Positions 1 to 64,000 of a stretch of DNA of 64,000 bases are shown in pieces. The stretch lies in NCBI GenBank assembly GCA_963666345.1, contig OY762721.1, positions 1,504,001-1,568,000 of the forward strand, read 5' to 3'. Both the position numbers and the translations under genes were made by a program. The notes below the pieces were generated by a model, which saw only the letters and a list, made by a program, of their open reading frames with translations, had not been told where the DNA came from and ran no database searches. This DNA is from Desulfatiglandales bacterium. Its GTDB lineage: Bacteria; Desulfobacterota; DSM-4660; Desulfatiglandales; Desulfatiglandaceae. Each line of letters begins with the position of its first letter. Within the stretch, counting starts at the first letter, position 1.

Positions 1-1
1 C

Positions 2-616
2 CTTCTTATACACCACAGGTTTTACGGCCGCAGCGCCCTGCGCGCCTGCGTGCTCGTCCCCTGGGCCATCCCCACGGTGGTTGCGGCCCAGATGTGGCGT
101 TTTTTATTCAACGATACCTACGGAATGATAAACTACTTTATCTTCGGGGCGGACAGCGCAAGCTATATCCCCTGGCTCGCCCAGCCCGGCACGGCCCTGT
201 TTGCCATCATCTTCGCCGACATATGGAAGACATCTTCCTTTGCCGCGCTTCTCATACTGGCAGGGCTCCAGGTAATACCGCAGGAGCTTTACCAGGCGGC
301 AGAGGTCGACGGCGCAGGTGTCATGAGCCGCTTCCGGCATATAACCTGGCCCCTTATCCGGCCGGCCCTTCTGGTGGCCCTCCTTTTCAGGACCATAGAC
401 GCCTTCAGGGTATTTGATCTTGCATTCGTCATGACTCATGGGGGACCTGCGGATGCCACGAATGTGCTGCAGCTCTACGGATATAAGAAGATGTTTGTGG
501 AAGGAATGATGGGTTACGGATCGGCTGTTTCGGTATCCATCTTTGTCATAGTGCTTATTCTGGCGGTACTCTATGTCAGGATGGTGGGCAGGCGTATGCT
601 GGAGGCACGGGCATGA
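2..616 (+). CDS. Carbohydrate ABC transporter permease (MalF-like), 5'-truncated by window edge
   Basis: Frame open from nt 2; EAA-type loop LYQAAEVDGA; DLAFVMTHGGP; multiple TM segments. Confidence 0.9.
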   Translation, partial: LLIHHRFYGRSALRACVLVPWAIPTVVAAQMWRFLFNDTYGMINYFIFGADSASYIPWLAQPGTALFAIIFADIWKTSSFAALLILAGLQVIPQELYQAAEVDGAGVMSRFRHITWPLIRPALLVALLFRTIDAFRVFDLAFVMTHGGPADATNVLQLYGYKKMFVEGMMGYGSAVSVSIFVIVLILAVLYVRMVGRRMLEARA

Positions 617-1440
617 ACAGCAAACCTGCACGCATGATGATCCTTTTGCCGGCCATATTCATGGCATCGGCCTTTTCACTGATCCCCTTTCTGCTCTTCG
701 TCTCATGCGCATTCAAAAACCCCTCGGATGTAGCGGCTGTTCCCCCCGAGTGGTTTCCCTCTTTTTACCTCGGCTCCTTTCACTCCGCCGTCACCCGTTA
801 CGATATCTTTCATTATCTGGCAAACTCCTTTATCGTATCGGGCGCTACCACTCTGATAACCATATCCTTAGGGTGCCTGGCGGGCTACTGCCTTGCCAGG
901 ATACCCCGCAGGCCGGGGCAGGTCATACTGATGGTTATACTTGCCTGTGCAATGTTTCCCCAGATCGCGATAGCAGGTCCCATCTGGAGTTTTCTCAGGT
1001 CTGCCGGATGGCTCAACACCTATCAGGGCCTTATAATACCCTATGTGGCGCTCACCCTGCCCCTTGCCGTATGGATACTCGCCCTTTTCTTCAAACAGCT
1101 TCCTGAAGAACTGGAAGACGCGGCCCTTGTGGACGGATGCACCAGAGCGGGAGCATTCGTAAGGGTGGTACTTCCCCTTTCCGCGCCTGGTCTTTTCACC
1201 GCGGCCATACTCACATTCATCTATGCCTGGAATGAATTTTTTCTGGCCCTTCTCATAATGACCGATCCTGCCGGACAGACGATGCCTGTAGGTATCGCCC
1301 TGTTTCAGGGGGAATTCACAGTGCCCTGGGGAGAGATAGCGGCCGCCTCGCTCATTACGACGGCCCCGCTGGTAGTCCTTGTGCTTCTGTTTCAAAGGCG
1401 CATCGTATCAGGGCTTTCAGCAGGTGCAGTCAAGGGATAG
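613..1440 (+). CDS. Carbohydrate ABC transporter permease (MalG-like)
   Basis: LPEELEDAALVDG EAA motif, FIYAWNEF; ATGA overlap with upstream permease. Confidence 0.92.
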   Translation: MNSKPARMMILLPAIFMASAFSLIPFLLFVSCAFKNPSDVAAVPPEWFPSFYLGSFHSAVTRYDIFHYLANSFIVSGATTLITISLGCLAGYCLARIPRRPGQVILMVILACAMFPQIAIAGPIWSFLRSAGWLNTYQGLIIPYVALTLPLAVWILALFFKQLPEELEDAALVDGCTRAGAFVRVVLPLSAPGLFTAAILTFIYAWNEFFLALLIMTDPAGQTMPVGIALFQGEFTVPWGEIAAASLITTAPLVVLVLLFQRRIVSGLSAGAVKG

Positions 1441-1449
1441 GAACCGCCG

Positions 1450-1797
1450 TTACCAGAGACGGAGATACTTTCTCCCCTCCCGCAACTCACCCCTCACCTT
1501 TTCCATATGCCTGAGCGAGGCGATCTCTCTTTCCAGATCAGCCGCCTTGACATTGAGCCTTTCCGCCAGTCGGGCAGGTTCTATCGCACCCTCTTCCTTC
1601 AGTATCTTCAGTATCTCCGTCTGTCTTTCATTCACATCAGGGGGGCCCTTCATGGTCTTTGCGCTGTGCACGGCCCAGGGATCGCAGGTCCTGGCAGGTG
1701 AAAGCGTGTCCATGTAGCAGTCCTCGCAAAGGACCCTGCCGTAAAGGCTTCTCTCTTCCCCTTCCGCTATCGGTTCATTGCATTTGTCGCATCTCAT
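1450..1797 (-). CDS. Small protein with N-terminal Cys Zn-finger and C-terminal winged HTH
   Basis: CDKC...LCEDC, then ERQTEILKIL...LAERLNV...LEREIASL. Confidence 0.7.
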   Translation of the reverse strand: MRCDKCNEPIAEGEERSLYGRVLCEDCYMDTLSPARTCDPWAVHSAKTMKGPPDVNERQTEILKILKEEGAIEPARLAERLNVKAADLEREIASLRHMEKVRGELREGRKYLRLW

Positions 1798-1877
1798 CCG
1801 GCATCTCCCGTAAGGTTAATCCAGGCATTTCGAACCGGAGCATCATCCGGCACACCTGCCTGAAAAATCCCTGTCTT

Positions 1878-2642
1878 CTATAGATTCACCTCAAGCCCCT
1901 TCTCCCTGAGATACTCCTTTACCTGTCTGATACTCAGTAATCGATAGTGAAACACGGAGGCCGCAAGCAGTATACGGGCACCTCCCTTTACCGCGCCCTC
2001 ATAAAAATGCTCCAGGGTCCCGGCTCCGCCTGAGGCTATCACAGGAAGGGAAACCGCATCTGAGACCGCCCTGGTGAATTCCAGATCATACCCCTTCTGC
2101 GTGCCGTCTCCATCCATACTGGTGGGAAGGATAGCGCCCGCTCCCAGTTCCCGGCATTTGGCGGCCCAGATCACGGCGTCTTTTCCAACCGGCTTTGTCC
2201 CTCCAGATACCACCAGCTCAAATCCCGAAGGCATATCGCTGTTTCTTCTGGCATCCACCGCAACCGTGACCTTCTCCATACCGAACTTCTCTTTTGCCCT
2301 GCTTACAAGGTCCGGATCTTTTACAACCGCGCTGTTCATGGACACCTTGTCCGCACCGGCATCCAGGACCATCTCGATATCGGCAAGGCTTGATATGCCT
2401 CCCCCCACGGTCAGGGGGATATCAATAACGGATGAGACCTTTTTGACCCATTCAAGTCTTGTCTTCCTGTTTTCCAGCGTAGCGGCTATATCTAGCATGG
2501 CCAGCTGGTCCGCGCCTTCTTTCTCATAAAACAGGGCGTTTTCAACAGGGTCGCCCGCATCCTTCAGACCAACAAAATGGATACCTTTGACAACACGGCC
2601 CTCTTTCATGTCCAAACAGGGCATTATCTCTATCGACTTCAT
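1878..2642 (-). CDS. hisF: Imidazole glycerol phosphate synthase cyclase subunit
   Basis: MPCLD..GRVVKG, PLTVGGGI, TSMDGDGT..GYD, PVIASGGAG, LAASVFH; start moved to ATG 2642 after GAGAGGAG RBS. Confidence 0.93.
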   Translation of the reverse strand: MKSIEIMPCLDMKEGRVVKGIHFVGLKDAGDPVENALFYEKEGADQLAMLDIAATLENRKTRLEWVKKVSSVIDIPLTVGGGISSLADIEMVLDAGADKVSMNSAVVKDPDLVSRAKEKFGMEKVTVAVDARRNSDMPSGFELVVSGGTKPVGKDAVIWAAKCRELGAGAILPTSMDGDGTQKGYDLEFTRAVSDAVSLPVIASGGAGTLEHFYEGAVKGGARILLAASVFHYRLLSIRQVKEYLREKGLEVNL

Positions 2643-2750
2643 GATTTCTCCTCTCTTACAGCCCGGTTTCATCAGGAAACGGATTCCTTGTCCATCTTCC
2701 CTTTTATGATTAGAATTATCAAGGCAGCGCGAAAGGTCCTGCAGATCCAT

Positions 2751-3131
2751 TCAGATCGAGGGCCGTTCGCCGTCAATATCTTCATATGCATTTTCGGAAA
2801 ATCGGGGGGTGCATATGGCAAGAAAAACCAGGTCATCTGTACCAGTATTGGTGATTCTTTGAGGGCACATGGGAGGAATGAGTACGACATCGTCCGCGCC
2901 TATTTCCCGCGAAAGCGAGCCGACTTCGACACGGCCTTTTCCCTCCAGGATGATATAGCGCTCAAAGGTACGCCCCAGCCGGTGCATCCTGGTAGTAATG
3001 CCGGGCCTTACGCGTGCCCTTGCGATAGATAATACAGGATCATCTTCGGAATTTGATAATTCGATTATGTAACAGCCTTCACGAGTATAATACTCATCCG
3101 AAGGGTCAATGTGTTTTACGGTCTCTTTCAA
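2751..3131 (-). CDS. Cupin domain protein
   Basis: HRL..TFERYIILEGKG.VEVG, VLIPP..PQRITNTG. Confidence 0.85.
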   Translation of the reverse strand: MKETVKHIDPSDEYYTREGCYIIELSNSEDDPVLSIARARVRPGITTRMHRLGRTFERYIILEGKGRVEVGSLSREIGADDVVLIPPMCPQRITNTGTDDLVFLAICTPRFSENAYEDIDGERPSI

Positions 3132-3296
3132 CTGGAATCCTTGTGCCTTTTTTGCGCAGGACGCGCCGGCGCACTTTCATTTTTTTCAAACCTGACAGGT
3201 GTCTTGAAAATCCACGCATGACCTCACAGACAGGGTCACACGTCCCTGTCACTCAAATGCGCGCCGCATCAGGCCGTTTTTTTCAGATTACCTCTT

Positions 3297-3752
3297 TTAT
3301 TTGTATATATCAATAAACTGGATGTTTCTCACTTCGAGTCTCGTCTTGAGGATCTTTGCGATCCTCTTCATGAACAGGAGCCCCATCTCACAGTCCTGGG
3401 AAAACAGACATTCCAGCTCATCCGACTTCCAGGAATATGCCTTTGTCTCGGTATATGCCCTGGCCGAGGTCATGTATTTTCTCTCAGGGGTATCAATAAC
3501 GGCCGAGATTCCTATTGTCATTCCGGGGGTAATCGTATTTATGATAACATCATTACCGGAGTGTTTTCTGATCTCAAGCACCACGTTTCCCTCAACTATC
3601 GAATATATCCTGTCCGCATTATTCCCCTCCTGAAAGACATAGTTATTGGGCTTGTATTCCATGACAACGGCCAGGGGGGCTATCTTTTCAAGCATTGTAT
3701 CCTTCAGGTACTGAAAAAGGACTATCTTCTTAAGGTCTTCTGCGGTAATCAT
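3297..3752 (-). CDS. Stand-alone cyclic nucleotide-binding domain protein
   Basis: VFQEG..AD.IY.IVEG.V cNMP-binding pattern; GGAGG RBS. Confidence 0.85.
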   Translation of the reverse strand: MITAEDLKKIVLFQYLKDTMLEKIAPLAVVMEYKPNNYVFQEGNNADRIYSIVEGNVVLEIRKHSGNDVIINTITPGMTIGISAVIDTPERKYMTSARAYTETKAYSWKSDELECLFSQDCEMGLLFMKRIAKILKTRLEVRNIQFIDIYK

Positions 3753-4231
3753 AATCCCCTCCTTTGCTCATGTATGAAAGACGCCGGGTGAGCTGTCATC
3801 GTTGAAACATTCAACCGATGAAGCCCGCCTGAAACCTTACTGATTCATCCCTTTCCGTCAAACGCCACAGGGGCCTTTTCTATTATCGGGCAGGATCAAA
3901 AACAGAGGGGACTTGACTGATCGGAGGCTATCGAGATGGAAACAGTTGTTGAGCCGGCACAAGGGGATAAGCGGATTACGGCAGGCTGCTCTTTTTCCGT
4001 CCATTGCCATTGCGCTCAGCAGAACTCAAATAATCGCCGCCGGTGCCGTATCGGGTTAATAAGCAGGGAGCGATTCAGCAATAATGGAAATTATAGCATA
4101 TCGAGCTGTTTGCAGATACCTTTTTCATTTCATGGCCAGCATGACCAGACTTCAGAACAAAGGGCCTTCAGTAGCCCTGCTTAACAACAACTGATCGGGA
4201 GATGATCCAAATTTTTCAGAACCATCCCGCC

Positions 4232-4957
4232 TCAAAGGGGTTTACGCAGTACGGGTCCGTCTTCGAAACCGCGACATCCTGTCATGACAGCGTGTTTTTT
4301 GCTCAAAGGATATTGCCGGCAGATCGCAGGTTTCACATCATGAATCAGACATACCGAGCGATTTTCAGATGACACCTCTTTTAGAAAAGGGCAGACCTCA
4401 GCAAATTTCATGGTTCCGGGCACGGTCCATATACTGTAAACCTTTTCTCCATTATCCATTTCAAAGGCCCCTACCCATTTAAGAATATCTTCCCGCCCCA
4501 GACTCTTCCAGTATGAGATATCTTCCCTGGTAATATCTTTATGGTAATCAAGGCTCCTGCAGCACTCACCGCATTGTCTGCACGAAAAATCCTCCATCCC
4601 CGTTTCCACGCTTATTCCCTTGCGGCCGTCTTCAGGATCAACCTCGGTATAGGCCCTTGTGTGAAATACCATTGTGCAGAGAGCCGCCAGGATTTCACCA
4701 TCCGGTTCGGCATCGGAAACAACCCTGCATACGTATTCCAACATTTCGGGGCCGTTGAACCGGCGCATGTTTCTTTTGCCCGGAAGGCCCACCCATACGC
4801 ATCCTTGCCTTCCATCCCTTTTTGTAATTATTTTTCCACCGGAAACAAGGCGTATTACTTCGCAGAAAAGCATGATCTGCGGATCATACCGTCTGAAATC
4901 GTTGAGCACGGAATCAATCGCCTCCCGGCAGGTCAAAAAAACCGTTTCTCTTTTCAT
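4232..4957 (-). CDS. YkgJ-like CxxCxxCC cysteine-cluster protein
   Basis: FSCRQCGECC...CPFL...CLIHDVKPAICRQYP. Confidence 0.8.
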   Translation of the reverse strand: MKRETVFLTCREAIDSVLNDFRRYDPQIMLFCEVIRLVSGGKIITKRDGRQGCVWVGLPGKRNMRRFNGPEMLEYVCRVVSDAEPDGEILAALCTMVFHTRAYTEVDPEDGRKGISVETGMEDFSCRQCGECCRSLDYHKDITREDISYWKSLGREDILKWVGAFEMDNGEKVYSIWTVPGTMKFAEVCPFLKEVSSENRSVCLIHDVKPAICRQYPLSKKHAVMTGCRGFEDGPVLRKPL

Positions 4958-4998
4958 CTCCGGCCCTTTGCTTCGCCTTTGCCCTTATGTGCCTATTA

Positions 4999-5463
4999 TC
5001 ATCCAACTATATAGGTGCCTGTTCCCACGGCGATAAGGAGATCTTCCCGGTTTCTCAGCTCCATTCGTGTGACCGCCACCTTCCTTCCGGTCCTCATGAC
5101 GGAGCCGGAGGAAATAAAACCTGTCCCTTTCCCGGGCCTCAGGTAATCCACCCTCAGATCGATCGTTCCGAACCTGGCAATGCGCTCACCCAGCTCATCG
5201 AGCGAAACCCCCTTCATCCTCGTCATGGCCGATGCGGCGGCCGTCATGCCTCCCGTGGCATCAAGCACCGTGGAAATCACCCCGCCATGGAGTACCCCAT
5301 GCACAAAATTCCCGATCAGGGCATCTTTCATGGGAAAGTCAAACCCGGCCCCATCACTTTTAAGATATCGCACATTAAGACCCAGCAGCCTGTTAAAGGG
5401 GAGTTTCTCAAACACCTCCCGGACCTTACCAAGCCGTGCCTCCAGATCCATCTGCTCATTCAT
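4999..5463 (-). CDS. PaaI/hotdog-fold thioesterase
   Basis: GN...GVLHGGVISTVLD, TIDLRVDYLRP. Confidence 0.9.
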   Translation of the reverse strand: MNEQMDLEARLGKVREVFEKLPFNRLLGLNVRYLKSDGAGFDFPMKDALIGNFVHGVLHGGVISTVLDATGGMTAAASAMTRMKGVSLDELGERIARFGTIDLRVDYLRPGKGTGFISSGSVMRTGRKVAVTRMELRNREDLLIAVGTGTYIVG

Positions 5464-5684
5464 GGGAACCTCCTTGCCTTTTTTTCGCCTTTTAGATGTC
5501 TGCCGTGATGGTATAAAAGAACGGATCTTATCCGGTATCGCAACTTCTCAGTCGCAGATGATCCGAAGATATTATATAATCAATCAAAAGCCCTGTTCCA
5601 GCATTATCTGTAAAACAGCTTATGTATGATCATCCGAATGGGACAACAGCCGGCCATAGAATAAAACCGTAAAAAGGAACTATT

Positions 5685-6173
5685 ATGAATAAGGAAGAGG
5701 CAGTCTACAGGATTCTGGATGAAATGGGCATGTCCTACATGGTTCACGAACACCCTCCGGTCTATACGGTCGAGGAGGCGAGGAGGCATGCGGCAGGCAT
5801 TGAAGGCGCCCACTGCAAGAACCTTTTTCTCAGGAACAGAAAAGGCGACCGGCATTATCTGCTCATCGCCGAATGTGACAGGCCGGTCAAGTTAAAGGAG
5901 CTCCGCCGGCATGTTAATGAAAAGCAGCTCAGCTTCGCATCCCCTGAAAGGCTCCTTGAACACCTGGGCCTGACGCCCGGAAGCGTTTCGCCGTTCGGCC
6001 TCATAAACAATGACAGAGCCGACGTGATCGTTCTTATAGACAGAGACCTGGTCCATTACGGCAGGGTCAATTTTCACCCCAATATAAATAACCTTACCAT
6101 TACGATTTCCTTTACAGATCTGTTAAGATTCATAGATGAATGCGGGAACAGCTACAGGCTTATTGAATTATGA
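5685..6173 (+). CDS. YbaK/ProX prolyl-tRNA editing domain protein
   Basis: EHPPVYTVEE, CKNLFL, LSFAS, GSVSPFGL, FHPN.N. Confidence 0.9.
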   Translation: MNKEEAVYRILDEMGMSYMVHEHPPVYTVEEARRHAAGIEGAHCKNLFLRNRKGDRHYLLIAECDRPVKLKELRRHVNEKQLSFASPERLLEHLGLTPGSVSPFGLINNDRADVIVLIDRDLVHYGRVNFHPNINNLTITISFTDLLRFIDECGNSYRLIEL

Positions 6174-6660
6174 TGCATCCGCAAAAAGTAAAATCTAAAG
6201 CAAAAGAGTAAAAACTCCTCCCGCATAGGCGGAACAGACCCGGCGCTTCCGCGGACCCGCGCCCGAGTCTGTCCAGGCAAAGTACCCCGTTAGTAAGGAA
6301 CCCGCACCGGTTTACCCACTGTTCTCCATTCCAGGTTTAAGGGTACCTGAGGTGAGCCGGAGCAAAGCGACTCAACAATTTTAGGCACTTCCAACTTTAG
6401 TCACTTTTTTTATTCCATGCACCTGGCCTATAGAATAAGAAAGCCGCATTTTCCAGCACGACTCAAAAAAGCGGCTTTTCTATAATGAAATAACCCGTAG
6501 CGTTTCGATCCTGGTTAAGACCTCAAGTCGCCTTCCTTTACAATGTGTAAAGGCGCTCGACACCTGAAAGCGCGTCAGGAGATGGGGGCTCCATTCATGT
6601 GTCAATGCTGATACATATATAAATATCCAATATTTAACCCACTTTCAAAATGCCCTCCCA

Positions 6661-6676
6661 AGGCACGGATCTTGCT
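6661..6676 (+). promoter_or_regulatory. Putative sigma54 (-24/-12) promoter of molybdoenzyme operon
   Basis: AGGCACGGATCTTGCT fits TGGCAC-N5-TTGC with one mismatch; upstream TGT-N10-ACA (6600-6615) and TTTACA-N3-TGTAAA (6537-6551). Confidence 0.55.
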
Positions 6677-6872
6677 TCTTTCTCCTCCCGAAAGAGATAA
6701 TTTTTACCGCCCAAATGCCGATTCAAACAAAAAAACGGCCGGTTCCCGCACTGACCTCAATCCGGTCTCGAGGTCTTTTGTTTTTGGTCGTTTTAAAGGA
6801 TTTTTTCTTTCAGGTAATCAATCTGTATTTTTTGTGTTCGACATATGGACTTCACAACAAGGAGAGGAACTA

Positions 6873-9353
6873 ATGCAAGGTAAAAACGAAAAAGGAATCA
6901 GCAGGAGAAAATTTCTTACGGCATCCGGAGCAGGCGCCGCGCTCCTGGCTGCCGCGCCCTGTCTTGACCTGATGGCACTCACACCCGCTCAAGCCGAAGC
7001 TTCTACCGGGCCGGAAGGGACATGGGTTCACGGCATGTGTTCTTTCTGCATGTTCGGATGCCCCATCAGGGCAAAGGTCGTAGACGGGAAAATCGAGAGA
7101 ATCGAAGGCGACAAGGACATGCCGATAATGGAAGGAAAGATCTGCGCAAAGGGCATATCCGCTGTCGACAGGCTTTACAGGCCCGACAGGTTGAAGCACC
7201 CGCTCAAAAGAATCGGGAAAAGAGGGGAAGGCAAATTCAAGAGGATCTCCTGGGAAGAGGCCTTGAGCGAAATAACAGCCCACATGAAAAAATACAGGGA
7301 TGAGGGGCACCCTGAATCGGTCGCATTTCTCTGGGGATGCCCCATGCAGACCCCCAGCATTGATTTCTTTGATTATTTCAGGCAGGTATACGGCACGCCC
7401 AACTTCAGCCATTTTCACGGGGACTCCTGCTACTCGTCTGGTGCAATCGCCAACATGATGACCGGGATACCTCCTTTTTCTTTTATGTGCGATTTTTCAG
7501 AGGCCAAATACACGGTCCATGTCGGCTACTGCCCCACGACAGGATCATGGACCCCTGGTGGAACCTGGACCATGCGCGACGTGTCAAAAGGGCTCGAAAA
7601 GGGGCTTGAGCTGGAGATAGTGGATCCCCGCATGGAGGAAGACGGGGCAATGTTCAACTGGACCCCTGTGAGACCGGACACGGACATAGCATTCGCACTC
7701 GGCCTGATTCATGTCCTTTTAAAGGAAGACCTTTATGACGCTGATTTCACGTCAAGATACACGAACGGCCCAGTTCTGATCAGAACCGACACGGGCCTGC
7801 CCGCTAAAGATGCAAAGGGCAACTACCTGGCATGGGATCTTGACACCGATAAGGCCGTTCCGCATAACACCAAGGGAATCACACCCGCCCTTTACGGCTC
7901 CTACTCGGCAGCTGGGGCTGCGTGCAAGACGGCTCTCCAGATGCTGCGTGAAAGGGTCGAGGAGTTCACCCCTGAAAATGTTTCGAAAATTTGCGAAATC
8001 CCTCAGGGAGCCGGAAAGATAAGGGAAATCGCCCGGAAACTGGGAAAGAACAAGCCCGCCTCAAGCGTTCAGATCAGCTCGGTTGCAGCGGCAAAACAGG
8101 CCAATGTCATCCAGAAGATAAGGACATTCGGCATTATAAACGCCCTTCTGGGCAATATGGACAAACCGGGAGGCATCTATTTCCTTCAGCCGCCCATCTC
8201 AGGCGGACCTTACTATATGAGCTTCGGCCAGCCCCTGGGCAAAAAACCGCCCAAGATCAAGGTCCCCAATGTGGACTTTGACCCGGTAAAATATCCGTTC
8301 GGGTCCATCGATCTTCCGGTGGCCTCCCGCTATTACTCGGCCGTGAGCGAAGGAAAGCCATATCCCGTAAAGATGCTCTTCATCACCTCGGTCAACATGT
8401 TCAATCACGCCTCCATACCGACCAGGAAGATGCTTGCCGATTCGGAATTTACCGTGGTATGCGAAAACTGGCCCACCATAACGGTTGACTGGGCCGATAT
8501 CGTGCTGCCGGATGCGACCTATCTTGAAAGGGAAACGGTTCGCCAGTCGACCTGGAGCACCTATCCCTTCATAGCCTCGAGAGGAATCGTAAAACCCCCT
8601 GAGGGTGTAAGGCCTCTTGCCGATGTATGCCTTGAAATAGGCAAAAGGCTCGGTCTTGGAGAATACTTCGATTTCACCATGCAGGAGTGGTACAACAAGC
8701 AGCTTGAGCAGTTCGGAATCAATATCGAGGATCTCAAGAAAAAAGGTCCCTATTACAAATTCGACAAGCAGTATGAAAAATTTCCTTACAAATCAAAGCC
8801 GTGGAAGGCGACAAGCCGGTCGGGAAAAATCGAGATCTATTCCGCCTGGCTTGGAGAGGATTTCTATTTCAATCCGAAATCACCCTATTTCAAGAATCCC
8901 GACGTAGACCCCCTGCCCCATGATTTCCGGACCATGCGCAGGGATCTTGCCGCAGACGAGTTCTACCTCGTTACAGGCAAAAGCGCCATAAACGCCCATT
9001 CAAGCTCTTCTGGAAACCGTTATCTGAATGAAGACTATATCAGTGACGGAATAGGCCTGCACAGGATATGGATCAGCGCTCAAAGGGCCAAGGCCCTGGG
9101 TATCAAAGACAGGGATATCATATGGATAGAATCCGGGGTAACAGGGGCGAAAAACAAGGTAATGGTCAAGGTCACGGAAGGGATACACCCGACAACCGCC
9201 TTTGCCTATCACCAGTTCAACTCGCACTCACGCGGTATTGAAAACGATGCCGGGCCTTTTGGATTTATGGACAATGACTTTCAGCCGCACAACGAGGAAC
9301 CCCTCAGCGGGGGCCTGGGTCGCTGCCAGATGATAGTAAAAATACACAAATAA
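6873..9353 (+). CDS. Tat-exported molybdopterin oxidoreductase catalytic subunit (PsrA/PhsA-like, DMSO reductase family)
   Basis: SRRKFL Tat motif, CSFCMFGC...C 4Fe-4S motif, DRLKHPLKR, ADIVLPDATYLER; start at 6873 after GGAGAGG. Confidence 0.88.
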   Translation: MQGKNEKGISRRKFLTASGAGAALLAAAPCLDLMALTPAQAEASTGPEGTWVHGMCSFCMFGCPIRAKVVDGKIERIEGDKDMPIMEGKICAKGISAVDRLYRPDRLKHPLKRIGKRGEGKFKRISWEEALSEITAHMKKYRDEGHPESVAFLWGCPMQTPSIDFFDYFRQVYGTPNFSHFHGDSCYSSGAIANMMTGIPPFSFMCDFSEAKYTVHVGYCPTTGSWTPGGTWTMRDVSKGLEKGLELEIVDPRMEEDGAMFNWTPVRPDTDIAFALGLIHVLLKEDLYDADFTSRYTNGPVLIRTDTGLPAKDAKGNYLAWDLDTDKAVPHNTKGITPALYGSYSAAGAACKTALQMLRERVEEFTPENVSKICEIPQGAGKIREIARKLGKNKPASSVQISSVAAAKQANVIQKIRTFGIINALLGNMDKPGGIYFLQPPISGGPYYMSFGQPLGKKPPKIKVPNVDFDPVKYPFGSIDLPVASRYYSAVSEGKPYPVKMLFITSVNMFNHASIPTRKMLADSEFTVVCENWPTITVDWADIVLPDATYLERETVRQSTWSTYPFIASRGIVKPPEGVRPLADVCLEIGKRLGLGEYFDFTMQEWYNKQLEQFGINIEDLKKKGPYYKFDKQYEKFPYKSKPWKATSRSGKIEIYSAWLGEDFYFNPKSPYFKNPDVDPLPHDFRTMRRDLAADEFYLVTGKSAINAHSSSSGNRYLNEDYISDGIGLHRIWISAQRAKALGIKDRDIIWIESGVTGAKNKVMVKVTEGIHPTTAFAYHQFNSHSRGIENDAGPFGFMDNDFQPHNEEPLSGGLGRCQMIVKIHK

Positions 9354-9364
9354 GGGGAGCTGAT

Positions 9365-10177
9365 ATGGCTGCATTAGCAATAGTGGTAGATCTTAACAAA
9401 TGTATAAGGTGCAGGGCCTGCATGGTTTCCTGTAAGATAGAAAACAAGATTCCACCCCTTCAAAAGGGCAGGGTCGAGCACTACAGGATCAGGCCTGTTG
9501 AATGGGAGGAAGGAAATTACCCCGATGTAAGGAGGATCTTTATCCCGGTCATGTGCATGAACTGCGAAAAACCTGAGTGTCTCGAGGCATGCCCTGAAGG
9601 CGCGATAAGCAAAAGGGCCGACGGAATCGTGGTAATAGACAAGAAGAAATGCGTTGCCTGCGGCAGCTGCGCCGAGGCATGCCCCTACGGTGTTCCGTTT
9701 ATTCTCGAAAAGGCGGACAAATGTGACTTCTGCGCCTCAAGCAGGCTAGACAAGGGAGAGGAAAAACCATACTGCGTCAAGTCATGCCCGGGCGAGGCAA
9801 TGATCTTCGGCGATCTCAAGGACCCGAAAAGCGAAGTGGCCGGGATGGTGGCTTCAGGCAAGGCAAAACCCCTTTGCCCGCAGTTCGGGACAAGGCCTCA
9901 TGTCTACTATATCCCCCCCAAATGGTATGAGGATAAGTGGGAATCACTGGCCGATAACAAGCTCTTTCAAAAGGCCCTTGCTGAGAGGCAGAAAGACATC
10001 GAGATAGCCTCATCAGGAAAATCTTTTGCCAAAATAGCTGCAAAAGCCGGCCTGTTAGGTTCTCCTGCGGGCGCTCTCATGATCGGCGCGCTGGGCGCCG
10101 GAGTGAGCCTCGACTACCTTGCTGAAAGAAAGCAGAAGGTGGCCAGGGCGGAACAAAAGGATTCAAAGCAGAAATAA
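9365..10177 (+). CDS. 4Fe-4S dicluster electron-transfer subunit with C-terminal hydrophobic tail
   Basis: CIRCRAC..C, CMNC..P.C...CP, CVACGSC...CP, KCDFC...PYCV.SCP. Confidence 0.9.
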   Translation: MAALAIVVDLNKCIRCRACMVSCKIENKIPPLQKGRVEHYRIRPVEWEEGNYPDVRRIFIPVMCMNCEKPECLEACPEGAISKRADGIVVIDKKKCVACGSCAEACPYGVPFILEKADKCDFCASSRLDKGEEKPYCVKSCPGEAMIFGDLKDPKSEVAGMVASGKAKPLCPQFGTRPHVYYIPPKWYEDKWESLADNKLFQKALAERQKDIEIASSGKSFAKIAAKAGLLGSPAGALMIGALGAGVSLDYLAERKQKVARAEQKDSKQK

Positions 10178-10183
10178 TTTTTC

Positions 10184-10221
10184 TGAAACCTGCCGGTTCT
10201 ATCCTGAACCGGCAGGTTTCA
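10184..10221. terminator. Perfect 16-bp stem-loop between Fe-S subunit and chaperone
   Basis: TGAAACCTGCCGGTTC-tatcct-GAACCGGCAGGTTTCA; no U-tract on +, so possibly an mRNA-stability hairpin. Confidence 0.55.
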
Positions 10222-10325
10222 TAGCGGCGCGGATCCGCAAAAAGGTGTTTCCGTGCGGGCACAAACCTGCCGGAATCAGGGCGCCTCGCGCGCCGTAAAA
10301 AAATTACCGCAGACAGGACACTGTT

Positions 10326-10985
10326 ATGACACAGGAGCAATACCTGCAGGACACACTTATCAGAAGCGATATCTACCGTCAGATCTATCACCTCTTTGAG
10401 TACCCGGGGGAAGATTCAGGGATCTTTTTACTGAAACGGATGGAGCTTTCCCTTCCGTATAAAGCAGATCCTCTTGACCTGAACTCGATTAAAAAACAGA
10501 TGATTGATTTTCTTGAAAAAGATTCTTCCCATGAGGAAACAGAGGCCGAATATGTCAGGCTTTTTGACTACAGGCCGGTCTGTCCTCCCTATGAAACCGC
10601 CTATCGCAAAGGGGTAAGGCCGCATCAGTTCATAAATGAGCTTGTTTCCCTGTACGGGGAATCGGGAATCAAATGTGATGAAACCAGGGCCCCGGACCAC
10701 ATATCAGTGGAATTCGAGTTCATGCACTACCTCTGTTTCAAGGAGGCCACAGCCGCAGAGAGCGAACAGGCAGCCTGGAAAGACAGGCAGAGGTCCTTTT
10801 TCAACGACCACCTGTATGAATGGGTACCAGTCATGTGTGAGAAATTGATCCAAAAGGCGGCCTCCCCCTTTTCCCTGCTGGGTGAAATGATAAGGATCAT
10901 AATGCAGGCAGAGGCGGCATGGCTTGAACATACAGGGGCCGCTTCAGGTACGATCCAGTCTTCTTCCGATATCAAAAACAATTGA
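10326..10985 (+). CDS. TorD/DmsD-family molybdoenzyme chaperone
   Basis: EYVRLF, PPYETAY, PDHISVEFEFM, FFNDHLYEW. Confidence 0.9.
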   Translation: MTQEQYLQDTLIRSDIYRQIYHLFEYPGEDSGIFLLKRMELSLPYKADPLDLNSIKKQMIDFLEKDSSHEETEAEYVRLFDYRPVCPPYETAYRKGVRPHQFINELVSLYGESGIKCDETRAPDHISVEFEFMHYLCFKEATAAESEQAAWKDRQRSFFNDHLYEWVPVMCEKLIQKAASPFSLLGEMIRIIMQAEAAWLEHTGAASGTIQSSSDIKNN

Positions 10986-11271
10986 CACGACCTGTCTTCT
11001 CAATTGTGAACAAGGACCCCCGGCTCCTTGAATCCTCCTTAAACAGACCCGTCCGGTTTCAGATAACCCGTTTATCCTGCCTTATGAACTTGAGGCGCCG
11101 GGGAAATAATCCATATTTATTTTATTGCCCAACCGGTAAAAAGTGTTTACCTTAGTACCTGTAGGCTTTTTGGTCATGTTTTATCTCTTATGACCTGCCG
11201 CCTCTTCTCAGAAACGGGCCATAAAAAAAACAGGCTCCCTGAAACATTCACAGGCAAAAAAGGAGGAATCC

Positions 11272-12096
11272 ATGTGGGAATATTCTGATAAGGTCAAGGA
11301 ACATTTTCTTAATCCAAGAAACGCAGGTGATATGGAGGATGCCAACGCCGTGGGCGAGGTAGGCTCCATGGCCTGTGGAGACGCACTCAAACTCTGCCTC
11401 AAGGTGGATGAAGAGGGGAAAATCGCCGATGCCAGTTTTCAGACATTCGGCTGCGCCAGTGCCATCGCCTCGGCCTCCGCGCTGACCGAGATGCTCAAAG
11501 GCAAAACCGTCAAGGAGGCGGAAAAGATAACCAATCAGGATATTGCCGACTACCTTGGAGGCCTTCCCAAGGAAAAGATGCACTGCTCGGTGCTGGGACG
11601 CCAGGCCCTTGAACAGGCCCTGGCCAACTACAAGGGAGAACCGGTAAAGGAGCAGGAAGGGGAGATCGTGTGTGAGTGTTTCGGTGTGACCGATCTGGAG
11701 ATAGAAAGGGCGATCAGGGAAAACAATCTCTCCACCGTAGAGGAGGTCACAAACTACACCAAGGCGGGAGGGGGCTGCGAGAACTGCCATGACACTATCC
11801 GGAATATCATCGCCACGGTGCGGGCCGAGGAAAAGCCCGCCGTCAAGCCCAGGCTCTCCAACATAAAAAAGATCAAGATGATCGAAGAGACCCTTGAAAG
11901 GGAAATAAGGCCCTCTTTGAAGCATGACGGGGGAGACATCGAACTGATAGACGTAATAGGTAATCGCGTACTGGTCTCCCCAAGGAGGGCATGCGCCACC
12001 TGCCGGGCATCCCAGCAGACGCTGAAGCATCTCGTAGAGGCCAAACTGAGAGAGTTTGTCTCCCCTGAACTTGTCGTGGAGGAGGTGAGCTCATGA
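11272..12096 (+). CDS. nifU: Fe-S cluster assembly scaffold NifU
   Basis: MWEYSDKVKEHF, CGDAL, FGCASA, KMHCS, CECF..CENC, C-terminal CATC Nfu domain. Confidence 0.95.
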   Translation: MWEYSDKVKEHFLNPRNAGDMEDANAVGEVGSMACGDALKLCLKVDEEGKIADASFQTFGCASAIASASALTEMLKGKTVKEAEKITNQDIADYLGGLPKEKMHCSVLGRQALEQALANYKGEPVKEQEGEIVCECFGVTDLEIERAIRENNLSTVEEVTNYTKAGGGCENCHDTIRNIIATVRAEEKPAVKPRLSNIKKIKMIEETLEREIRPSLKHDGGDIELIDVIGNRVLVSPRRACATCRASQQTLKHLVEAKLREFVSPELVVEEVSS

Positions 12097-13277
12097 AGAC
12101 GATCTATCTGGATAACAATGCCACCACTCAGGTGGCGCCGGAAGTGCTTGACGCCATGCTGCCCTATTTACGCGAACAATACGGAAATCCCTCAAGCGCC
12201 TATTCATTCGGAGGACAGGTGGCCCGAAAGATCAGGAAGGCCAGGGAGCAGGTCGCGGCCCTTATCGGAGCGATGCCCGAGGAGATCATCTTTACAAGCT
12301 GCGGGTCGGAAAGCGACAGCTCGGCCGTCAGGTCGGCCCTTGCCACGGAGACAGGCAGACGGCATATCGTGACAAGCCGGGTGGAACACCCGGCAATCAA
12401 GGCACTCTGCTCACATCTTTCCAATAAGGGCTACCTGGTAACCGAGATCCCTGTAGACGGAAAAGGGGTCCTTGACATGGAGCGTTACAGGGAAAGCCTC
12501 ACGCCTGACACGGCCATTGCGAGCATCATGTGGGCCAACAACGAGACAGGTGTCATCTTTCCGGTGGAAGAGGCCGCTCGCATGGCAAAGGAAAGAGGCA
12601 TACTGTTTCATTCAGACGCGGTTCAGATTACCGGGAAAATGCCGTACGACATGTCAAAGAGCAGCATCGACATGCTCTCCGTCTCAGGCCACAAGCTGCA
12701 TGCTCCAAAGGGGATCGGCATACTCTACGTGCGCAAGGGCACAAAGTTTTCCCCGTTTCTCATAGGAGGTCACCAGGAAAAGGGAAGGCGCGGAGGCACG
12801 GAGAACACGGCAAGCATCATAGGCCTTGGAAAGGCGTGCGAACTGGCACTCAGGAACATGGACACGGAGAACAGGGAAGTAAAAAGTCTCAGGGACAGGC
12901 TTGAATCCGAGTTATTAAAGAGGATCCCGAACAGCCACGTCAACGGCGATATTTCAAACCGGCTTCCGAACACAAGCAACATCAGCTTTGAATCGATTGA
13001 AGGAGAATCGATCCTGCTCATGATGGATGAGCTCGGCATCTGCGCATCCTCGGGATCGGCCTGCACCTCCGGGTCACTTCAGCCCTCGCACGTGCTTCGG
13101 GCGATGGGGGTTCCTTTCACCATGGCCCATGGATCTGTGAGGTTCTCCTTAAGCATATACAACAATGAGGAAGAAATAGATTTTGTCATTGATAAGATGC
13201 CACCGATCATCGAAAAACTGAGGGCGCTGTCTCCATACTGGAAGCCTGACGGGAAGGCCTGTGCCTCAGGGGAGTAA
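12093..13277 (+). CDS. nifS: Cysteine desulfurase NifS
   Basis: [26 protein letters not shown]; overlaps nifU. Confidence 0.95.
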
Positions 13278-13285
13278 TTTTCGCC

Positions 13286-14242
13286 ATGGAAGAGTCTTCT
13301 AACGAGAGGTGTAAGACTTCGATTGCCGACACCGAACAATACCGGGCCGAGATCCCTGAGATCGTCGACCGGCTGGTCTTAAGCTGCGGGCAAAAGGAAT
13401 GCTTCGATCACGTGGGGCCGGAATCGATCTCATCCAGGGATTCCATCATAGAGCTCCTGGACATGGCAAGGCGGATACTCTATCCAGGTTATTTTATCCG
13501 TTCCAGGGTGGATCGAGTCAATCTTTCCTACTATTTCGGTCAGGAGGTGACGGCCTTCTTTGAGGTGCTGGCGGAGCAGATCACGCTCGCCATCAGGCAT
13601 GACTGCCTCAGGTACGGGCAGCCCTGCACCCATTGCGAAGACAGGGGCAAGGAGACAGCCATTGCCTTTGTCCGTGAAATGCCGCAACTTAGATCCGCCC
13701 TTGCCGCGGACGTGCGTGCGGCCTATGACGGGGACCCGGCCGCAAAGAGCTATGACGAGATCATATTCAGCTATCCAGGCATCTACGCGATCACTGTTTA
13801 CCGCATCGCCCACCAGCTCTATCATCAGGAGACCCCTCTTATCCCCCGCATCATGACCGAGCATGCCCACTCTCTAACCGGTATCGATATCCATCCGGCC
13901 GCCCATATAGGCGACAGCTTCGTCATCGATCATGGTACCGGAGTGGTGGTGGGAGAAACCACTGAGATAGGTGACCGGGTCAGGCTCTATCAGGGGGTGA
14001 CCCTGGGAGCACTGTCCCTGCCACGGAATTCTGCTGCCGCCCTGAGGAACAAAAAGCGCCACCCAACCATCGAAGACGACGTCATCATATATGCCGGTGC
14101 CACCATACTGGGTGGAGACACGGTCATAGGGGCACGTTCGGTGATAGGCGGAAACGTGTGGATCACAGGTTCGGTGCCGCCCGACAACAAGGTCTTTCTC
14201 AAAAAACCTGAACTGCTCTTCAAGGATAAATCCGCCTCCTGA
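13286..14242 (+). CDS. cysE: Serine O-acetyltransferase
   Basis: [33 protein letters not shown]. Confidence 0.92.
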
Positions 14243-14271
14243 GCCGAAAACCTCAAAAAGGGTGATCAGAG

Positions 14272-15201
14272 ATGAACGGGATCTTTTCCGATATTACCAA
14301 AACCGTGGGCGCAACTCCTCTGGTCAGGTTGAACCGGATTTCAGAAGGCCTGCCAGCCGCCATACTGGCCAAACTGGAATTCAAAAATCCCCTCGGCAGT
14401 GTCAAAGACAGGATAGGCCTTGCCATGATCGAGGCCGGCGAGAGGCTGGGTCTTATCGGTAGGGATACCCTGATAGTGGAGCCGACAAGCGGAAACACCG
14501 GCATCGCGCTCGCCTTTGTCTGCGCTGTAAGGAGATACCCTCTCATCCTCACCATGCCCGAGACCCTCAGTGTGGAGCGCAGAAAGATCCTCAAGCACCT
14601 GGGAGCCGAACTCGTCCTTACTCCCGGGGCCGAAGGCATGACCGGGGCCATTAATAAGGCCCGCGAGATCCTGGCTGAATCCCCCGGCTCCTACATGCCG
14701 GATCAGTTCAGCAACCCCGCCAATCCTGAGATCCACCGTAAGACCACCGCGGAGGAGATCTGGCAGGCAACCGGGGGGGCCGTGGATATCCTGGTGGCGG
14801 GAGTCGGCACGGGCGGGACCATCACAGGCACATCGGAGGTGCTCAAGGCGCGCAAACCGACCGTAAAATCGGTGGCGGTCGAACCGGTTGACTCACCCGT
14901 GCTTTCAGGGGGAAATCCGGGACCGCACAAGATCCAGGGTATCGGAGCGGGATTCGTCCCCGGGGTACTCAACAGAGAAATCATCGATGAGATCTTCACG
15001 GTAACACATGAGCAGGCCTTTGACACGGCAAGAAGACTTGCAAGGCTTGAGGGCATCTTCTGCGGGATTTCCTCAGGGGCGGCTGTTGCGGCAGCCCTTG
15101 AAATAGCGGGAAGGAAGGAAAGCGGAGGGAAGCTGATCGTTACCATCATACCCAGCACCGGAGAGCGTTACCTCAGCACCGAGCTGTTTCAGGACATCTG
15201 A
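14272..15201 (+). CDS. cysK: Cysteine synthase A
   Basis: [40 protein letters not shown]. Confidence 0.95.
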
Positions 15202-15266
15202 CGCTCTTCAGCCTCTGTAAGCCCCCGCCTCTATCCAGGCTGGCCTTCACCACACATTACCTCTAG

Positions 15267-15321
15267 AATCAACCGGTTATAAATACATAAGGCCGGACTC
15301 CAATCCGGTACCGGTCTTGCT
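15267..15321 (+). promoter_or_regulatory. Possible IHF site plus sigma54-like -24/-12 element
   Basis: AATCAACCGGTTA matches WATCAANNNNTTR; CGGTACCGGTCTTGCT has GG-N10-GC; a TTGACA also lies at 15446. Confidence 0.35.
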
Positions 15322-15515
15322 TTTGATATCTTCCCGCCCCGCCCGATCAGGTATTTGCCCATATTCCGGTTCGCGGGACGGTTCCTGACGCCCCTTGCCC
15401 TTGTCTTTCTTAACGGCCTGGGACTCCTTTAGGCCGGGTCCTGCGTTGACATTTCAGGTATGACCCGTTATGAGTAAGTTCCTGAAATCTAATGCAGGTT
15501 AAATAAGGAGGCATC

Positions 15516-16925
15516 ATGTCGTCAAGGATTACACCCACGGGAGTCATACGCTATCAACCGGAGAAAAGCTGGGCAGGGCTGACCGTTATACCGGCCCTCA
15601 TAGGCATGTCTTATGCAAAGGGTGCCGTCCTGATAGACATGAACGGAAACATCGTAAACACCTGGGAGGGTCTTTACGGGGTGTTCGACAACAAGATGCT
15701 TCCGAACGGCCGGATCCTCGGATGCACCCGCTTTTCTCCCGGGTACTGGCTTGACGGCATGAATCTGACCCAGATGGACTGGGACGGCCGCACAGAGTGG
15801 AGTTTTGACAGGGGCGAGGAACTGAAAAACCCCCAAACCGGGCAAACCTTCTGGTCGGCCAGGGCCCATCACGACTTCCAGCGGGAAGGAAGCCCCTGCG
15901 GATATTTCTCCCCGGAACAGGAGCCCCTCACAAGAGGCAGGACCCTCATAAATTCAGCCACCACAAAGAGGATAGAGGATCTGTGTCCCCATCCCATAAT
16001 CGACACCAGGCTGATCGAGATCGACCGGGAGGGCCGGATTGTCTGGAGCTGGGAACTCATGGATCACTGGGACGAGTTCGGTGTGGAGGAAATAGCAAGG
16101 GCCGTGTTTCACCGCTACTTCAACAAGTTCGAAGAATCCGACTATGTCAAGGACATATACTGCAACAACGTAAACCACCTGGGACCCAACCGCTGGTATG
16201 AAGCGGGGGACGACAGGTTCCACCCGGAAAACATCATCACGGATATCAGGATACTCAACACCTCATTTATTATCGACGGAAAGAGCGGACATATTGTCTG
16301 GCGCATGGGACCTGACTTTACATATTCAAAAAACCTCCAGGCAATAGGCCAGATCGTGGGGCAGCACCACGTTCACATGATCCCCAAAGGCCTGCCGGGT
16401 GAAGGAAACATCCTGCTTTTTGATAACGGCGGTCAGGCCGGACTCGGAAGCCCCACCCCGTGCGGCCCCACAGGCTACTGCAACTGCACGAGGGGCTATT
16501 CACGGGTCCTTGAGATAAACCCCGTGACCATGGAAAAGGTATGGGCCTTCAACGACTTGGATCTCGACTATAACGGAAAAATCGAGGCACGCGCCTTTGA
16601 CAACAAGCTCTTCAGCGAGTACTGCTCGAGCGCGGACAGGCTTCCAAACGGAAACACCCTTATAACCGAGACCATCCCGGGAAGGGTGATCGAGGTGACG
16701 CCTCAGAAGGAGATCGTGTGGGAGTACATCAATCCGGGCGGCGCCCTTTTCAGGGCCCACCGTTATCCCTACGAGTGGTTCCCGCAGGTTGAAACGCCCA
16801 AAGAAACATGGGTGAGTCCCCCTGAAAACAGAAACATCCGCATCACCCCTGAAGGCGGCGTCGAATGGGTTGAGGCCCATCCCATATACGGGGACGTGAT
16901 GCTCCCGCACATTCCAACCGAGTGA
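15516..16925 (+). CDS. Arylsulfate sulfotransferase (ASST) family protein, no signal peptide
   Basis: ARAHHDFQREG, GQHHVHMIP.GLPGEGNILLFDNGG, YSRVLEINPVT, RLPNGNTLITE. Confidence 0.85.
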   Translation: MSSRITPTGVIRYQPEKSWAGLTVIPALIGMSYAKGAVLIDMNGNIVNTWEGLYGVFDNKMLPNGRILGCTRFSPGYWLDGMNLTQMDWDGRTEWSFDRGEELKNPQTGQTFWSARAHHDFQREGSPCGYFSPEQEPLTRGRTLINSATTKRIEDLCPHPIIDTRLIEIDREGRIVWSWELMDHWDEFGVEEIARAVFHRYFNKFEESDYVKDIYCNNVNHLGPNRWYEAGDDRFHPENIITDIRILNTSFIIDGKSGHIVWRMGPDFTYSKNLQAIGQIVGQHHVHMIPKGLPGEGNILLFDNGGQAGLGSPTPCGPTGYCNCTRGYSRVLEINPVTMEKVWAFNDLDLDYNGKIEARAFDNKLFSEYCSSADRLPNGNTLITETIPGRVIEVTPQKEIVWEYINPGGALFRAHRYPYEWFPQVETPKETWVSPPENRNIRITPEGGVEWVEAHPIYGDVMLPHIPTE

Positions 16926-16981
16926 AAAAAACCGGGCAGGAAGGCTCTTAAACCAGTTACCTTAAATCGGGATATTTTTTC

Positions 16982-17941
16982 ATGGAGACTCACATGCAAA
17001 ATGATTTTTCACTCTGTCACGAGATTATTGAAAATATCGCCACGGTCTTTGTCGGCAAAAAAAGCGCGATTGAACTCCTGCTGACCGCGGTCCTTTCAGA
17101 AGGGCACATAATGGTGGAGGACGTCCCGGGGCTGGGCAAGACACTTCTGGCCAAGGCCCTTGCCCGCAGCATGGGCGGGGCATTCAAGCGGGTGCAGTTC
17201 ACCTCCGATCTCCTTCCCGCCGACATCACCGGTTTCAATGTCTATAACCGCAAGACAGGGGCATTTGATTTTCAGCCCGGCCCGGTAATGACCAATGTCC
17301 TTCTTGCCGATGAGATAAACCGCACCATCCCCAGGACACAGGCAAGCCTGCTCGAGAGCATGGAGGAACGCCAGGTCACGGTCGAAGGAAAGACATATCA
17401 GCTTCCCCGCCCCTTTCTCGTGCTTGCAACGCAGAACCCGATCGAGCTTGAAGGCACCTTCCCCCTGCCCGAGGCGCAGCTTGACAGATTTCTTCTCAGG
17501 ATAAAGCTCGGATACCCGAGCAGGCAGGAGGAAAACATGATCCTTGAAAGGTTCCAGGAGGCGGACCCCATGCAGGACATGAAGGCCGTATCCGATCCCG
17601 TCCGGATAGAGGCAATGCAGCGGATGTGCCGGAGAATACATGTGTCCCCCCCTGTCAGAAGCTATATCACCGGGCTTGTGGGACGCACACGCAGCCATCC
17701 CGCTTTTCGATACGGCGCGAGCCCCAGGGGATCCCTCGGGCTCATGAGAGCGGCACAGGCTCAGGCCGCACTCGACAACCGCTCATATGTGCTTCCCGAT
17801 GACGTAAAAAAGGTCTTTGAGCCGGTCCTGGCACACAGGATCATCCTCAAGGATGAAGAAAAACTGAGAGGCGGGACACCACTTGATTTTCTCGGCGAAA
17901 TCATTGATCAGGTAGATCCTCCTGTTGCAGCCGGGGGGTGA
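16982..17941 (+). CDS. moxR: MoxR-family AAA+ ATPase
   Basis: EDVPGLGKT, LADEINR, ATQNPIE.EGTFPLPEAQLDRF, GASPRG. Confidence 0.93.
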   Translation: METHMQNDFSLCHEIIENIATVFVGKKSAIELLLTAVLSEGHIMVEDVPGLGKTLLAKALARSMGGAFKRVQFTSDLLPADITGFNVYNRKTGAFDFQPGPVMTNVLLADEINRTIPRTQASLLESMEERQVTVEGKTYQLPRPFLVLATQNPIELEGTFPLPEAQLDRFLLRIKLGYPSRQEENMILERFQEADPMQDMKAVSDPVRIEAMQRMCRRIHVSPPVRSYITGLVGRTRSHPAFRYGASPRGSLGLMRAAQAQAALDNRSYVLPDDVKKVFEPVLAHRIILKDEEKLRGGTPLDFLGEIIDQVDPPVAAGG

Positions 17942-17945
17942 TTCC

Positions 17946-19130
17946 ATGAGTGAGCAGGAACTCAGGGTTCCCAGCATCTATACGGTACCGCTTATCTGGC
18001 TGATCATAGGGGCGATCTTTTTTTCCGCCCTTATCCACCTTGAGCGCGAACTCATCCTGCTGTGTGCATGTTTCTTCGGTATTGTAGGCCTTTGCAAAGG
18101 CTGGAGCCGTTTGAGCGCGAGACACCTGGAGCTTGAGACAGACCTGGATCGCAGGCGTCTTTTCCCCGGAGAGACCGCGTCTCTTACGGTTACCGCCACA
18201 AACAGGAAATTTCTTCCCCTGTGGCTCAATCTGTCCATTCCCATACGAAAGGATGGAGGCATCTCATGCGAGTCAGGCTCCTCCGGTTTTGACGCGGCAC
18301 TTCTCTGGTACCGGTCGGCCGTATTTGAGTGGAAACTCCGGCTGCACAAAAGGGGAGTATACAACCTGGGGCCGGAAAACATGTTAACGGGCGATCTCCT
18401 TGGGCTTTTCCCAAGGATGACAAATTCCTTCGCAGCCAGGGAGCTGATAGTCTATCCGAGGCTCATCCCGGTCAGGGATATGGCGATTCCAAAGACCGAA
18501 CTGTTCGGGGCCCCCGGATCAAAGAGCCCTGTAACCGATCCGGTTTACATAACAGGGACAAGGGATTATCAGGCCGGCAGCCCGGCACGCTTCATTAACT
18601 GGCGGGCAAGCGCAAGACACGGGAAATTGCAGGAAAAGGTCTTTGAGCCCTCTGCCAGGGAAAAGGCCCTTCTTGTCCTCGACACCCGCGGTTTCTCCGA
18701 CGCCTGCGATGAGGCGGGCTTTGAACACGCACTTGAACTCATCGGCTCCATGTCGGTTGATTTTGATAAAAGGGGTATGGAGGCGGGTTTTCTTTCAAAC
18801 GGTATGATCGAGGGAAAAGGCCCTTACGCCTCGGTAGGGGCAGGCCCCCGCAGGGCGGTTCATGTCCTTGAAACACTTGCCAGGCTCAAAATGAGGCCCC
18901 TGTATTCGATCGATAAACTGTTTCAGGATTCCGGGTCCCGGTCTAACGCGACCGTGTTTATCCTGTTTTGCAGGCAGGTCGACCCTGAGATCCTCTCTCT
19001 TAGACGCCTGCTTGATAAAACGGGCAAAAAAGTCCTGATAGTGGAACGAGATAAGATAGACCCGCTGGAAAAGGGAACTCATGAAGGGATCTATTCCATG
19101 GATGAACTGAGGGGAAGGAGCGATTCTTGA
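17946..19130 (+). CDS. DUF58 domain protein
   Basis: RDYQAG.P.R.INWRASAR..KLQEKVFEP; follows moxR. Confidence 0.88.
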   Translation: MSEQELRVPSIYTVPLIWLIIGAIFFSALIHLERELILLCACFFGIVGLCKGWSRLSARHLELETDLDRRRLFPGETASLTVTATNRKFLPLWLNLSIPIRKDGGISCESGSSGFDAALLWYRSAVFEWKLRLHKRGVYNLGPENMLTGDLLGLFPRMTNSFAARELIVYPRLIPVRDMAIPKTELFGAPGSKSPVTDPVYITGTRDYQAGSPARFINWRASARHGKLQEKVFEPSAREKALLVLDTRGFSDACDEAGFEHALELIGSMSVDFDKRGMEAGFLSNGMIEGKGPYASVGAGPRRAVHVLETLARLKMRPLYSIDKLFQDSGSRSNATVFILFCRQVDPEILSLRRLLDKTGKKVLIVERDKIDPLEKGTHEGIYSMDELRGRSDS

Positions 19131-20545
19131 GACCTGCCCTTATCATCGCCATGACGGCCATGGAACTGAGCTGGCTCTATGCGTGGTCCAACTACCTCTG
19201 CCTCGGGTTTATCGGGCAAAACGCCCCTTTCCTTCCCATGATTATTTCCCTTATGACGGGGGCGGCACTTACCTGCCTGCTCAGAGGCCGCGGACTCAGG
19301 ATCATATATCCGGCAGCCATCCAGGCCGCCGGTTTCGCCTTTGCCTGCTACCAGATGCTCAGGTATTTACACGCGCCTCAATCCCCCTTTTTTCAGGTTG
19401 ACTGGCTCGTTTCGCTTTTAACCTCCCCTCATGACGCCCTGACCTGGCTCAGGATTCTGTTTGAGGCGATAATGGCAACCTTCTGCTGGCTGAGCGGTGT
19501 CATGCTTGCAGGGAGAAACTTTGATTATGAAAGCGCGGCAAGACGGTTCGACATAGGCCTTACCCTGATATTTACGCTTTTCATAATCAAATTTCTTATA
19601 AGGGTAAGATTTGAGACCCTGATATATGATCCGGGCGCGGGAATCTCCATGTTCGCGTTTCTCATTTCCGGGATTCTGTGTCTGGCTGTATCAAGGACTG
19701 AGGGGATGAGGTCCTCTGATGCCGGCCTCAAGGGAGTGGTATTTTCCCTGGCCGCGGCAGTGACCGCCCTGACCATCTGCTCGGGGGCGCTCGGGTTCAT
19801 CCTTTCCCCCATGGTCTCGGCGGCCGAAGGGGGCTACAGGCTTCTTACGGTCGCTTCAAGGCCGGTCGCATCCCTGACAGTGCGCTTTCTATGTTTCTTT
19901 TTCGGGCCGAGGAAAAATTACCGCGACTCCGAAGCCCCTGCAGGCTCAACCGGAGATCCGGGTATGGAGCAGATTTCGGCCGGCCACGAAGCTGGATTCA
20001 TGGACACTGTTGCAGAGATCTCGGCATGGCTGGCACTGTTTATCCTGTGCGCTGGGGCCCTTTTTATCACCGGGATACTTCTTTACAGGCTCTGGCTCTA
20101 CCTGCTTTCACGGTCGCCTGAAACCGAAAGGCCGGATGATTTCCGGCACCTGTTTCTGAAAGCACTTTCAGGGCTCATATCCGCCGTAAAGGCCTTTTTA
20201 AAAAACATGTTCAGGCTCTTTTCAGCGCCTTCTGACTGTGTGGCCATTTATCTCAAACTGACAGGCTGGGGAAGGATATGCGGTGTTCCGGGCCCGGCGG
20301 CCGAGACCCCGAGGGAATACGGCAGAAGACTTTCAGCCATATTTCCCGAAGTAACGCGTGAGATCATGGAAATAATCCACAGCCTTGAAGCAGAGGTATA
20401 TGCGGGAGACGATACAGGACAGGATCGATTCCTGAGGGCCTTAAAAGACCTGCGCAGGCTCAAAAGCCCTTCGCTCTGGCCTGCAATGGTCAAGACGCGC
20501 CTGTCCAGATCCTTTTTCAGACCTCCTTCTTTTCTGCGGAAATGA
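19127..20545 (+). CDS. Membrane protein with C-terminal DUF4129-like domain
   Basis: Multiple TM segments; ETPREYG.RL motif; third gene of moxR-DUF58 operon. Confidence 0.75.
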   Translation: MRPALIIAMTAMELSWLYAWSNYLCLGFIGQNAPFLPMIISLMTGAALTCLLRGRGLRIIYPAAIQAAGFAFACYQMLRYLHAPQSPFFQVDWLVSLLTSPHDALTWLRILFEAIMATFCWLSGVMLAGRNFDYESAARRFDIGLTLIFTLFIIKFLIRVRFETLIYDPGAGISMFAFLISGILCLAVSRTEGMRSSDAGLKGVVFSLAAAVTALTICSGALGFILSPMVSAAEGGYRLLTVASRPVASLTVRFLCFFFGPRKNYRDSEAPAGSTGDPGMEQISAGHEAGFMDTVAEISAWLALFILCAGALFITGILLYRLWLYLLSRSPETERPDDFRHLFLKALSGLISAVKAFLKNMFRLFSAPSDCVAIYLKLTGWGRICGVPGPAAETPREYGRRLSAIFPEVTREIMEIIHSLEAEVYAGDDTGQDRFLRALKDLRRLKSPSLWPAMVKTRLSRSFFRPPSFLRK

Positions 20546-21368
20546 CGAACAGGTTTCCGCCTATCTCTTCAAACCTTTTTTTGCACTCGGCGATATCCTG
20601 CTCAACCCGGCCTGAGGATATCGCCTCTTTCAGCTCCCTGCATCCCTTTTCCATCTCAACAGGGGAAAGATAGGTGAAATCTGAAAAGGATCTTCTGAAA
20701 AGCGGGTCAAGCGGGGCATCAGGCCTGTAGAAATCCCTTATCATGGGATCCTTTACCGGCTCAAACCTGACATCTGAAAGCCCCAGCTCCTTAAGCCATG
20801 CGGCAACCTGCCGCACCTTCGGCTGAATAATGAGTTTTTTCTTTAAGGCGCCGGGGAAATACCGCCAGAACCAGACAGCCTCGTTCTGCGACGGGTCCCT
20901 CTGGACGATGGCGACCGGTCCCTTTTTCACCACCCGAACAGCCTCTCTGAGCACATGCCTTCTTGAATCCTCCCTTGCATCCTGTGTAAGTGAAAAGGAT
21001 GCTCCCATGTGATGGAGGGACTGGATAAAAAACACGCCTGAAAAGCTTTTGTCGCCAAAAGGAAGGGCCGACATGTCCCCCCTCACCCGGTTTTTGATTC
21101 TGCCCTCTGCAATGGAGAGCATCCCTTCCGACATGTCAAGGCCTACCACGCGCCCGGAGCCGGGAAAAAGCTCATGCTCATACTGCCCTGTGCCGCAACC
21201 CACGCTCAGGACGGGTTTATGGCCACGCATTCCGCCCAGAAGGCTCTTCAGCCAGGCAAGGGTATTTTTACCAGGCCTGCGGAACCGGTCAAAGGATACT
21301 GCGTTTGAGTCGTAATCTGTAAGTGTCAGGATAGATTTTTTATGTTTGCTTGACTCCTGCCCGTTCAT
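20517..21368 (-). CDS. Class I SAM-dependent methyltransferase
   Basis: VLSVGCGTG, GLDMS..ML, GDMSALPF. Confidence 0.85.
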   Translation of the reverse strand: MNGQESSKHKKSILTLTDYDSNAVSFDRFRRPGKNTLAWLKSLLGGMRGHKPVLSVGCGTGQYEHELFPGSGRVVGLDMSEGMLSIAEGRIKNRVRGDMSALPFGDKSFSGVFFIQSLHHMGASFSLTQDAREDSRRHVLREAVRVVKKGPVAIVQRDPSQNEAVWFWRYFPGALKKKLIIQPKVRQVAAWLKELGLSDVRFEPVKDPMIRDFYRPDAPLDPLFRRSFSDFTYLSPVEMEKGCRELKEAISSGRVEQDIAECKKRFEEIGGNLFVISAEKKEV

Positions 21369-21550
21369 GGTATTATCTCCATAAGTAAAGGGTTCCGATC
21401 CCGGCGACCTGCTGCTTTATCCCTGAAAGGAGACAGTCTGCAATTTAAGGTACTTTCAACTTTAGTCACTTTAGTCACTTTTTTCATCCTACAGGCTGAC
21501 CCGGAATTTTATCAGAAAAACCAAGAGCCTTATACCAGGTATCAAACCAT

Positions 21551-22726
21551 ATGAAAATCAAAAACAGGGTCTTTATCCTCTGCCTTCTGGTGACATTTTT
21601 TCAGCAGGCCTACTTCTCGGTATTTTTCATGTATCCGGTGATGCTCAGGCAGCAGGGGTACCCTTTTTCCACCATAGGATGGCTTTTAAGCATATTCAGC
21701 ATAGCCGCGACCGCCACCAGGCCGTTTGCCGGGATACTCACGGAAAGGTACGGGTTCAGAAACACCATAATCGCCTCGGCCGGGGCAATGCTTATAACCG
21801 CCATGCCGCTCCTCTTTCTGATTGACAGCTCTCTCATAATGCTGACAAGGCTCCTCATGGGAGTCTCATTCAGTATCTCGATGATCGCTGTTTCCTCATA
21901 TCAGTCTCTTGCCGTGCCGGTTGAAACCAGGGGAAGACTCTTCGGATGGATCGCCACTGCATATGTGCTCCCTCAGGTGTTGCTCCTGCCGGTATGGGAA
22001 TACCAGATAGCCCACGGCCGTTTCATCTCGTATCTGGCCTTCCCTCCACTGCTTGCGATACTGGCGGGGGCCGTCTCTTTTTTTCTTCCAAAGATCTCCA
22101 GGACCGACAGGCAAAAGGCCCGGGCCAGGTCGGCAGACGGGCAGTGGGGCACCTGGAGGGAACTGTTCGCTCTTCCCCCCTTCTGGGTCCTTCAGTTGAC
22201 CGCGTTTGTCTTTGCGTTTTTAAATTCAGCCGCACTTCAATACACACCCGCACTCTTAAACACAATGGGACTCAGCGCAAGCTTCTTCATGGTCTCAAAC
22301 GCCTCAATGGCGATTGCGCTCAGGGTATTCACATCACAGCTCCTTGACAGGATAAACAGAAAGGCGGCCATAGGTTTTGCCGTAATGGTAATGGGGCTGG
22401 GCCTCCAGGCCGTTCTCATGTCGGGCAGCAACTGCGCCCTTATATTCGGGGGGTTTTTTTACGGTATAGGAATGGGATTCGGCTTCCCCATGATACTGGC
22501 GCTCATGCCTGACGTGGTCCCGCCCGGGCTCAGGCCCAAGGGCATCTCGGTCACCTTTCTGGCCATGGACATCGGCTTTATTCTCGCCCCGGTGGTAATT
22601 GGCTATGGAAGCGAGTTTTTGAGGCTGGACAGCATGATGCACATATTCGGCTGGTTTGCAGCCGCCAGCGGCCCCCTGCTCTACTTTGTCTTCTGGAGGC
22701 GCGTCATAAGAGAATCAGAGGCATGA
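21551..22726 (+). CDS. MFS transporter
   Basis: About 12 hydrophobic segments; RPFAGILTERYG, LLDRINRK MFS motifs. Confidence 0.88.
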   Translation: MKIKNRVFILCLLVTFFQQAYFSVFFMYPVMLRQQGYPFSTIGWLLSIFSIAATATRPFAGILTERYGFRNTIIASAGAMLITAMPLLFLIDSSLIMLTRLLMGVSFSISMIAVSSYQSLAVPVETRGRLFGWIATAYVLPQVLLLPVWEYQIAHGRFISYLAFPPLLAILAGAVSFFLPKISRTDRQKARARSADGQWGTWRELFALPPFWVLQLTAFVFAFLNSAALQYTPALLNTMGLSASFFMVSNASMAIALRVFTSQLLDRINRKAAIGFAVMVMGLGLQAVLMSGSNCALIFGGFFYGIGMGFGFPMILALMPDVVPPGLRPKGISVTFLAMDIGFILAPVVIGYGSEFLRLDSMMHIFGWFAAASGPLLYFVFWRRVIRESEA

Positions 22727-22789
22727 GGCATTACCCGGCAGGTGCCTGGTAATGCCTCGATATCTCATATCAACAAGGGGGGTCTCAAC

Positions 22790-23212
22790 TCACGGCTTGT
22801 CGCACGGACCAATGCGCCTTCCGCTTATCTTGTTTTTGACCGTCATTCCCGCGCTCTTTATCACCATATCCATGACCCCTTCCATGGTATCTCCGCTGTA
22901 GGTGATGGTGCCTGTTCCATCCATCTGCCCTCCCTGGCCCGAGCACTTGATCTTCCATGAGACCGTGTCGCCGTCTTCCTTCACGTCAGTCACCTGGCAC
23001 TCGTTGCTGGCCTCCTTGCTCTGCGGCACGAGGTCTTCTTCGGTTATACACTGAACGTGAGTCACGGGAGGCACGCTCATCGGCATGCCCACCATCTCGG
23101 TTTCGGTTGTGATCTCCCATTTTCCCGGGTTCATGTTGGGGCCGGCCATAGCCGTCCCAAAAGACAGAGTGAATGCAAATACCAGGACCAGCGACAAGAA
23201 TCTTTTGACCAT
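22790..23212 (-). CDS. Secreted DUF3617-family protein
   Basis: Signal peptide then PGKWEITT, QCIT, C.V, VSWKIKC, GRRIGPC; start after GGAGG. Confidence 0.75.
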   Translation of the reverse strand: MVKRFLSLVLVFAFTLSFGTAMAGPNMNPGKWEITTETEMVGMPMSVPPVTHVQCITEEDLVPQSKEASNECQVTDVKEDGDTVSWKIKCSGQGGQMDGTGTITYSGDTMEGVMDMVIKSAGMTVKNKISGRRIGPCDKP

Positions 23213-23418
23213 TTCAACCTCCATTTGAACTTTTTTAAAATCGATATTAGAAAAATTCCGGCGCCATTTTAAAGGCAGTGTGTCTTTTATCATTTTCCTC
23301 AACTGCGGTCAATTTGGAATCCGAAAACCGGCCGTCCGGCATTCTGCATATTGCTTTTTTGCAGCAAGACCGGCAGGGGAGATTTTCGTGTCATAAGGGG
23401 ATACCGCGTTTCCCTGAA

Positions 23419-23823
23419 TCAGCCAAGCCATCTTCCCGCATAAAAGGCGAATCCCGAGACGACCGCGCACAAAAATGCCCCCCACGCAATATCCACGGCC
23501 ACGACCGCCCCTGACCAGCCCTTCAGGGTGGCAAGGTTTGTCAGATCGTATGTGGCATAGGTGAAAAAGCCGAAAAGCGCTCCCATGATAAGGGCCCTTA
23601 AGACAGAGCCTTTTTCAAGTGCTGGAAGGACCGCAAAGATGAGGATTCCCACTATATAGACGAGATAAAATATGAGAGCAACTCCCCACCTGACATCGGG
23701 TCTCAGTAGCCCCTCAAGCCTGTTTCTGTAAAACCCTTTTGCCACGACCCCGAGCCAGAGCATATCGATCAGAAAGAATACAGGCACGGTCACAAGATAT
23801 AGTTTCATATAAAAGGTTCCCAT
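23419..23823 (-). CDS. DUF2177-family membrane protein
   Basis: IDMLWLG, YATYDLTNLATL..W...VDIAWG. Confidence 0.88.
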   Translation of the reverse strand: MGTFYMKLYLVTVPVFFLIDMLWLGVVAKGFYRNRLEGLLRPDVRWGVALIFYLVYIVGILIFAVLPALEKGSVLRALIMGALFGFFTYATYDLTNLATLKGWSGAVVAVDIAWGAFLCAVVSGFAFYAGRWLG

Positions 23824-24296
23824 CTGATTTCAGCCAGCCCCCTCTGCTTGTTTAAAATTTGCCGCATCTTTTTGACCCTTTTTCTGTTCATGCCGAAATC
23901 TGAAATGCCTACCCTCGAAGAAGACCTTACATGGATAAGACCTTGTTGAGGCGCAAGCCTGCACTCCAGGTCATCTTGAAACCTGAAGATACTCGTTGAA
24001 AAAGAGGCCCTCAGATACCCTTCATCCATGACCTCAATTCGCCCCCCCATCTCTGAAACGGCACCTTTTACACTCATCCACGCATCTTCAGGCGTACCTG
24101 TCAGATCGAAGGGTCTTACAAAGGATCGGCTCTCAGGCCTTTCGCTGCAGACGCAGTTTGAGGTTTTGGGGCACGGCATAAGCCTGCCCTCTTTGAGCCC
24201 AAGGTCAGGGGCCTTTCTTGACAGAATTGAAAGCACTCCAAGCACGACACAGATCCCAAAGGATATATAAAGTATCATAGAAATGATCTTCTTCAT
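23805..24296 (-). CDS. DUF1499-family protein
   Basis: LMPCP.TSNCVCS, FRFQDDLE, IHVRSSSRVG.SDFGMNRKR. Confidence 0.88.
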   Translation of the reverse strand: MKKIISMILYISFGICVVLGVLSILSRKAPDLGLKEGRLMPCPKTSNCVCSERPESRSFVRPFDLTGTPEDAWMSVKGAVSEMGGRIEVMDEGYLRASFSTSIFRFQDDLECRLAPQQGLIHVRSSSRVGISDFGMNRKRVKKMRQILNKQRGLAEIRWEPFI

Positions 24297-24611
24297 CCGC
24301 CTCCGTCTGACCGGGTGTCTCAAGAAAGGTGATTCCTGATGTGTTACTGAAAGCTGAAAGCTGATAACTGATAGCGTGAGGCCATGACCCCTCCAATCCT
24401 ACGAGCTCTCAGCCGCTTAAATAAGAAGAATCTCTTTAGCCCTGTTTAACAAAAACTAATCCGGAAATAATCCAATCTTATTATGCCATTTTTAATCTCT
24501 TTTGTCATTTAAGGGACTCAATTGACTTCAGACTTGTCTTTAAACGGATAACCCGCTAAGATATATACATATCTTCTCAGGAAAACCTGAACATGTTCAG
24601 CCTTCACCCTC

Positions 24612-26393
24612 TTGCCGTTTCTTCACTTCAACCTTCAGCGGGGATCTAAACTGGAAGAAAGACAGAAATATTATGTAGATGAAAAAAGCCCCTGGTTTCT
24701 GCCTGAGGCAGGCTGGCCTGACGGGGTGCCCAGGAATTTTGACTTCCCCTGCATCACGCTCTATGAGATGCTCTCAGAGAGCGCGAATACGTATCCCGAA
24801 CTTCCTGCCGCATGGTTTCTAGGTTCCTTCATGACTTACGGACGGCTGCTCGAGCGGGTAAAAGCAGCCGCAAGCGGGCTTTACCGCCTGGGAATTAGAA
24901 AGGGGGACGTCCTTGCCCTCATACTTCCAAGCTCCTTTCAATTCTTGGTCCTATATTATGCATGCGCAAGGCTCGGCATAATCGTAACCGGGGTCAACCC
25001 CACCTTAAAGCCGGCTGAGATAGCCTTCCAGCTGAAAAAATTTCCCCGCCTGAGCGTGGCCATTCTTGACGCCCTTTATGAGCCCCTTATCGCCCCCGTA
25101 AGTAAGCGGCTTGATATAAGAAACATTATCTCTACAAACATCGCCGACATGCTTGAGATATCCCCCCTTAAGAAGTGGCTCGGCATGAGGCTAAAAAAAA
25201 TTCCGAAAGGTCGCGTGCCAGAAGAGGCGGTCGCTTTTTTGTCCCTTTTTAAGTCCCCCATTCAAGAGATCGAGGGCCATGTCACCGGGCATGATACGGC
25301 CGCATACCTCATGACGGGCGGAAGCACCGGCACTCCCAAGGCCACGGTCCTTACCCATTTCAACTGCGTTTCAAACGCAATCCAGGTAAGTCTCTGGATC
25401 CGCACAAGGAAGCCCGGGGCCTGCATGGTAGGGGTGATACCCCTGTTTCACTCCTTCGGCATGAGCGCCGTAATGAACGCAACCATATACAGCTCAATGT
25501 GGATGATGCTCTTTCCAAGGCCCCCTGAAACAGATGAGCTCTTAAAAACCATCTGCAGGATCGCACCGGACAACCAGACCTATTTTCCTGGGGTGGAGAT
25601 ACTCTTCAAAAGGATCGCCGAATCTGAGGATCTCGGCAGATACCCGGCAGGCAGAAAGATAAGGGGATGCATATCAGGGGCGGGACCTCTCAGAGAGGAT
25701 GTAAAGCTCAAGTTCGAGGCCAATGTGGGCGCCCCGCTCTTAGAGGGATACGGCCTCACCGAGGCATCCCCTGTGGTCTCCGGGGGCCCCTTAAGCGGGG
25801 TGCATACCACAGGGACCATAGGGCTTCCCCTTACCGGTATGGAGTGGAAAATCATGGATCTTGAAACCTGCACCAGGGAGCTTGGGCCGGGTGAAAGGGG
25901 GGAGCTTGTTATCACCGGCCCGACCATCATGAAGGAATACCTGGACGAGCCTGAGGAGACCGCAGATGCCGTAATGGTAAGGGATCAAAGGCGCTGGCTC
26001 CGCACGGGAGACATAGGCTCCATGGACGAACTGGGAAGGGTGGCGCTTCTGGACCGCAAAAAACAGCTCATAAAGGTCAAGGGCCTCTCAGTCTTTCCCA
26101 GGGAGGTGGAGGAACTGCTTGCCATGAACCGTATGGTGGCGGATGTGGCGGTTGCAGGCGTTCCCGACAAGGAGACAGGAGAGGCGGTAAAGGCATGGGT
26201 GGTGCCCAGGGAGGCTGAAGGCGAAAGTCTTACCAGGGAGGCCCTTATTGACTGGTGCAGGCGCAGCATGTCAAATTACAAGGTACCCGCACATATCGAA
26301 TTCATCGACGAGATTCCCAGAAACAACCTGGGAAAGGTGATGAGAAAAGAACTTGCCCGAAACGACCCCCTGTCCGTGCGCACGAATGCATGA
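24612..26393 (+). CDS. Long-chain fatty acid-CoA ligase (start uncertain)
   Basis: TGGSTGTPK, EGYGLTEASP, WLRTGDIG, VFPREVEE, GKVMRK. Confidence 0.9.
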   Translation: MPFLHFNLQRGSKLEERQKYYVDEKSPWFLPEAGWPDGVPRNFDFPCITLYEMLSESANTYPELPAAWFLGSFMTYGRLLERVKAAASGLYRLGIRKGDVLALILPSSFQFLVLYYACARLGIIVTGVNPTLKPAEIAFQLKKFPRLSVAILDALYEPLIAPVSKRLDIRNIISTNIADMLEISPLKKWLGMRLKKIPKGRVPEEAVAFLSLFKSPIQEIEGHVTGHDTAAYLMTGGSTGTPKATVLTHFNCVSNAIQVSLWIRTRKPGACMVGVIPLFHSFGMSAVMNATIYSSMWMMLFPRPPETDELLKTICRIAPDNQTYFPGVEILFKRIAESEDLGRYPAGRKIRGCISGAGPLREDVKLKFEANVGAPLLEGYGLTEASPVVSGGPLSGVHTTGTIGLPLTGMEWKIMDLETCTRELGPGERGELVITGPTIMKEYLDEPEETADAVMVRDQRRWLRTGDIGSMDELGRVALLDRKKQLIKVKGLSVFPREVEELLAMNRMVADVAVAGVPDKETGEAVKAWVVPREAEGESLTREALIDWCRRSMSNYKVPAHIEFIDEIPRNNLGKVMRKELARNDPLSVRTNA

Positions 26394-26408
26394 TCAAAGA
26401 CCCTCCTT

Positions 26409-27299
26409 TCAGTCGCACCCGGTAAGCTCACTCCTTATTGAGCCTATCTCAAGGTCCTTTTCATGCCAGATCCTGTTTATCCAGCCCGCCACCGACTCAA
26501 AGTCTTCATGGTCTGCTATATCATCAGGGCAATGCTCCCTTACCCTGACAACGACCCTCTTGCATCCGCCGCATAAAAAATTCCAGAAGCTGCACTCATG
26601 GCAGTCGTAGGCAATAGTGACATCAAGTATGGCGCCTATCTCATCGGCCAGAAGTCCCAGGATGATCTGGAGCCCCACCGCTTTGGGCTTCATGAGGTGT
26701 CTGTAGGGGGAACCCTCTCTTTCCGCTTTAAGGGGAGTGAATCTTGTGCCCTCGACCAGGTTCACCACAGTTGCCGGGTGACTCCTGAATTTTTCAAGCG
26801 ATCTTTCGAGCCTGAGAAAATCCCCAGGCATACGGCCTTTGGGAGACTTCATCCCCTTTGCGGACCTTCTCCTCAGAAACGGGTAGTCATAGGCCCAGCA
26901 GATGAGGCCCACCACCGGAAGAAAGATGAGTTCCCTTTTTACAAGGAATTTAAGGACCGGGGCCTTGCGGTTGAATATCTGCTGAAGGATCAGGACGTCG
27001 TTCCAGCTCTGGTGGTTTGCTATAACAAGATAGAATTTTTCAGGGTAAAGCTCCCTTACCCCCTCTACCTCAGCCTTTATGCCTACTAGGCGGCAAAGCA
27101 CAAGGTCGTCACACCAAACTGCAAGCCTGTAGATCCATCCGGTCAGACTTGTAATGAGATCCTGTATCCCCTTTTGAGGAATGATTATCTTAAAGATGGC
27201 AAGGACAAAAAGAGGCACCAGCCAGAAGCAGAGGTTGGCAGTTATCATGAGAAAACAGGCGGCACCCTTTAGATGCCTCATTAGATGGATGATCCTCAC
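26409..27299 (-). CDS. PlsC/YihG-like acyltransferase
   Basis: NHQSWND (HxxxxD), KFLVKREL, EGTRFT, LDVTIAY. Confidence 0.88.
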   Translation of the reverse strand: MRIIHLMRHLKGAACFLMITANLCFWLVPLFVLAIFKIIIPQKGIQDLITSLTGWIYRLAVWCDDLVLCRLVGIKAEVEGVRELYPEKFYLVIANHQSWNDVLILQQIFNRKAPVLKFLVKRELIFLPVVGLICWAYDYPFLRRRSAKGMKSPKGRMPGDFLRLERSLEKFRSHPATVVNLVEGTRFTPLKAEREGSPYRHLMKPKAVGLQIILGLLADEIGAILDVTIAYDCHECSFWNFLCGGCKRVVVRVREHCPDDIADHEDFESVAGWINRIWHEKDLEIGSIRSELTGCD

Positions 27300-27327
27300 C
27301 TTTATGGACCTTTCAGGATTGCTCGGC

Positions 27328-28125
27328 TCAGTCGCCTTCCCCTTTTTTGCGGATCCATGGGATAAAGGCGCTCGTCCTAATTATGTAGTCCCTGTATTCA
27401 GGCCTCCTGTCTGAAATGTCTCGCTCCAGCATGGCCACCCCCGATACCCGCAAAAGCAGATAGGTTATGAGCACAGGGCTTACGATCGACCATATATTTG
27501 AGCCGTCTGCCATTGAGACAAGAAAAATGCCCCACCAGATAAGAGACTCCCCGAAGTAGTTGGGATGCCTTGTATAGGCCCACAGCCCCCTGTCCATGAC
27601 CCTTCCCTTTGAATCGGGATCAGCCTTGAACCGCTTTAGCTGCCAGTCCCCCACCGCCTCAAAAAGCATGCCCGCAGCCCAGACAAGTGAGCCTGCAATA
27701 TCGAGTGCCGCAAATCTTGATGGTGAAGCGGAGATCTGCGCCGCCTGGACCGTGAGGGATATGACCCAGAGTATCACCCCCTGAAGCAGGAACACCTTGA
27801 ACAGGCTTATCCACCAGAAACCCTCCCCGTATTTCTCACGCCATGCCCGGTATCTTCTGTCCTCCCCCTTTCCGATGTTCCTCGTGCCTATATGTATGGC
27901 AAGCCTTGCGCCCCACAGGGTCACGAGCAGGGCCACAAGGAGGGCCCTTCCTGAAAACCCGTCTGAGATGAAAAATGTGACCCAGGAGACAAGGATAAAT
28001 CCCGCGCCCCAGAAGATATCCATAATGCCTGCATCCTTGAGCCTCAGGCTCAACAGCCACACGCATACCATTAACAAAAGGATGACAAGGAGATTCAGGA
28101 GGTAAAAACGCAAAAGATGTTCCAT
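27328..28125 (-). CDS. DUF1295 (steroid 5-alpha-reductase-like) membrane protein
   Basis: [33 protein letters not shown]. Confidence 0.9.
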
Positions 28126-28165
28126 GATGACTCCCCCGATTCTGTAAGGGTGGTTTACACCGTGA

Positions 28166-29566
28166 CTATGCCTTATAAGGCCCTTTTCTGTCCAGCGGAT
28201 CTGCCGCGGCACCTCCTTTTTCCTTCTGTCTCACCGCCTGCCTGATCCTTTCATGCATTTTTCTGTCTATCGGGTAGGCAAGTGCGATCAAAAGGGCCGC
28301 CATGTTGCAGGCCGAAGGTACCAGTGCATAGAGCACCCTCAAGGAAAAGACCACTCCCTCGGACTGCTCCACATTGGGGCTGTAGCCTGACACCCCCAGT
28401 ATCGAAAGGGCTGTCCCCACCCCGAGTGCGGCGGCAAGTTTTTTTGCCACGGACCAGATCCCTATATACTGCCCCTCACGTCTTTTTCCGGTCAGAAACT
28501 CGTCATAATCGATCACGTCCGCCTGCATGGCAGAGGGGATGGCAAGGGTTGCGCCGAAGCCGATGCCTGAGATAAATACCAGCCCCCCGTAGATCATTTC
28601 ATCCCCCGGCCCCAGGAAAAAGACCCAGATAAATGCGCCGGTGTTGAGTGCCATGGATGAAATCCAGGTGTATTTCTTGCCCATCCTCTTTGAGAGAAGG
28701 ACCCATCCGGGAAGAAACAGGATGCCTGTCACAAAATATACCACAAGGAAGAGATCCGCGCCTTCCGATCCAAGCACATACTCCACATAATAAAGGATAA
28801 GGGTCGCTGGAAGGTTGCTTCCAAAGGCCGCTACCGTGTAGGAGACAAGCAGTATCACAAAGGGCCTGTTTTTGAGGCAGAGGCGTATGCCGCTCAGGAT
28901 ACCCGCCTCTGGCCTGCGTACGATGTCCCTCTCCCTTATGGCCAGCACGCACCACCAGCACATGCCTATGACAAGCGGGGAATAGATGACAGATATCCAG
29001 AAGAACTTGGCCCTCTCAGCCTCGGCTCCTTCAGGCATGGAAAGAAGGGCCGATACAATGAGGGGGGAACTGGCCGCAACGAGCGTGCCTGCGATAAGTG
29101 CCCCGTCCCTCATACCGAAAAGCACGGTCCTTTCGTTATAGTCAAAAGAGATCTCAGGGCCGAGCGATTCATACGGGACAGTGACCACGGTCCATAAAAA
29201 AAAGAGAAAGAAGATGCACAGACCGAACCATACGGTCTCAAATCCGGGGCCTGCATCAGGCGGGTTGAAAAGCAGGAGTATAGCGAGTGCAAGAACGATT
29301 GAGCCTGCCGCCATGTAAGGCCTTCTGCGTCCGAACCTGGTCACCGTCCTGTCTGAAAAGACACCTATGAGCGGGTCGGTGACCGCGTCAAACAGACGTA
29401 CAGCAAGAAGCAGAAAGCCCAGTACCCCGATGTGTATACCCACCACGTCGGTGTAGAACTTGGGTATATAGACATATACGGGGATCCCCACCACGGCAAG
29501 GGCGAATGCGGGGGCAGCATAGGCGCCTTTCTTGATCAGGGATACGCGGGGTCCTTCACTGTTCAT
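28166..29566 (-). CDS. GPH-family (MelB-like) MFS symporter
   Basis: [39 protein letters not shown]. Confidence 0.9.
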
Positions 29567-29833
29567 TTTTCCTTACCCTCTCGAATCACAACCTTTTACC
29601 TCTATTGTTCATCAGGCCTGCCCCAGGCTGCCGGCAGGAGACGACCCTGTACAATGTTTGCCGATATTTTAACCCTTGACAATAAAAATATTGAAAAATA
29701 CAAGTCTGACTCCGAAAAATTAATATTCCATGATCATCCCCGATCCGATTTCTGTTTTTCACTCGGACCCCTGGACCCTGAGACCCTTTTACCAGTTGGT
29801 CCATATATCAAAAGATCTGAAAAGGAGCGAAAA

Positions 29834-31204
29834 ATGATGGACAAGGAAACAAGGAGCCATATGCTGGCAAACGAGCAGATCGGAAGGCTCCTGACTATAC
29901 TCTCGGTTCCAGCAATCATCGGTATGATGGTCCATGCCCTCTATAACATAATAGATGCCGTATTTGTGGGAAGATACACCGGCACCCTCGGCATAGGCGG
30001 AGTCTCCATAGCCTTTCCCCTCCAGCTCATCTTCATATCAACCGGTGTTGCAATAGGTACGGGAGGCGCTTCCATCATATCCAGGAGGCTGGGTGAGAAC
30101 AACCGGTCAGGCGCTTCTCTCGCACTCGGAAACATGTTCATCACATCTCTTTTAGTAGGCATCACCGGCCTTATCCTAGGCCTTATCTTCAGACTCCCCC
30201 TGCTGAGGCTCTTCGGTGCAACCGACGCGCTCATGCCTTATGCCGAGGCCTACTTCGTGATCATACTCCTCGGCGCCCCGCTCATGACCTTTCCGGTCGC
30301 CATAAACGCGGCTGCCAGGGCGGAGGGAAACACCCGCGTTGCCATGAACTCCATGGTGATCGGCGCGATCCTGAATATCATCATGGATTATCTCTTTATC
30401 GTCCGCCTGGGCATGGGAGTCAAGGGAGCCGCCCTTGCAACCGTCTTTTCCATGGGGCTTTCAGCCATCTACATCCTGAGCTACTTTATGAGGGGGAAAA
30501 GCGAGCTTTCCTTTAAACCCGCCCATATGCGCCCTGACCTGCCCACCATAAGGGAGACCTTTGCCGTGGGCTCATCAGAGCTTGCCCGTATGGCAGCCGG
30601 AAGTCTCACCTTTGCAGTCTTCAACAACATCCTCCGCTCTTTCGGTGGAGAGATTTCCATTGCGGCGTTCGGCATTCTCTTCAGGATCATGAGCTTCGCG
30701 TTCCTCCCAATGGTAGGGATAGCCCAGGGGGTCCAGCCGATAATGGGATTCAATTACGGGGCAAAGATGTTTTCAAGGGTGAGAAAGGGGCTAAAGCTGG
30801 CCAATGTAAGCTCTGCCTCAGTATCCCTTGCAGGGCTCATCTGTTTTTCCCTGTTTCCATGTCAGGTCTTCGGGATCTTCACCACCGAAAAGGCCCTCAT
30901 AGAAATCGGCAGCAGGGGGCTTACGATCCTGGCGCTCGGCCTTCCCCTTATAGGCTATCAGGTCGTAGGTATAAGTCTGTTCCAGGCCCTTGGAAAATCA
31001 AGGCCCGCGTTTATTCTAAGCGTCATGCGGCAGGTCATTTTCACGATCCCCCTGGTATTTGTCCTGCCTCCCCTCCTCGGGCTCACCGGCGTATGGCTCG
31101 CCTTTCCCGCAGGCGACGTCGTCGCCTTCATGATTACCGTTTTCATGGTCAGGATCGCAATAAGGGAGCTGCCGCTTTCACACAATTCACAAATCAGGAT
31201 GTGA
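29834..31204 (+). CDS. MATE efflux transporter
   Basis: LYNIIDAVFVG, RAEGN, NIIMD, GVKGAALAT, QPIMGFNYGA; start after AAGGAG. Confidence 0.92.
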   Translation: MMDKETRSHMLANEQIGRLLTILSVPAIIGMMVHALYNIIDAVFVGRYTGTLGIGGVSIAFPLQLIFISTGVAIGTGGASIISRRLGENNRSGASLALGNMFITSLLVGITGLILGLIFRLPLLRLFGATDALMPYAEAYFVIILLGAPLMTFPVAINAAARAEGNTRVAMNSMVIGAILNIIMDYLFIVRLGMGVKGAALATVFSMGLSAIYILSYFMRGKSELSFKPAHMRPDLPTIRETFAVGSSELARMAAGSLTFAVFNNILRSFGGEISIAAFGILFRIMSFAFLPMVGIAQGVQPIMGFNYGAKMFSRVRKGLKLANVSSASVSLAGLICFSLFPCQVFGIFTTEKALIEIGSRGLTILALGLPLIGYQVVGISLFQALGKSRPAFILSVMRQVIFTIPLVFVLPPLLGLTGVWLAFPAGDVVAFMITVFMVRIAIRELPLSHNSQIRM

Positions 31205-31946
31205 CGCCGCTATGTCGATGACAAATACGAAAAACTGACCCAACTTGCTTATCCATTGGTTCAGTGAGCGATGGTCATTTCTCATCCCCGGTTTGCCCTC
31301 TTTTTCGGCCAGGGGCCGACATGGCTCCTTTTCACCGGCTTGTAGCCTTCGGGCGGTTCAAATAGCTTCGAGGCCCAGACCTTTTCAGACTTCCTCCTCT
31401 TTCCAATGGTCTTTCTCTGCTGGCTCTTTTTCCCTATCGAACAACTCCCGGCCCTTCTTGCCCTGTTCTGCATGCTGCTTTTTGCTGCAAGCCTCAGACA
31501 CATAATGCGAAAGCGGATCCTTTGACCCGCATGTGTTTCCCGCCCTTCAACTTGACTGCAGACCAGGCACCACTTCACAAAACAGTGGCCGGCATGGAAC
31601 TCCAACCTTTGACTTGACAACAATAATAGTTTGAGTTAAAGATATTTTAATTTTAATTGTTGCAGACAGCAAAAGAACCAATAAAAATAATATGAGCTGA
31701 TACTGCTGTCTGCGCTTTTCCTTCTTTAAATGCCATATCTCTTCCAAAGAGGTTCAGGAGACAAGGGTCCCAATCTCCCCCAGATTTCAGCACTTCACCG
31801 GCTGGGATAGCAGAAAGAGAGGTCTGCCGATTTTCAGGATTTAAGAGGCCTTTGCTCCCGAGATCATGGCATATACATACCCGGAGTTTTCTGGACCGGA
31901 GCCGCTTCAACCAAATACCGTGGTCCGCAAAAAAGGAGTCTTAAAC

Positions 31947-32708
31947 ATGGAAAAAAGGACATTCAGTGTGAAGATACCGGAAGTTGACAAAGTCGAGCAG
32001 GGCCGTGAGCAATTCATCGTGGAATATGAGGGGCATGAAGAAACGATCCTGGCGCATGATTACGATTCCATATACAGGGTCCCCGGCCTGTATGAATATC
32101 TCTTCTATGAAAACTACAAGTGCAGCTCCCCCGGTGTGATCAGTTCCATGCTTGAGCAGGTGGTCGAGGACTCCTCAATGGAGATGAGCGATCTCACGGT
32201 GCTGGATGTTGGCGCGGGTAACGGGATGGTGGGAGAAAAACTCAAAGATGCCGGCACCGGGTCTCTCCTTGGAATCGATATTATTGAAGAGGCGGCTGAA
32301 GCGGCCGAAAGAGACCGTCCCGGAGTCTATAAAGAATACTTTGTAGAGGACCTGATCGAGCTTCCCGAGGATGTGGAAAAAAAGATAGAACAGGCCGAAC
32401 CCAACTGTATGACGGTAGTGGCGGCCCTCGGTTTTGACGACATGCCGCCTGGGGCGTTTGTCGCCGGTTACAATCTCATCACGACCCCCGGCTGGATCGC
32501 CTTCAATATCAAGGATCAATTTCTCACAGACAATGACACCTCCGGTTTTTCCCGACTGATAAACAGGATAACCTCCGAAGGGTTGTTCGAACCAAGGGCC
32601 AGGAGGCGCTATCTGCACCGCTATTGCCAGGACTTCACACCCCTTCACTACTACGCCATCGTGGGGAAGAAGACAGATGATATCCCCTCTGACTGGGCCG
32701 AATGCTGA
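31947..32708 (+). CDS. Class I SAM-dependent methyltransferase
   Basis: VLDVGAGNG, GIDI; start after AAGGAG; upstream of MttB-family gene. Confidence 0.8.
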   Translation: MEKRTFSVKIPEVDKVEQGREQFIVEYEGHEETILAHDYDSIYRVPGLYEYLFYENYKCSSPGVISSMLEQVVEDSSMEMSDLTVLDVGAGNGMVGEKLKDAGTGSLLGIDIIEEAAEAAERDRPGVYKEYFVEDLIELPEDVEKKIEQAEPNCMTVVAALGFDDMPPGAFVAGYNLITTPGWIAFNIKDQFLTDNDTSGFSRLINRITSEGLFEPRARRRYLHRYCQDFTPLHYYAIVGKKTDDIPSDWAEC

Positions 32709-32727
32709 AAACTGAAAGGAGAATGCC

Positions 32728-34191
32728 TTGGAACCTATTGAAATAAACACATTCAGACCCCGGATGCAGGTACTGGACAAGGAGCAGGCCTGGGCGATCC
32801 ACAATGCCGCCCTTGAGATCCTTGCAAAAACCGGCTTCAGGATGGAGCATGCCCGGGCAAGAGAGATGCTTGAAGACGCCGGCTGCACCGCCGGCAAGGA
32901 CGACTGGATGAGGATGCCCTCCTACATGGTTGAAGATGCCCTCAGAAGCGCCCCCGGACAGATAATGCTCTATGACCAGCAGGGGGAACCTGCCATGTCG
33001 ATCATGAGAGAGAACTGCTTCTTCGGTACCGGATCAGACACGATCTTTACATGTGACCTTGAAACGGGAAAAAGGAGAAGGACGATCTTAAAGGATATCG
33101 GAAAATTCGCGCACCTGGTGGACGGGCTGGACAACATGGCCTTTTCCATGTCAATGGGGAACCCGGCGGATGTTCCGATCAGGGACATATATGTCCATGT
33201 CTTCTCCGAGATGGTCAAATGCAGCAACAAGCCGATAATATTTATCGCGGACAGCGGAAAAGACATAGAGGCCATTCACCGGATAGCCTGCCTGGTGGCG
33301 GGCGGCGAGGACAGGCTCAGGCTCAGGCCCTTTCTTCTCAACTACTCCGAGGCCATAAGCCCTCTCAGGTTTCCGGAAAACGTGGTGGAAAAGCTGATCT
33401 TCTGCGCGGAGAAAAACATACCCATATGCCTGCCTTCAGGCTGTAACGCTGGAGGGGGCGGACCGGTTACGCTGGCAGGGGCCATGGCCCTGGGCATAGC
33501 GGAAAATCTTGTGGGGCTCGTCCTTCACCAGCTTACCTCAAAAGGGGCGCCCTTTCTTTTTGCCCCCAACGTGAGTGTCCTTGATATGAAGCACTCGGTA
33601 ATATCCTACGGTTGCACCGAGTGGAGCCTCACGCAGGCGGCCCTTGCCGACATGAGGGACGAGATCTACGGCATACCGATCTGGGCCTTTGCCGGGGCCA
33701 CCGATTCAAAGCTGGTCGACGGCCAGGCAGGGGCGGAAGGCATGCTTTCCATAATCACGGCAATGCTTTCCCGCTGCAATGTAATCCATGACGTGGGTTA
33801 TATCGAATCGGGCAGCACCTCATCCATGGAGATGCTCGTCATGGCAGACGAGCTTGCAGGCATGGGCAGGTACTTTGTAGAGGGTCTGGCTGTGACGGAA
33901 AACTCCCTTGCCCTCGATGTAATCGACAGGGTGGGCAGGGGGCCTGACGGCGCCATGTTTCTTACTGAAAACCATACGTTTGAGAACTTCAGGACATCCC
34001 ATTTCCTGCCGGAGCTTATGGACCGTTCCAGGCACGAGTCATGGGAGGCGGGCGGTTCAAAGGACCTGTCGGAAAGATGCCATGAAAAGGCGATTGAAAT
34101 ACTTGAAAACCATGAGGTCGTTCAAAAACCTGAACAACTGCTGACCGAGATCGAAGAAATCCTGAAAACGGGATCTGAAAGGAGTAACTGA
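32728..34191 (+). CDS. Trimethylamine methyltransferase (MttB) superfamily, non-pyrrolysine
   Basis: IH.AALEIL..TG, SPL, GPVTLAG, DSKLVDGQAG.E, LALDVI..VG, W...G.K; no in-frame amber. Confidence 0.9.
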   Translation: MEPIEINTFRPRMQVLDKEQAWAIHNAALEILAKTGFRMEHARAREMLEDAGCTAGKDDWMRMPSYMVEDALRSAPGQIMLYDQQGEPAMSIMRENCFFGTGSDTIFTCDLETGKRRRTILKDIGKFAHLVDGLDNMAFSMSMGNPADVPIRDIYVHVFSEMVKCSNKPIIFIADSGKDIEAIHRIACLVAGGEDRLRLRPFLLNYSEAISPLRFPENVVEKLIFCAEKNIPICLPSGCNAGGGGPVTLAGAMALGIAENLVGLVLHQLTSKGAPFLFAPNVSVLDMKHSVISYGCTEWSLTQAALADMRDEIYGIPIWAFAGATDSKLVDGQAGAEGMLSIITAMLSRCNVIHDVGYIESGSTSSMEMLVMADELAGMGRYFVEGLAVTENSLALDVIDRVGRGPDGAMFLTENHTFENFRTSHFLPELMDRSRHESWEAGGSKDLSERCHEKAIEILENHEVVQKPEQLLTEIEEILKTGSERSN

Positions 34192-34192
34192 T

Positions 34193-34870
34193 ATGTTTGA
34201 GTGCGGTGACATGAAAGAGGCCCTTGGCATTGGTGATATCGACAAGGTTTCCAGACTGGTTGAAAAGGCCTGCTCCGACGGTGTGAATGCGCAGGTGATA
34301 CTGGACGAAGGGCTGATCGGCGGGATGAGGCTCGTAGGCGAAAAGATGGAGAAAGGCAACATCTTCATCCCGGAGGTGCTTATGGCGGCAAAGGCCATGA
34401 ACCGGGGGGTCGAGATCCTCAAGCCGGCCCTGAATCAAACCGGATCAAAAAAACGGCACAGGGCCGTTATAGGTACCGTAAAAGGGGACCTGCATGACAT
34501 AGGAAAGAACCTGGTTTCAATGATGTGCCGGAGCACCGGCATGGAGGTGATAGATCTGGGGGTGGATGTTACTACCGACCGGTTTATGGAGGCGCTTGAA
34601 GAATCAGAGGCGGATCTGTTGTGCCTTTCAGCGCTTTTGACCACCACCATGCCTCAGATGAAGGATATAGTGCAGGAGGTAAAGTCAAACGGAATGGCCG
34701 AAAGGGTCAGGGTAATCGTGGGAGGCGCCCCTGTTACCCGGGCCTACGCGGACAGGATAGGTGCGGACGGTTACGCGGCAGACGCCTACGGTGCGACAAG
34801 GCTCGCAGAAGAGATATTCGCCACCACGACCTCCCCTGACAGGCATCGAGTGGAAGAGCATGGATCTTGA
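34193..34870 (+). CDS. Corrinoid (B12-binding) methyl-acceptor protein
   Basis: FIPEVLMAAKAM, GTVKGDLHDIGKNLV (DxHxxG), SALLTTTM, GGAPV. Confidence 0.95.
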   Translation: MFECGDMKEALGIGDIDKVSRLVEKACSDGVNAQVILDEGLIGGMRLVGEKMEKGNIFIPEVLMAAKAMNRGVEILKPALNQTGSKKRHRAVIGTVKGDLHDIGKNLVSMMCRSTGMEVIDLGVDVTTDRFMEALEESEADLLCLSALLTTTMPQMKDIVQEVKSNGMAERVRVIVGGAPVTRAYADRIGADGYAADAYGATRLAEEIFATTTSPDRHRVEEHGS

Positions 34871-35227
34871 GACATGCGCAAGGCAGCTTCCGTCCCGCCA
34901 AAAGGGGGGGTAATCTCAGGTACCACCATGATGAAAAAACACCTGGATGAGACTTAGTATCCAGGCGGTAACCCCATTTCCATTGTAAAGCCGATGAAGC
35001 CTTCGGCCCTTCATGAAGCAGGGCCGAAATATTTCGGCACCTGCTGATCAGGCAAAGGCCCGCCCTGTTTTGTTTCTTTTAACACTGTTTTTTAACTTTT
35101 CCGCTTCATTCCTGCCGGCCTGCATCCCTTTTCACTGAAAAGATTAAAAAAATACTTGTTTTTTGAACGATTTTATATTTAAGCTGTATTTCCCTGTGCA
35201 CCTTTTTCCGACTCACGTTGACATAAG

Positions 35228-35524
35228 ATGCAAAAAGACAGGCCAGCCCAAAAATTTATATCCACCGGATGCCTCATCGGGCCTGAAACAGGAAAGGCCC
35301 TCGGCACCACACTGGAGTTTACACCTCCCGGCATATCTGAACCCATAGCAGGCATCTTGGACGGAAGCCCTTTCAATCCCGACCCCTGTCAGCGGACAGG
35401 TGTTAATGCCTGCGCAGTCCGCGGCCGGATTCCCCTTTTTTTAGACCTTGAAAAACATGCATATACCAACGGAATATCCGTTGTTTATCCATATGGCAAG
35501 GTTGGAAGTCGGGCAATACCTTAA
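35228..35524 (+). pseudogene. Decayed, internally deleted ADP-ribosylglycohydrolase (DraG-like) remnant, copy 1
   Basis: GCLIG...KALGTTLEF.PPG..EPI....GSPF resembles the ARH N-terminus GxxxGDALGxxxEF...GGGPF...WTDD with catalytic residues lost; homologous to 44788-45099. Confidence 0.6.
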
Positions 35525-35557
35525 ATAGATCAGATGGAAAAAAAGGAGGGAGTGAGT

Positions 35558-35842
35558 ATGAACGAGGTTCATGACGAAAACGGCTATGGTCTCGTGATCT
35601 TCAAGCCGGGAACACCGTCCGGCACAAAGGTCAAATCAGTCATCTTTTTCATTATCCTCTGCATCATCATCCTGGCGCAGGCGTGCTACTGGCTCTTTGC
35701 CAACAGCGCCGAACCGATCGTCCTTGGGATGCCCTACGGCATGTTCTTTGTGGTGCTTCTCATATTTATCGAATTCATTGCGCTGGTGGCCCTGTATTTT
35801 TCCGATAACAAATCAGAGCCGGGAGAAGGAGGTGCAAAATGA
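35558..35842 (+). CDS. Small two-TM membrane protein (symporter accessory, DUF3311-like)
   Basis: Two TM segments, EPIVLGMP; AGGAGG RBS; ATGA overlap with symporter. Confidence 0.75.
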   Translation: MNEVHDENGYGLVIFKPGTPSGTKVKSVIFFIILCIIILAQACYWLFANSAEPIVLGMPYGMFFVVLLIFIEFIALVALYFSDNKSEPGEGGAK

Positions 35843-37296
35843 ACTGGATAATTACCCTGTCAGTCATCATTGCCTACCTGTTTATCGTCTTCTGCATAGG
35901 TTCCCTTTCCGGCCGGGGACGCGAAAACTCGGTGCAGGAATACATAGCAGCCAACCGCAATCTCGGGTTCGTTGTCATGTACTTTCTCATGGGAGGCGCC
36001 ATATTCAGCGCGTTTGCCTACCTGGGCGGCCCGGGATGGGCATATTCCAAGGGGGCGGCGGCCTTCTACATCCTGGGGTACTGCGCGCTCGGGCTTGTGC
36101 CCTGGTGGATCTGGGGCCCGCGGGCGGCCCGTGCAGGGAAGAAATTCCGCTACGTGACACAGGCCCAGCTGTTCTCGGACCGTTTCCAGTCAAAGGCCCT
36201 CTCAGTCATTATCGCCGTGGTAAGCATCCTGGCATTTATCCAGTACATCACGCTCCAGATGAAGGGAAGCGCCTACGTGTTTGAGGTCGCCTCCGAAGGA
36301 AGGATTCCCTTCTGGGCGGGCGCGATCATCGCCTATGTGGTGGTGGTGGCATACGTACTGTTCGGGGGCGTGCGTGCGGTGGCCTGGACAAACGTGTTCC
36401 AGGGGATCTTCATGGTGGTTACCGCCTGGGTCCTGGGGCTCTATTTCGCCTACTCCCTTTATGACGGCCCGGGAAACATGTTTTTGCAGATAAACGACAA
36501 GCTCCCCACCCATCTGCTGGTGGGACCCGGCACCAAACTGGGATACATGGAGTATGCAACAGCCCTCCTTGTATCGGTTCTCGGCTTTTCCATGTGGCCG
36601 CATCTTTTCATGAAGGCCTATACGGCTGAAAGCGAAAAGGTTCTGAAGCGAACCATCGTCTGGTACCCGACATTCGCCATATTCCTGGTGCCTGTGCTCT
36701 TTATCGGATTTGCTGGCATCATGCAGGTCGACCCGAAGGTGCTCGGTGCACCCGACAGGATTCTGCCGTGGATGTTCGCCAACATGAAGTTCGGGCCCTT
36801 TGCCATAGGCCTTGTACTTGCCGCGGCCCTGGCAGCCGCCATGTCCACTCAGGACACGATCACGCATGCGGCAGGCTCCATATTTGCGCAGGACCTGGTC
36901 GAGGTCCTTAAGAAGGAAAAACATACTGAAGAGGAAGCCACCCGCTGGATCAGGATCTCGGTGGTGGGCTTCGGCCTTGTCTCCTATCTCATAGCCGTAT
37001 TCGGAGGCCAGACACTCGTGTCGCTCCTTCTGGGGGCATACGGCTCCATCGTGCAGCTGCTTCCGCTTGCGGCCGCCACCTTTTTCTGGCCCAGGGCTAC
37101 CAAGGCCGGCGCCATCTGCGGCATACTCACGGGAGTCATGTTCAACTACGCAATAGTGCTCAAGCTTATACCCAAATTCGCGGGCATTCACGCAGGCATC
37201 CAGGGGCTGGTGCTCAATATCATAGTGCTGGTGATAATCTCCTACCTGACCCGGCCCATGGAAAAAGAGCATGTGCGCAAGTTTGTGGAAATCTGA
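35839..37296 (+). CDS. Sodium:solute symporter family protein
   Basis: FSAFAYLGGPGWAY, GGVRAVAWT, AAAMST.D, about 13 TM segments. Confidence 0.92.
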   Translation: MNWIITLSVIIAYLFIVFCIGSLSGRGRENSVQEYIAANRNLGFVVMYFLMGGAIFSAFAYLGGPGWAYSKGAAAFYILGYCALGLVPWWIWGPRAARAGKKFRYVTQAQLFSDRFQSKALSVIIAVVSILAFIQYITLQMKGSAYVFEVASEGRIPFWAGAIIAYVVVVAYVLFGGVRAVAWTNVFQGIFMVVTAWVLGLYFAYSLYDGPGNMFLQINDKLPTHLLVGPGTKLGYMEYATALLVSVLGFSMWPHLFMKAYTAESEKVLKRTIVWYPTFAIFLVPVLFIGFAGIMQVDPKVLGAPDRILPWMFANMKFGPFAIGLVLAAALAAAMSTQDTITHAAGSIFAQDLVEVLKKEKHTEEEATRWIRISVVGFGLVSYLIAVFGGQTLVSLLLGAYGSIVQLLPLAAATFFWPRATKAGAICGILTGVMFNYAIVLKLIPKFAGIHAGIQGLVLNIIVLVIISYLTRPMEKEHVRKFVEI

Positions 37297-37313
37297 TAAA
37301 TCTTTCTAAAATC

Positions 37314-37348
37314 CGACCGGGGCGGGCCCAAAAGCCCCGCCCCGGTCG
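37314..37348 (+). terminator. GC-rich stem-loop after symporter
   Basis: CGACCGGGGCGGG...CCCGCCCCGGTCG 13-bp stem; weak U-tract. Confidence 0.5.
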
Positions 37349-37355
37349 ATTGACA

Positions 37356-37502
37356 TTGATGACGTCTTAAAAGGTAATAATTGAGACGGTAAACCAAAAA
37401 GCTCCAAATGCAAGTCTTGAGGAATGAGGAGTACTCTCAGTACGTCGCAATGACGAAAGATGAAGCGTAACGCAGCAGTTGGACTTTTTACGAAACCGTC
37501 AA
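37356..37502. mobile_element. MITE-like element (~147 bp)
   Basis: Imperfect terminal IRs TTGATGACGTCTTAAAAGG / CTTTTTACGAAACCGTCAA; non-coding; intergenic. Confidence 0.55.
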
Positions 37503-37533
37503 CTTTCACAATTAACAGAAATGGAAAAAAACC

Positions 37534-38697
37534 ATGACAGACCTGAAAGATATCATAGCCTCACACAGGGCACAGATAATCAAATGGCGGCGCGAGCTGC
37601 ACACGATCCCGGAGACGGGATTCAACGAGAAAAAGACCGCCGCCTATGTGGCGGACCAGCTGACCCGCCTAGGGCTTGAGACAAGGAAGGGGATCGCCAA
37701 AAACGGTCTGGTCGGCCTTATGCAGCTTGAAGGGCCTGGTAAGACCGTGATGGTAAGATCAGACATGGACGCGCTACCGATAAAGGAGGAAACCGGTCTA
37801 TCCTTTTCCTCCACACATGAAGGCACAATGCACGCCTGCGGCCACGACGGACACATGGCCATGGTGCTCGGGGCTGCACTCGTTACCGGCAAGCTCAAAG
37901 ACAAACTCAAGGGCAACGTAAAATTCCTGTTTCAGCCTGCAGAAGAGGGTCCCGGCGGCGCAAAACCGATGATCGAAGAAGGGGTGATGGAAGACCCCCA
38001 CGTGGATTTTTCAATCGGCGCGCACGTGTGGCCCGCCCTTCCAAAGGGCACGGTAGGGGTAAAGGCGGGCAGGCTCATGGCGGCAATGGACTGGTTCACC
38101 CTTGTGATTAAGGGAAAAGGGGGCCACGGCGCCATGCCCCACATGTGCATTGACCCGATAGATACCGCAGCCCAGGTCATAAACTCCCTCCAGAGAATCG
38201 TAAGCCGTCGCATGAACCCCCAGAACCCCACGGTGGTAACGATCGGCGCGATAAAAGGGGGCAGCACCTTTAACATCATACCGGATACGGTCGAGATGCA
38301 AGGCACCACCAGGACCTTTGACCGGACCATATGGGAGTCGTGGCCCGAGCGGATGGAACAAGTCATAAAGGGTGTGTGTGACGCGGCAGGTGCGGAATAT
38401 GAGCTTGACTACAACCAGGGATACCCGCCCACCCTGAATGACGCGGTAATGGCCGAGATTGCAGGAAGATGCGCGGCCGATACGGTCGGAGCGGACAAAG
38501 TGGTCGAGCCTGAGCCCACCATGGGAGGTGAGGACATGTCCTTTTATCTTGAAAGGTCAAAGGGCTGCTTCATATTCCTCGGCACCGGGACAAAGGGCTG
38601 CGCCCCCCTTCACAACAGCCGGTTTGATTTTGACGAGGATGTCCTACTTACCGGGGTGGAACTCTACTGCAGGATGCTCCTTGAGCTTCTCGGCTGA
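37534..38697 (+). CDS. M20 family amidohydrolase
   Basis: RRELH..PE, RSDMDALP, MHACGHDGH, FQPAEEG, GGEDM, LHN. Confidence 0.93.
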   Translation: MTDLKDIIASHRAQIIKWRRELHTIPETGFNEKKTAAYVADQLTRLGLETRKGIAKNGLVGLMQLEGPGKTVMVRSDMDALPIKEETGLSFSSTHEGTMHACGHDGHMAMVLGAALVTGKLKDKLKGNVKFLFQPAEEGPGGAKPMIEEGVMEDPHVDFSIGAHVWPALPKGTVGVKAGRLMAAMDWFTLVIKGKGGHGAMPHMCIDPIDTAAQVINSLQRIVSRRMNPQNPTVVTIGAIKGGSTFNIIPDTVEMQGTTRTFDRTIWESWPERMEQVIKGVCDAAGAEYELDYNQGYPPTLNDAVMAEIAGRCAADTVGADKVVEPEPTMGGEDMSFYLERSKGCFIFLGTGTKGCAPLHNSRFDFDEDVLLTGVELYCRMLLELLG

Positions 38698-38749
38698 TCA
38701 CTCACTGCGGGCATCTTTCTTATTTTGAAACAATCGAGATCTTTTGTCC

Positions 38750-38800
38750 GGTCACCCATGTTTATCAGGTAAAACCGATAAATTCATGGGTGTCCCCCTT
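38750..38800 (+). repeat. Cassette-boundary repeat R1, forming an inverted doublet hairpin
   Basis: AAAACCGATAAATTCATGGGTGTCCCCCT preceded by a degenerate reverse copy GGTCACCCATGTTTATCAGGT. Confidence 0.85.
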
Positions 38801-38819
38801 ATCGCTGCGTCAAAACAGC

Positions 38820-38855
38820 TTGCATCCCCTGTTTTTAATGACTATAATTATAGTC
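38820..38855 (+). promoter_or_regulatory. sigma70 promoter with palindromic operator for the phd-relE pair
   Basis: TTGCAT-17 bp-TATAAT; perfect palindrome GACTATAATTATAGTC 38840-38855 covers the -10. Confidence 0.75.
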
Positions 38856-38881
38856 TAAATGGGATGTAAAGGAGACCAGCA

Positions 38882-39154
38882 ATGACCAGAACCATTTCAC
38901 TTGCCGAGGCAAAAAAAAGCCTTTCCGCCATTGTAAAGGATGTTGATGAAAAATACGACCGCTTCGCCATTACAAGAAACGGCGTGAGTAAGGCCGTGCT
39001 CCTTAGCAGCGATGAATTCGAGGGGCTCCTTGAAACCATCGAAATTCTTTCAGCCGCGGAGGAGCGTGACGCCATAGCAAGGGCAAAGAAACAGGTGAGA
39101 TCGGGTGAAACCGTTTCTATCAGGAAAATCAGGGAAAGGTACGATATCGATTAA
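38882..39154 (+). CDS. Phd/YefM antitoxin
   Basis: ISLAEAK..LS.IV, ITRNG..KAVLLS..EFEGL.ETIEIL. Confidence 0.92.
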   Translation: MTRTISLAEAKKSLSAIVKDVDEKYDRFAITRNGVSKAVLLSSDEFEGLLETIEILSAAEERDAIARAKKQVRSGETVSIRKIRERYDID

Positions 39155-39417
39155 TGCCCCACTCTATTGAATTCTCAAAAGAGGCCGCACGGGACATCGA
39201 TGTCCTTTACTCTTCAGATAAAAAGCTCTTTACCAGAATAATCAACAAGATTGAATCTCTTGAGGAAACTCCCTTTGAAGGCAAACCCCTTGTGGGCAAT
39301 CACAGGGGTGAGTTCTCCTTGAGGGTGGGAAATTACCGCATCGTCTATGAAACCGATTCCCCGGCAAAAACCGTCTACATACTCACCATCAAACACCGAA
39401 GGCATGTGTACAAGTAG
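39154..39417 (+). CDS. RelE/ParE-family toxin
   Basis: GKPL.G...G.FSLRVGNYRIVY, I.HRR.VY; TAATG overlap. Confidence 0.92.
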   Translation: MPHSIEFSKEAARDIDVLYSSDKKLFTRIINKIESLEETPFEGKPLVGNHRGEFSLRVGNYRIVYETDSPAKTVYILTIKHRRHVYK

Positions 39418-39476
39418 CCGATATTTTTAATGGGTATCCGCTTGATACGGTCGTTATCATAAAAAAATGAGTGGAA

Positions 39477-39498
39477 ATACCACGCAATTGCGTGGTAT
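39477..39498. promoter_or_regulatory. Perfect 22-bp palindrome, probable operator
   Basis: ATACCACGCAATTGCGTGGTAT just upstream of HTH-MNT gene. Confidence 0.65.
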
Positions 39499-39509
39499 AA
39501 ACACGCAAT

Positions 39510-40097
39510 ATGGATACATTGAATACGATATTATCTTCCCGCACCCGCGCTGAAATCTTCAGGCTCCTTTTCGGCACCGTCGAGGAGGAGCTTCACCTTC
39601 GTGAGATCCAGCGCCGTTCCGGACTTAACGACAGCACAATCCGTCAGGAATTGCGTAAACTGCTTCAACTCGATCTGGTAAAGGGGCGAAAGGACAGTAA
39701 CAGGATCTATTACAGTGGCAACAGATCACACCCTCTCCATCCTGAAATCCGGAATATGGTTTTAAAGACTGTAGGCCTTGCTCAAGTCCTGAGAGACGCC
39801 CTTCAGGACGAACGGATTGAAGTGGCCTTTGTCTTCGGCTCTGTTGCAGAGGGCAAGGCAACCGCCGACAGTGATATTGACCTCTTTGTAATTGGAGATC
39901 TGGGCCTGCGCTCACTTTCAGAACTGCTCTCAGACACCTCCGAAAAAATCGGAAGAGAAATCAACCCTCACGTGATGAATGTAAGTTCCTTTCTTAAAAG
40001 GGTCGAAACCGGTGAACATTTTGTTTCCAGCGTAATCGAATCGCAGAAATTGTTCATAATCGGGACTGAAAATGACCTTAAAGCAATGGGCCGATAA
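39510..40097 (+). CDS. Winged-HTH plus minimal nucleotidyltransferase (MNT) antitoxin-like protein
   Basis: N-terminal HTH LHLREIQRRSG; FVFGSVAEG...DSDIDL. Confidence 0.88.
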   Translation: MDTLNTILSSRTRAEIFRLLFGTVEEELHLREIQRRSGLNDSTIRQELRKLLQLDLVKGRKDSNRIYYSGNRSHPLHPEIRNMVLKTVGLAQVLRDALQDERIEVAFVFGSVAEGKATADSDIDLFVIGDLGLRSLSELLSDTSEKIGREINPHVMNVSSFLKRVETGEHFVSSVIESQKLFIIGTENDLKAMGR

Positions 40098-40511
40098 CGG
40101 CTGGCTGACTTCTCATAAATCAAGTGCACAGGAAATAGGCAATCTCCTGGCTATTGTCGAGCGCGACATTAAAGACGCTTCTAAAAGAACCATTTCCGCG
40201 GATTGGCGCTTTGGGATCGCCTATAATGCCGCTTTAAAACTTTGCACCATCCTTCTTTATGCCGAAGGCTACAGGGCGGAAAGAAACCTTCAGCATTACC
40301 GTACTATTCAGGCCCTGCCACTCATCTTGGGACAAGAGAAAAAAAGGATGCAAATTACCTGGACACATGCCGCTCAAAAAGGAACATCGTCGAATACGAT
40401 TACGTTGGAGGGGTCACGGAAGAAGATGCGGAAGAACTCATTGATTTTGCAGAAGGCCTGAAAGAGGAAGTTGAAGTATGGCTTGAAAAAAGGCATCCGC
40501 TACTTGCATAG
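40072..40511 (+). pseudogene. HEPN-like toxin partner, frameshifted at A7 run 40339-40345
   Basis: N-half (WRFGIAYNAAL..., 40072 frame) and C-half (DANYLDTCRSKRNIVEYD..., 40242 frame) join if one A is added. Confidence 0.75.
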
Positions 40512-40570
40512 GGAAAACTCCCGCTGAACCTCCAATCGTCACCTCACCGACAAATTACGCTTAAATTCAG

Positions 40571-40601
40571 GAGAAACTGATAATTTCATGGGCGTCCCCC
40601 T
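40571..40601 (+). repeat. Cassette-boundary repeat R2 (subtype A)
   Basis: GAGAAACTGATAATTTCATGGGCGTCCCCCT. Confidence 0.95.
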
Positions 40602-40655
40602 TATTGCTTTAAGGGGAGAAACCGGCAGATCAATAATAGCTGCCCTATCATTTTT

Positions 40656-40671
40656 ACATCAATATTGATGT
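40656..40671. promoter_or_regulatory. Palindromic operator of HigBA-like pair
   Basis: ACATCAATATTGATGT, perfect 16-bp palindrome 9 nt before ATG. Confidence 0.65.
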
Positions 40672-40680
40672 TGACCAGCC

Positions 40681-41034
40681 ATGGAATTTACTATAGAATT
40701 TTATGAAACCAGCTCGGGTAGATCCCCTGTGCGTGAGTTTCTTGATAAGATCAAGGGATCCAGTCCCGATGATTTTGCGATGGTCCTGGCAGGGCTGGCA
40801 AAGCTCCGAAAAAGTAATTATCACAAGGCACCTCTATCAAAACCGATAGGGAACGATCTTTTCGAATTGCGACATGTCGGCAGGTTGAATACCAGAATCT
40901 TATACTTTTTTATGAAAGGAAGACGGATAATCCTTGTCCATGGCTTGAGGAAAAAGACAAGAGCCATCCCCGCCGGCGACCGGCAGGTTGCCATGGAGAG
41001 GAAAGAAGACTGGCTGAAGAGGAATACAACATGA
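40681..41034 (+). CDS. RelE/HigB-like (Gp49-type) toxin
   Basis: IEFYET.SG.SPV.EFL, LFELR, RILYFF, LVHG..KKT..IP. Confidence 0.9.
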   Translation: MEFTIEFYETSSGRSPVREFLDKIKGSSPDDFAMVLAGLAKLRKSNYHKAPLSKPIGNDLFELRHVGRLNTRILYFFMKGRRIILVHGLRKKTRAIPAGDRQVAMERKEDWLKRNTT

Positions 41035-41378
41035 AGGGAAAAACAGACTTTGACCGCTACCTTGAAGATCAATTGAAAAATCCCGAATTTGCCGCACGAT
41101 TCAAAAAGGCCGGCCAGGCCTGGGAGATTGCCATGCAGCTTGCCGCACTGCGTAAGGAATCAGGCTTATCTCAAAAGGAACTCGCAAATCGTCTCGGGAC
41201 ATCTCAGCAACAGATCAGCCGTCTTGAATCACCTGGCTATGAGGGGCATTCCCTGAGCATGATACGTCGATTTGCCGATGAACTGGGAGCTGCAGTCCAG
41301 GTAAGGATTGTAAAAAAGAGGCATACTGAAAAACTCGCCATCGCGGAAAAAAAGGGAGAATACCTGAACAAAACCTGA
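41031..41378 (+). CDS. XRE-HTH antitoxin (HigA-like)
   Basis: LRKESGLSQKELA.RLGTSQQQISRLE. Confidence 0.9.
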   Translation: MKGKTDFDRYLEDQLKNPEFAARFKKAGQAWEIAMQLAALRKESGLSQKELANRLGTSQQQISRLESPGYEGHSLSMIRRFADELGAAVQVRIVKKRHTEKLAIAEKKGEYLNKT

Positions 41379-41620
41379 TTTCCGGATGATGCCTTCGGCC
41401 CTGCATGTCGCAGGGCCGAAATATCCTGTCAATCCTGTTAATCAAGCGAAGCGGGAGGTTGATAACTCCTTTTTCTTCCTCGAAATACACCGACTTTTTT
41501 GCAATTACTCTGCAAAATATCCGCATCCGCCTTGCAAAAAAGGCCGTTAACTTTACATAAAGTCATTTGAAATTCAAGCGCTACACTGAGCATAAACATC
41601 TGATGTGAACTAAATATCAG

Positions 41621-41651
41621 GAGAAAAGCATAAAATCATGGGCGTCCCCCT
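41621..41651 (+). repeat. Cassette-boundary repeat R3 (subtype B)
   Basis: GAGAAAAGCATAAAATCATGGGCGTCCCCCT. Confidence 0.95.
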
Positions 41652-41892
41652 TATCTTTTTATGGTACAATAAATGTCCGATTATCATCCGGCATTTTGCG
41701 GAAATCATCCTATTTATTGCCATCCCAGCCGGTGCATAGACTCACTCAAGGGCCAGGCCAATTTTCAAAGAAATCTGCCCGAATCAGGCAGGGATCAGGC
41801 AACCTGGTTGAAATCGGTCATAAATTGTGACCGGTTCCAATCAGCAACATATGAGGCCACCATACAAAACCATCAGGATCAGGAAGTATAAA

Positions 41893-42417
41893 ATGCCCGG
41901 TCTTTTGCCTATTGAAAGAATCATCGAAAGGATTCATCTCATAAGAGGTATAAAGGTTATGATAGACAAGGATTTGGCACAGCTCTATGGTGTGGAAACA
42001 AAAGTCCTGAAGCAGTCTGTAAGAAGGAATATAAGACGGTTTCCCTCAGATTTCATGTTTGAACTGACAACACAGGAATATCAGTTTTTAAGGTCACAAA
42101 ATGTGACCTTAAAGAGAGGGCAGCACTCAAAGTACCCACCCTTTGCCTTTACAGAACAGGGAGTAGCAATGCTTTCATCAGTTCTTAACAGCGAGCGCGC
42201 AATAAATGCAAACATCCAGATCATGAGGGCATTTACACAGCTACGCCAGGTTTTGGCAGGACATGAGGACTTGAAAAGGAAGATAGAAGATCTTGAAAAA
42301 AAGTATGACCCCCAGTTCAGCGTAGTATTTGACGCAATCAAGGCCTTGATGGAAGAAGATCAAAAACCCCGAAGAAAAATCGGATTTGTGATAAAGGATA
42401 AAAAAGAGACTCACTGA
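41893..42417 (+). CDS. ORF6N-domain DNA-binding protein
   Basis: IRG.KVMID.DLA.LYGVETK.L.Q.V.RN..RFP.DFMFEL, PFAFTEQGVAMLSSVLNS, RRKIGF. Confidence 0.92.
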   Translation: MPGLLPIERIIERIHLIRGIKVMIDKDLAQLYGVETKVLKQSVRRNIRRFPSDFMFELTTQEYQFLRSQNVTLKRGQHSKYPPFAFTEQGVAMLSSVLNSERAINANIQIMRAFTQLRQVLAGHEDLKRKIEDLEKKYDPQFSVVFDAIKALMEEDQKPRRKIGFVIKDKKETH

Positions 42418-42443
42418 AAGATATGTGGTTTGTAACATAAGGG

Positions 42444-42474
42444 GAAAAACGCATAAAATCATGGGCGTCCCCCT
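42444..42474 (+). repeat. Cassette-boundary repeat R4 (subtype B)
   Basis: GAAAAACGCATAAAATCATGGGCGTCCCCCT; 35 bp identical to R5 including trailing GTCAT. Confidence 0.95.
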
Positions 42475-42903
42475 GTCATAGGGCTATCTGATGCCCTTAA
42501 GGATGAAGAGAGGCTCGCAAATTCTTTTGCAGACAGCATCACCCCTCTTCTTATTCCAGAGATACAAATTCATGCCTGGCGCGACAGGGAACTGATCGTC
42601 GTTACGGTACCTCATACTGCAGGGCCTTTTTACATTAAGGCAGAGGGTCTTGAAAACGGTGTTTACATAAGGTTAGGTTCTACGAACCGTAGGGCAGGCT
42701 CTGAAATGATCGCTGAACTCCAGCGACTTGCACGCAACTCTTTCTTTGATGAAAAGCCTTTCCCGGAAATCAACTCGGAAGATATTGACTTCCGAGCAGC
42801 TTCCGAGTTCTTTTCTGCTGTAGCCCGTAAATTGACATCTCCAAGAATGGAATCTCTTGGTCTAGTTGTCGATCACGGTGGAAACAGCAGCAGGGCTTTT
42901 TAA
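42475..42903 (+). pseudogene. Internal fragment of AlbA_2/Schlafen-domain ATP-binding protein
   Basis: Open frame VIGLSDALKDEERLANSFADSITP...GVYIRLGSTNRRA...FDEKP begins at the R4 end; lacks N- and C-termini. Confidence 0.75.
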
Positions 42904-42929
42904 AGAAAATTAAAGATGACATATTGGAG

Positions 42930-42960
42930 AAAAAACGCATAAAATCATGGGCGTCCCCCT
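42930..42960 (+). repeat. Cassette-boundary repeat R5 (subtype B)
   Basis: AAAAAACGCATAAAATCATGGGCGTCCCCCT. Confidence 0.95.
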
Positions 42961-43033
42961 GTCATGGACAGGCAACCGATGCCTCAAATTTCGATCTCAT
43001 AACCTGGCTTGTCACCAAATCAGGAAAAGGCTG

Positions 43034-44500
43034 ATGGCTGATCTCAAAGCGCTTATAAAACAGGGAGAAGGCGTTTCTATTGAATTCAAGGAATGTAGAC
43101 GAGCCCTTAACCGGGATGTTTATGAGACCGTCTGCGCGTTTCTCAACCGTCACGGTGGAAACCTGCTCCTCGGGGTCAGTGATGCCGGTGAAGTTACCGG
43201 TGTTGATCCGGACTGCATTGCTAACATTAAAAAAGACTTTGTAACGACCATTAACAATCTGCAGAAACTCCATCCTCCTGCCTATTTGTCAGTCGATGAG
43301 GTTGATATAGAAGGCAAGACGGTCTTGCGCATTTATGTGCCGGAGAGTTCACAGGTCCACCGCTGCAACGGGCGAATTTACGACCGCAATGAAGACGGTG
43401 ACCTCGATATTACGGATCATACCCGGCAGGTAGCCGACCTGTATCATCGCAAACAATCCAGCTACTCGGAGAACAAGATCTATCCGCATGCAGGTCTTGA
43501 AGATCTGCGGTCCGACCTCATTGATAAATGCCGCAGACTTGCAGGTGTCTGGCGAGAGGGGCATCCCTGGCTTGATATGGACGATATGGAGCTGTTGAAA
43601 AGCGCGCAACTCCACCAGACGGACCCTGAAACAGGCAAAAGAGGCATCACCTTGGCCGGCATACTACTGCTCGGTAACGACCAGCTCATTTTAACGGCGG
43701 TACCGCATCACCGGACCGATTTGATCCTGCGCAAGGTCAACCTGGATCGCTATGATGACCGGGATTTGGTGTGCACCAACTTGCTCGAAAGTTATGACCG
43801 TATTATTGCCTTTGTGCAGAAGCATTTGCCGGACCCCTTTTTTCTGGAGGGAATGGAACGTATCAGCATTCGCGATACCATCTTTCGTGAGGTAGCCTCC
43901 AACATCTTGATTCACCGGGAATTCACCAACGCTTTCCCTGCCAAGTTGATTATCGAGCGTGGTCAGGTACGCACCGAAAACAGCAACAAGCCTAATGGGT
44001 TCGGCGTCCTCGACCCGGCCACTTTCACTCCATTCCCCAAGAATCCTGTGATCGGCGCATTTTTCCGGGAAATTCACCGCGCTGATGAACTAGGCTCCGG
44101 AATGCGTAAGATGATGCGCTATGGCAGGGCCTATGGCGGTGCCGATCCGGAAATGATCGAAGGCGATGTGTTTAGAATCGTTGCCAAGACTCCGGAATTC
44201 AGCGCAACAGGTGAAGGGGAAGTCACCCCCCATGTCACCCCCCATGTCACCCCCCATGTCACCCCCCATGTAAAAAAGCTGCTTAAGATTTGTGAGGGTG
44301 AGAAAGGAAGGGCGGAACTACAGGAGTTGCTAAATATAAAAGACAGGAAGTATTTCCGGGAATCTTATTTAACCCCTTCATTTGAAATCGGATTTATTGA
44401 GATGACTATTCCGGATAAACCTCAAAGTCGACTACAGAAATACCGGCTGACGGCAAAAGGAAAGGCATGGTTGGATAAGAATAGGGATAAGGGAAAATAA
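43034..44500 (+). CDS. AlbA_2 (Schlafen-like) + RecG-C-like ATPase domain + C-terminal wHTH protein
   Basis: GEG.SIEFK, VCAFLN..GG.LLLGV.D, REV..N.LIHR, KNP.I, LGSG, TIPDKP.SRLQKYRLT. Confidence 0.88.
   Translation: MADLKALIKQGEGVSIEFKECRRALNRDVYETVCAFLNRHGGNLLLGVSDAGEVTGVDPDCIANIKKDFVTTINNLQKLHPPAYLSVDEVDIEGKTVLRIYVPESSQVHRCNGRIYDRNEDGDLDITDHTRQVADLYHRKQSSYSENKIYPHAGLEDLRSDLIDKCRRLAGVWREGHPWLDMDDMELLKSAQLHQTDPETGKRGITLAGILLLGNDQLILTAVPHHRTDLILRKVNLDRYDDRDLVCTNLLESYDRIIAFVQKHLPDPFFLEGMERISIRDTIFREVASNILIHREFTNAFPAKLIIERGQVRTENSNKPNGFGVLDPATFTPFPKNPVIGAFFREIHRADELGSGMRKMMRYGRAYGGADPEMIEGDVFRIVAKTPEFSATGEGEVTPHVTPHVTPHVTPHVKKLLKICEGEKGRAELQELLNIKDRKYFRESYLTPSFEIGFIEMTIPDKPQSRLQKYRLTAKGKAWLDKNRDKGK
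44222..44269 (+). repeat. 12-bp tandem repeat x4 in coding linker (VTPH)4
   Basis: (GTCACCCCCCAT)4. Confidence 0.95.
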
Positions 44501-44652
44501 GTTGATAAGATTGGATCATCTCCAAAAGAGTTGATCTAAATGAAGGATTCTTCGCTCCGCTCAGTCCCACTGCTTCGCAGCGGGTTCCCAGTTTCGAAGG
44601 GTCAAGGGTTCGCGGGTTCGAGTGAAACGCTTAAAAATTACAAAGAGTTAAA

Positions 44653-44780
44653 CATCCAGGAATTGGTCATTTCCGGATATTGCTTTCAGCCATCAGCAAA
44701 TGACAAATAAGTTGATATTCCGGATCTGTTACTGACAGCTGAGCGCTGAGAGCTGATAGCTGATAGCTTGAGCCTATAAT
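44653..44780. mobile_element. Partial copy of GCTGATA-repeat MITE-like element (see 60206-60363)
   Basis: CATCCAG.AAT..TCATTTC.G.AT.TTGC.TTCAGCC.TCAGC...GAGCGCTGAGAGCTGAT.GCTGATAGC shared. Confidence 0.6.
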
Positions 44781-44922
44781 TCATTTGACTTTCCCGCTTC
44801 ATTCTTATTAGCCTGTATCGGTTTGTACTAAAAATATTTTTGAAAATTCTTGTTTTTTGCACGATTTTGTATTTAATCTGTATTTCCCTGCGAACATTTT
44901 TTCAGACTCACGCTGACGCAAA

Positions 44923-45150
44923 ATGCAAAAAAACAGGCCTGCCGCAAAAGATAGATTCACCGGATGCCTCATCGGGCTTGCAACAGCAAACGCCCCCGGC
45001 ACAACACTAGAGTTTAACCCTCCCCCTACATTTGAACCGATAAGCGATATCACCGGCGCCTTTTACGGATATGAGGGTATCCCAAACGAATGGATTTAAA
45101 AAATCGCCATAAGTGATATTATAGAGGAAACAGCAGCAGGACTTTTTAAA
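44923..45150 (+). pseudogene. Internally deleted ADP-ribosylglycohydrolase remnant, copy 2
   Basis: MQKNRPAAKDRFTGCLIGLATANAPGTTLEFNPPPTFEPISDI fused in frame to C-terminal-like GAFYGYEGIPNEWI* (stop 45097-45099). Confidence 0.65.
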
Positions 45151-45244
45151 GGCGAGGGGAAATGATCTATCGGGAGATAAATGGATAATCTCACGGGTGT
45201 CCATATAACCATTAACACTTCAACCAAAATATAGGCAAAATTTT

Positions 45245-45589
45245 ATGAAAGAATTGATTCAAAAGTTGAGAAATTTCGCAAAAGAAAGAGAATGGGAACA
45301 ATTCCATTCGCCCAAAAACCTTGCCATGGCACTGAGCGTTGAAGTTGCTGAGATTGTCGAAATATTTCAATGGTTGACACAGGAGGAAAGCAAAAACTTA
45401 AGGCCAGATGTATTGCAAAAGGTCAAAGAAGAAATTGGGGATGTAACGATATTCCTTACGAATTTAGCAGACAAACTTGGGATTGATCTTTTAGCGGCTG
45501 CAATGGAAAAGATTGAAGTCAACGAGCGGAAATATCCCGTGGATAAAGCAAAGGGAAGTGCCAAAAAATACACGGAATTTGAAAAATGA
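45245..45589 (+). CDS. MazG-like nucleotide pyrophosphohydrolase
   Basis: FAKEREWEQFHSPKNLAMALSVEVAE..E.FQW, EEIGDV, N.RKYP. Confidence 0.92.
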   Translation: MKELIQKLRNFAKEREWEQFHSPKNLAMALSVEVAEIVEIFQWLTQEESKNLRPDVLQKVKEEIGDVTIFLTNLADKLGIDLLAAAMEKIEVNERKYPVDKAKGSAKKYTEFEK

Positions 45590-47451
45590 TCGTATATTCT
45601 TCGACCAAATCAGAGTTCAGACAGGATGTCCGTGATAACCGAATTGACGGATTAATACTAGAAGCCTATCAACGCAACCTTGGCCACTCGACCAGTAAGG
45701 CAGAAATAGCATCATGGAAGAACTCCATGATGTATATGAACAATATACTGGAAGATGATGATATACCTGATAATACAGGCGTGGCCATCGAATATAAGGT
45801 CCCTCAAACCTCAAAGCGTATCGATTTTATTCTTACCGGTACTAATAACCAAAATAGAAGTACAGCAATTATTGTGGAGCTCAAACAATGGTCAGATGCA
45901 AAACTCACAGATAAAGATGGTGTCGTAAAAACAACCCTAGGTGGGGTACAGCGAGAAGTTAATCATCCGTCATACCAAGCCTGGACATATGCAGCCTTAC
46001 TTGAAGATTTTAATAAAACAGTTCAGGAGCAGAATATAGCGCTAAAACCATGTGCATACCTACATAATATGAAAAAAGGGGATGTAATCAAAAATCCTCG
46101 ATATAGGAGCTATCTTCAAAAAGCACCATCATTTATAAGAACAGATGCTAAAAGGCTATCCGACTTTATCAAACAATTCATACGCTATGGGGATTCAGGC
46201 AAAATCATATTTGAGATTGATAATGGCAAGATCAGACCATCCAAAAATCTGGCAGACAAACTTCTATCGATGCTTCAAGGCAATGAAGAATTTATTATGA
46301 TTGACGACCAAAAACTCGTCTTTGAAGCAGCTTTAAATCTGGTACAAATATCAACTGTTAAAGATAAGCATGTACTCATAGTGGAAGGTGGTCCAGGTAC
46401 AGGGAAGTCTGTTATTGCCATTAACCTGCTTGTACAGTTAACAAATGACAGACTCGTTTCACAATATGTGACAAAGAATGCTGCGCCACGTGATGTCTAT
46501 GAAAGTGTGCTGACAGGTTCGTTCACTAAAAGTCATATTTCTAATTTGTTTATTGGATCAGGTGGCTATATAAATTGTGAGCCGAATATCTTTGATGCAT
46601 TAATCGTTGATGAAGCCCACCGTCTCAATGAAAAATCAGGGATGTTCCAAAACAAGGGTGAAAATCAAATAAAGGAGATCATTAAGGCATCTAAGGCCAG
46701 CATTTTTTTTATCGATGAAGATCAACGTGTTACTTGGAAGGATATAGGCGAAATAAGGGAAATAGAAAAATGGGCCAATAAACTCGGTGCAACCGTTCAT
46801 AGAATGGAATTGCAATCTCAATTTAGATGTAATGGTTCAGACGGTTATCTGGCTTGGATCGATAATGTTCTACAAATAAAAGAAACCGCAAATGATACCT
46901 TAGAAGGCATTGATTTCGACTTTCGTGTTTTTGATTCACCGAATAAGCTAAGAGAGGCTATTCTAGATAAGAATAAAATCAATAATAAAGCAAGGTTAGT
47001 AGCAGGCTATTGTTGGAATTGGATAAGCAAAAAGCCAGAAAATAAGGCACAAAATGACATAGTCATCGAGGAGGATAACTTCGCGATGAGATGGAATCTT
47101 GCGTCAGATGGTAATTTATGGATTCGCAAACCAGAGGCAGTTAATGAGATCGGATGCATTCATACATGTCAAGGGTTGGAACTTGACTACATCGGCGTGA
47201 TCCTTGGCCCCGATATTGTTATAAGAAATGGTGAATTGTTAGTTCAACCAGATCAAAGGGCAAAGACAGATCAATCCCTAAAAGGTTATAAGAAGGCATT
47301 AAACGAAAATCCAGGAGCTGCCATTGCTAAAGCTGAAGCTATTGTCAAGAATACATACAGAACACTGATGTCACGAGGGCAAAAGGGTTGTTATATCTAC
47401 AGTACAGACCCAGAAACAAACGCATATTTTTCAGAACTAGCAAAATCAGTT
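45586..47451 (+). pseudogene. DUF2075 (Schlafen group 3-like helicase) protein with N-terminal nuclease-like domain; 5' part, interrupted by IS21
   Basis: RIDF..IIVELKQW, GGPGTGKS, IVDEAHRL, QFRC, IHTCQGLELDY, NTYRTLMSRG; ATGA overlap with MazG. Confidence 0.85.
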
Positions 47452-47554
47452 TGTCAATAGGCGTTGAAAATTGACCCATCATCGGCGTCCAAAATTGACC
47501 CACCCCTGAGAAAAAAATATGGTTAAATAGTTGAGTAGTTGATCCCTTCTTTAT

Positions 47555-48286
47555 CTATGAAGCTGCGTGTTTCATTCTCCAGCTTTCGTTACCTGTTTCT
47601 ATAATTTCACAATGATGAGTCAATCGATCAAGCATGGCCGTAGTCATCTTTTTATCTCCAAAGACTTGGGGCCATTCACCGAAGGTCAAGTTGGTGGTAA
47701 TCACTATGGATGTCTGTTCGTAGAGTTTTGATATAAGATGAAAGAGCAGTTGACTGCCGTTTTTGGAAAAAGGCAGATAACCCAGTTCATCGAGGACCAC
47801 AAGATCAAATCGAAGTAGTCTTGCTGTGATTTTGCCGGCCAATCCAATCATTTTTTCCTGCTCAAGCTCATTTGCCAGATCCACCAGGTTATAAAACTTG
47901 CACTTCCTGCCATTCCTTATGGCCTGGGCCGCTATAGTTATGGCTAAATGGGTTTTGCCCGTACCGGTGCCACCTACAAAAATCAGGTTGATATGTTCGG
48001 CTATAAAATCACCCTGATAAATAGACCTAATCTGGGCTTCATCAACACAGGCCCCGTTAAAATCAAAGCCATCGATATCTTTAAGGACAGGAAACCTGGC
48101 CTGTCCCATACGATATCGGATACTCCTTATATATCTTTCGGCAGCTTCAGCCTTGAGCAGTTCCAGGATTACCTTTTCAGGAGTTGAATGGGTCTTGCGT
48201 CCATTGGAGACAACTTCATCATAAATGGACTGCATACCCCGCAACTTTAGTTTTTCCATATGGTCCATGATATCATTGCGCAGCAT
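47555..48286 (-). CDS. istB: IS21 helper ATPase IstB
   Basis: [38 protein letters not shown]. Confidence 0.96.
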
Positions 48287-49790
48287 GGTATCCCTCCCTT
48301 ACCAAACGTTCATAGCGGTGGCAGTCTGCTATGGGCTCTTGCTTGAGAATCAGATGGGAGGGGATACCCAAATCAGGCGTGCAATCCTGATCCTGATCCC
48401 TGTTTAAAAGATTGAGAACCACCTCTTTACTTACGGCCCTGATCTCTAGGGCCTCCTTACAGGCTTTACTTACAGCCTCAAGTCCGTAGAAAGGGACAGC
48501 ATTTAGAATGGCCACAAACTGACGGTCCCAGTCGGAAAAACGGTTTTGAAGCCCATTAAGGACGCCTTGCACAGGATGAGGAAGTTGCCAGTCTTTAAAG
48601 GGTGCTCCATTACGGAGAGCCCCGGGCTTACGTTCAAGGACCGGGACATAATGCCAGGGATTAAAAATAGTCTTGTTCTTTCCAAAATGCCTATCATGCT
48701 CTCCTACGATACAACCGTTATTTACTATCACTATCCGATCGGCATATACTCTCATATAGACCGCTTTACCCACCTGGCTGCAATTAACGCTGTATCGGTT
48801 CCGGTCATAGGTTACAAGTGAGCTGGGGGTAACCCTGGCTGGACGTTGTGCATATCCATCAAAGGGAGGTGGTAGATTTATCAGATAGGGTCTCTCTTCA
48901 CTGTAGACCTGCCAAACCGTCTTATCAGATATTGTTGGATGCTTACGGGTCTTTGCCCAGGTGATGCATTGTTCTCTAAGCAGCTCGTTTAGGTGTGTGA
49001 AATCCCTGGCCTTGATTCGGGGAGTGAAAAATCTCCTTCTGACCACACCTACCTGGTTTTCCACCTGACCCTTTTCCCAGCCTGCAGCAGGGGTGCAGCT
49101 TACCGGTTCAAATAAATAATGGGAACACAGTTGGCTGAAGCGGCTGTTGAACTGTCTTTCCCTTCCTCCCAGGATCTTGTTAACCACTGTTTTGAGATTG
49201 TCATATATGCCTTTACGGCAAACTCCTCCAAAAAACTCAAAGGCCCTGATATGGGCATCAAACACCATCTCCTGGGTCTCTCTGGGGTAGGCAATACAAA
49301 GGAAGTAGCGGCTGTGACATAACCTTATATGTGCGACCTTTGCCTTTACTCTGCTTCCGTCCAGATCTACCCACTCATGACTCCAGTCAAACTGAAAGGC
49401 TTCTGCAGGATCAAATACCAAAGGTATAAATACCTCCTTTGGCAAGCTCCTTTGATCCTGGTGCCATCTTTGAACATATCTCCTTACGCTGTCATAGCCA
49501 CCTTCGTAGCCGTTGAGTTGCAGCTCTTCAAAAAGTATCTGGGCTGTCCTGCGCAGTTTTCTGGGCAGTTTCTCATCTTCTTCCAGAAAGCCTTTCAGCA
49601 TGTCTATAAACGGTCCTAGCTTGGGTCTCGGCTGGTTGCTTCGTTCGTACTGAAAAGATGTTTCTCCGCTCCTTATCGCCTTTTTTACTGTATTTTTGCT
49701 AAGGCGCAGATCCTTCGCTGTCTGACGTATGGATTTGCCATCTCTGAGAACAGCTAATCGTATCTTACGGATTGTTTCCACTGTGAGCAT
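48273..49790 (-). CDS. istA: IS21 transposase IstA
   Basis: N-terminal HTH, FQFDW, YDNLK, WEKGQVE DDE triad, [11 protein letters not shown]. Confidence 0.96.
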
Positions 49791-49911
49791 CCCTTTCCGC
49801 CTCCTTCTACCATAGTCACAGCAGAATAGAAGGCTTTCAGGGGTGGGTCAATTTTGGACGCCGATTCGCCCTATAGGTGGGTCATTTTTGCATGCCGATT
49901 CACAATCAGTT

Positions 49912-50478
49912 GATTATGAACAAAAGCAGGAGGAATTTACAGAAGCTGTGTTGGTTAATCAAGAAGAATTTCAATCAGACCAATATCCGGGTTTAAAGCT
50001 AAAGGTATTAAAGCATCATGAAGTAAAGCCTTTTGAAAACGCTGTACCGATATACGACCTCAAAATAGCAGCCGGTCAGTTTAGTGAGGAACAACTGGTC
50101 TCTGAATCCGATTGGGTGGCATTACCCGATTCGTTTCGTCCACAAAAAGGTCATTTTGTCACGTGTGTTGTGGGTGAGTCTATGAACAAGCGTATCCCTA
50201 ACGGAGCCTGGTGCTTATTTAAGGCAAATCAGGGTGGAAGTAGAAATAACAAGGTAGTTATTGTTCAGCACAGGGATATTCAAGATCAGGATACAGGCGC
50301 ATCATATACGGTAAAGCTATATTGCAGTGAGAAGATAACTGAAGGGGATGAATGGAGACACCGCAGAATTGTGTTGAAGCCAGATTCGTATATAGAGGGC
50401 TATGAGGAACTGGTGCTTGAAGATGATTCTCTTGTTGATTTGAGTGTTATCGGCGAGTTAATAGCTGTACTTGGTTAA
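49912..50478 (+). pseudogene. 3' part of DUF2075 gene: S24/LexA-like peptidase domain
   Basis: VPIYDLKIAAG.F, V.GESM..RIPNG, YTVK.Y; in frame with 45586-47451 once IS and one TSD are removed. Confidence 0.85.
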
Positions 50479-50799
50479 TGTATTATTCCAATACTATTAT
50501 AATTCTATGGACCTGTTATCTCAGGGGAATATTTTAGTTGATAGCTGAATGCTTTTTAATATCAAAGATTCAAGACTAAAATACCCCCCTTTTGTAGATC
50601 ATATTATTTCCAACCATGAAAGCTATTATAGTTGCTTAGAAAATGGGGATATATGAAAGCAAAGGACCTCGTAACTTAACTTGGGGGCGTGACAACGGTT
50701 TGAAGTTACAAATTAAATTGGCTCAAAACCTGCTTGAAGTAGCACTTAGAATGGCATTTTTTGATTCAAAATGGGTATTTTAAGAATTTCTGGTGTACC

Positions 50800-50886
50800 A
50801 TGAAGGGCTATGTCGGCGTAACAGATAACGATTGGTTTGACTTCCTTTCTCAGCAACCGGAAATAGATGAGGTCCCGTATGTATAG
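50800..50886 (+). pseudogene. 25-codon N-terminal stub paralogous to HNH gene at 52953
   Basis: MKGYVGVTDNDWFDFLSQQPEIDEV vs MKGYIGVTDNDWFSFLSKQPEIDEV. Confidence 0.85.
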
Positions 50887-51643
50887 TCGCTACATTGGAA
50901 TCGATTATTCAGGCGCAAAAACTCCCATCTCCCGTTTAAAAGGCCTCCAAGTTTTCTGTGCAACTCCAAATGAAGATCCCATTAAAGTACACCCCCCAAA
51001 CCATATAGGCTGGAATTGGACGCGAAATGAGATTGCCCATTGGTGCTCAGAACAACTCCAAAGTAATAAACCCATAATAATTGGGATTGATCATGCTTTC
51101 TCCTTCCCAATAAGCTACATGAATCGTTATGGCATCAGGGACTGGGGCCACTTCCTTGAAGATTTCTACCACTACTGGTTTACATATAATGACAATATTA
51201 CAGTAGAATCCCTGCGAAAAAACAATCCAAGGTCCGGTAATCAAAGTGAGTTTAGACTTACAGAAATCTGGACATCCTCCGCAAAAAGCGTCTTTCAATT
51301 AGATGGCCCAGGTCAGGTTGGTAAATCGACCCATAGTGGAATTCCCTGGCTGAATTTTCTTCGCCAAGATCTTCAAATTCGAGAGCACGTGCATTTCTGG
51401 CCCTTCGACGGTTTCGAAGTGCCTCCCGGCAAGTCCGTATTGGCAGAGGTTTATCCTTCAATATTTCGAAACAGATATGCCAAAAATGAGAGAAATGAAC
51501 ATGAGCAAGATGCATATTCAATTGCTATGTGGTTGAAGGATATGGATAACCGCGGGGTTCTTGAGCGTTACTTTGATCCGCCCCTAAAAATAAAAGAAAG
51601 AGAACAGGTAAAACTTGAAGGGTGGATACTAGGAGTTTATTAG
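50879..51643 (+). CDS. DUF429-like predicted RNase H-fold nuclease
   Basis: YIGIDYSGA, IGIDHAFSFP, LAEVYPS, HEQDA. Confidence 0.7.
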   Translation: MYSRYIGIDYSGAKTPISRLKGLQVFCATPNEDPIKVHPPNHIGWNWTRNEIAHWCSEQLQSNKPIIIGIDHAFSFPISYMNRYGIRDWGHFLEDFYHYWFTYNDNITVESLRKNNPRSGNQSEFRLTEIWTSSAKSVFQLDGPGQVGKSTHSGIPWLNFLRQDLQIREHVHFWPFDGFEVPPGKSVLAEVYPSIFRNRYAKNERNEHEQDAYSIAMWLKDMDNRGVLERYFDPPLKIKEREQVKLEGWILGVY

Positions 51644-51665
51644 TATTTTTAGAGAGGACAATGAT

Positions 51666-52580
51666 ATGGCTATTCCAGATTATCAGACAATTATGCTTCC
51701 GTTGTTAAGATATGCCGGTGATGGTAAAGTGCATTCAAAACATGAAGCTGTAGAATATTTGGCCGACGAATTTGACCTCAATGAAAAAGAAAGAAAGGAA
51801 CTTCTACCAAGTGGTAAACAGGGGCTTTTCGATAATCGAGTAGCCTGGGCAAAGTCATACATTAAGCAAGCGAAGCTAATTAATGTTCCAAAGCGGGGAC
51901 TTTTTGTGATAACAGAACGCGGCAACCAGGTGCTTTCTGAAGGTCCTGAAAGAATCGATGTAAAATATCTCGAAAGATTTCCAGAATTCATTGAATTTCG
52001 GCAAAGAAAGAAGAAAAAAGACACTAAGGAAGTATTGCCAAAAAAAGACTTAAAGCTGGAAACCAATCCTGAGGAAGCCTTAGAAACAGCTTTTCAAGAA
52101 CTTGAAGACAATCTTTCCTCTGAACTACTTCAAACCATAAAAGATTGCTCTCCTGCTTTTTTTGAACGTCTTGTTGTTGATGTGCTTGTAAAAATGGGGT
52201 ATGGCGGGTCACGTAGGGAAGCGGGCAAAGCCATAGGAGCCAAAGGAGATGAAGGCATTGATGGCATCATTAAGGAAGACAAGCTCGGCCTTGATATCAT
52301 TTACATCCAGGCCAAACGGTGGCAAGGCTCAGTAGGCAGGCCGGAAATACAAAAGTTTGCCGGTGCCCTCCAAGGGCAACGTGCGCGAAAAGGTATATTC
52401 ATTACAACATCTGATTTCACCAAAGATGCTCAATCCTACGTCACAAACATTGAAAGCAAAATCATCCTAATAGGTGGCAACCGCCTGGCAGAACTCATGA
52501 TCGAACATAATGTAGGCGTCTCATCTGTTGCTTCATACGAAATCAAAAAAATCGACTCTGATTATTTCATTGAAGATTAG
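51666..52580 (+). CDS. mrr: Mrr type IV restriction endonuclease
   Basis: MAIPDYQTIMLPLL, NRVAWAK.Y, FERLV, DEGIDG, IYIQAKRW, RPEIQKF.GAL. Confidence 0.95.
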   Translation: MAIPDYQTIMLPLLRYAGDGKVHSKHEAVEYLADEFDLNEKERKELLPSGKQGLFDNRVAWAKSYIKQAKLINVPKRGLFVITERGNQVLSEGPERIDVKYLERFPEFIEFRQRKKKKDTKEVLPKKDLKLETNPEEALETAFQELEDNLSSELLQTIKDCSPAFFERLVVDVLVKMGYGGSRREAGKAIGAKGDEGIDGIIKEDKLGLDIIYIQAKRWQGSVGRPEIQKFAGALQGQRARKGIFITTSDFTKDAQSYVTNIESKIILIGGNRLAELMIEHNVGVSSVASYEIKKIDSDYFIED

Positions 52581-52594
52581 TGAGGTGAAAGAGA

Positions 52595-52822
52595 ATGGCT
52601 ATTGTCAGAAAATTTGAGGGAATAAAGCTGGACAGGGATTCAAGACACACCGAAGTAAACTGTACCTATGCGATTGTCCAAGGTGAAGATGGGGAGAAAT
52701 ATCTTCAGATTGACACCTACGGCTCAGCATCCAGAAAATTCCCCGGGAAGAAAAGTCAATCCATCCGTTTCAGTCCTGAGGCGATTAAGCAACTAAAATC
52801 CATCATCAATTCTGAATTATAA
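52595..52822 (+). CDS. Small conserved-looking hypothetical protein
   Basis: GAGGTG RBS; YLQIDTYGS..RK.PGKKSQSI; directly after mrr. Confidence 0.7.
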   Translation: MAIVRKFEGIKLDRDSRHTEVNCTYAIVQGEDGEKYLQIDTYGSASRKFPGKKSQSIRFSPEAIKQLKSIINSEL

Positions 52823-52952
52823 AGGTCTAACGGTTAATTCCGGACCGCGACAACGGGTAGAAGACAAAAAGCAAAAGCTCAAAATCAGGGTTGATTTTGG
52901 GTGTGGCCATTTTTGATACTGAAATGAACCTCCTAAGGATCGTGAGGAAGCC

Positions 52953-53885
52953 ATGAAAGGTTACATCGGTGTAACTGATAATGACTGGTTTTCGTTCCTT
53001 TCTAAGCAACCGGAAATTGATGAAGTCAATTTCTGGCAGCCTGGAGGTAAATCCCTTTTCAGATCCTTGAGCCTTGGTGAACCCTTTTTCTTTAAGCTCC
53101 ATTCTCCTTTAAATTTTATCGCCGGCGGCGGATTTTTCGCGCATAGCACCATCCTTCCGGTAAGTCTCGCCTGGCAGACATTTGAAATTAAAAACGGTGC
53201 AAAATCATATCTGCAGATACGACGGATGATAGAAAAATTCCGTCGCACCTCATCAAGATTTGAAGACTACAAGATCGGCTGCATCATACTGACGCAGCCT
53301 TTTTTCTTCCCCAAGGATCAATGGATTCCTATCCCACCTGATTTCAGTCTCAATATTGTCCAGGGAAAAACATACGATCTAACTCAGGGGCATGGAAGCC
53401 GCATCTGGAGCCAAGTAAAGGAAAGACTCTCCACCCTTCCCTTTTCGGGGTCAATTGAGAAGAACAAGGCGGAAGACATCACCCGCCGTTTCGGTACACC
53501 TACCCTGGTGGAACAAAGGCTTGGACAGGGAAGCTTCAGGGTCATTGTTACGGATGCCTATCAGAGAAAATGCGCTATTACTCATGAGAAAATCCTGCCT
53601 GCCCTTGAAGCGGCCCACATACAACCTTTCAGTGAAAATGGCCCTAATCGTGTTGATAACGGCCTTCTCCTTCGCTCTGATATCCACAGGCTTTTTGATG
53701 CGGGATATGTGACCGTAACAAAGGACTATCACTTTGAGGTAAGCAAAAGGGTGAAGGAAGAATTTGATAATGGTAAGCAATATCGGCAGTTCCACGGCAA
53801 CAGGATAAATCTTCCAAACAGATTCGAATCACAACCTGGACCTGATTTTTTATCCTGGCATAATGAAAATGTGTTTAGAGGATAG
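52953..53885 (+). CDS. HNH endonuclease (HNH_2 type)
   Basis: RLGQGSFR..V.DAY..KCAIT, LEAAHIQP, NGLLLRSDIH.LFD.G, WHN. Confidence 0.92.
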   Translation: MKGYIGVTDNDWFSFLSKQPEIDEVNFWQPGGKSLFRSLSLGEPFFFKLHSPLNFIAGGGFFAHSTILPVSLAWQTFEIKNGAKSYLQIRRMIEKFRRTSSRFEDYKIGCIILTQPFFFPKDQWIPIPPDFSLNIVQGKTYDLTQGHGSRIWSQVKERLSTLPFSGSIEKNKAEDITRRFGTPTLVEQRLGQGSFRVIVTDAYQRKCAITHEKILPALEAAHIQPFSENGPNRVDNGLLLRSDIHRLFDAGYVTVTKDYHFEVSKRVKEEFDNGKQYRQFHGNRINLPNRFESQPGPDFLSWHNENVFRG

Positions 53886-54022
53886 AATTTCAGTCATTCA
53901 CCCATTAATTGCTTACGGTGAGCGTCAAATTTATTAAGAGGAAATGATGGAAAATTATTTCACAACATTTTAGGAAAATGTGTCCTTAAGTGAACAACAG
54001 GACATAAAGGAGAAGGTAGACG

Positions 54023-55897
54023 ATGGAAGTTAATCCTGAAAAACAAAATATTCACACGCTTTTTTCTACTACCAATTATCACATAGATTTTTATCAGCGT
54101 GAATACAAGTGGAAGGGAGATACCGTTCTGCAGTTGATAGATGATATCTTCTATCATTTTGATCAAAGTTACATAGAACATTCAAATCTCGATCCTTCCG
54201 AAGATAATGTTATGAAGAACTATGCATGGTATTATCTCAATACTTATATAACCAATAAAGCAGGCAATCGGATGTTTGTTGTAGATGGTCAGCAACGCCT
54301 TACAACGCTGACATTGATGCTTATTGCCCTTTACCATCTTTGCGCACCAGACAGGTTCAATTCTTCAGATTTAAGAGAATGGATCAAATCAAAAATTCTT
54401 GGTGTTGGAACAGGAGGGAAAAAGAAATTCTGGATGGCTCACGACAAGCGCGAGCCACTTATGAAGGCGTTATTTGATGGCAGTGAAGCTTCCGAAGATT
54501 TGTTGAGTGATGGAATCACAGCTCGTCACATCATAGAAAACTATGATTTAATTGTAAAAGAGCTTTCAAAGAGGCTGTCATCACGGCATAAAGTTGAGAC
54601 CTTTATTTTCTATTTTCTATGTATGGTCGTTATAATCAATCTGGACGTTGAAAGGACAGATGTACCCATGGTTTTTGAAGTAATTAATGATCGTGGCGTT
54701 AGACTTCAACCTTATGAAATCCTGAAAGGTAAATTGCTGGGAGATATCGATAAGAGTGAGGTCGATCAATATGCAGACATCTGGGATAACGCTCTCCACA
54801 AGATAGAGGTACGTGGGGAGGGAGAGGTCGATACATTTTTTAGAACATATCTACGTGCCCATTTTTCTGAAACAAGAAAACAAGGCCAAGCATTTGATGG
54901 CCCTTATCACAGGGCAATTTATGATCCATTATGTAATGAAACTTTACAATTGAAAAAGGATTCCTCATGTGTGAAGGATTTCCTAAAAGGCGCCTTCACA
55001 TACTATGCCCGATTGTACTTAAAAATTTCCAAGTTCGGGGACGATGAAACCTCCCCATTTCCTGAATGTTACTATAATTCTCAGCTTAATCGTATGGATG
55101 GACATATTATGCTGATAATGGCTGCATGCAGTGTGAACGATCCAGATGAAGACAATAAAATAGCAATTGTCAGTCGTGCATTTGACCGGGCATATGTAAT
55201 GCTACAGCTTAATCGGGCATACGACAGTAACCAGTTCCAAGAATTTCTATACACACTGCACCCTTTTTTACACGATTGTAAAATCGATGATATAGATAAA
55301 ATCATTAAAGAAAAGGTGCTAAATGAAATTCAAAAAAGGAGAAATACTGAAGTAACCACCTTGCTTGATTATCCACAGTTTAAGAGGGTGGGATACGGTG
55401 ACTATAATACTCGGTTCCTTCGATATTTCTTAACCAGAATAGAAATTTTTATATCAGAAGGACTTGGTAAAAAATTGCAAGACTCACTTTACAATTTCGT
55501 CTCAGGAACCGGTAAAAGTAATGCTTATCATGTTGAGCATATCCTTGCACGCAATGATGAAAGCCGGAGATTATTTTTAGATGATAAAGGAGAATGTGAC
55601 GAATCCCTTTTTGAGACCGAGCGTAATCGCTTTGGTGCTTTGCTATTGCTAAAAGGGCAGGATAATATGTCCTCGGGAAATGAAAGCTACTCAGATAAAA
55701 TTCGGACATATACCGGTAGTGCCCCTTATCTCGCTCAAACATTAGTTCCAGATTTTTATAAATCCCACTCAGGTGTGAAAAATTTTATTCAAAACTCGGG
55801 CCTAGAGTTCACTCCAACCGAGCGATTCACCCTAGAAACATTAGAAAAACGTTCTCAGTTGCTTTATGCCATCACCTGTAAAATATGGGATTTATAA
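54023..55897 (+). CDS. DUF262 + DUF1524 (GmrSD-like) nuclease
   Basis: YQREYKW, VVDGQQRLTT, FEVINDRG, VEHIL, G.LLLL...N...N. Confidence 0.88.
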   Translation: MEVNPEKQNIHTLFSTTNYHIDFYQREYKWKGDTVLQLIDDIFYHFDQSYIEHSNLDPSEDNVMKNYAWYYLNTYITNKAGNRMFVVDGQQRLTTLTLMLIALYHLCAPDRFNSSDLREWIKSKILGVGTGGKKKFWMAHDKREPLMKALFDGSEASEDLLSDGITARHIIENYDLIVKELSKRLSSRHKVETFIFYFLCMVVIINLDVERTDVPMVFEVINDRGVRLQPYEILKGKLLGDIDKSEVDQYADIWDNALHKIEVRGEGEVDTFFRTYLRAHFSETRKQGQAFDGPYHRAIYDPLCNETLQLKKDSSCVKDFLKGAFTYYARLYLKISKFGDDETSPFPECYYNSQLNRMDGHIMLIMAACSVNDPDEDNKIAIVSRAFDRAYVMLQLNRAYDSNQFQEFLYTLHPFLHDCKIDDIDKIIKEKVLNEIQKRRNTEVTTLLDYPQFKRVGYGDYNTRFLRYFLTRIEIFISEGLGKKLQDSLYNFVSGTGKSNAYHVEHILARNDESRRLFLDDKGECDESLFETERNRFGALLLLKGQDNMSSGNESYSDKIRTYTGSAPYLAQTLVPDFYKSHSGVKNFIQNSGLEFTPTERFTLETLEKRSQLLYAITCKIWDL

Positions 55898-56059
55898 AGA
55901 AGGTAATTTATCTAGCCAGTAAAAATGGGACTGAGAGGGGTCATATCTCTTTTTGGCTCCTGCGGTCCCTCAGGTTTTTGGGACGTAGGGACATTCGTCT
56001 ATAAGAAAGTAATTCAACATACAATGAAGGGAAAAGGGTCACACAACACTCTTGACAGC

Positions 56060-56245
56060 ATGACAGACATTGACCAAAGAGTTCGAATTGCGGCTTTTAA
56101 GTGGCTGGATGAGCAGGTCGGCATCCATGGTGACGTATTGCCTCGTTCGCTCCTTGCCCAGGGCTTTATATTCAATGGACAGCGGGTCCCCTTGGTTGCG
56201 CCTACAGGAATATTCAAACCCAGGGTTCTTCCACAAATGGATTAG
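56060..56245 (+). pseudogene. N-terminal stub of a probable HNH-type endonuclease, truncated at repeat R6
   Basis: MTDIDQRVRIAAFKWL...GDVLPR..L..GF.F.GQRVPL....GIFKP recalled as an HNH N-terminus; stop TAG overlaps R6. Confidence 0.6.
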
Positions 56246-56274
56246 GGGGACGCCCATGAAATTATCAGTTTCTC
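56244..56274 (-). repeat. Cassette-boundary repeat R6 (subtype A)
   Basis: AGGGGGACGCCCATGAAATTATCAGTTTCTC, exact reverse complement of R2. Confidence 0.95.
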
Positions 56275-56378
56275 ATTCCATATTTATTTAAACAGTCTCG
56301 GATAAAGGTAGGGAGCAGGGATTATATCTCTATTTGGCTCTTGCAGAACTACGGATTGCGGGGAACGGCTTTTAAATA

Positions 56379-56672
56379 TCACTTTTCAGGGGCAGCCGAC
56401 TCTCTTTCCTTTTCTATTTTTTCGTGCAGCCAGAGAGCCATAAGCTGTGTGTGGGGGATTCCCTTTTTACGGGCAAGACGTTTTATAATTGAGATATCAA
56501 ACGGATCCATGCGAATGGAAACCGGCTGACGGGGAGGCCGTTTGGCCTTGAAAAGTTCAGCCCCGCTGAGCTGTTTTTCGACATCCTCGACACTTTCTCC
56601 GGCAACAGCCCTATCCCACTGTTCCGCCTCTTCACGGATCTTGTTTCTTATTTCTTTTGGAAGTCTGCTCAT
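56379..56672 (-). CDS. CopG/BrnA-like RHH antitoxin
   Basis: EEAEQWD, PVSIRM...I..IKRLARKKGIP.TQL..LWL.EKI. Confidence 0.8.
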   Translation of the reverse strand: MSRLPKEIRNKIREEAEQWDRAVAGESVEDVEKQLSGAELFKAKRPPRQPVSIRMDPFDISIIKRLARKKGIPHTQLMALWLHEKIEKERESAAPEK

Positions 56673-56989
56673 TTTCCAATCCTTTTAAAATAAACTCTTT
56701 TAGTGGAATCCGACATGTGAAAGGCCGTTACACATCGCCACAAACCATACTGGGGATACGGGGCCACAATCACTTCAATGCATAACCCGGAGGAATCCGT
56801 GCCCCATAAGCGGTATCTAAATTCGATGGATTTCCCGGATTTTTTTCTGTTTTTGACAGCAAAGGTAGGAAACGGCCCTTCGCTGTAATAGACCTCTTCC
56901 ACCTGTTCGGGATGTATCCCATGAACAGCAATGTGATTTATGTTATCCTCATCCCGGTCAGGCACAAGAGATGGATCCGGTCTGATCAT
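56669..56989 (-). CDS. BrnT-like toxin
   Basis: DEDNINHIA.HGI.PE.VEEV, RYRL.G.D.SG, RCVTAF.M; ATGA overlap with antitoxin. Confidence 0.7.
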   Translation of the reverse strand: MIRPDPSLVPDRDEDNINHIAVHGIHPEQVEEVYYSEGPFPTFAVKNRKKSGKSIEFRYRLWGTDSSGLCIEVIVAPYPQYGLWRCVTAFHMSDSTKRVYFKRIGK

Positions 56990-56996
56990 GCAAAAA

Positions 56997-57025
56997 ATAA
57001 TAACGTAATTTTTTGATTACGTCAA
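56997..57025 (-). promoter_or_regulatory. sigma70 promoter with operator for BrnT-like pair
   Basis: Minus strand TTGACG-17 bp-TATTAT containing inverted repeat ACGTAAT-N6-ATTACGT. Confidence 0.7.
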
Positions 57026-57057
57026 GCCTCCCTCTATGTAATATATACCCATCTATC

Positions 57058-57087
57058 AGGGGGACGCCCATGAAATTATCAGTTTCT
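57058..57087 (-). repeat. Cassette-boundary repeat R7 (subtype A)
   Basis: AGGGGGACGCCCATGAAATTATCAGTTTCT. Confidence 0.95.
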
Positions 57088-57170
57088 TTGAATCGCCATA
57101 CCTGAAAATCTCTGCTTGAGGCCGGATGTTTCTTGACTCAATACCATTCAATTTTATTCTATATACCCCT

Positions 57171-57842
57171 TTAAAGTCCCAAAAGTTTTTTTGACAAACT
57201 GTGCAATTCTGAATTTGCAAGCGCAACCACCTTCTTTTTTACTCTCCGGGAGTAATATTCCTGTTCTGTCTTTGTGAGGGGAAGGCCTTCAAGTTTCTTT
57301 TTAAACAGCTCCTTTTGTTTTGGAGAAAATATTTGCGAAAGGGCATACTCCAGGGATAATTCTTCATATTTTGCTGTCCTCTGTTTGTCCTTTTCTGCCT
57401 TCTTTTCAAAATAGAGTTCGAATAACCCTTTCACACGCTCTGCATTAAGCTTGATGTCGCTGAATTCCAGAGTCTGGTTATGTGCTAAACGATTCCTCAA
57501 TTTCCTGACCAGTGTCTTATCTTCATCTGTAAACTTGTTTTTCAGGCTGTTCCACCAGGGAAAGGAAAGGTGGTAAAAGGAATATAGCGATCCGGAAAAC
57601 AGTATCAAATGATGAAATCGAAGCTTCTGTTCTTTTGTAGTTAACTGCTCTTCTACCTGTCCCGGATCAAACTGATAGCTTTCAGCAGCATTTGCCAGCA
57701 ATACAGGAAAACCTTCCCATAATCTGGTATCACACTCCCTGACTACTCTTGCCAGGGTTTCCCTGGCATCAAAGTCTTCTTCCGGCTCCAGCATGGGAAA
57801 ACCCAGTTTTGATAAGCTGGTCAAAAACTTACTGTCATTCAT
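57171..57842 (-). CDS. Hypothetical partner of nucleotidyltransferase, possible C-terminal HTH
   Basis: Overlaps upstream gene; LSQIFSPKQKEL..KKL....LTKTEQEYYSR. Confidence 0.75.
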   Translation of the reverse strand: MNDSKFLTSLSKLGFPMLEPEEDFDARETLARVVRECDTRLWEGFPVLLANAAESYQFDPGQVEEQLTTKEQKLRFHHLILFSGSLYSFYHLSFPWWNSLKNKFTDEDKTLVRKLRNRLAHNQTLEFSDIKLNAERVKGLFELYFEKKAEKDKQRTAKYEELSLEYALSQIFSPKQKELFKKKLEGLPLTKTEQEYYSRRVKKKVVALANSELHSLSKKLLGL

Positions 57843-58422
57843 AAAGCCCCTCTCTTCGTAACAATTCGAGGAAGTGGTCAATGTTCGGCCTCAATCGATC
57901 TTCTCCCACATCGTAACCAACCAATTCATGAAAATGCGCGATAAGCTTTTCTATATCGATCTCCTTTTGCCGGTACTCCACTAACCTCAGACAGTCTTCG
58001 AAATCAACATTGGTTCCCCTCATCAATTTGCTGGAAATCAGGTCATAATCATTGAGGATGCCGATATAAAGATAAGAAAATTCCTTAAGTATAGAATGCC
58101 TGCCCATCTCAAGAGGGTTAACAAGCAGTTCTGTCGTGTGAATCCGATTACCCTGGAAAAGATCGAAGCGAAAATTCTCTCCGGCTCGTTGCCACCCTGA
58201 ACCTGTTATCTGCTTGTACCCCAGGTCCTTTAATTGTTTCGTCAGGTAAGCATATTCTCTAGCCATGGGAACCATAAAATCCACATCTTTGGTCGAGGGT
58301 TTGATCCCAATCAGAGTCATTGCCGTTCCACCGCAGGCAATGAGTTGTACTTTTCGCCTGAGGAAGCGATTCCAATCTTCCATGATATCAAGAAGCCGAT
58401 CTTTACCTAACCTATATTTCAC
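57835..58422 (-). CDS. DUF6036-like nucleotidyltransferase
   Basis: IACGGTAM....KPSTKDVDF, DL..SKL.R....DFED. Confidence 0.8.
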   Translation of the reverse strand: MKYRLGKDRLLDIMEDWNRFLRRKVQLIACGGTAMTLIGIKPSTKDVDFMVPMAREYAYLTKQLKDLGYKQITGSGWQRAGENFRFDLFQGNRIHTTELLVNPLEMGRHSILKEFSYLYIGILNDYDLISSKLMRGTNVDFEDCLRLVEYRQKEIDIEKLIAHFHELVGYDVGEDRLRPNIDHFLELLRREGLYE

Positions 58423-58721
58423 TTGTATTAAAACCTACAAATTGTTGTCATTATATAATCATTTTATTGTACTATATGATACAAATTAAACTAATTTTTG
58501 TCAACAAATACACTCAGATATTTTTAGCAGCAATATTTCATGAAATTATTCCGGATTCCTTGATGGCGAAAACCTGTAATTTTAGATTTTTAACTAATTT
58601 GTAATATTATAATCAGTTTATTGTATATTTTAATTCAATTATTTGTACGATATAATACAATTTAATATAAGAACAAGCCGTGTAACCAAAGAAGAGGGTC
58701 ACATCTTGATTTGCCAGGATT

Positions 58722-58752
58722 AGAGGGACGCCCATGAAATTATCAGTTTCTC
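58722..58752 (-). repeat. Cassette-boundary repeat R8 (subtype A)
   Basis: AGAGGGACGCCCATGAAATTATCAGTTTCTC. Confidence 0.95.
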
Positions 58753-59021
58753 ACGGGGTTTTCGCTGATTGGAAATGACTTTCGAGAAATCACATGGGCG
58801 GAACAATACAGCCAAAGGGAACTAAAGGAAGTCTCAAATGGATTCAGCATGTGGTTAATGACTTTCCATACGTGTTGAGCAGGCCCTTAATTGATGCAAT
58901 TGTATGATATGAGGGACGTTATCGGCTATCGTGACAAACTCCCGATGAAAAAATGATAAAATTGTTATCACGGTTCACTCTGAGGTGTATAATAGAGTTT
59001 TTATAAAGGGAGGATAATAAA

Positions 59022-59312
59022 ATGGCACAAGATCCGGGAATAGGTAAAAAAGTTGTGGCCACAATTACAGGTGTAAATGGTGAATGCAGTGCCGGGCATA
59101 AGGCAGGCGATACCTTTACGATCAGCTGCCATAATCCCGCCGGGCTGTGTGGTTTCTTTTATCACGATATTTTCCCCAGCCTTTCCACGTTCCAGTTCGG
59201 GGGCTCTCTGCCGTGGTGGAAAGGCGATACGATTGAGCTCCAATGTCCCGATAATAACATTGTCACGTTAAAATTGGAGAGATTCGAGAGGAAGTGGTGT
59301 AACAAAGTTTAG
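59022..59312 (+). CDS. TIGR04076-like small Cys-rich protein
   Basis: C.AGHK.GD.F, GLC..FYH.IFP, CPD; GGGAGG RBS. Confidence 0.75.
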   Translation: MAQDPGIGKKVVATITGVNGECSAGHKAGDTFTISCHNPAGLCGFFYHDIFPSLSTFQFGGSLPWWKGDTIELQCPDNNIVTLKLERFERKWCNKV

Positions 59313-59493
59313 GCCCGCTTATTTTGAGGATAAGGACGCTGAAAACTGAAAGAGGAGGTGCTTATTGAGAGATGCCTGAACCGTAGAGGGGGACGTAGGG
59401 TCCGAAACAACCTATGAAAATTCATTACGAATTGCCCTCTTTCCTCTCCGTCTCAGACATGACGGGCCAAAGGCGTTTACAGAAAAATCAGCT

Positions 59494-60135
59494 ATGGGAA
59501 AAGAATATGACATCGTAGCAAAGTTTTATGACCCTTTGCTTTATTTTTTCATGAAGCCCGTAAGAAAGGCGTTACTGAATGAACTCCTGACGCACAAGGA
59601 TAAAGCCATTCTGGATATCTGCTGCGGCACAGGCAATCAAGTAAAGCTTCTGGCAGAACACGGGTTCACTAATCTTCATTGTCTGGATTCATCCGCTTCT
59701 ATGCTGGAAATAGCAAAAAAGTCCGATTATCCTATCCACATCTATAATCAAGACGCTACAAAAACAAATTTTGATAATGAATCTTTTGATGTCGCGATTA
59801 TCAGTTTCGCGCTCCATGAAAAAGACAGAACCACCCAGGAAAACTTCATCAAAGAAACCCATAGACTGTTAAAGAATGACGGCATTTTACTGGTTGTTGA
59901 TTTTGCCTTTGATGAGTTAACTGCTATATTCAGTAAAATCGGAATAATTCTCGTGGAAAGACTGGCAGGCGGGGAGCACTATTCGTATTTCAAGAGCTAC
60001 ATCCAAAATAATGGCCTGTCAAGCTTGATTAAAGAAGATAAATTTATACTCATAAAAAATTTTCGAAAGCTTTTCGCTGGAGTCATCGTATCATTATATC
60101 GGAAAGTTCAGGACATAGATGCATTCTGTTTGTAA
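59494..60135 (+). CDS. Class I SAM-dependent methyltransferase (UbiE-like)
   Basis: ILDICCGTG, LDSS..ML, SFD...ISFALHE. Confidence 0.88.
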   Translation: MGKEYDIVAKFYDPLLYFFMKPVRKALLNELLTHKDKAILDICCGTGNQVKLLAEHGFTNLHCLDSSASMLEIAKKSDYPIHIYNQDATKTNFDNESFDVAIISFALHEKDRTTQENFIKETHRLLKNDGILLVVDFAFDELTAIFSKIGIILVERLAGGEHYSYFKSYIQNNGLSSLIKEDKFILIKNFRKLFAGVIVSLYRKVQDIDAFCL

Positions 60136-60205
60136 ATGGGGGCATCCGTAAATAAGTAAACAACTCAAAATAGCGCGCATCCATAACCATTTACTTGGGC
60201 TTAGG

Positions 60206-60363
60206 TAGTTTCCATCCAGAAATGAATCATTTCTGAATGTTGCCTTCAGCCGTCAGCTATCAGCAGGTAGCCAACAAATTTATATCTCAACTGTTTTACT
60301 GAGCGCTGAGAGCTGATTGCTGATAGCGTGAGTCCGTAAATCTTGATTTATGGATGAGCACTA
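60206..60363. mobile_element. MITE-like element with internal GCTGA(T/G)A heptamer repeats
   Basis: Terminal IRs TAGTTTCCATCCAGAAAT / ATTTATGGATGAGCACTA (14/18); related partial copies at 44653-44780 and 24341-24380. Confidence 0.6.
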
Positions 60364-60422
60364 GGTAGTAGGACCCTCCAGAGGCAGGGAAATAGTTTAT
60401 CAATAATTGAAAGGAGGAAAAA

Positions 60423-60749
60423 ATGGAGAAAAAATGGACCTACAAAAATTATGAGATTGAAGAAGGATTAAGACCCGGGAGTTCAAAGTTTCAATATTTT
60501 TTCGTTGTTTCCGAAAAGGGTGTGAAAAAGAGTAATTACTGTGTCTGGTTAAAGGATGATGCTTTATCCCGTTTTGATCAATCTGAAAATTTTGATACGA
60601 TTATCTCGTCTCAAAGAGAAAACTGGGTCAAATGGATTAAGGAAAAAATTGATGCGCAGGATTTTCAAAATCGCGCTTTAAAATTTGATAAGACAGGTGA
60701 AATGGAGATAAACCTGTCTGAAATGAAGGAACATATCACCATGGATTAA
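60423..60749 (+). CDS. Hypothetical protein
   Basis: Strong AGGAGG RBS, 108-aa ORF. Confidence 0.75.
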   Translation: MEKKWTYKNYEIEEGLRPGSSKFQYFFVVSEKGVKKSNYCVWLKDDALSRFDQSENFDTIISSQRENWVKWIKEKIDAQDFQNRALKFDKTGEMEINLSEMKEHITMD

Positions 60750-60853
60750 AAACCGCGGATTCGGAAAGGGGTCAGATCTACGCTTGACTGTTGCCGGCTT
60801 TTAAAAAGGTGACGCCCTCAAATAACTCAAGATAGAATGAAAGACCGCAGATT

Positions 60854-60884
60854 AGGGGGACGCCCATGATTTTATGCTTTTCTC
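60854..60884 (-). repeat. Cassette-boundary repeat R9 (subtype B)
   Basis: AGGGGGACGCCCATGATTTTATGCTTTTCTC, exact reverse complement of R3. Confidence 0.95.
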
Positions 60885-60933
60885 TTATAGGAAAGAAGCA
60901 GCCATATAAGATTCAGCCAACCATGTCTCATAC

Positions 60934-61545
60934 CTATGGATGGGGTATTATCATTTCTTTTGTGTCTTCGACAAGTTGTATCAGGCAGCCTACTGCCTCT
61001 TTAATCGCCTCTTTCGGGTCAACTCCCAATGATTCTGCATTGAGCGTGTTATTTAAATAGTATTTGACCAGATAATTCTTGTCGTCTTCATCAGGAAAGA
61101 CATGATACCTTTCAAGTAACTCCGACTTCCTTTTCTCAGTAACGGCACGCAGTCTGTCTTCCCATTTCTGTATCTTCTGTTTCATGTTCTTGGGCGTTTT
61201 ATCAGGCAGGTTGTAATAGAGGTAGGCCCAAAGACCGTCTTCCCTATTTTCCGCCGTAAGGGAGTCCCAGTTGAAATATTCAATCCCGTAAAAAAGACCC
61301 ATCTCATGCTTTCCGTCATAATATTGCTTAGGGGTCAAGGTAACTTCATCTTCATTTTCTTCATATTCCCATTCTATCTCACCATGAAAAGGCATCTCAT
61401 TTATTCTTCGCCCCAGTTCCCTGAAAACTTCACTTCTCAGCCAGTCAGGAACCCGCTTTTCCGCTTGAGAACAACTTTCCTTCAAGGCTTCCACGGCCTT
61501 GAGGTTTTTTACAATAAAGTCACATTCCTGGTTGACAATAATCAT
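60934..61545 (-). CDS. Hypothetical acidic protein
   Basis: AAGGAG RBS; co-oriented downstream of PD-(D/E)XK gene. Confidence 0.75.
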   Translation of the reverse strand: MIIVNQECDFIVKNLKAVEALKESCSQAEKRVPDWLRSEVFRELGRRINEMPFHGEIEWEYEENEDEVTLTPKQYYDGKHEMGLFYGIEYFNWDSLTAENREDGLWAYLYYNLPDKTPKNMKQKIQKWEDRLRAVTEKRKSELLERYHVFPDEDDKNYLVKYYLNNTLNAESLGVDPKEAIKEAVGCLIQLVEDTKEMIIPHP

Positions 61546-61565
61546 ATCTATTCTCCTTACCTGTT

Positions 61566-62372
61566 TTAGAAAAGCCAGCTTGAGCCGAAAAAGTGCCTCA
61601 AGGCACCGATCCCGTTACTGTCAATTTTTGTAGACTCCGCGATACTGCCCAGTTCCTCCCAGATTATTTGATTCAGTTTATCTCTCGATAGATTAATAAA
61701 TTTACCGCTTTTTGACTTTGTGCCGTATGGCGTGACAAAATAGGCGGCAATGTTCTTTTTGGATACCCCCATGGTTTCGGCAAATCCCTGTAAATCTTCC
61801 CATTCCCTTACCGTTTGAGGCCTGCCGGTCTTATGAGATGTTTCAGAGCCTGATTTTACCTTCAGCTCTATATCAATTATCACGTTTTCATCTGAAAAGT
61901 CCCTTGTAGATATCCTTATGTCTATACGGGAATTATCACCACTCTGCTCCCGCCTGACTGAGATATCTTCTTCCTTTTTTCTCTCTACAATCAATGCTAT
62001 TTTTTCCTTTCCGGTTTCTTTCAACAGCCTGACAATAATAGATTTTCCAAATGGAGACTTCTTAGGGTTTAACATATCGGCCGTGATGTCGCTGATTGCA
62101 TCTTCCCCTAATTTCAATCTCAATTCCCGGAAAAGATCATACTGCACGGCCTTTAAAAAGAAAGGCTTTTTCTTATAGGCTTCAACCAGTCCCCTTGTCA
62201 GGGAAAAACGTTCTTCTTTTCTTTGAAATGACTTTTCAAACAGGCCTGAGTCCTTGTAATTTTCAATCAAGATTTTAATGGTTTCATATCCTGAGGCAGG
62301 AGAAAACCGGCGTGTATAATCTTTCATCAGATTTTTTACGGCGGTAAATTTGAGCGGATCAGATTTTTTCAT
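61566..62372 (-). CDS. PD-(D/E)XK nuclease-family protein
   Basis: VRRE....SRIDIRI...IIDIELKV...E....Q, YFVTP.G. Confidence 0.75.
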   Translation of the reverse strand: MKKSDPLKFTAVKNLMKDYTRRFSPASGYETIKILIENYKDSGLFEKSFQRKEERFSLTRGLVEAYKKKPFFLKAVQYDLFRELRLKLGEDAISDITADMLNPKKSPFGKSIIVRLLKETGKEKIALIVERKKEEDISVRREQSGDNSRIDIRISTRDFSDENVIIDIELKVKSGSETSHKTGRPQTVREWEDLQGFAETMGVSKKNIAAYFVTPYGTKSKSGKFINLSRDKLNQIIWEELGSIAESTKIDSNGIGALRHFFGSSWLF

Positions 62373-62484
62373 ATTCTTCCCGATTATTTTTATTATGATC
62401 CATTACCAGAAAAAGACTCAGAGATAAACCCCGCTCATATCTTGACACCAGGTTTTCCCGCCGCAAATTTCTGAAACACCCTTT

Positions 62485-62514
62485 AGGGGGACGCCCATGA
62501 TTTTACGTGTTTCT
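62485..62514 (-). repeat. Cassette-boundary repeat R10 (subtype B variant)
   Basis: AGGGGGACGCCCATGATTTTACGTGTTTCT. Confidence 0.93.
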
Positions 62515-62703
62515 TTGGATTGATAATGCCTGGAAATCTCTATTTGATAATAGATGTTCCTTGACTGAACGCCATTCATCTGCTTTTTCTATAACCGTCT
62601 CATGAACTGTTACTTTCGCCCTTTAAAATGAGGGACACGAAGGGCGACGACATTGCGTTAAAAAACTACTGTTCTAAAGTATTGAAAGGCCGGGGAATTT
62701 GAA

Positions 62704-63507
62704 ATGAGATTAAAATTCGATCCTTTTCAGATCTTTCAAAACAGCCTGACACCAGCGGGTCTCTATGCGAGGAAGAAGTGGCTGGATCAGGGCATAGGAA
62801 AAAACTGGCAGAGCGACTATAATAGAACGGTTTCAGAACTGCTTCACAGACAGGCTGACGATGGTTCCTGGGATCAATCTCCCCTCCTTACAATCAGAAG
62901 GCTCTTTGGTCTTCACCTTACGGTCCGGGAGCGAACCGCACCGATCGAAAAATCACTCCATTGGCTTTTGGAGTGCTGCATGGCTCAGTTTCCCGGAAAG
63001 CGCCTTGTTCTGGATGATCGGTTGACCTACCGGGTACTCCGTGACCTTCCCTTCAGCCCCGGATGTTCAGGTTATTTCTTATATGGTGCCGCTCTTTTCC
63101 TTTCGACTATCTTCGGCATGGAAAAGGACGAGCGGGTTCTGTTTATGTATCAGGCCCTCGCCGAATCGGGCATAAAATACAAGGGTCGCTGGTGCGGGTT
63201 ATCTAGCACAAACAATATCTTGAGGGCCTTTATCGTTCATCCGGAATTTGCTTCTCATAAAGCAACCAGGCTTGCTGTCGAGGCCCTTGCCTGCCGGCAG
63301 AAACCATCCGGTTCCTGGAAAAGGCCCGTTCCTTTTTACCAGACAGTCAACGCACTTGCCCATTTGAACCTGGAAAGCGCTGAAGCTCAAATCAAAGCGG
63401 CATTTAAAAGGGCTTATCGTTCACAGAATAAAGACGGGTCCTGGGGCACGGTCAACAAGGAGTGGAATACCTTTCTGGTTGTTCACGCATTAAAGAATTA
63501 CGGGTGA
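62704..63507 (+). CDS. Prenyltransferase/squalene-cyclase repeat (QW-motif) protein
   Basis: QADDGSW, QKPSGSW, QNKDGSW. Confidence 0.75.
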   Translation: MRLKFDPFQIFQNSLTPAGLYARKKWLDQGIGKNWQSDYNRTVSELLHRQADDGSWDQSPLLTIRRLFGLHLTVRERTAPIEKSLHWLLECCMAQFPGKRLVLDDRLTYRVLRDLPFSPGCSGYFLYGAALFLSTIFGMEKDERVLFMYQALAESGIKYKGRWCGLSSTNNILRAFIVHPEFASHKATRLAVEALACRQKPSGSWKRPVPFYQTVNALAHLNLESAEAQIKAAFKRAYRSQNKDGSWGTVNKEWNTFLVVHALKNYG

Positions 63508-63563
63508 AAGACAGGGCACCGGTTCTTCATCCCCGCCAGGTTATTCCCGAGCGTGAATAATTC

Positions 63564-63594
63564 AGGGGCACACGCCCATGAAATTATCAGCTTT
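63564..63594 (-). repeat. Cassette-boundary repeat R11 (degenerate subtype A)
   Basis: AGGGGCACACGCCCATGAAATTATCAGCTTT. Confidence 0.85.
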
Positions 63595-63856
63595 ATCACA
63601 CGACTCCCGCCAAAGCCCTGAAACGTAAAGCCGCTCAAACTCAGAGATGCGTGGAAAGTGGTTTACCCCTGACAAGCATCAAGTCATAAAACAAATTTGA
63701 ATACATATAATCTTAAACTTTTATCTTGTTTTTTTTGATAAGTAATGATAATTGACTAAAAGTGAGTAAATATTTAGTAAAAAGTGAGGTTATAAGGCGT
63801 CATAAGTGTGCTGCAGGCACACCTTTTTCAGGGGCCGCTTTTTTTGCGGGGCAACC

Positions 63857-64000
63857 ATGGATATCTATCTTGATGAAAGTCGCGACTTGGTATGGACTTT
63901 CGGCAGTCTTTACGGACACGGAGGTTCGAGCAGATATCTGACAATCTCCGCTCTGATCATACCGAAAGACCTTTCCAGGGATGGAAAAATACAGTTCAGT
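63857..64000 (+). CDS. DUF3800-family protein, 3'-truncated by window edge (possibly decayed)
   Basis: MDIYLDESRDLVWTF...GGSSRYLTISAL resembles DUF3800 YLDESGDLG start. Confidence 0.6.
   Translation, partial: MDIYLDESRDLVWTFGSLYGHGGSSRYLTISALIIPKDLSRDGKIQFS

Follow-up and report, generated by a model that had tools for sequence, protein, structure and literature searches.

Two TIR arrays and the modules between them

The window, the whole 64,000-nucleotide stretch of DNA that was analysed, contains two arrays of a short repeat, one on each strand, with a central stretch of defence genes between them. The repeat, a 30-bp unit with sharp ends and the consensus AGAAAcGCATAAwwTCATGGGCGTCCCCCT, is the terminal inverted repeat (TIR) of a TIRtron, and the copies in the window are solo TIRs. 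The features are as follows.

38771..38799 (+): TIR copy 1 of the + array, with a T variant in the core, 73 nt past the stop of an M20 peptidase gene
38800..40570 (+): module 1, with Phd antitoxin, ParE/RelE-type toxin, HTH-nucleotidyltransferase (MNT) and a 129-aa ORF without a family match
40571..40601 (+): TIR copy 2, core match and profile search
40602..41620 (+): module 2, with Gp49/HigB-like toxin and HTH antitoxin
41621..41651 (+): TIR copy 3, core match and profile search
41652..42443 (+): module 3, a gene with an ORF6N domain
42444..42474 (+): TIR copy 4; a 99.96% identical metagenome contig diverges at the first base 3′ of this copy
42475..42929 (+): module 4, a 5′-truncated AlbA_2 gene fragment
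42930..42960 (+): TIR copy 5, core match and profile search
42961..56243 (no strand assigned): central defence stretch separating the arrays, with genes for AlbA_2/Fic_C, MazG-like, Schlafen-type helicase, S24 peptidase, Mrr, HNH and GmrSD proteins
44512-44780: two small high-copy repeats, in the central stretch
47555-49790: IS21 (istA/istB), in the central stretch
56244..56274 (-): TIR copy of the - array, core match and profile search
56275..57057 (-): module with a CopG/BrnA-like gene (weak match) and a 106-aa ORF
57058..57088 (-): TIR copy, core match
57089..58721 (-): module with a DUF6036 nucleotidyltransferase-like gene and a 236-aa ORF
58722..58752 (-): TIR copy, one core mismatch
58753..60853 (+): module with TIGR04076 protein, methyltransferase and a 108-aa ORF, genes antiparallel to the TIRs
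60854..60884 (-): TIR copy, core match
60885..62484 (-): module with a PDDEXK_4 nuclease gene and a 203-aa ORF
62485..62515 (-): TIR copy, core match
62516..63563 (+): module of a single gene antiparallel to the TIRs, with weak squalene-cyclase-repeat matches
63564..63596 (-): outermost TIR copy, decayed, with a 2-base insertion

Within the window the core CATGGGYGTCCCCCT occurs exactly at 38785, 40587, 41637, 42460 and 42946 on the + strand and at 56244, 57058, 60854 and 62485 on the - strand, and with one mismatch at 58722 (-). Allowing up to two mismatches gives 11 matches where 0.39 are expected by chance, a number reached in 0 of 100 shuffles; the eleventh, at 24901 (-) with two mismatches, is at chance level and is absent from the profile search. 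The decayed copy at 63564 (-) is genuine (nhmmer E 0.0021). All 11 copies that the earlier note had placed in the window are thus present, and its remark that the first 38.7 kb has none agrees with a profile search of positions 1-38,700, which returned zero copies. A candidate twelfth copy near 45168-45205 (+), decayed (profile search E 0.14), has a 26-base upstream stretch in common with the copy at 42930, and the copies at 57058 (-) and 62485 (-) have about 80 additional bases in common, on the 5′ side of the former.

The copies are spaced 486-1802 bp apart in the + array and 814-2132 bp apart in the - array. A profile search of the whole genome (4.16 Mb) found about 19 copies, 11 of them in this 25-kb stretch, 0.6% of the genome. 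Orientation is uniform within each array (5/5 copies in the + array, 6/6 in the - array), although two of the five modules in the - array have genes solely on the strand opposite to the TIRs. The CCCCCT ends of both arrays point toward each other across the island.

The majority of copies lie 26-242 nt 3′ of the stop codon of a same-strand gene. Placement at gene boundaries, as first described, holds for most copies; it fails for the copy ending at 42474, which adjoins the truncated AlbA_2 gene. The frame of this fragment is open from base 42475, the first after the TIR, and covers only positions 45-117 of 118 in the Pfam profile. The 5′ part of the gene is found nowhere upstream of the TIR.

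Pfam and NCBIfam searches uphold most of the module names read from the sequence, namely Phd with a ParE/RelE-type toxin, MNT, Gp49/HigB with HTH, ORF6N, the AlbA_2 fragment, DUF6036, TIGR04076, methyltransferase and PDDEXK_4. The ‘BrnA-like’ (E 0.0046) and squalene-cyclase-repeat assignments are weak, and the supposed HEPN partner (40072-40461) matches no family. Specificity of the repeat for toxin-antitoxin (TA) and defence genes is unsupported: elsewhere, copies also flank UbiA, Lgt, FAA hydrolase and transporter genes.

The TIRtron transposase and the genome’s integron

TIRtrons, units of about 1.09 kb, encode a Y1/HUH enzyme of the TIRYT type (TIR-associated tyrosine transposase), as named in Di Nocera 2013 (PMC3733652). 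The genome has one intact TIRYT gene, located at 2.027 Mb; the TIRs on its two sides are inverted, with their CCCCCT ends outward. The earlier note had proposed an enzyme acting in trans, either a tyrosine recombinase or a REP-associated Y1/HUH transposase, and the second of these candidates is supported by this gene and the inverted copies around it.

The transposase ORF (L001, 9896-10915, -) matches Pfam Y1_Tnp (E 5.2e-10) and carries a C-terminal DnaA-like HTH (Bac_DnaA_C at residues 260-313, E 2.3e-6), a domain also present at locus L067. Inverted TIRs adjoin the gene on both sides, at 9861-9905 (-) and 10926-10964 (+). The HFH motif and the tyrosine of RYIHLNP are invariant in 7/7 aligned homologues. 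The closest NCBIfam model is REP_Tyr_transpos, whose cut-off of 80 bits the protein misses with a score of 58.5, and a phmmer search with the transposase matched no solved RAYT structure.

Eight loci have units that share these ends and measure 1091-1096 bp, with no target-site duplication at the unit ends, and alignments of TIRtron units across genomes (76-91% identity) stop at the TIR ends. Other genomes also contain geneless TIR-TIR doublets of 63-79 bp. One 22-mer of the repeat recurs exactly in 47 other assemblies, chiefly of Desulfobacterota, where it is present in 100 stretches. We argue that the TIR site is under selection, because the 22-mer is exact even though transposase homologues share only 49-59% protein identity. 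Two copies folded as DNA on both strands gave no hairpin (z -0.27 to +0.62), and the TIR has no GTAG or CGTC tag beside a stem.

Domains and TIR features place the transposase with the TIRYTs, a class also called RAYT group 1 or TnpA-Y1 subclass 2.1; the equivalent classes are subclass 2.1.2 in the classification passages of Quentin 2018 (PMC6006769) and group 1 in those of Bertels 2017 (PMC5581495). Enzyme and repeat thus belong to a class already described (PMC3733652, PMC6006769, in their passages on TIRYTs and TIRtrons), and the system is not novel in the sense first proposed. Like known TIRtrons, this one has a Bac_DnaA_C-like HTH on the C-terminal side of its Y1/HUH domain, sets its gene between hairpin-free terminal inverted repeats that open with a G run, and has a single gene copy per genome, a patchy, horizontal-looking host distribution, and a moderately abundant TIR family of singles, doublets and clusters, as that class is portrayed in PMC3733652. 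It differs in its TIR core: the outer end, GGGGACGC, agrees with the published GGGGWSAS at 7/8 positions, a motif given in PMC3733652 as holding for some TIRs only.

The REP/RAYT systems of Escherichia coli and Pseudomonas (TnpA-REP, REPINs) are similar in having a single-copy Y1 gene between inverted short repeats, a repeat also dispersed intergenically, mostly past gene ends, and doublets, which for the TIR occur in other genomes. However, a REP is an imperfect palindrome that bears a GTAG or CGTC tag and is present in hundreds of copies, whereas the TIR is unfolded and has about 19, and the transposase here falls under the REP_Tyr_transpos cut-off.

Passive recombination between repeats is a live rival to catalysis by the transposase. 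On that account the solo TIRs are selfish REP/MITE-like leftovers, scattered singly by TIRYT or by doublet decay into tolerant intergenic gaps, and an island of short operons acquired by horizontal transfer has the highest density of such gaps; modules come and go through ordinary recombination, homologous or slipped, at short direct repeats, and no cassette is captured. We regard this as a serious contender, though one with somewhat under an even chance. It is consistent with the REP-like placement past same-strand stops, with housekeeping genes flanked by TIRs, with the single, dimeric and clustered TIR families noted for the class (in the TIR passages of PMC3733652), and with the copy numbers discussed for group 1 RAYTs in PMC5581495 (about 12 genome-wide copies of the flanking 16-mer; near 19 here). 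It sits less well with the uniform orientation of the arrays despite opposite local genes and with 11/19 copies within so small a part of the genome.

A second alternative is an unusual integron, in which the repeats would be divergent attC sites of the tyrosine recombinase IntI. Same-strand repeats at module ends and TA-rich cargo fit this layout, and the genome does encode one IntI, its only one (1,359,012-1,359,980; 472 bits against a cut-off of 265). That gene, however, is about 184 kb from the arrays, and a profile search of the genome found no TIR copy near it. It belongs to a canonical integron with its own array of four 155-bp attC-like repeats, unrelated to the TIR, with GTTA-type core ends and a strong fold (-71.8 kcal/mol, z -9.7), whereas the TIR does not fold and is the end of a Y1 transposase unit at at least eight loci. 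Neither an attI site nor folded attC sites or RYYYAAC/GTTRRRY cores are present in the arrays, and no recombinase is present among the 34 window ORFs scanned. We rejected attC identity on the 30-bp length, sharp ends and lack of fold, against 55-150 bp for folding attC sites, in keeping with the note’s remark that attC cores are absent, and consider an integron extremely improbable. Xer/dif-type modules were rejected as well. In the 28-bp pdif site a 6-bp spacer separates two 11-bp arms that have dyad symmetry, and the sites alternate in orientation; the 30-bp TIR has no self-complementarity, and its copies keep one orientation per array.

The CCCCCT end as a structural breakpoint

Comparison of related genomes shows that the CCCCCT end of the TIR is a structural breakpoint, because the AlbA_2 truncation, the divergence of contig L117 and TA-module indels between sister genomes all fall there. 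L117 is 99.96% identical to window positions 28777-42474 and then has a GIY-YIG gene in place of the AlbA_2 fragment. At one locus (L040), G061 has a TIR, a 1.65-kb Phd/MNT/HEPN module and a TIR on contig C214, where contig C25 of its sister genome G062 has a single TIR with both flanks aligned. At another (L136, contig C81), G061 has a 750-bp AbrB/MazE plus PIN module between two TIRs and G062 again has a single TIR. A 10.2-kb indel begins 4 nt past a TIR. A caveat to these comparisons is that G061, G062 and L117 are metagenome assemblies, in which a misjoin or collapse at the repeat is possible. The two TA-module indels and the swap at 42474 bear out the prediction that module gain or loss between strains would be bounded by the repeat.

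About nine aligned TIR sites are unchanged between G061 and G062. At two loci, G061 has a short TIR-bearing element and G062 another small repeat in its place, a swap that fits small-element hot spots and so favours passive repeats. Direct repeats of about 60-150 bp, TIR included, stand at the ends of each clean indel, and therefore ordinary repeat recombination could have deleted the modules. The change may have been a gain or a loss; three outgroup genomes have no TIR at the indel locus. Against passive repeats, the break in the AlbA_2 gene coincides exactly with the TIR end and the 5′ part of the gene is missing upstream, unlike a simple 30-bp insertion, and the near-identical strain has its module replaced from the first base past the TIR, which goes beyond deletion.

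Breakpoints exactly at the repeat end also argue against a shared cis-regulatory or RNA element that would sit where TA operons end, serve as an operator, terminator or stabiliser, and take no part in rearranging DNA. The likely 3′ untranslated location of the majority of copies, on the same strand as the gene, would suit such an element. Yet the repeat has no secondary structure, positions 36000-64000 have no Rfam match, and inverted copies flank a transposase gene in many genomes; we judge this reading very improbable.

DNA comparison found none of the window modules shared with another genome, and none turned up beside a TIR elsewhere; movement of the same cassette is thus conjectural. The only match exceeding the repeat (170 bp, 69% identity) is in the central stretch, outside the arrays. 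At the protein level the modules gave five match rows for three query proteins, at 28-47% identity. The isolate’s own runs, available as contigs, showed no circle or excision junction, and contigs break at TIRs.

A candidate cassette mechanism and its meaning

In the mechanism that we hypothesize, TIRYT would act in trans: having recognised the TIR, it would cut and rejoin a single DNA strand, either at the CCCCCT end or a few bases past it. Two same-strand TIRs could then allow release of a [module + TIR] unit with resealing of the donor, and the released unit could join 3′ of any other TIR. Repeated rounds would stack modules in one orientation, as in integrons or the peel-and-paste of IS608, but by HUH chemistry. 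From the IS200/IS605 family (IS608) this model borrows the use of one fixed short sequence as both insertion point and right-end cleavage site. The enzyme family is the same, Y1/HUH, and TIRtron unit ends likewise have no target-site duplication. However, the IS200/IS605 ends are dissimilar, with subterminal hairpins, whereas TIRtron ends are inverted repeats, and those elements are multicopy, whereas this genome has a single full gene copy and only the repeat is dispersed. To our knowledge, the Y1 transposases studied so far all read hairpins, so a TIR without one is a point against the mechanism, as are the TIRs that flank ordinary genes outside islands.

We set this cassette reading (a single-stranded cut at CCCCCT, release between same-strand TIRs and rejoining after others) beside integron cassette arrays (IntI plus attC), of which the same genome has a canonical example elsewhere. 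In both, sites on one strand mark the downstream ends of small modules, which often carry TA genes, and variants have site-module-site or a single site; single-strand action would be common to both if the proposed TIRYT chemistry is right. They differ in that the arrays here have no adjoining IntI and are associated with an HUH transposase. The repeats may function as integron-like docking sites without being an integron, because small defence modules are gained, lost or swapped exactly at TIRs in relatives. What stands of the cassette stacking first proposed is that modules differ at TIRs between relatives; stacking by the transposase itself is still a candidate process. That TIRYT drives module release and stacking at this TIRtron end and breakpoint is a reading on which we are evenly divided. 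The broader proposal, that TIRYT-type HUH transposases are a second, integrase-free cassette system that builds and reshuffles TA and defence arrays in Desulfobacterota, is tentative and on balance unlikely.

In their passages on TIRs, three papers on this class (PMC3733652, PMC6006769, PMC5581495) mention neither TIR-bounded module indels nor same-strand solo-TIR arrays separating TA or defence modules. A literature search on TIRYTs and TIRtrons led to these works alone, and one on RAYTs with toxin-antitoxin genes or cassettes had nothing relevant among the papers listed. Whatever moves the modules, TIRs lie at joints of this defence island, the exact points at which close relatives differ by whole TA modules. 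We know of no function or activity demonstrated so far for TIRYT/group 1 RAYT genes. PMC5581495, in its passages on the group, ranks them above all other groups of ‘domesticated’ Y1 transposases in size and spread. The case can be tested directly, with a cultured isolate, one enzyme and a 30-base substrate. If the enzyme does not make the joints, short transposase-derived repeats still organise defence-island turnover. If it does, TIRYT genes would gain a function, and integron-like cassette shuffling would have evolved twice, the second time by different chemistry.

The repeat, its copies and the genome's integron

An earlier note on this DNA described eleven copies of a repeat between toxin-antitoxin (TA) and defence modules, and this observation holds. 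The core CATGGGYGTCCCCCT is matched at ten of the eleven listed positions in the window; nine of these copies are perfect and the tenth has one mismatch. Allowing up to two mismatches, chance would yield 0.39 matches, and the observed count was not equalled in any of 100 shuffles. The eleventh copy, at 63564, is decayed and carries a two-base insertion (nhmmer E 0.0021). The module names given in that note are mostly right, except that neither the HEPN nor the ‘BrnT-like’ partner was confirmed. Conservation spans 30 bases and has sharp edges, AGAAA at the start and CCCCCT at the end; this unit is referred to here as the TIR. A profile built from ten copies finds about 19 in the 4.16-Mb genome, 11 of them in the window.

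TIR copies, and other repeats and elements, in window coordinates unless given in Mb of the genome
38771-42960, + strand: five TIRs
56244-63596, - strand: six TIRs
near 45168-45205, + strand: possible twelfth TIR, decayed
2.027-2.045 Mb: five TIRs outside the window
0.55, 2.78 (weak) and 3.36 Mb: single TIRs outside the window
44512-44653 and 44653-44780: two small repeats directly past the AlbA_2/Fic_C gene, about 45 and 25 genome copies
60213-60332: relative of the second small repeat (44653-44780)
47555-49790, - strand: IS21-family element, istA (rve and Mu-transposase C domains) plus istB
47481-47509 and 49837-49865: 29-bp perfect inverted repeat bounding the IS21-family element

The IS21-family element has about ten times the depth of its neighbours in sequencing runs and is thus multicopy. 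Two TIR copies have about 80 more bases in common on their 5′ side (57089-57165 and 62516-62595; 74% identity over 109 bp), which points to a putative longer repeat sub-family.

Each array keeps a single orientation, though in the - array two modules out of five hold opposite-strand genes only. There is no clear link between TIR orientation and replication, because both orientations are present on one replichore (origin at ~2.14 Mb and terminus at ~0.12 Mb, placed by GC skew). No hairpin above chance was found in the TIR or in longer flanks (z from -0.27 to +0.62 for two copies, each folded on both strands), so the repeat cannot be a REP hairpin or an attC site.

A canonical integron does exist elsewhere in this genome, at 1,351,329-1,359,980 (locus L143, 2329-10980). 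Its IntI has 322 amino acids and scores 472 bits against TIGR02249, for which the cut-off is 265. Four nearly identical direct repeats of 155 bp, each at an opposite-strand ORF's 3′ end, fold at -71.8 kcal/mol (z -9.7), with GTTA-type cores at the end; these ORFs encode, among others, a methyltransferase and a 1256-aa STAND-type NTPase, and several have no family match. Since the integron's repeats bear no relation to the TIR, and the genome profile search places no TIR at 1.351-1.360 Mb, the TIR arrays resemble integrons in layout only.

The transposase unit and its relatives

The earlier note had guessed at an enzyme acting in trans, and one of the two classes it named was correct. At 2.027 Mb, two inverted TIRs with their CCCCCT ends outward enclose a 339-aa ORF (2,026,896-2,027,915, - strand) for a Y1/HUH transposase, in which Pfam recognizes Y1_Tnp and, towards the C-terminus, the Bac_DnaA_C helix-turn-helix. 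Its HUH motif reads HFH and its tyrosine motif RYIHLNP, and neither varies across seven homologues. The closest NCBIfam model is the REP-associated tyrosine transposase, at 58.5 bits, under its 80-bit cut-off. A PDB sequence search with the protein gave no solved Y1 relative; its sole match was a designed repeat protein, on the tail. This is the genome's only full copy of the transposase gene. The TIR is very probably an end sequence of such a Y1/HUH unit, and the intact gene for the enzyme is found outside the window.

Genes of such architecture were named TIRYT, and the units TIRtrons, in an account that also states that TIRs may form moderately abundant families, single, dimeric or clustered (Di Nocera et al., 2013; PMC3733652). 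The published TIR motif, GGGGWSAS, agrees with ours at seven of eight positions. In two later classifications, TIRYT genes fall in TnpA-Y1 subclass 2.1, with the Bac_DnaA_C-like tail in subgroup 2.1.2 (Quentin et al., 2018; PMC6006769), and the same genes are group 1 RAYTs, whose flanking 16-mers have about 12 copies genome-wide (Bertels et al., 2017; PMC5581495).

A second Y1 paralogue, 35% identical to TIRYT, lies outside the window at about 1,930,150-1,931,250. It has a true palindrome, CCGATTTCAGGT...ACCTGAAATCGG, on both sides, and the half-sites have about 23-29 matches dispersed over the genome, which marks it as a separate REP/RAYT-like system.

Beyond this genome, an exact 15-mer of the repeat occurs in three of 36 other genomes of the family and in none of 24 genomes from the order's other families. 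A degenerate 22-mer retrieves 100 stretches from 47 public assemblies, mostly Desulfobacterota (Desulfobacterales, Geobacterales and Syntrophales-type MAGs) plus a few odd MAGs. TIR-bounded units of 1091-1096 bp are found at eight loci, and alignments between genomes, at 76-91% identity, end at the TIR ends. The TIR site is exact across genomes in which the transposase proteins are just 49-59% identical, a sign that the site is under selection and spreads horizontally. No target-site duplication was seen at the ends of TIRtrons or of doublets, the latter being gene-free TIR-TIR pairs of 63-79 bp in Geomonas and relatives. No viral contig carries the 22-mer, and only three plasmid records match the transposase protein, at 27-37% identity. 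A 3.1-kb Geomonas paludis contig (L052) holds several truncated TIRYT genes and TIRs, nested, which suggests insertion of TIRtrons into each other, or recombination between them, in that genome. One apparent six-copy array (L067) was dropped, as it includes a duplicated flank and a stretch of N.

TA or defence genes (HicAB, MNT/HepT, DUF433/DUF5615, AbiEii, PIN and others) lie within 2 kb of TIRs at nine of 16 other loci scanned, and ordinary genes at the rest. In this genome, UbiA, Lgt and glycosyltransferase genes are TIR-flanked. FAA-hydrolase genes beside TIRs both here and in the sister MAGs G061 and G062 are a coincidence, the proteins being just 21% identical.

Module turnover at TIR ends

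Four observations say that the TIR is a site of module turnover, although the key comparisons draw on metagenome assemblies. First, G061 and G062, whose flanks are 89-95% identical, carry 29 and 21 TIR copies, respectively, and differ by repeat-bounded modules, as the earlier note had anticipated for strains. On contig C214, G061 has a 1.65-kb Phd/MNT/HEPN module between two TIRs where G062 (contig C25) has one TIR with both flanks aligned; on contig C81, G061 has a 750-bp AbrB/MazE-PIN module between two TIRs where G062 again has one. Second, a 10.2-kb indel between the two begins 4 nt past a TIR. Third, a metagenome contig (L117) that matches window 28777-42474 at 99.96% switches, from the first base past the TIR ending at 42474, to a GIY-YIG gene absent from the window. 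Fourth, the window at this same breakpoint has a 5′-truncated AlbA_2 gene, covering profile positions 45-117 of 118 only, and the rest of the gene does not lie upstream. The CCCCCT end is therefore shown to be a recurrent structural breakpoint.

Several findings tell against a cassette reading. Both clean indels carry direct repeats of 60-150 bp on their flanks, TIR included, so a plain repeat-repeat deletion would look identical; the main rival to an enzyme-driven step has REP/MITE-like leftovers recombining passively with one another. About nine aligned TIR sites are unchanged between G061 and G062. At the Phd/MNT/HEPN indel, three relatives have the DegT flank with no TIR, and two have a homologous TA pair with no TIRs. 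In a test for reciprocal exchange at the G062 TIRtron, its MarR-side flank was not found in G061. Window modules do not recur beside TIRs in other genomes: DNA comparison with the 100 stretches gave no shared module and one match longer than the repeat (170 bp at 69%), and protein comparison gave five hit rows, for ParE, ORF6N and a 258-aa ORF. The four sequencing runs used are Logan contigs, which break off at TIRs, and the isolate's own run showed no circle or deletion junction. One contig from a related strain (X4; depth 3.6) connects the TIR end at 42474 to 44725 via nine other letters; this joint was not counted because 44725 falls inside a repeat of ~25 copies.

At two orthologous intergenic sites with the same flanks (L049 5994-6122 with L110; L139 2013-2193 with L121 1735-1884), a CTCTGTG-rich element of ~100 bp is joined to a TIR in G061, and G062 has in its place a high-copy repeat of ~165 bp that is unrelated and has CGTAAAAAGTC-type ends.

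An enzyme-driven cassette step by TIRYT is a tentative proposal that we consider less probable than even. TIRYT would recognize the TIR, perhaps in duplex form by way of the enzyme's helix-turn-helix tail, since the TIR has no hairpin, and would cut and rejoin one strand at or just past CCCCCT. Between same-strand TIRs, this could release a unit of module plus TIR, which would then insert after another TIR. The TIR would thereby fill two roles, target and right end, that are both known in IS608.

The arrays within a described class

The earlier note's cassette interpretation stands in part, namely in its enzyme class and its repeat-bounded turnover. Its suggestion of a categorically new system does not, because the class is already described: the system is a member of an obscure one. 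Literature searches on TIRYT and TIRtrons returned the two founding works only, and one on RAYTs with toxin-antitoxin or cassette gave nothing relevant among the papers listed. What appears to be new is the use of solo TIRs as polar arrays between TA and defence modules, with module indels at the TIR ends.

Follow-up and report, generated by a model that had tools for sequence, protein, structure and literature searches.

An internal fragment of an AlbA_2/Schlafen-type gene lies directly outside a 30-bp repeat (R4) in the window, the 64,000-nt stretch of Desulfatiglandales DNA analysed here, and is probably the scar of a one-ended joining by a Y1 (HUH) transposase of the TIRYT type, whose activity is predicted from sequence. 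Judged by enzyme, domain layout and TIRs, the repeat is the TIR of a TIRtron/TIRYT-type element. The element class is known; the rule by which its junctions fall is new and testable. According to the rule to be tested, the cut lies 5-11 nt outside the CCCC of the TIR and the word in between is kept, with no target consensus and no target duplication. Positions marked + are counted outward from this CCCC.

The frame from 42475 translates as VIGLSDALKDEERLANSFADSITP...GVYIRLGSTNRRA...FDEKP... and was described in the initial annotation as the middle of an AlbA_2-domain protein without an N-terminus. The fragment corresponds to residues 52-187 in a protein family about 451 aa long. Over these residues it is 84.6% identical to P0002 (451 aa, AlbA_2 + HATPase_c_4), and it is the sole match to P0002 at E ≤ 1e-5 in the 4.16-Mb genome (G000). 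Similarity was expected to begin within a few nucleotides of 42475. With a blastp query that read through the repeat into the fragment, 113 of 120 alignments to longer homologues begin exactly at the Val codon at 42475, and each of the 19 codons ahead of it on the repeat side matches at most 4% of the homologues. The frame was said to end shortly before the next repeat copy, R5; its stop codon was found at 42901-42903, and R5 starts at 42931. AlbA_2 homology itself stops at 42877-42882 in 102 of the 120 alignments, 49 nt short of R5. From 42880 on, the sequence belongs to the 3' tail of an ADP-ribosylglycohydrolase-like remnant (weak Pfam support, E 0.004) that occurs again at 45126 and at 266 kb in G000, and gene fragment and tail meet at a GGA overlap without a TIR. 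The remnant at 45 kb shows 71% likeness to the tail repeat over 77 nt. No full-length AlbA parent was found upstream, elsewhere in the genome or among the fetched loci. The fragment is a pseudogene piece and shows no sign of function. R4 (42445-42479) and R5 (42931-42965) are identical over exactly 35 bp, made up of the 30 bp that close with CCCCCT and the five letters GTCAT, as had been reported; the initial observation is confirmed, and its interpretation is partly supported.

Seventeen copies of the repeat with at most 6 mismatches to a 28-nt consensus are present in the single-contig genome of 4.16 Mb, against none in a reversed-sequence control. Five lie on the plus strand of the window (38799-42960), five on the minus strand (56244-62485) and seven outside the window. 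An intact element of 1.09 kb has outward-facing TIRs at G000:2026867 and 2027957, with 30 identical bp at each end, and R4 has one mismatch to the 28-nt consensus derived from these TIRs. The Y1 gene between them (G000:2026896-2027900, minus strand) encodes 334 aa. The protein carries a Y1_Tnp domain (PF01797; 40 bits, cut-off 23), an H-F-H motif at aa 60-62 and, at aa 255-308, a match to Bac_DnaA_C (E 2.3e-6) that at 28 bits is below the curated 31.5; its catalytic residue is presumably the Tyr in VRYIHLNP. The outward TIRs around this intact Y1-HUH gene with a DnaA-C-like domain are what identifies the repeat as a TIR of the TIRtron/TIRYT class. The motif GGGGWSAS is exact in one of the 17 genomic copies (R1, GGGGACAC), and most others read GGGGACGC, one letter off. 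Other genomes and metagenomes supplied 293 distinct TIR copies; 75 of these have a piece of the Y1 gene within 200 nt on their inner side, and 6 on their outer side. The TIR core was found in at least 138 stretches of GTDB genomes, 117 of metagenomes and 1 viral contig; its distribution is patchy, with matches in 5 of 209 genomes from the class and in 5 of 24 from the genus to which G500 belongs. Other long Y1 genes in the genome (G000:C1:3692600-3693700, 1930200-1931250 and 1343700-1344300) have different flanking repeats, for example of the GGGTCGGACC and ACCGATTTCAGGTC types, and are likely to represent further TIRtron families. Toxin-antitoxin and nuclease genes predominate around the repeats (Table 1); the partner gene at 40072 has no Pfam match.

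Table 1. Position of the repeat copies and neighbouring features in the window.
Feature	Position	Strand	Remark
R1, TIR copy	38770..38799	+	outer word TATCG
Genes between R1 and R3: Phd/YefM + ParE, HTH-nucleotidyltransferase + partner, Gp49 + HTH	38882..41378	+	Pfam
R2, TIR copy	40572..40601	+	outer word TATTG
R3, TIR copy	41622..41651	+	outer word TATCT
ORF6N-domain gene	41893..42417	+	inner flank of R4
R4, solo 30-bp copy assigned as TIR of a TIRtron (TIRYT)	42445..42474	+	outer edge rightward
Outer word GTCAT	42475..42479	+	+3 to +7 from CCCC; common to R5
AlbA_2/Schlafen + HATPase_c_4 internal fragment	42475..42882	+	no start, no C-terminal two thirds
ADP-ribosylglycohydrolase-like 3' tail + spacer	42880..42930	+	inner flank of R5
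R5, TIR + identical GTCAT word	42931..42965	+	arrangement repeated in metagenome contig L167
Possible C-terminal tail, 23 codons	42963..43034	+	open frame, precedes second AlbA_2 gene
Complete AlbA_2 + HATPase_c_4 + Fic-like_C gene, different family	43034..44500	+	
Internally deleted ADP-ribosylglycohydrolase-like remnant, then decayed TIR-like copy (about 45174-45203)	44923..45203	+	
HNH N-terminal fragment (~317-aa gene)	56027..56239	+	cut after Q-M by minus-strand TIR
Second TIR group, five copies (ends 56244, 57058, 58722, 60854, 62485)	56244..62514	-	faces first group

A short target preference had been proposed for the nucleotides that follow CCCCCT. No consensus and no target bias were found in the 17 genomic copies, in which the first base is T in seven, A in five, G in three and C in two, and where an intact target is available the words do not match it. 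The words are CTGTA, TATCG, TATTG, TATCT, GTCAT, GTCAT, AATCC, GATAG, AATCC, AATCT, AAAGG, AATCA, TTTTG, TTTTA, CGGGT, TTTTT and TGTCC. Words sharing at least 4 nt occur in 11 of 136 pairs (shuffled mean 1.7, P 0.0004), and the words cluster by lineage; AATC is found on three TIRs of the second group and on the 3' TIR of the intact element. In a comparison of 300 copies, the outer flank was shared over 4.5 nt on average in pairs with alike inner flanks (127 pairs), against 1.1 nt in the others (44,622 pairs); pairs with the same distal flank were dropped, and the pairs are not independent of one another. An uninterrupted homologue was available for 22 of 301 outer flanks after removal of flanks having six consecutive T among their first 20 nt, of TIR-bearing subjects and of hits below 83% or 70 nt; many of these junctions come from few genomes, with Y1 genes themselves as targets. 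In 17 of them the first base shared with the intact target is at +4, 6, 7, 7, 8, 8, 8, 10, 10, 11, 11, 11, 11, 12, 12, 12 and 14, so that the new DNA starts at +6 to +12 in 15 of the 17; the remaining five of the 22 are further out, at +21 to +27. In the 17, word and intact target have 28 of 145 letters in common. This is the chance level, which indicates that the word belongs to the TIR end, and it speaks against a fixed target word of 4-5 nt at one end as in IS200/IS605. A direct repeat of at least 5 nt within 14 nt of the ends was found in 5 of 30 two-ended units (shuffled mean 3.5, max 8); target-site duplication is at chance level, and a DDE insertion sequence or MITE was rejected on this ground. 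Pairing of the outer word with a guide inside the element had been noticed on visual inspection of one genome (inner GGAGGCAG, outer CTGCCTCC) and was dropped because an identical inner flank bears different words in other groups.

The TIR end is also found re-joined to its own upstream DNA. A re-copy of the own end within 110 nt beyond the TIR occurs in 39 of 289 copies, against a control mean of 8.7 and maximum of 15. Among 26 near-tandem stutters picked by hand from the 39 (13 non-tandem cases were left out), the join lies at +5 to +11 in 24 and at +3 or nearer in one; overlaps are mostly 0-1 nt. Five of the 22 empty-site cases have the target upstream in the same locus, at -66, -74, -83, -521 and -1258. 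L027 carries a 524-bp tandem duplicate (86%) with a TIR closing each unit, and G503 carries seven same-direction TIRs over 22 kb with CAGAA after every one, together with an 885-bp duplicate (99%) that begins at +11 of one TIR. TIR dimers of 67-79 bp make up 16 of the 30 two-ended units, and one more unit measures 127 bp. In L186 (1930-3870), L212 and L208, 74-bp dimers keep their own outer word at each end; three of these dimers are about 0.8-1.1 kb apart, with genes between them.

The claim that junctions can fall inside genes was borne out by the AlbA fragment and by two further genes, HNH at 56239 and Cas_NE0113 at G000:3361276. The HNH homologue P0123 is 94.8% identical over aa 14-71 up to Q-M, followed by PLSITT. 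The junction in the window reads ATG|GATT|AGGGGG, and the word AATC (56240-56243) is foreign to the gene, which places the junction at +7. The Cas_NE0113 gene, outside the window, is cut by its TIR copy near profile position 28 of 208. In L005 a gene, presumably IS1595-like, ends 7 nt outside the TIR and is whole in L330 (96%) and L331 (88%). The remaining parts of the AlbA, HNH and NE0113 genes are absent, which fits an alternative in which the same enzyme acts in a simpler history: short solo TIR units, with a little inner flank and the word, would hop as small circles into a defence and toxin-antitoxin island that was already variable and delete locally, the AlbA piece being a deletion leftover and the arrays litter, with no duplication step. 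The existence of the dimers of 67-79 bp agrees with this, as does the retention of a short parental inner flank by single copies (the copy at 56244 retains ATGGAATGAG of the end of the Y1 gene). It is nevertheless unlikely, since among the 22 empty-site cases a clean insertion is conceivable in L375 alone, where the unit measures 74 bp, and two independent hops with an identical word 486 bp apart would be required for R4 and R5.

With regard to R4, the junction had been placed at CCCCCT itself. This is probably inexact: by the usual start of new DNA at +6 to +12 it would lie at 42478-42484. GTCAT is most likely a word carried with the TIR end, and the true join is probably at 42479|42480; position +8 from CCCC is 42480, where the identity of R4 and R5 breaks off. 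A 5-nt microhomology join at GTCAT and the AlbA codons is possible. The crossover is confined to 42474-42480 and no closer. In the reading first proposed, the cut is at CCCCCT, targets are chosen by word or microhomology and GTCAT is native AlbA sequence. The start of nearly all blastp alignments at 42475 agrees with it, as does GTC-ATA, which encodes V-I and suits the AlbA homologues (V 82%, I 23%); 15 of 310 other observed words also read [VI][VIL], which puts the chance of such a fit at about 5%. The flank of R4 changes exactly past CCCCCT in L269 and in a contig of run X6, and some stutters overlap by 1-4 nt. The reading is nonetheless distinctly improbable in view of the chance-level agreement of word and target in the 17 junctions, the single stutter join at +3 or nearer among 26, and the HNH gene, in which P-L is expected at the site of AATC.

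Strains differ at the TIR edges. L269 is 99.8% identical to 40280-42474, including the ORF6N gene and R4, and then continues with TATTGCG... and other DNA with a GIY-YIG gene; the X6 contig (depth 3.6) departs at 42474 with TATTG. L262 (99.5% identical) diverges 6 nt past the CCCCCT of the 56244 copy. A contig of run X3 joins the hydrolase tail and spacer to an R2-type TIR, and in a contig of X3 different DNA follows R3. Joints in run contigs were set at 88% likeness, may stem from other organisms and are weaker than the contig evidence. Metagenome contig L167, at 99.7% identity over 42633-44800, confirms R5 together with its flanks. Among the records and run contigs listed, none independent of this assembly bridges R4 to the AlbA fragment (L167 starts at 42633, and L192 and L193 stop at 42445), and the join was seen in this assembly alone. 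This would suit a further alternative, host recombination only (RecA or slippage at the 30-35-bp repeats, end joining) after decay of the element, or an assembly join across the cores. Exchange inside identical cores would account for the switch at R4, and the AlbA/hydrolase fusion and the fusion at 266 kb in G000 are TIR-free microhomology deletions. Such processes can neither make the first TIR|AlbA join nor yield a narrow band of 5-11 nt outside one repeat edge across many genomes, and the genome is one 4.16-Mb contig; the alternative is therefore considered very improbable.

For the one-ended joining favoured here, the following steps are proposed by analogy with related enzymes. The DnaA-C-like helix-turn-helix would bind the TIR, and the HUH domain would nick one strand at a loosely fixed distance, 5-11 nt outside its CCCC. 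The 3' end, consisting of TIR and word, would then pass to a second nick without sequence choice. A join upstream would give a tandem duplication or a circle (the stutters measure 8-94 bp and the duplications 0.5-0.9 kb), and a join downstream or at a distance would leave the flank deleted or swapped. In vitro, TnpA-REP of Escherichia coli makes nicks in single strands close to where it binds and exchanges these strands (PMC3333891). The sole intact cognate Y1 gene is 480 kb off, and the transposase must therefore act in trans. Locally, an R5-type end (TIR + GTCAT) behind the hydrolase remnant would have joined into an upstream AlbA gene near codon 53; an exchange between identical 30-bp cores would have brought the ORF6N flank ahead of R4; and a separate, TIR-independent GGA deletion would have fused AlbA codon 187 to the hydrolase tail. 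The core exchange is an extra step, needed because the flank of R4 switches at +2/+3 (L269, X6) and not at +7. This succession is the most likely history, in a tentative order. The five junctions at +21 to +27, the origin of many junctions in few genomes, the V-I codon fit, the lack of an AlbA parent and the R4-AlbA join being seen in this assembly alone stand against the one-ended model.

IS91 and ISCR elements have one fixed and one variable end, carry adjacent DNA along or cut it at arbitrary places, and make no target duplication; IS91 enzymes are of the Y2 type, with ori and ter ends and a fixed target tetranucleotide. The arbitrary cuts and the absence of target duplication resemble this one-ended transposition, and the assignment was rejected since the linked enzyme here is Y1, the two inverted ends are alike and no target consensus exists. 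The arrays also resemble integron cassette arrays in their same-direction repeats, which are spaced at 0.5-2 kb and enclose toxin-antitoxin and nuclease genes. They had been described as unlike integrons, and this was upheld by the lack of attC and of an adjacent integrase, the truncated genes, and a band of junctions in place of a fixed crossover. attC (RYYYAAC...GTTRRRY) was found within 150 nt, on either strand, of none of the 10 window copies, and the sole IntI hit above the TIGR02249 cut-off, at G000:1359039, is about 183 kb from R1. The integron integrase there (G000:C1:1359039-1359980) has one internal stop in the match and is unrelated to the TIR array. REP or classical RAYT repeats were rejected, as the repeat has no GTAG- or GTGG-foot; seven folds gave z of -1.0 to -2.0 with differing structures.

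TIRtrons/TIRYT were described by Di Nocera et al. 2013 (PMC3733652) and, in the portions of the literature covered, equal TnpA-Y1 subclass 2.1.2 of Quentin et al. 2018 (PMC6006769) and RAYT group 1 of Bertels et al. 2017 (PMC5581495); subclass 2.1 is there given as the second largest Y1 enzyme group, in 14.9% of strains (PMC6006769). As in the portions covered, the present element has a Y1 HUH gene, a C-terminal Bac_DnaA_C-like domain, long inverted repeats with a GGGGAC core, and moderately abundant single, dimeric and clustered TIR copies with patchy distribution. No enzyme biochemistry, substrate, product, cut site, target rule or junction analysis for this class was found in the openly accessible text covered. 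The carried word, upstream duplication and gene truncation are not described in the passages of the TIRtron papers compared. In the part of the TnpA-REP work considered (PMC3333891), the HUH enzyme, the distant nick of low specificity, the strand exchange and the proposed building of tandem arrays are similar; that enzyme recognises a hairpin with a GTAG foot and cleaves at C|T, whereas position and not sequence seems decisive here. All 17 genomic TIR copies end in CT; of 54 branch points further out, 3 do so. A subclass 2.1 tnpA-REP beside prochlorosin genes was proposed as a diversifier of neighbouring genes, with many truncated copies (bioRxiv 10.1101/2020.03.09.984088). No inverted repeats were found for it, and its authors later call the evidence for a causal link not strong (same preprint), whereas the junctions described here are tied to the TIR edge.

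If true, the proposed rule would represent ruler-type one-ended HUH recombination, unlike IS608, with its guide-set target, and TnpA-REP, with its C|T cut, and would account for gene fragments and strain variation in the defence islands of sediment bacteria. A wider reading, possible if doubtful, is that TIRYT ends are an HUH-driven, sequence-free counterpart of integrons, in which the helix-turn-helix anchors the enzyme on the TIR, distance sets the nick, and repeated one-ended joins duplicate, capture and reshuffle toxin-antitoxin and nuclease genes into arrays of one direction, so that each TIR edge comes to vary among strains of a species. Both converging groups of the window and the 22-kb array of G503 would then be platforms kept for turnover of anti-phage genes.

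Among the flanking sequences, no homologue of the 23-codon tail after R5 was found among the fetched loci, in the genome or in the protein database. The linker of the complete AlbA_2 gene contains a 12-bp tandem repeat (VTPH) at 44222-44269. Four decayed copies of the upstream region and start of the ADP-ribosylglycohydrolase-like gene were located, at 35091-35347 and 44784-45160 in the window and at G000:266299-266518 and 3878414-3878611; at 266 kb, microhomology links the copy to the central part of an AlbA_2 paralogue, with no TIR at the fusion. Between the converging TIR groups, 45245-55897 is a defence-type island with MazG-like + SLFN-g3 helicase, Mrr, HNH and GmrSD genes, and contig L245 has another gene in place of GmrSD. 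The two-gene insertion sequence with inverted repeats at 47456-49899 is presumably IS21-like; it is missing from a contig of run X3, in which 47443 is joined to 49904 and 8 letters fit both sides. A 77-bp start of an HNH-type gene occurs twice, at 50798-50874 (stub only) and 52951-53027. Short intergenic repeats at 44494-44770 and 37400-37510 form a separate family; in metagenome runs their contig depth is very high and loose ends are numerous.
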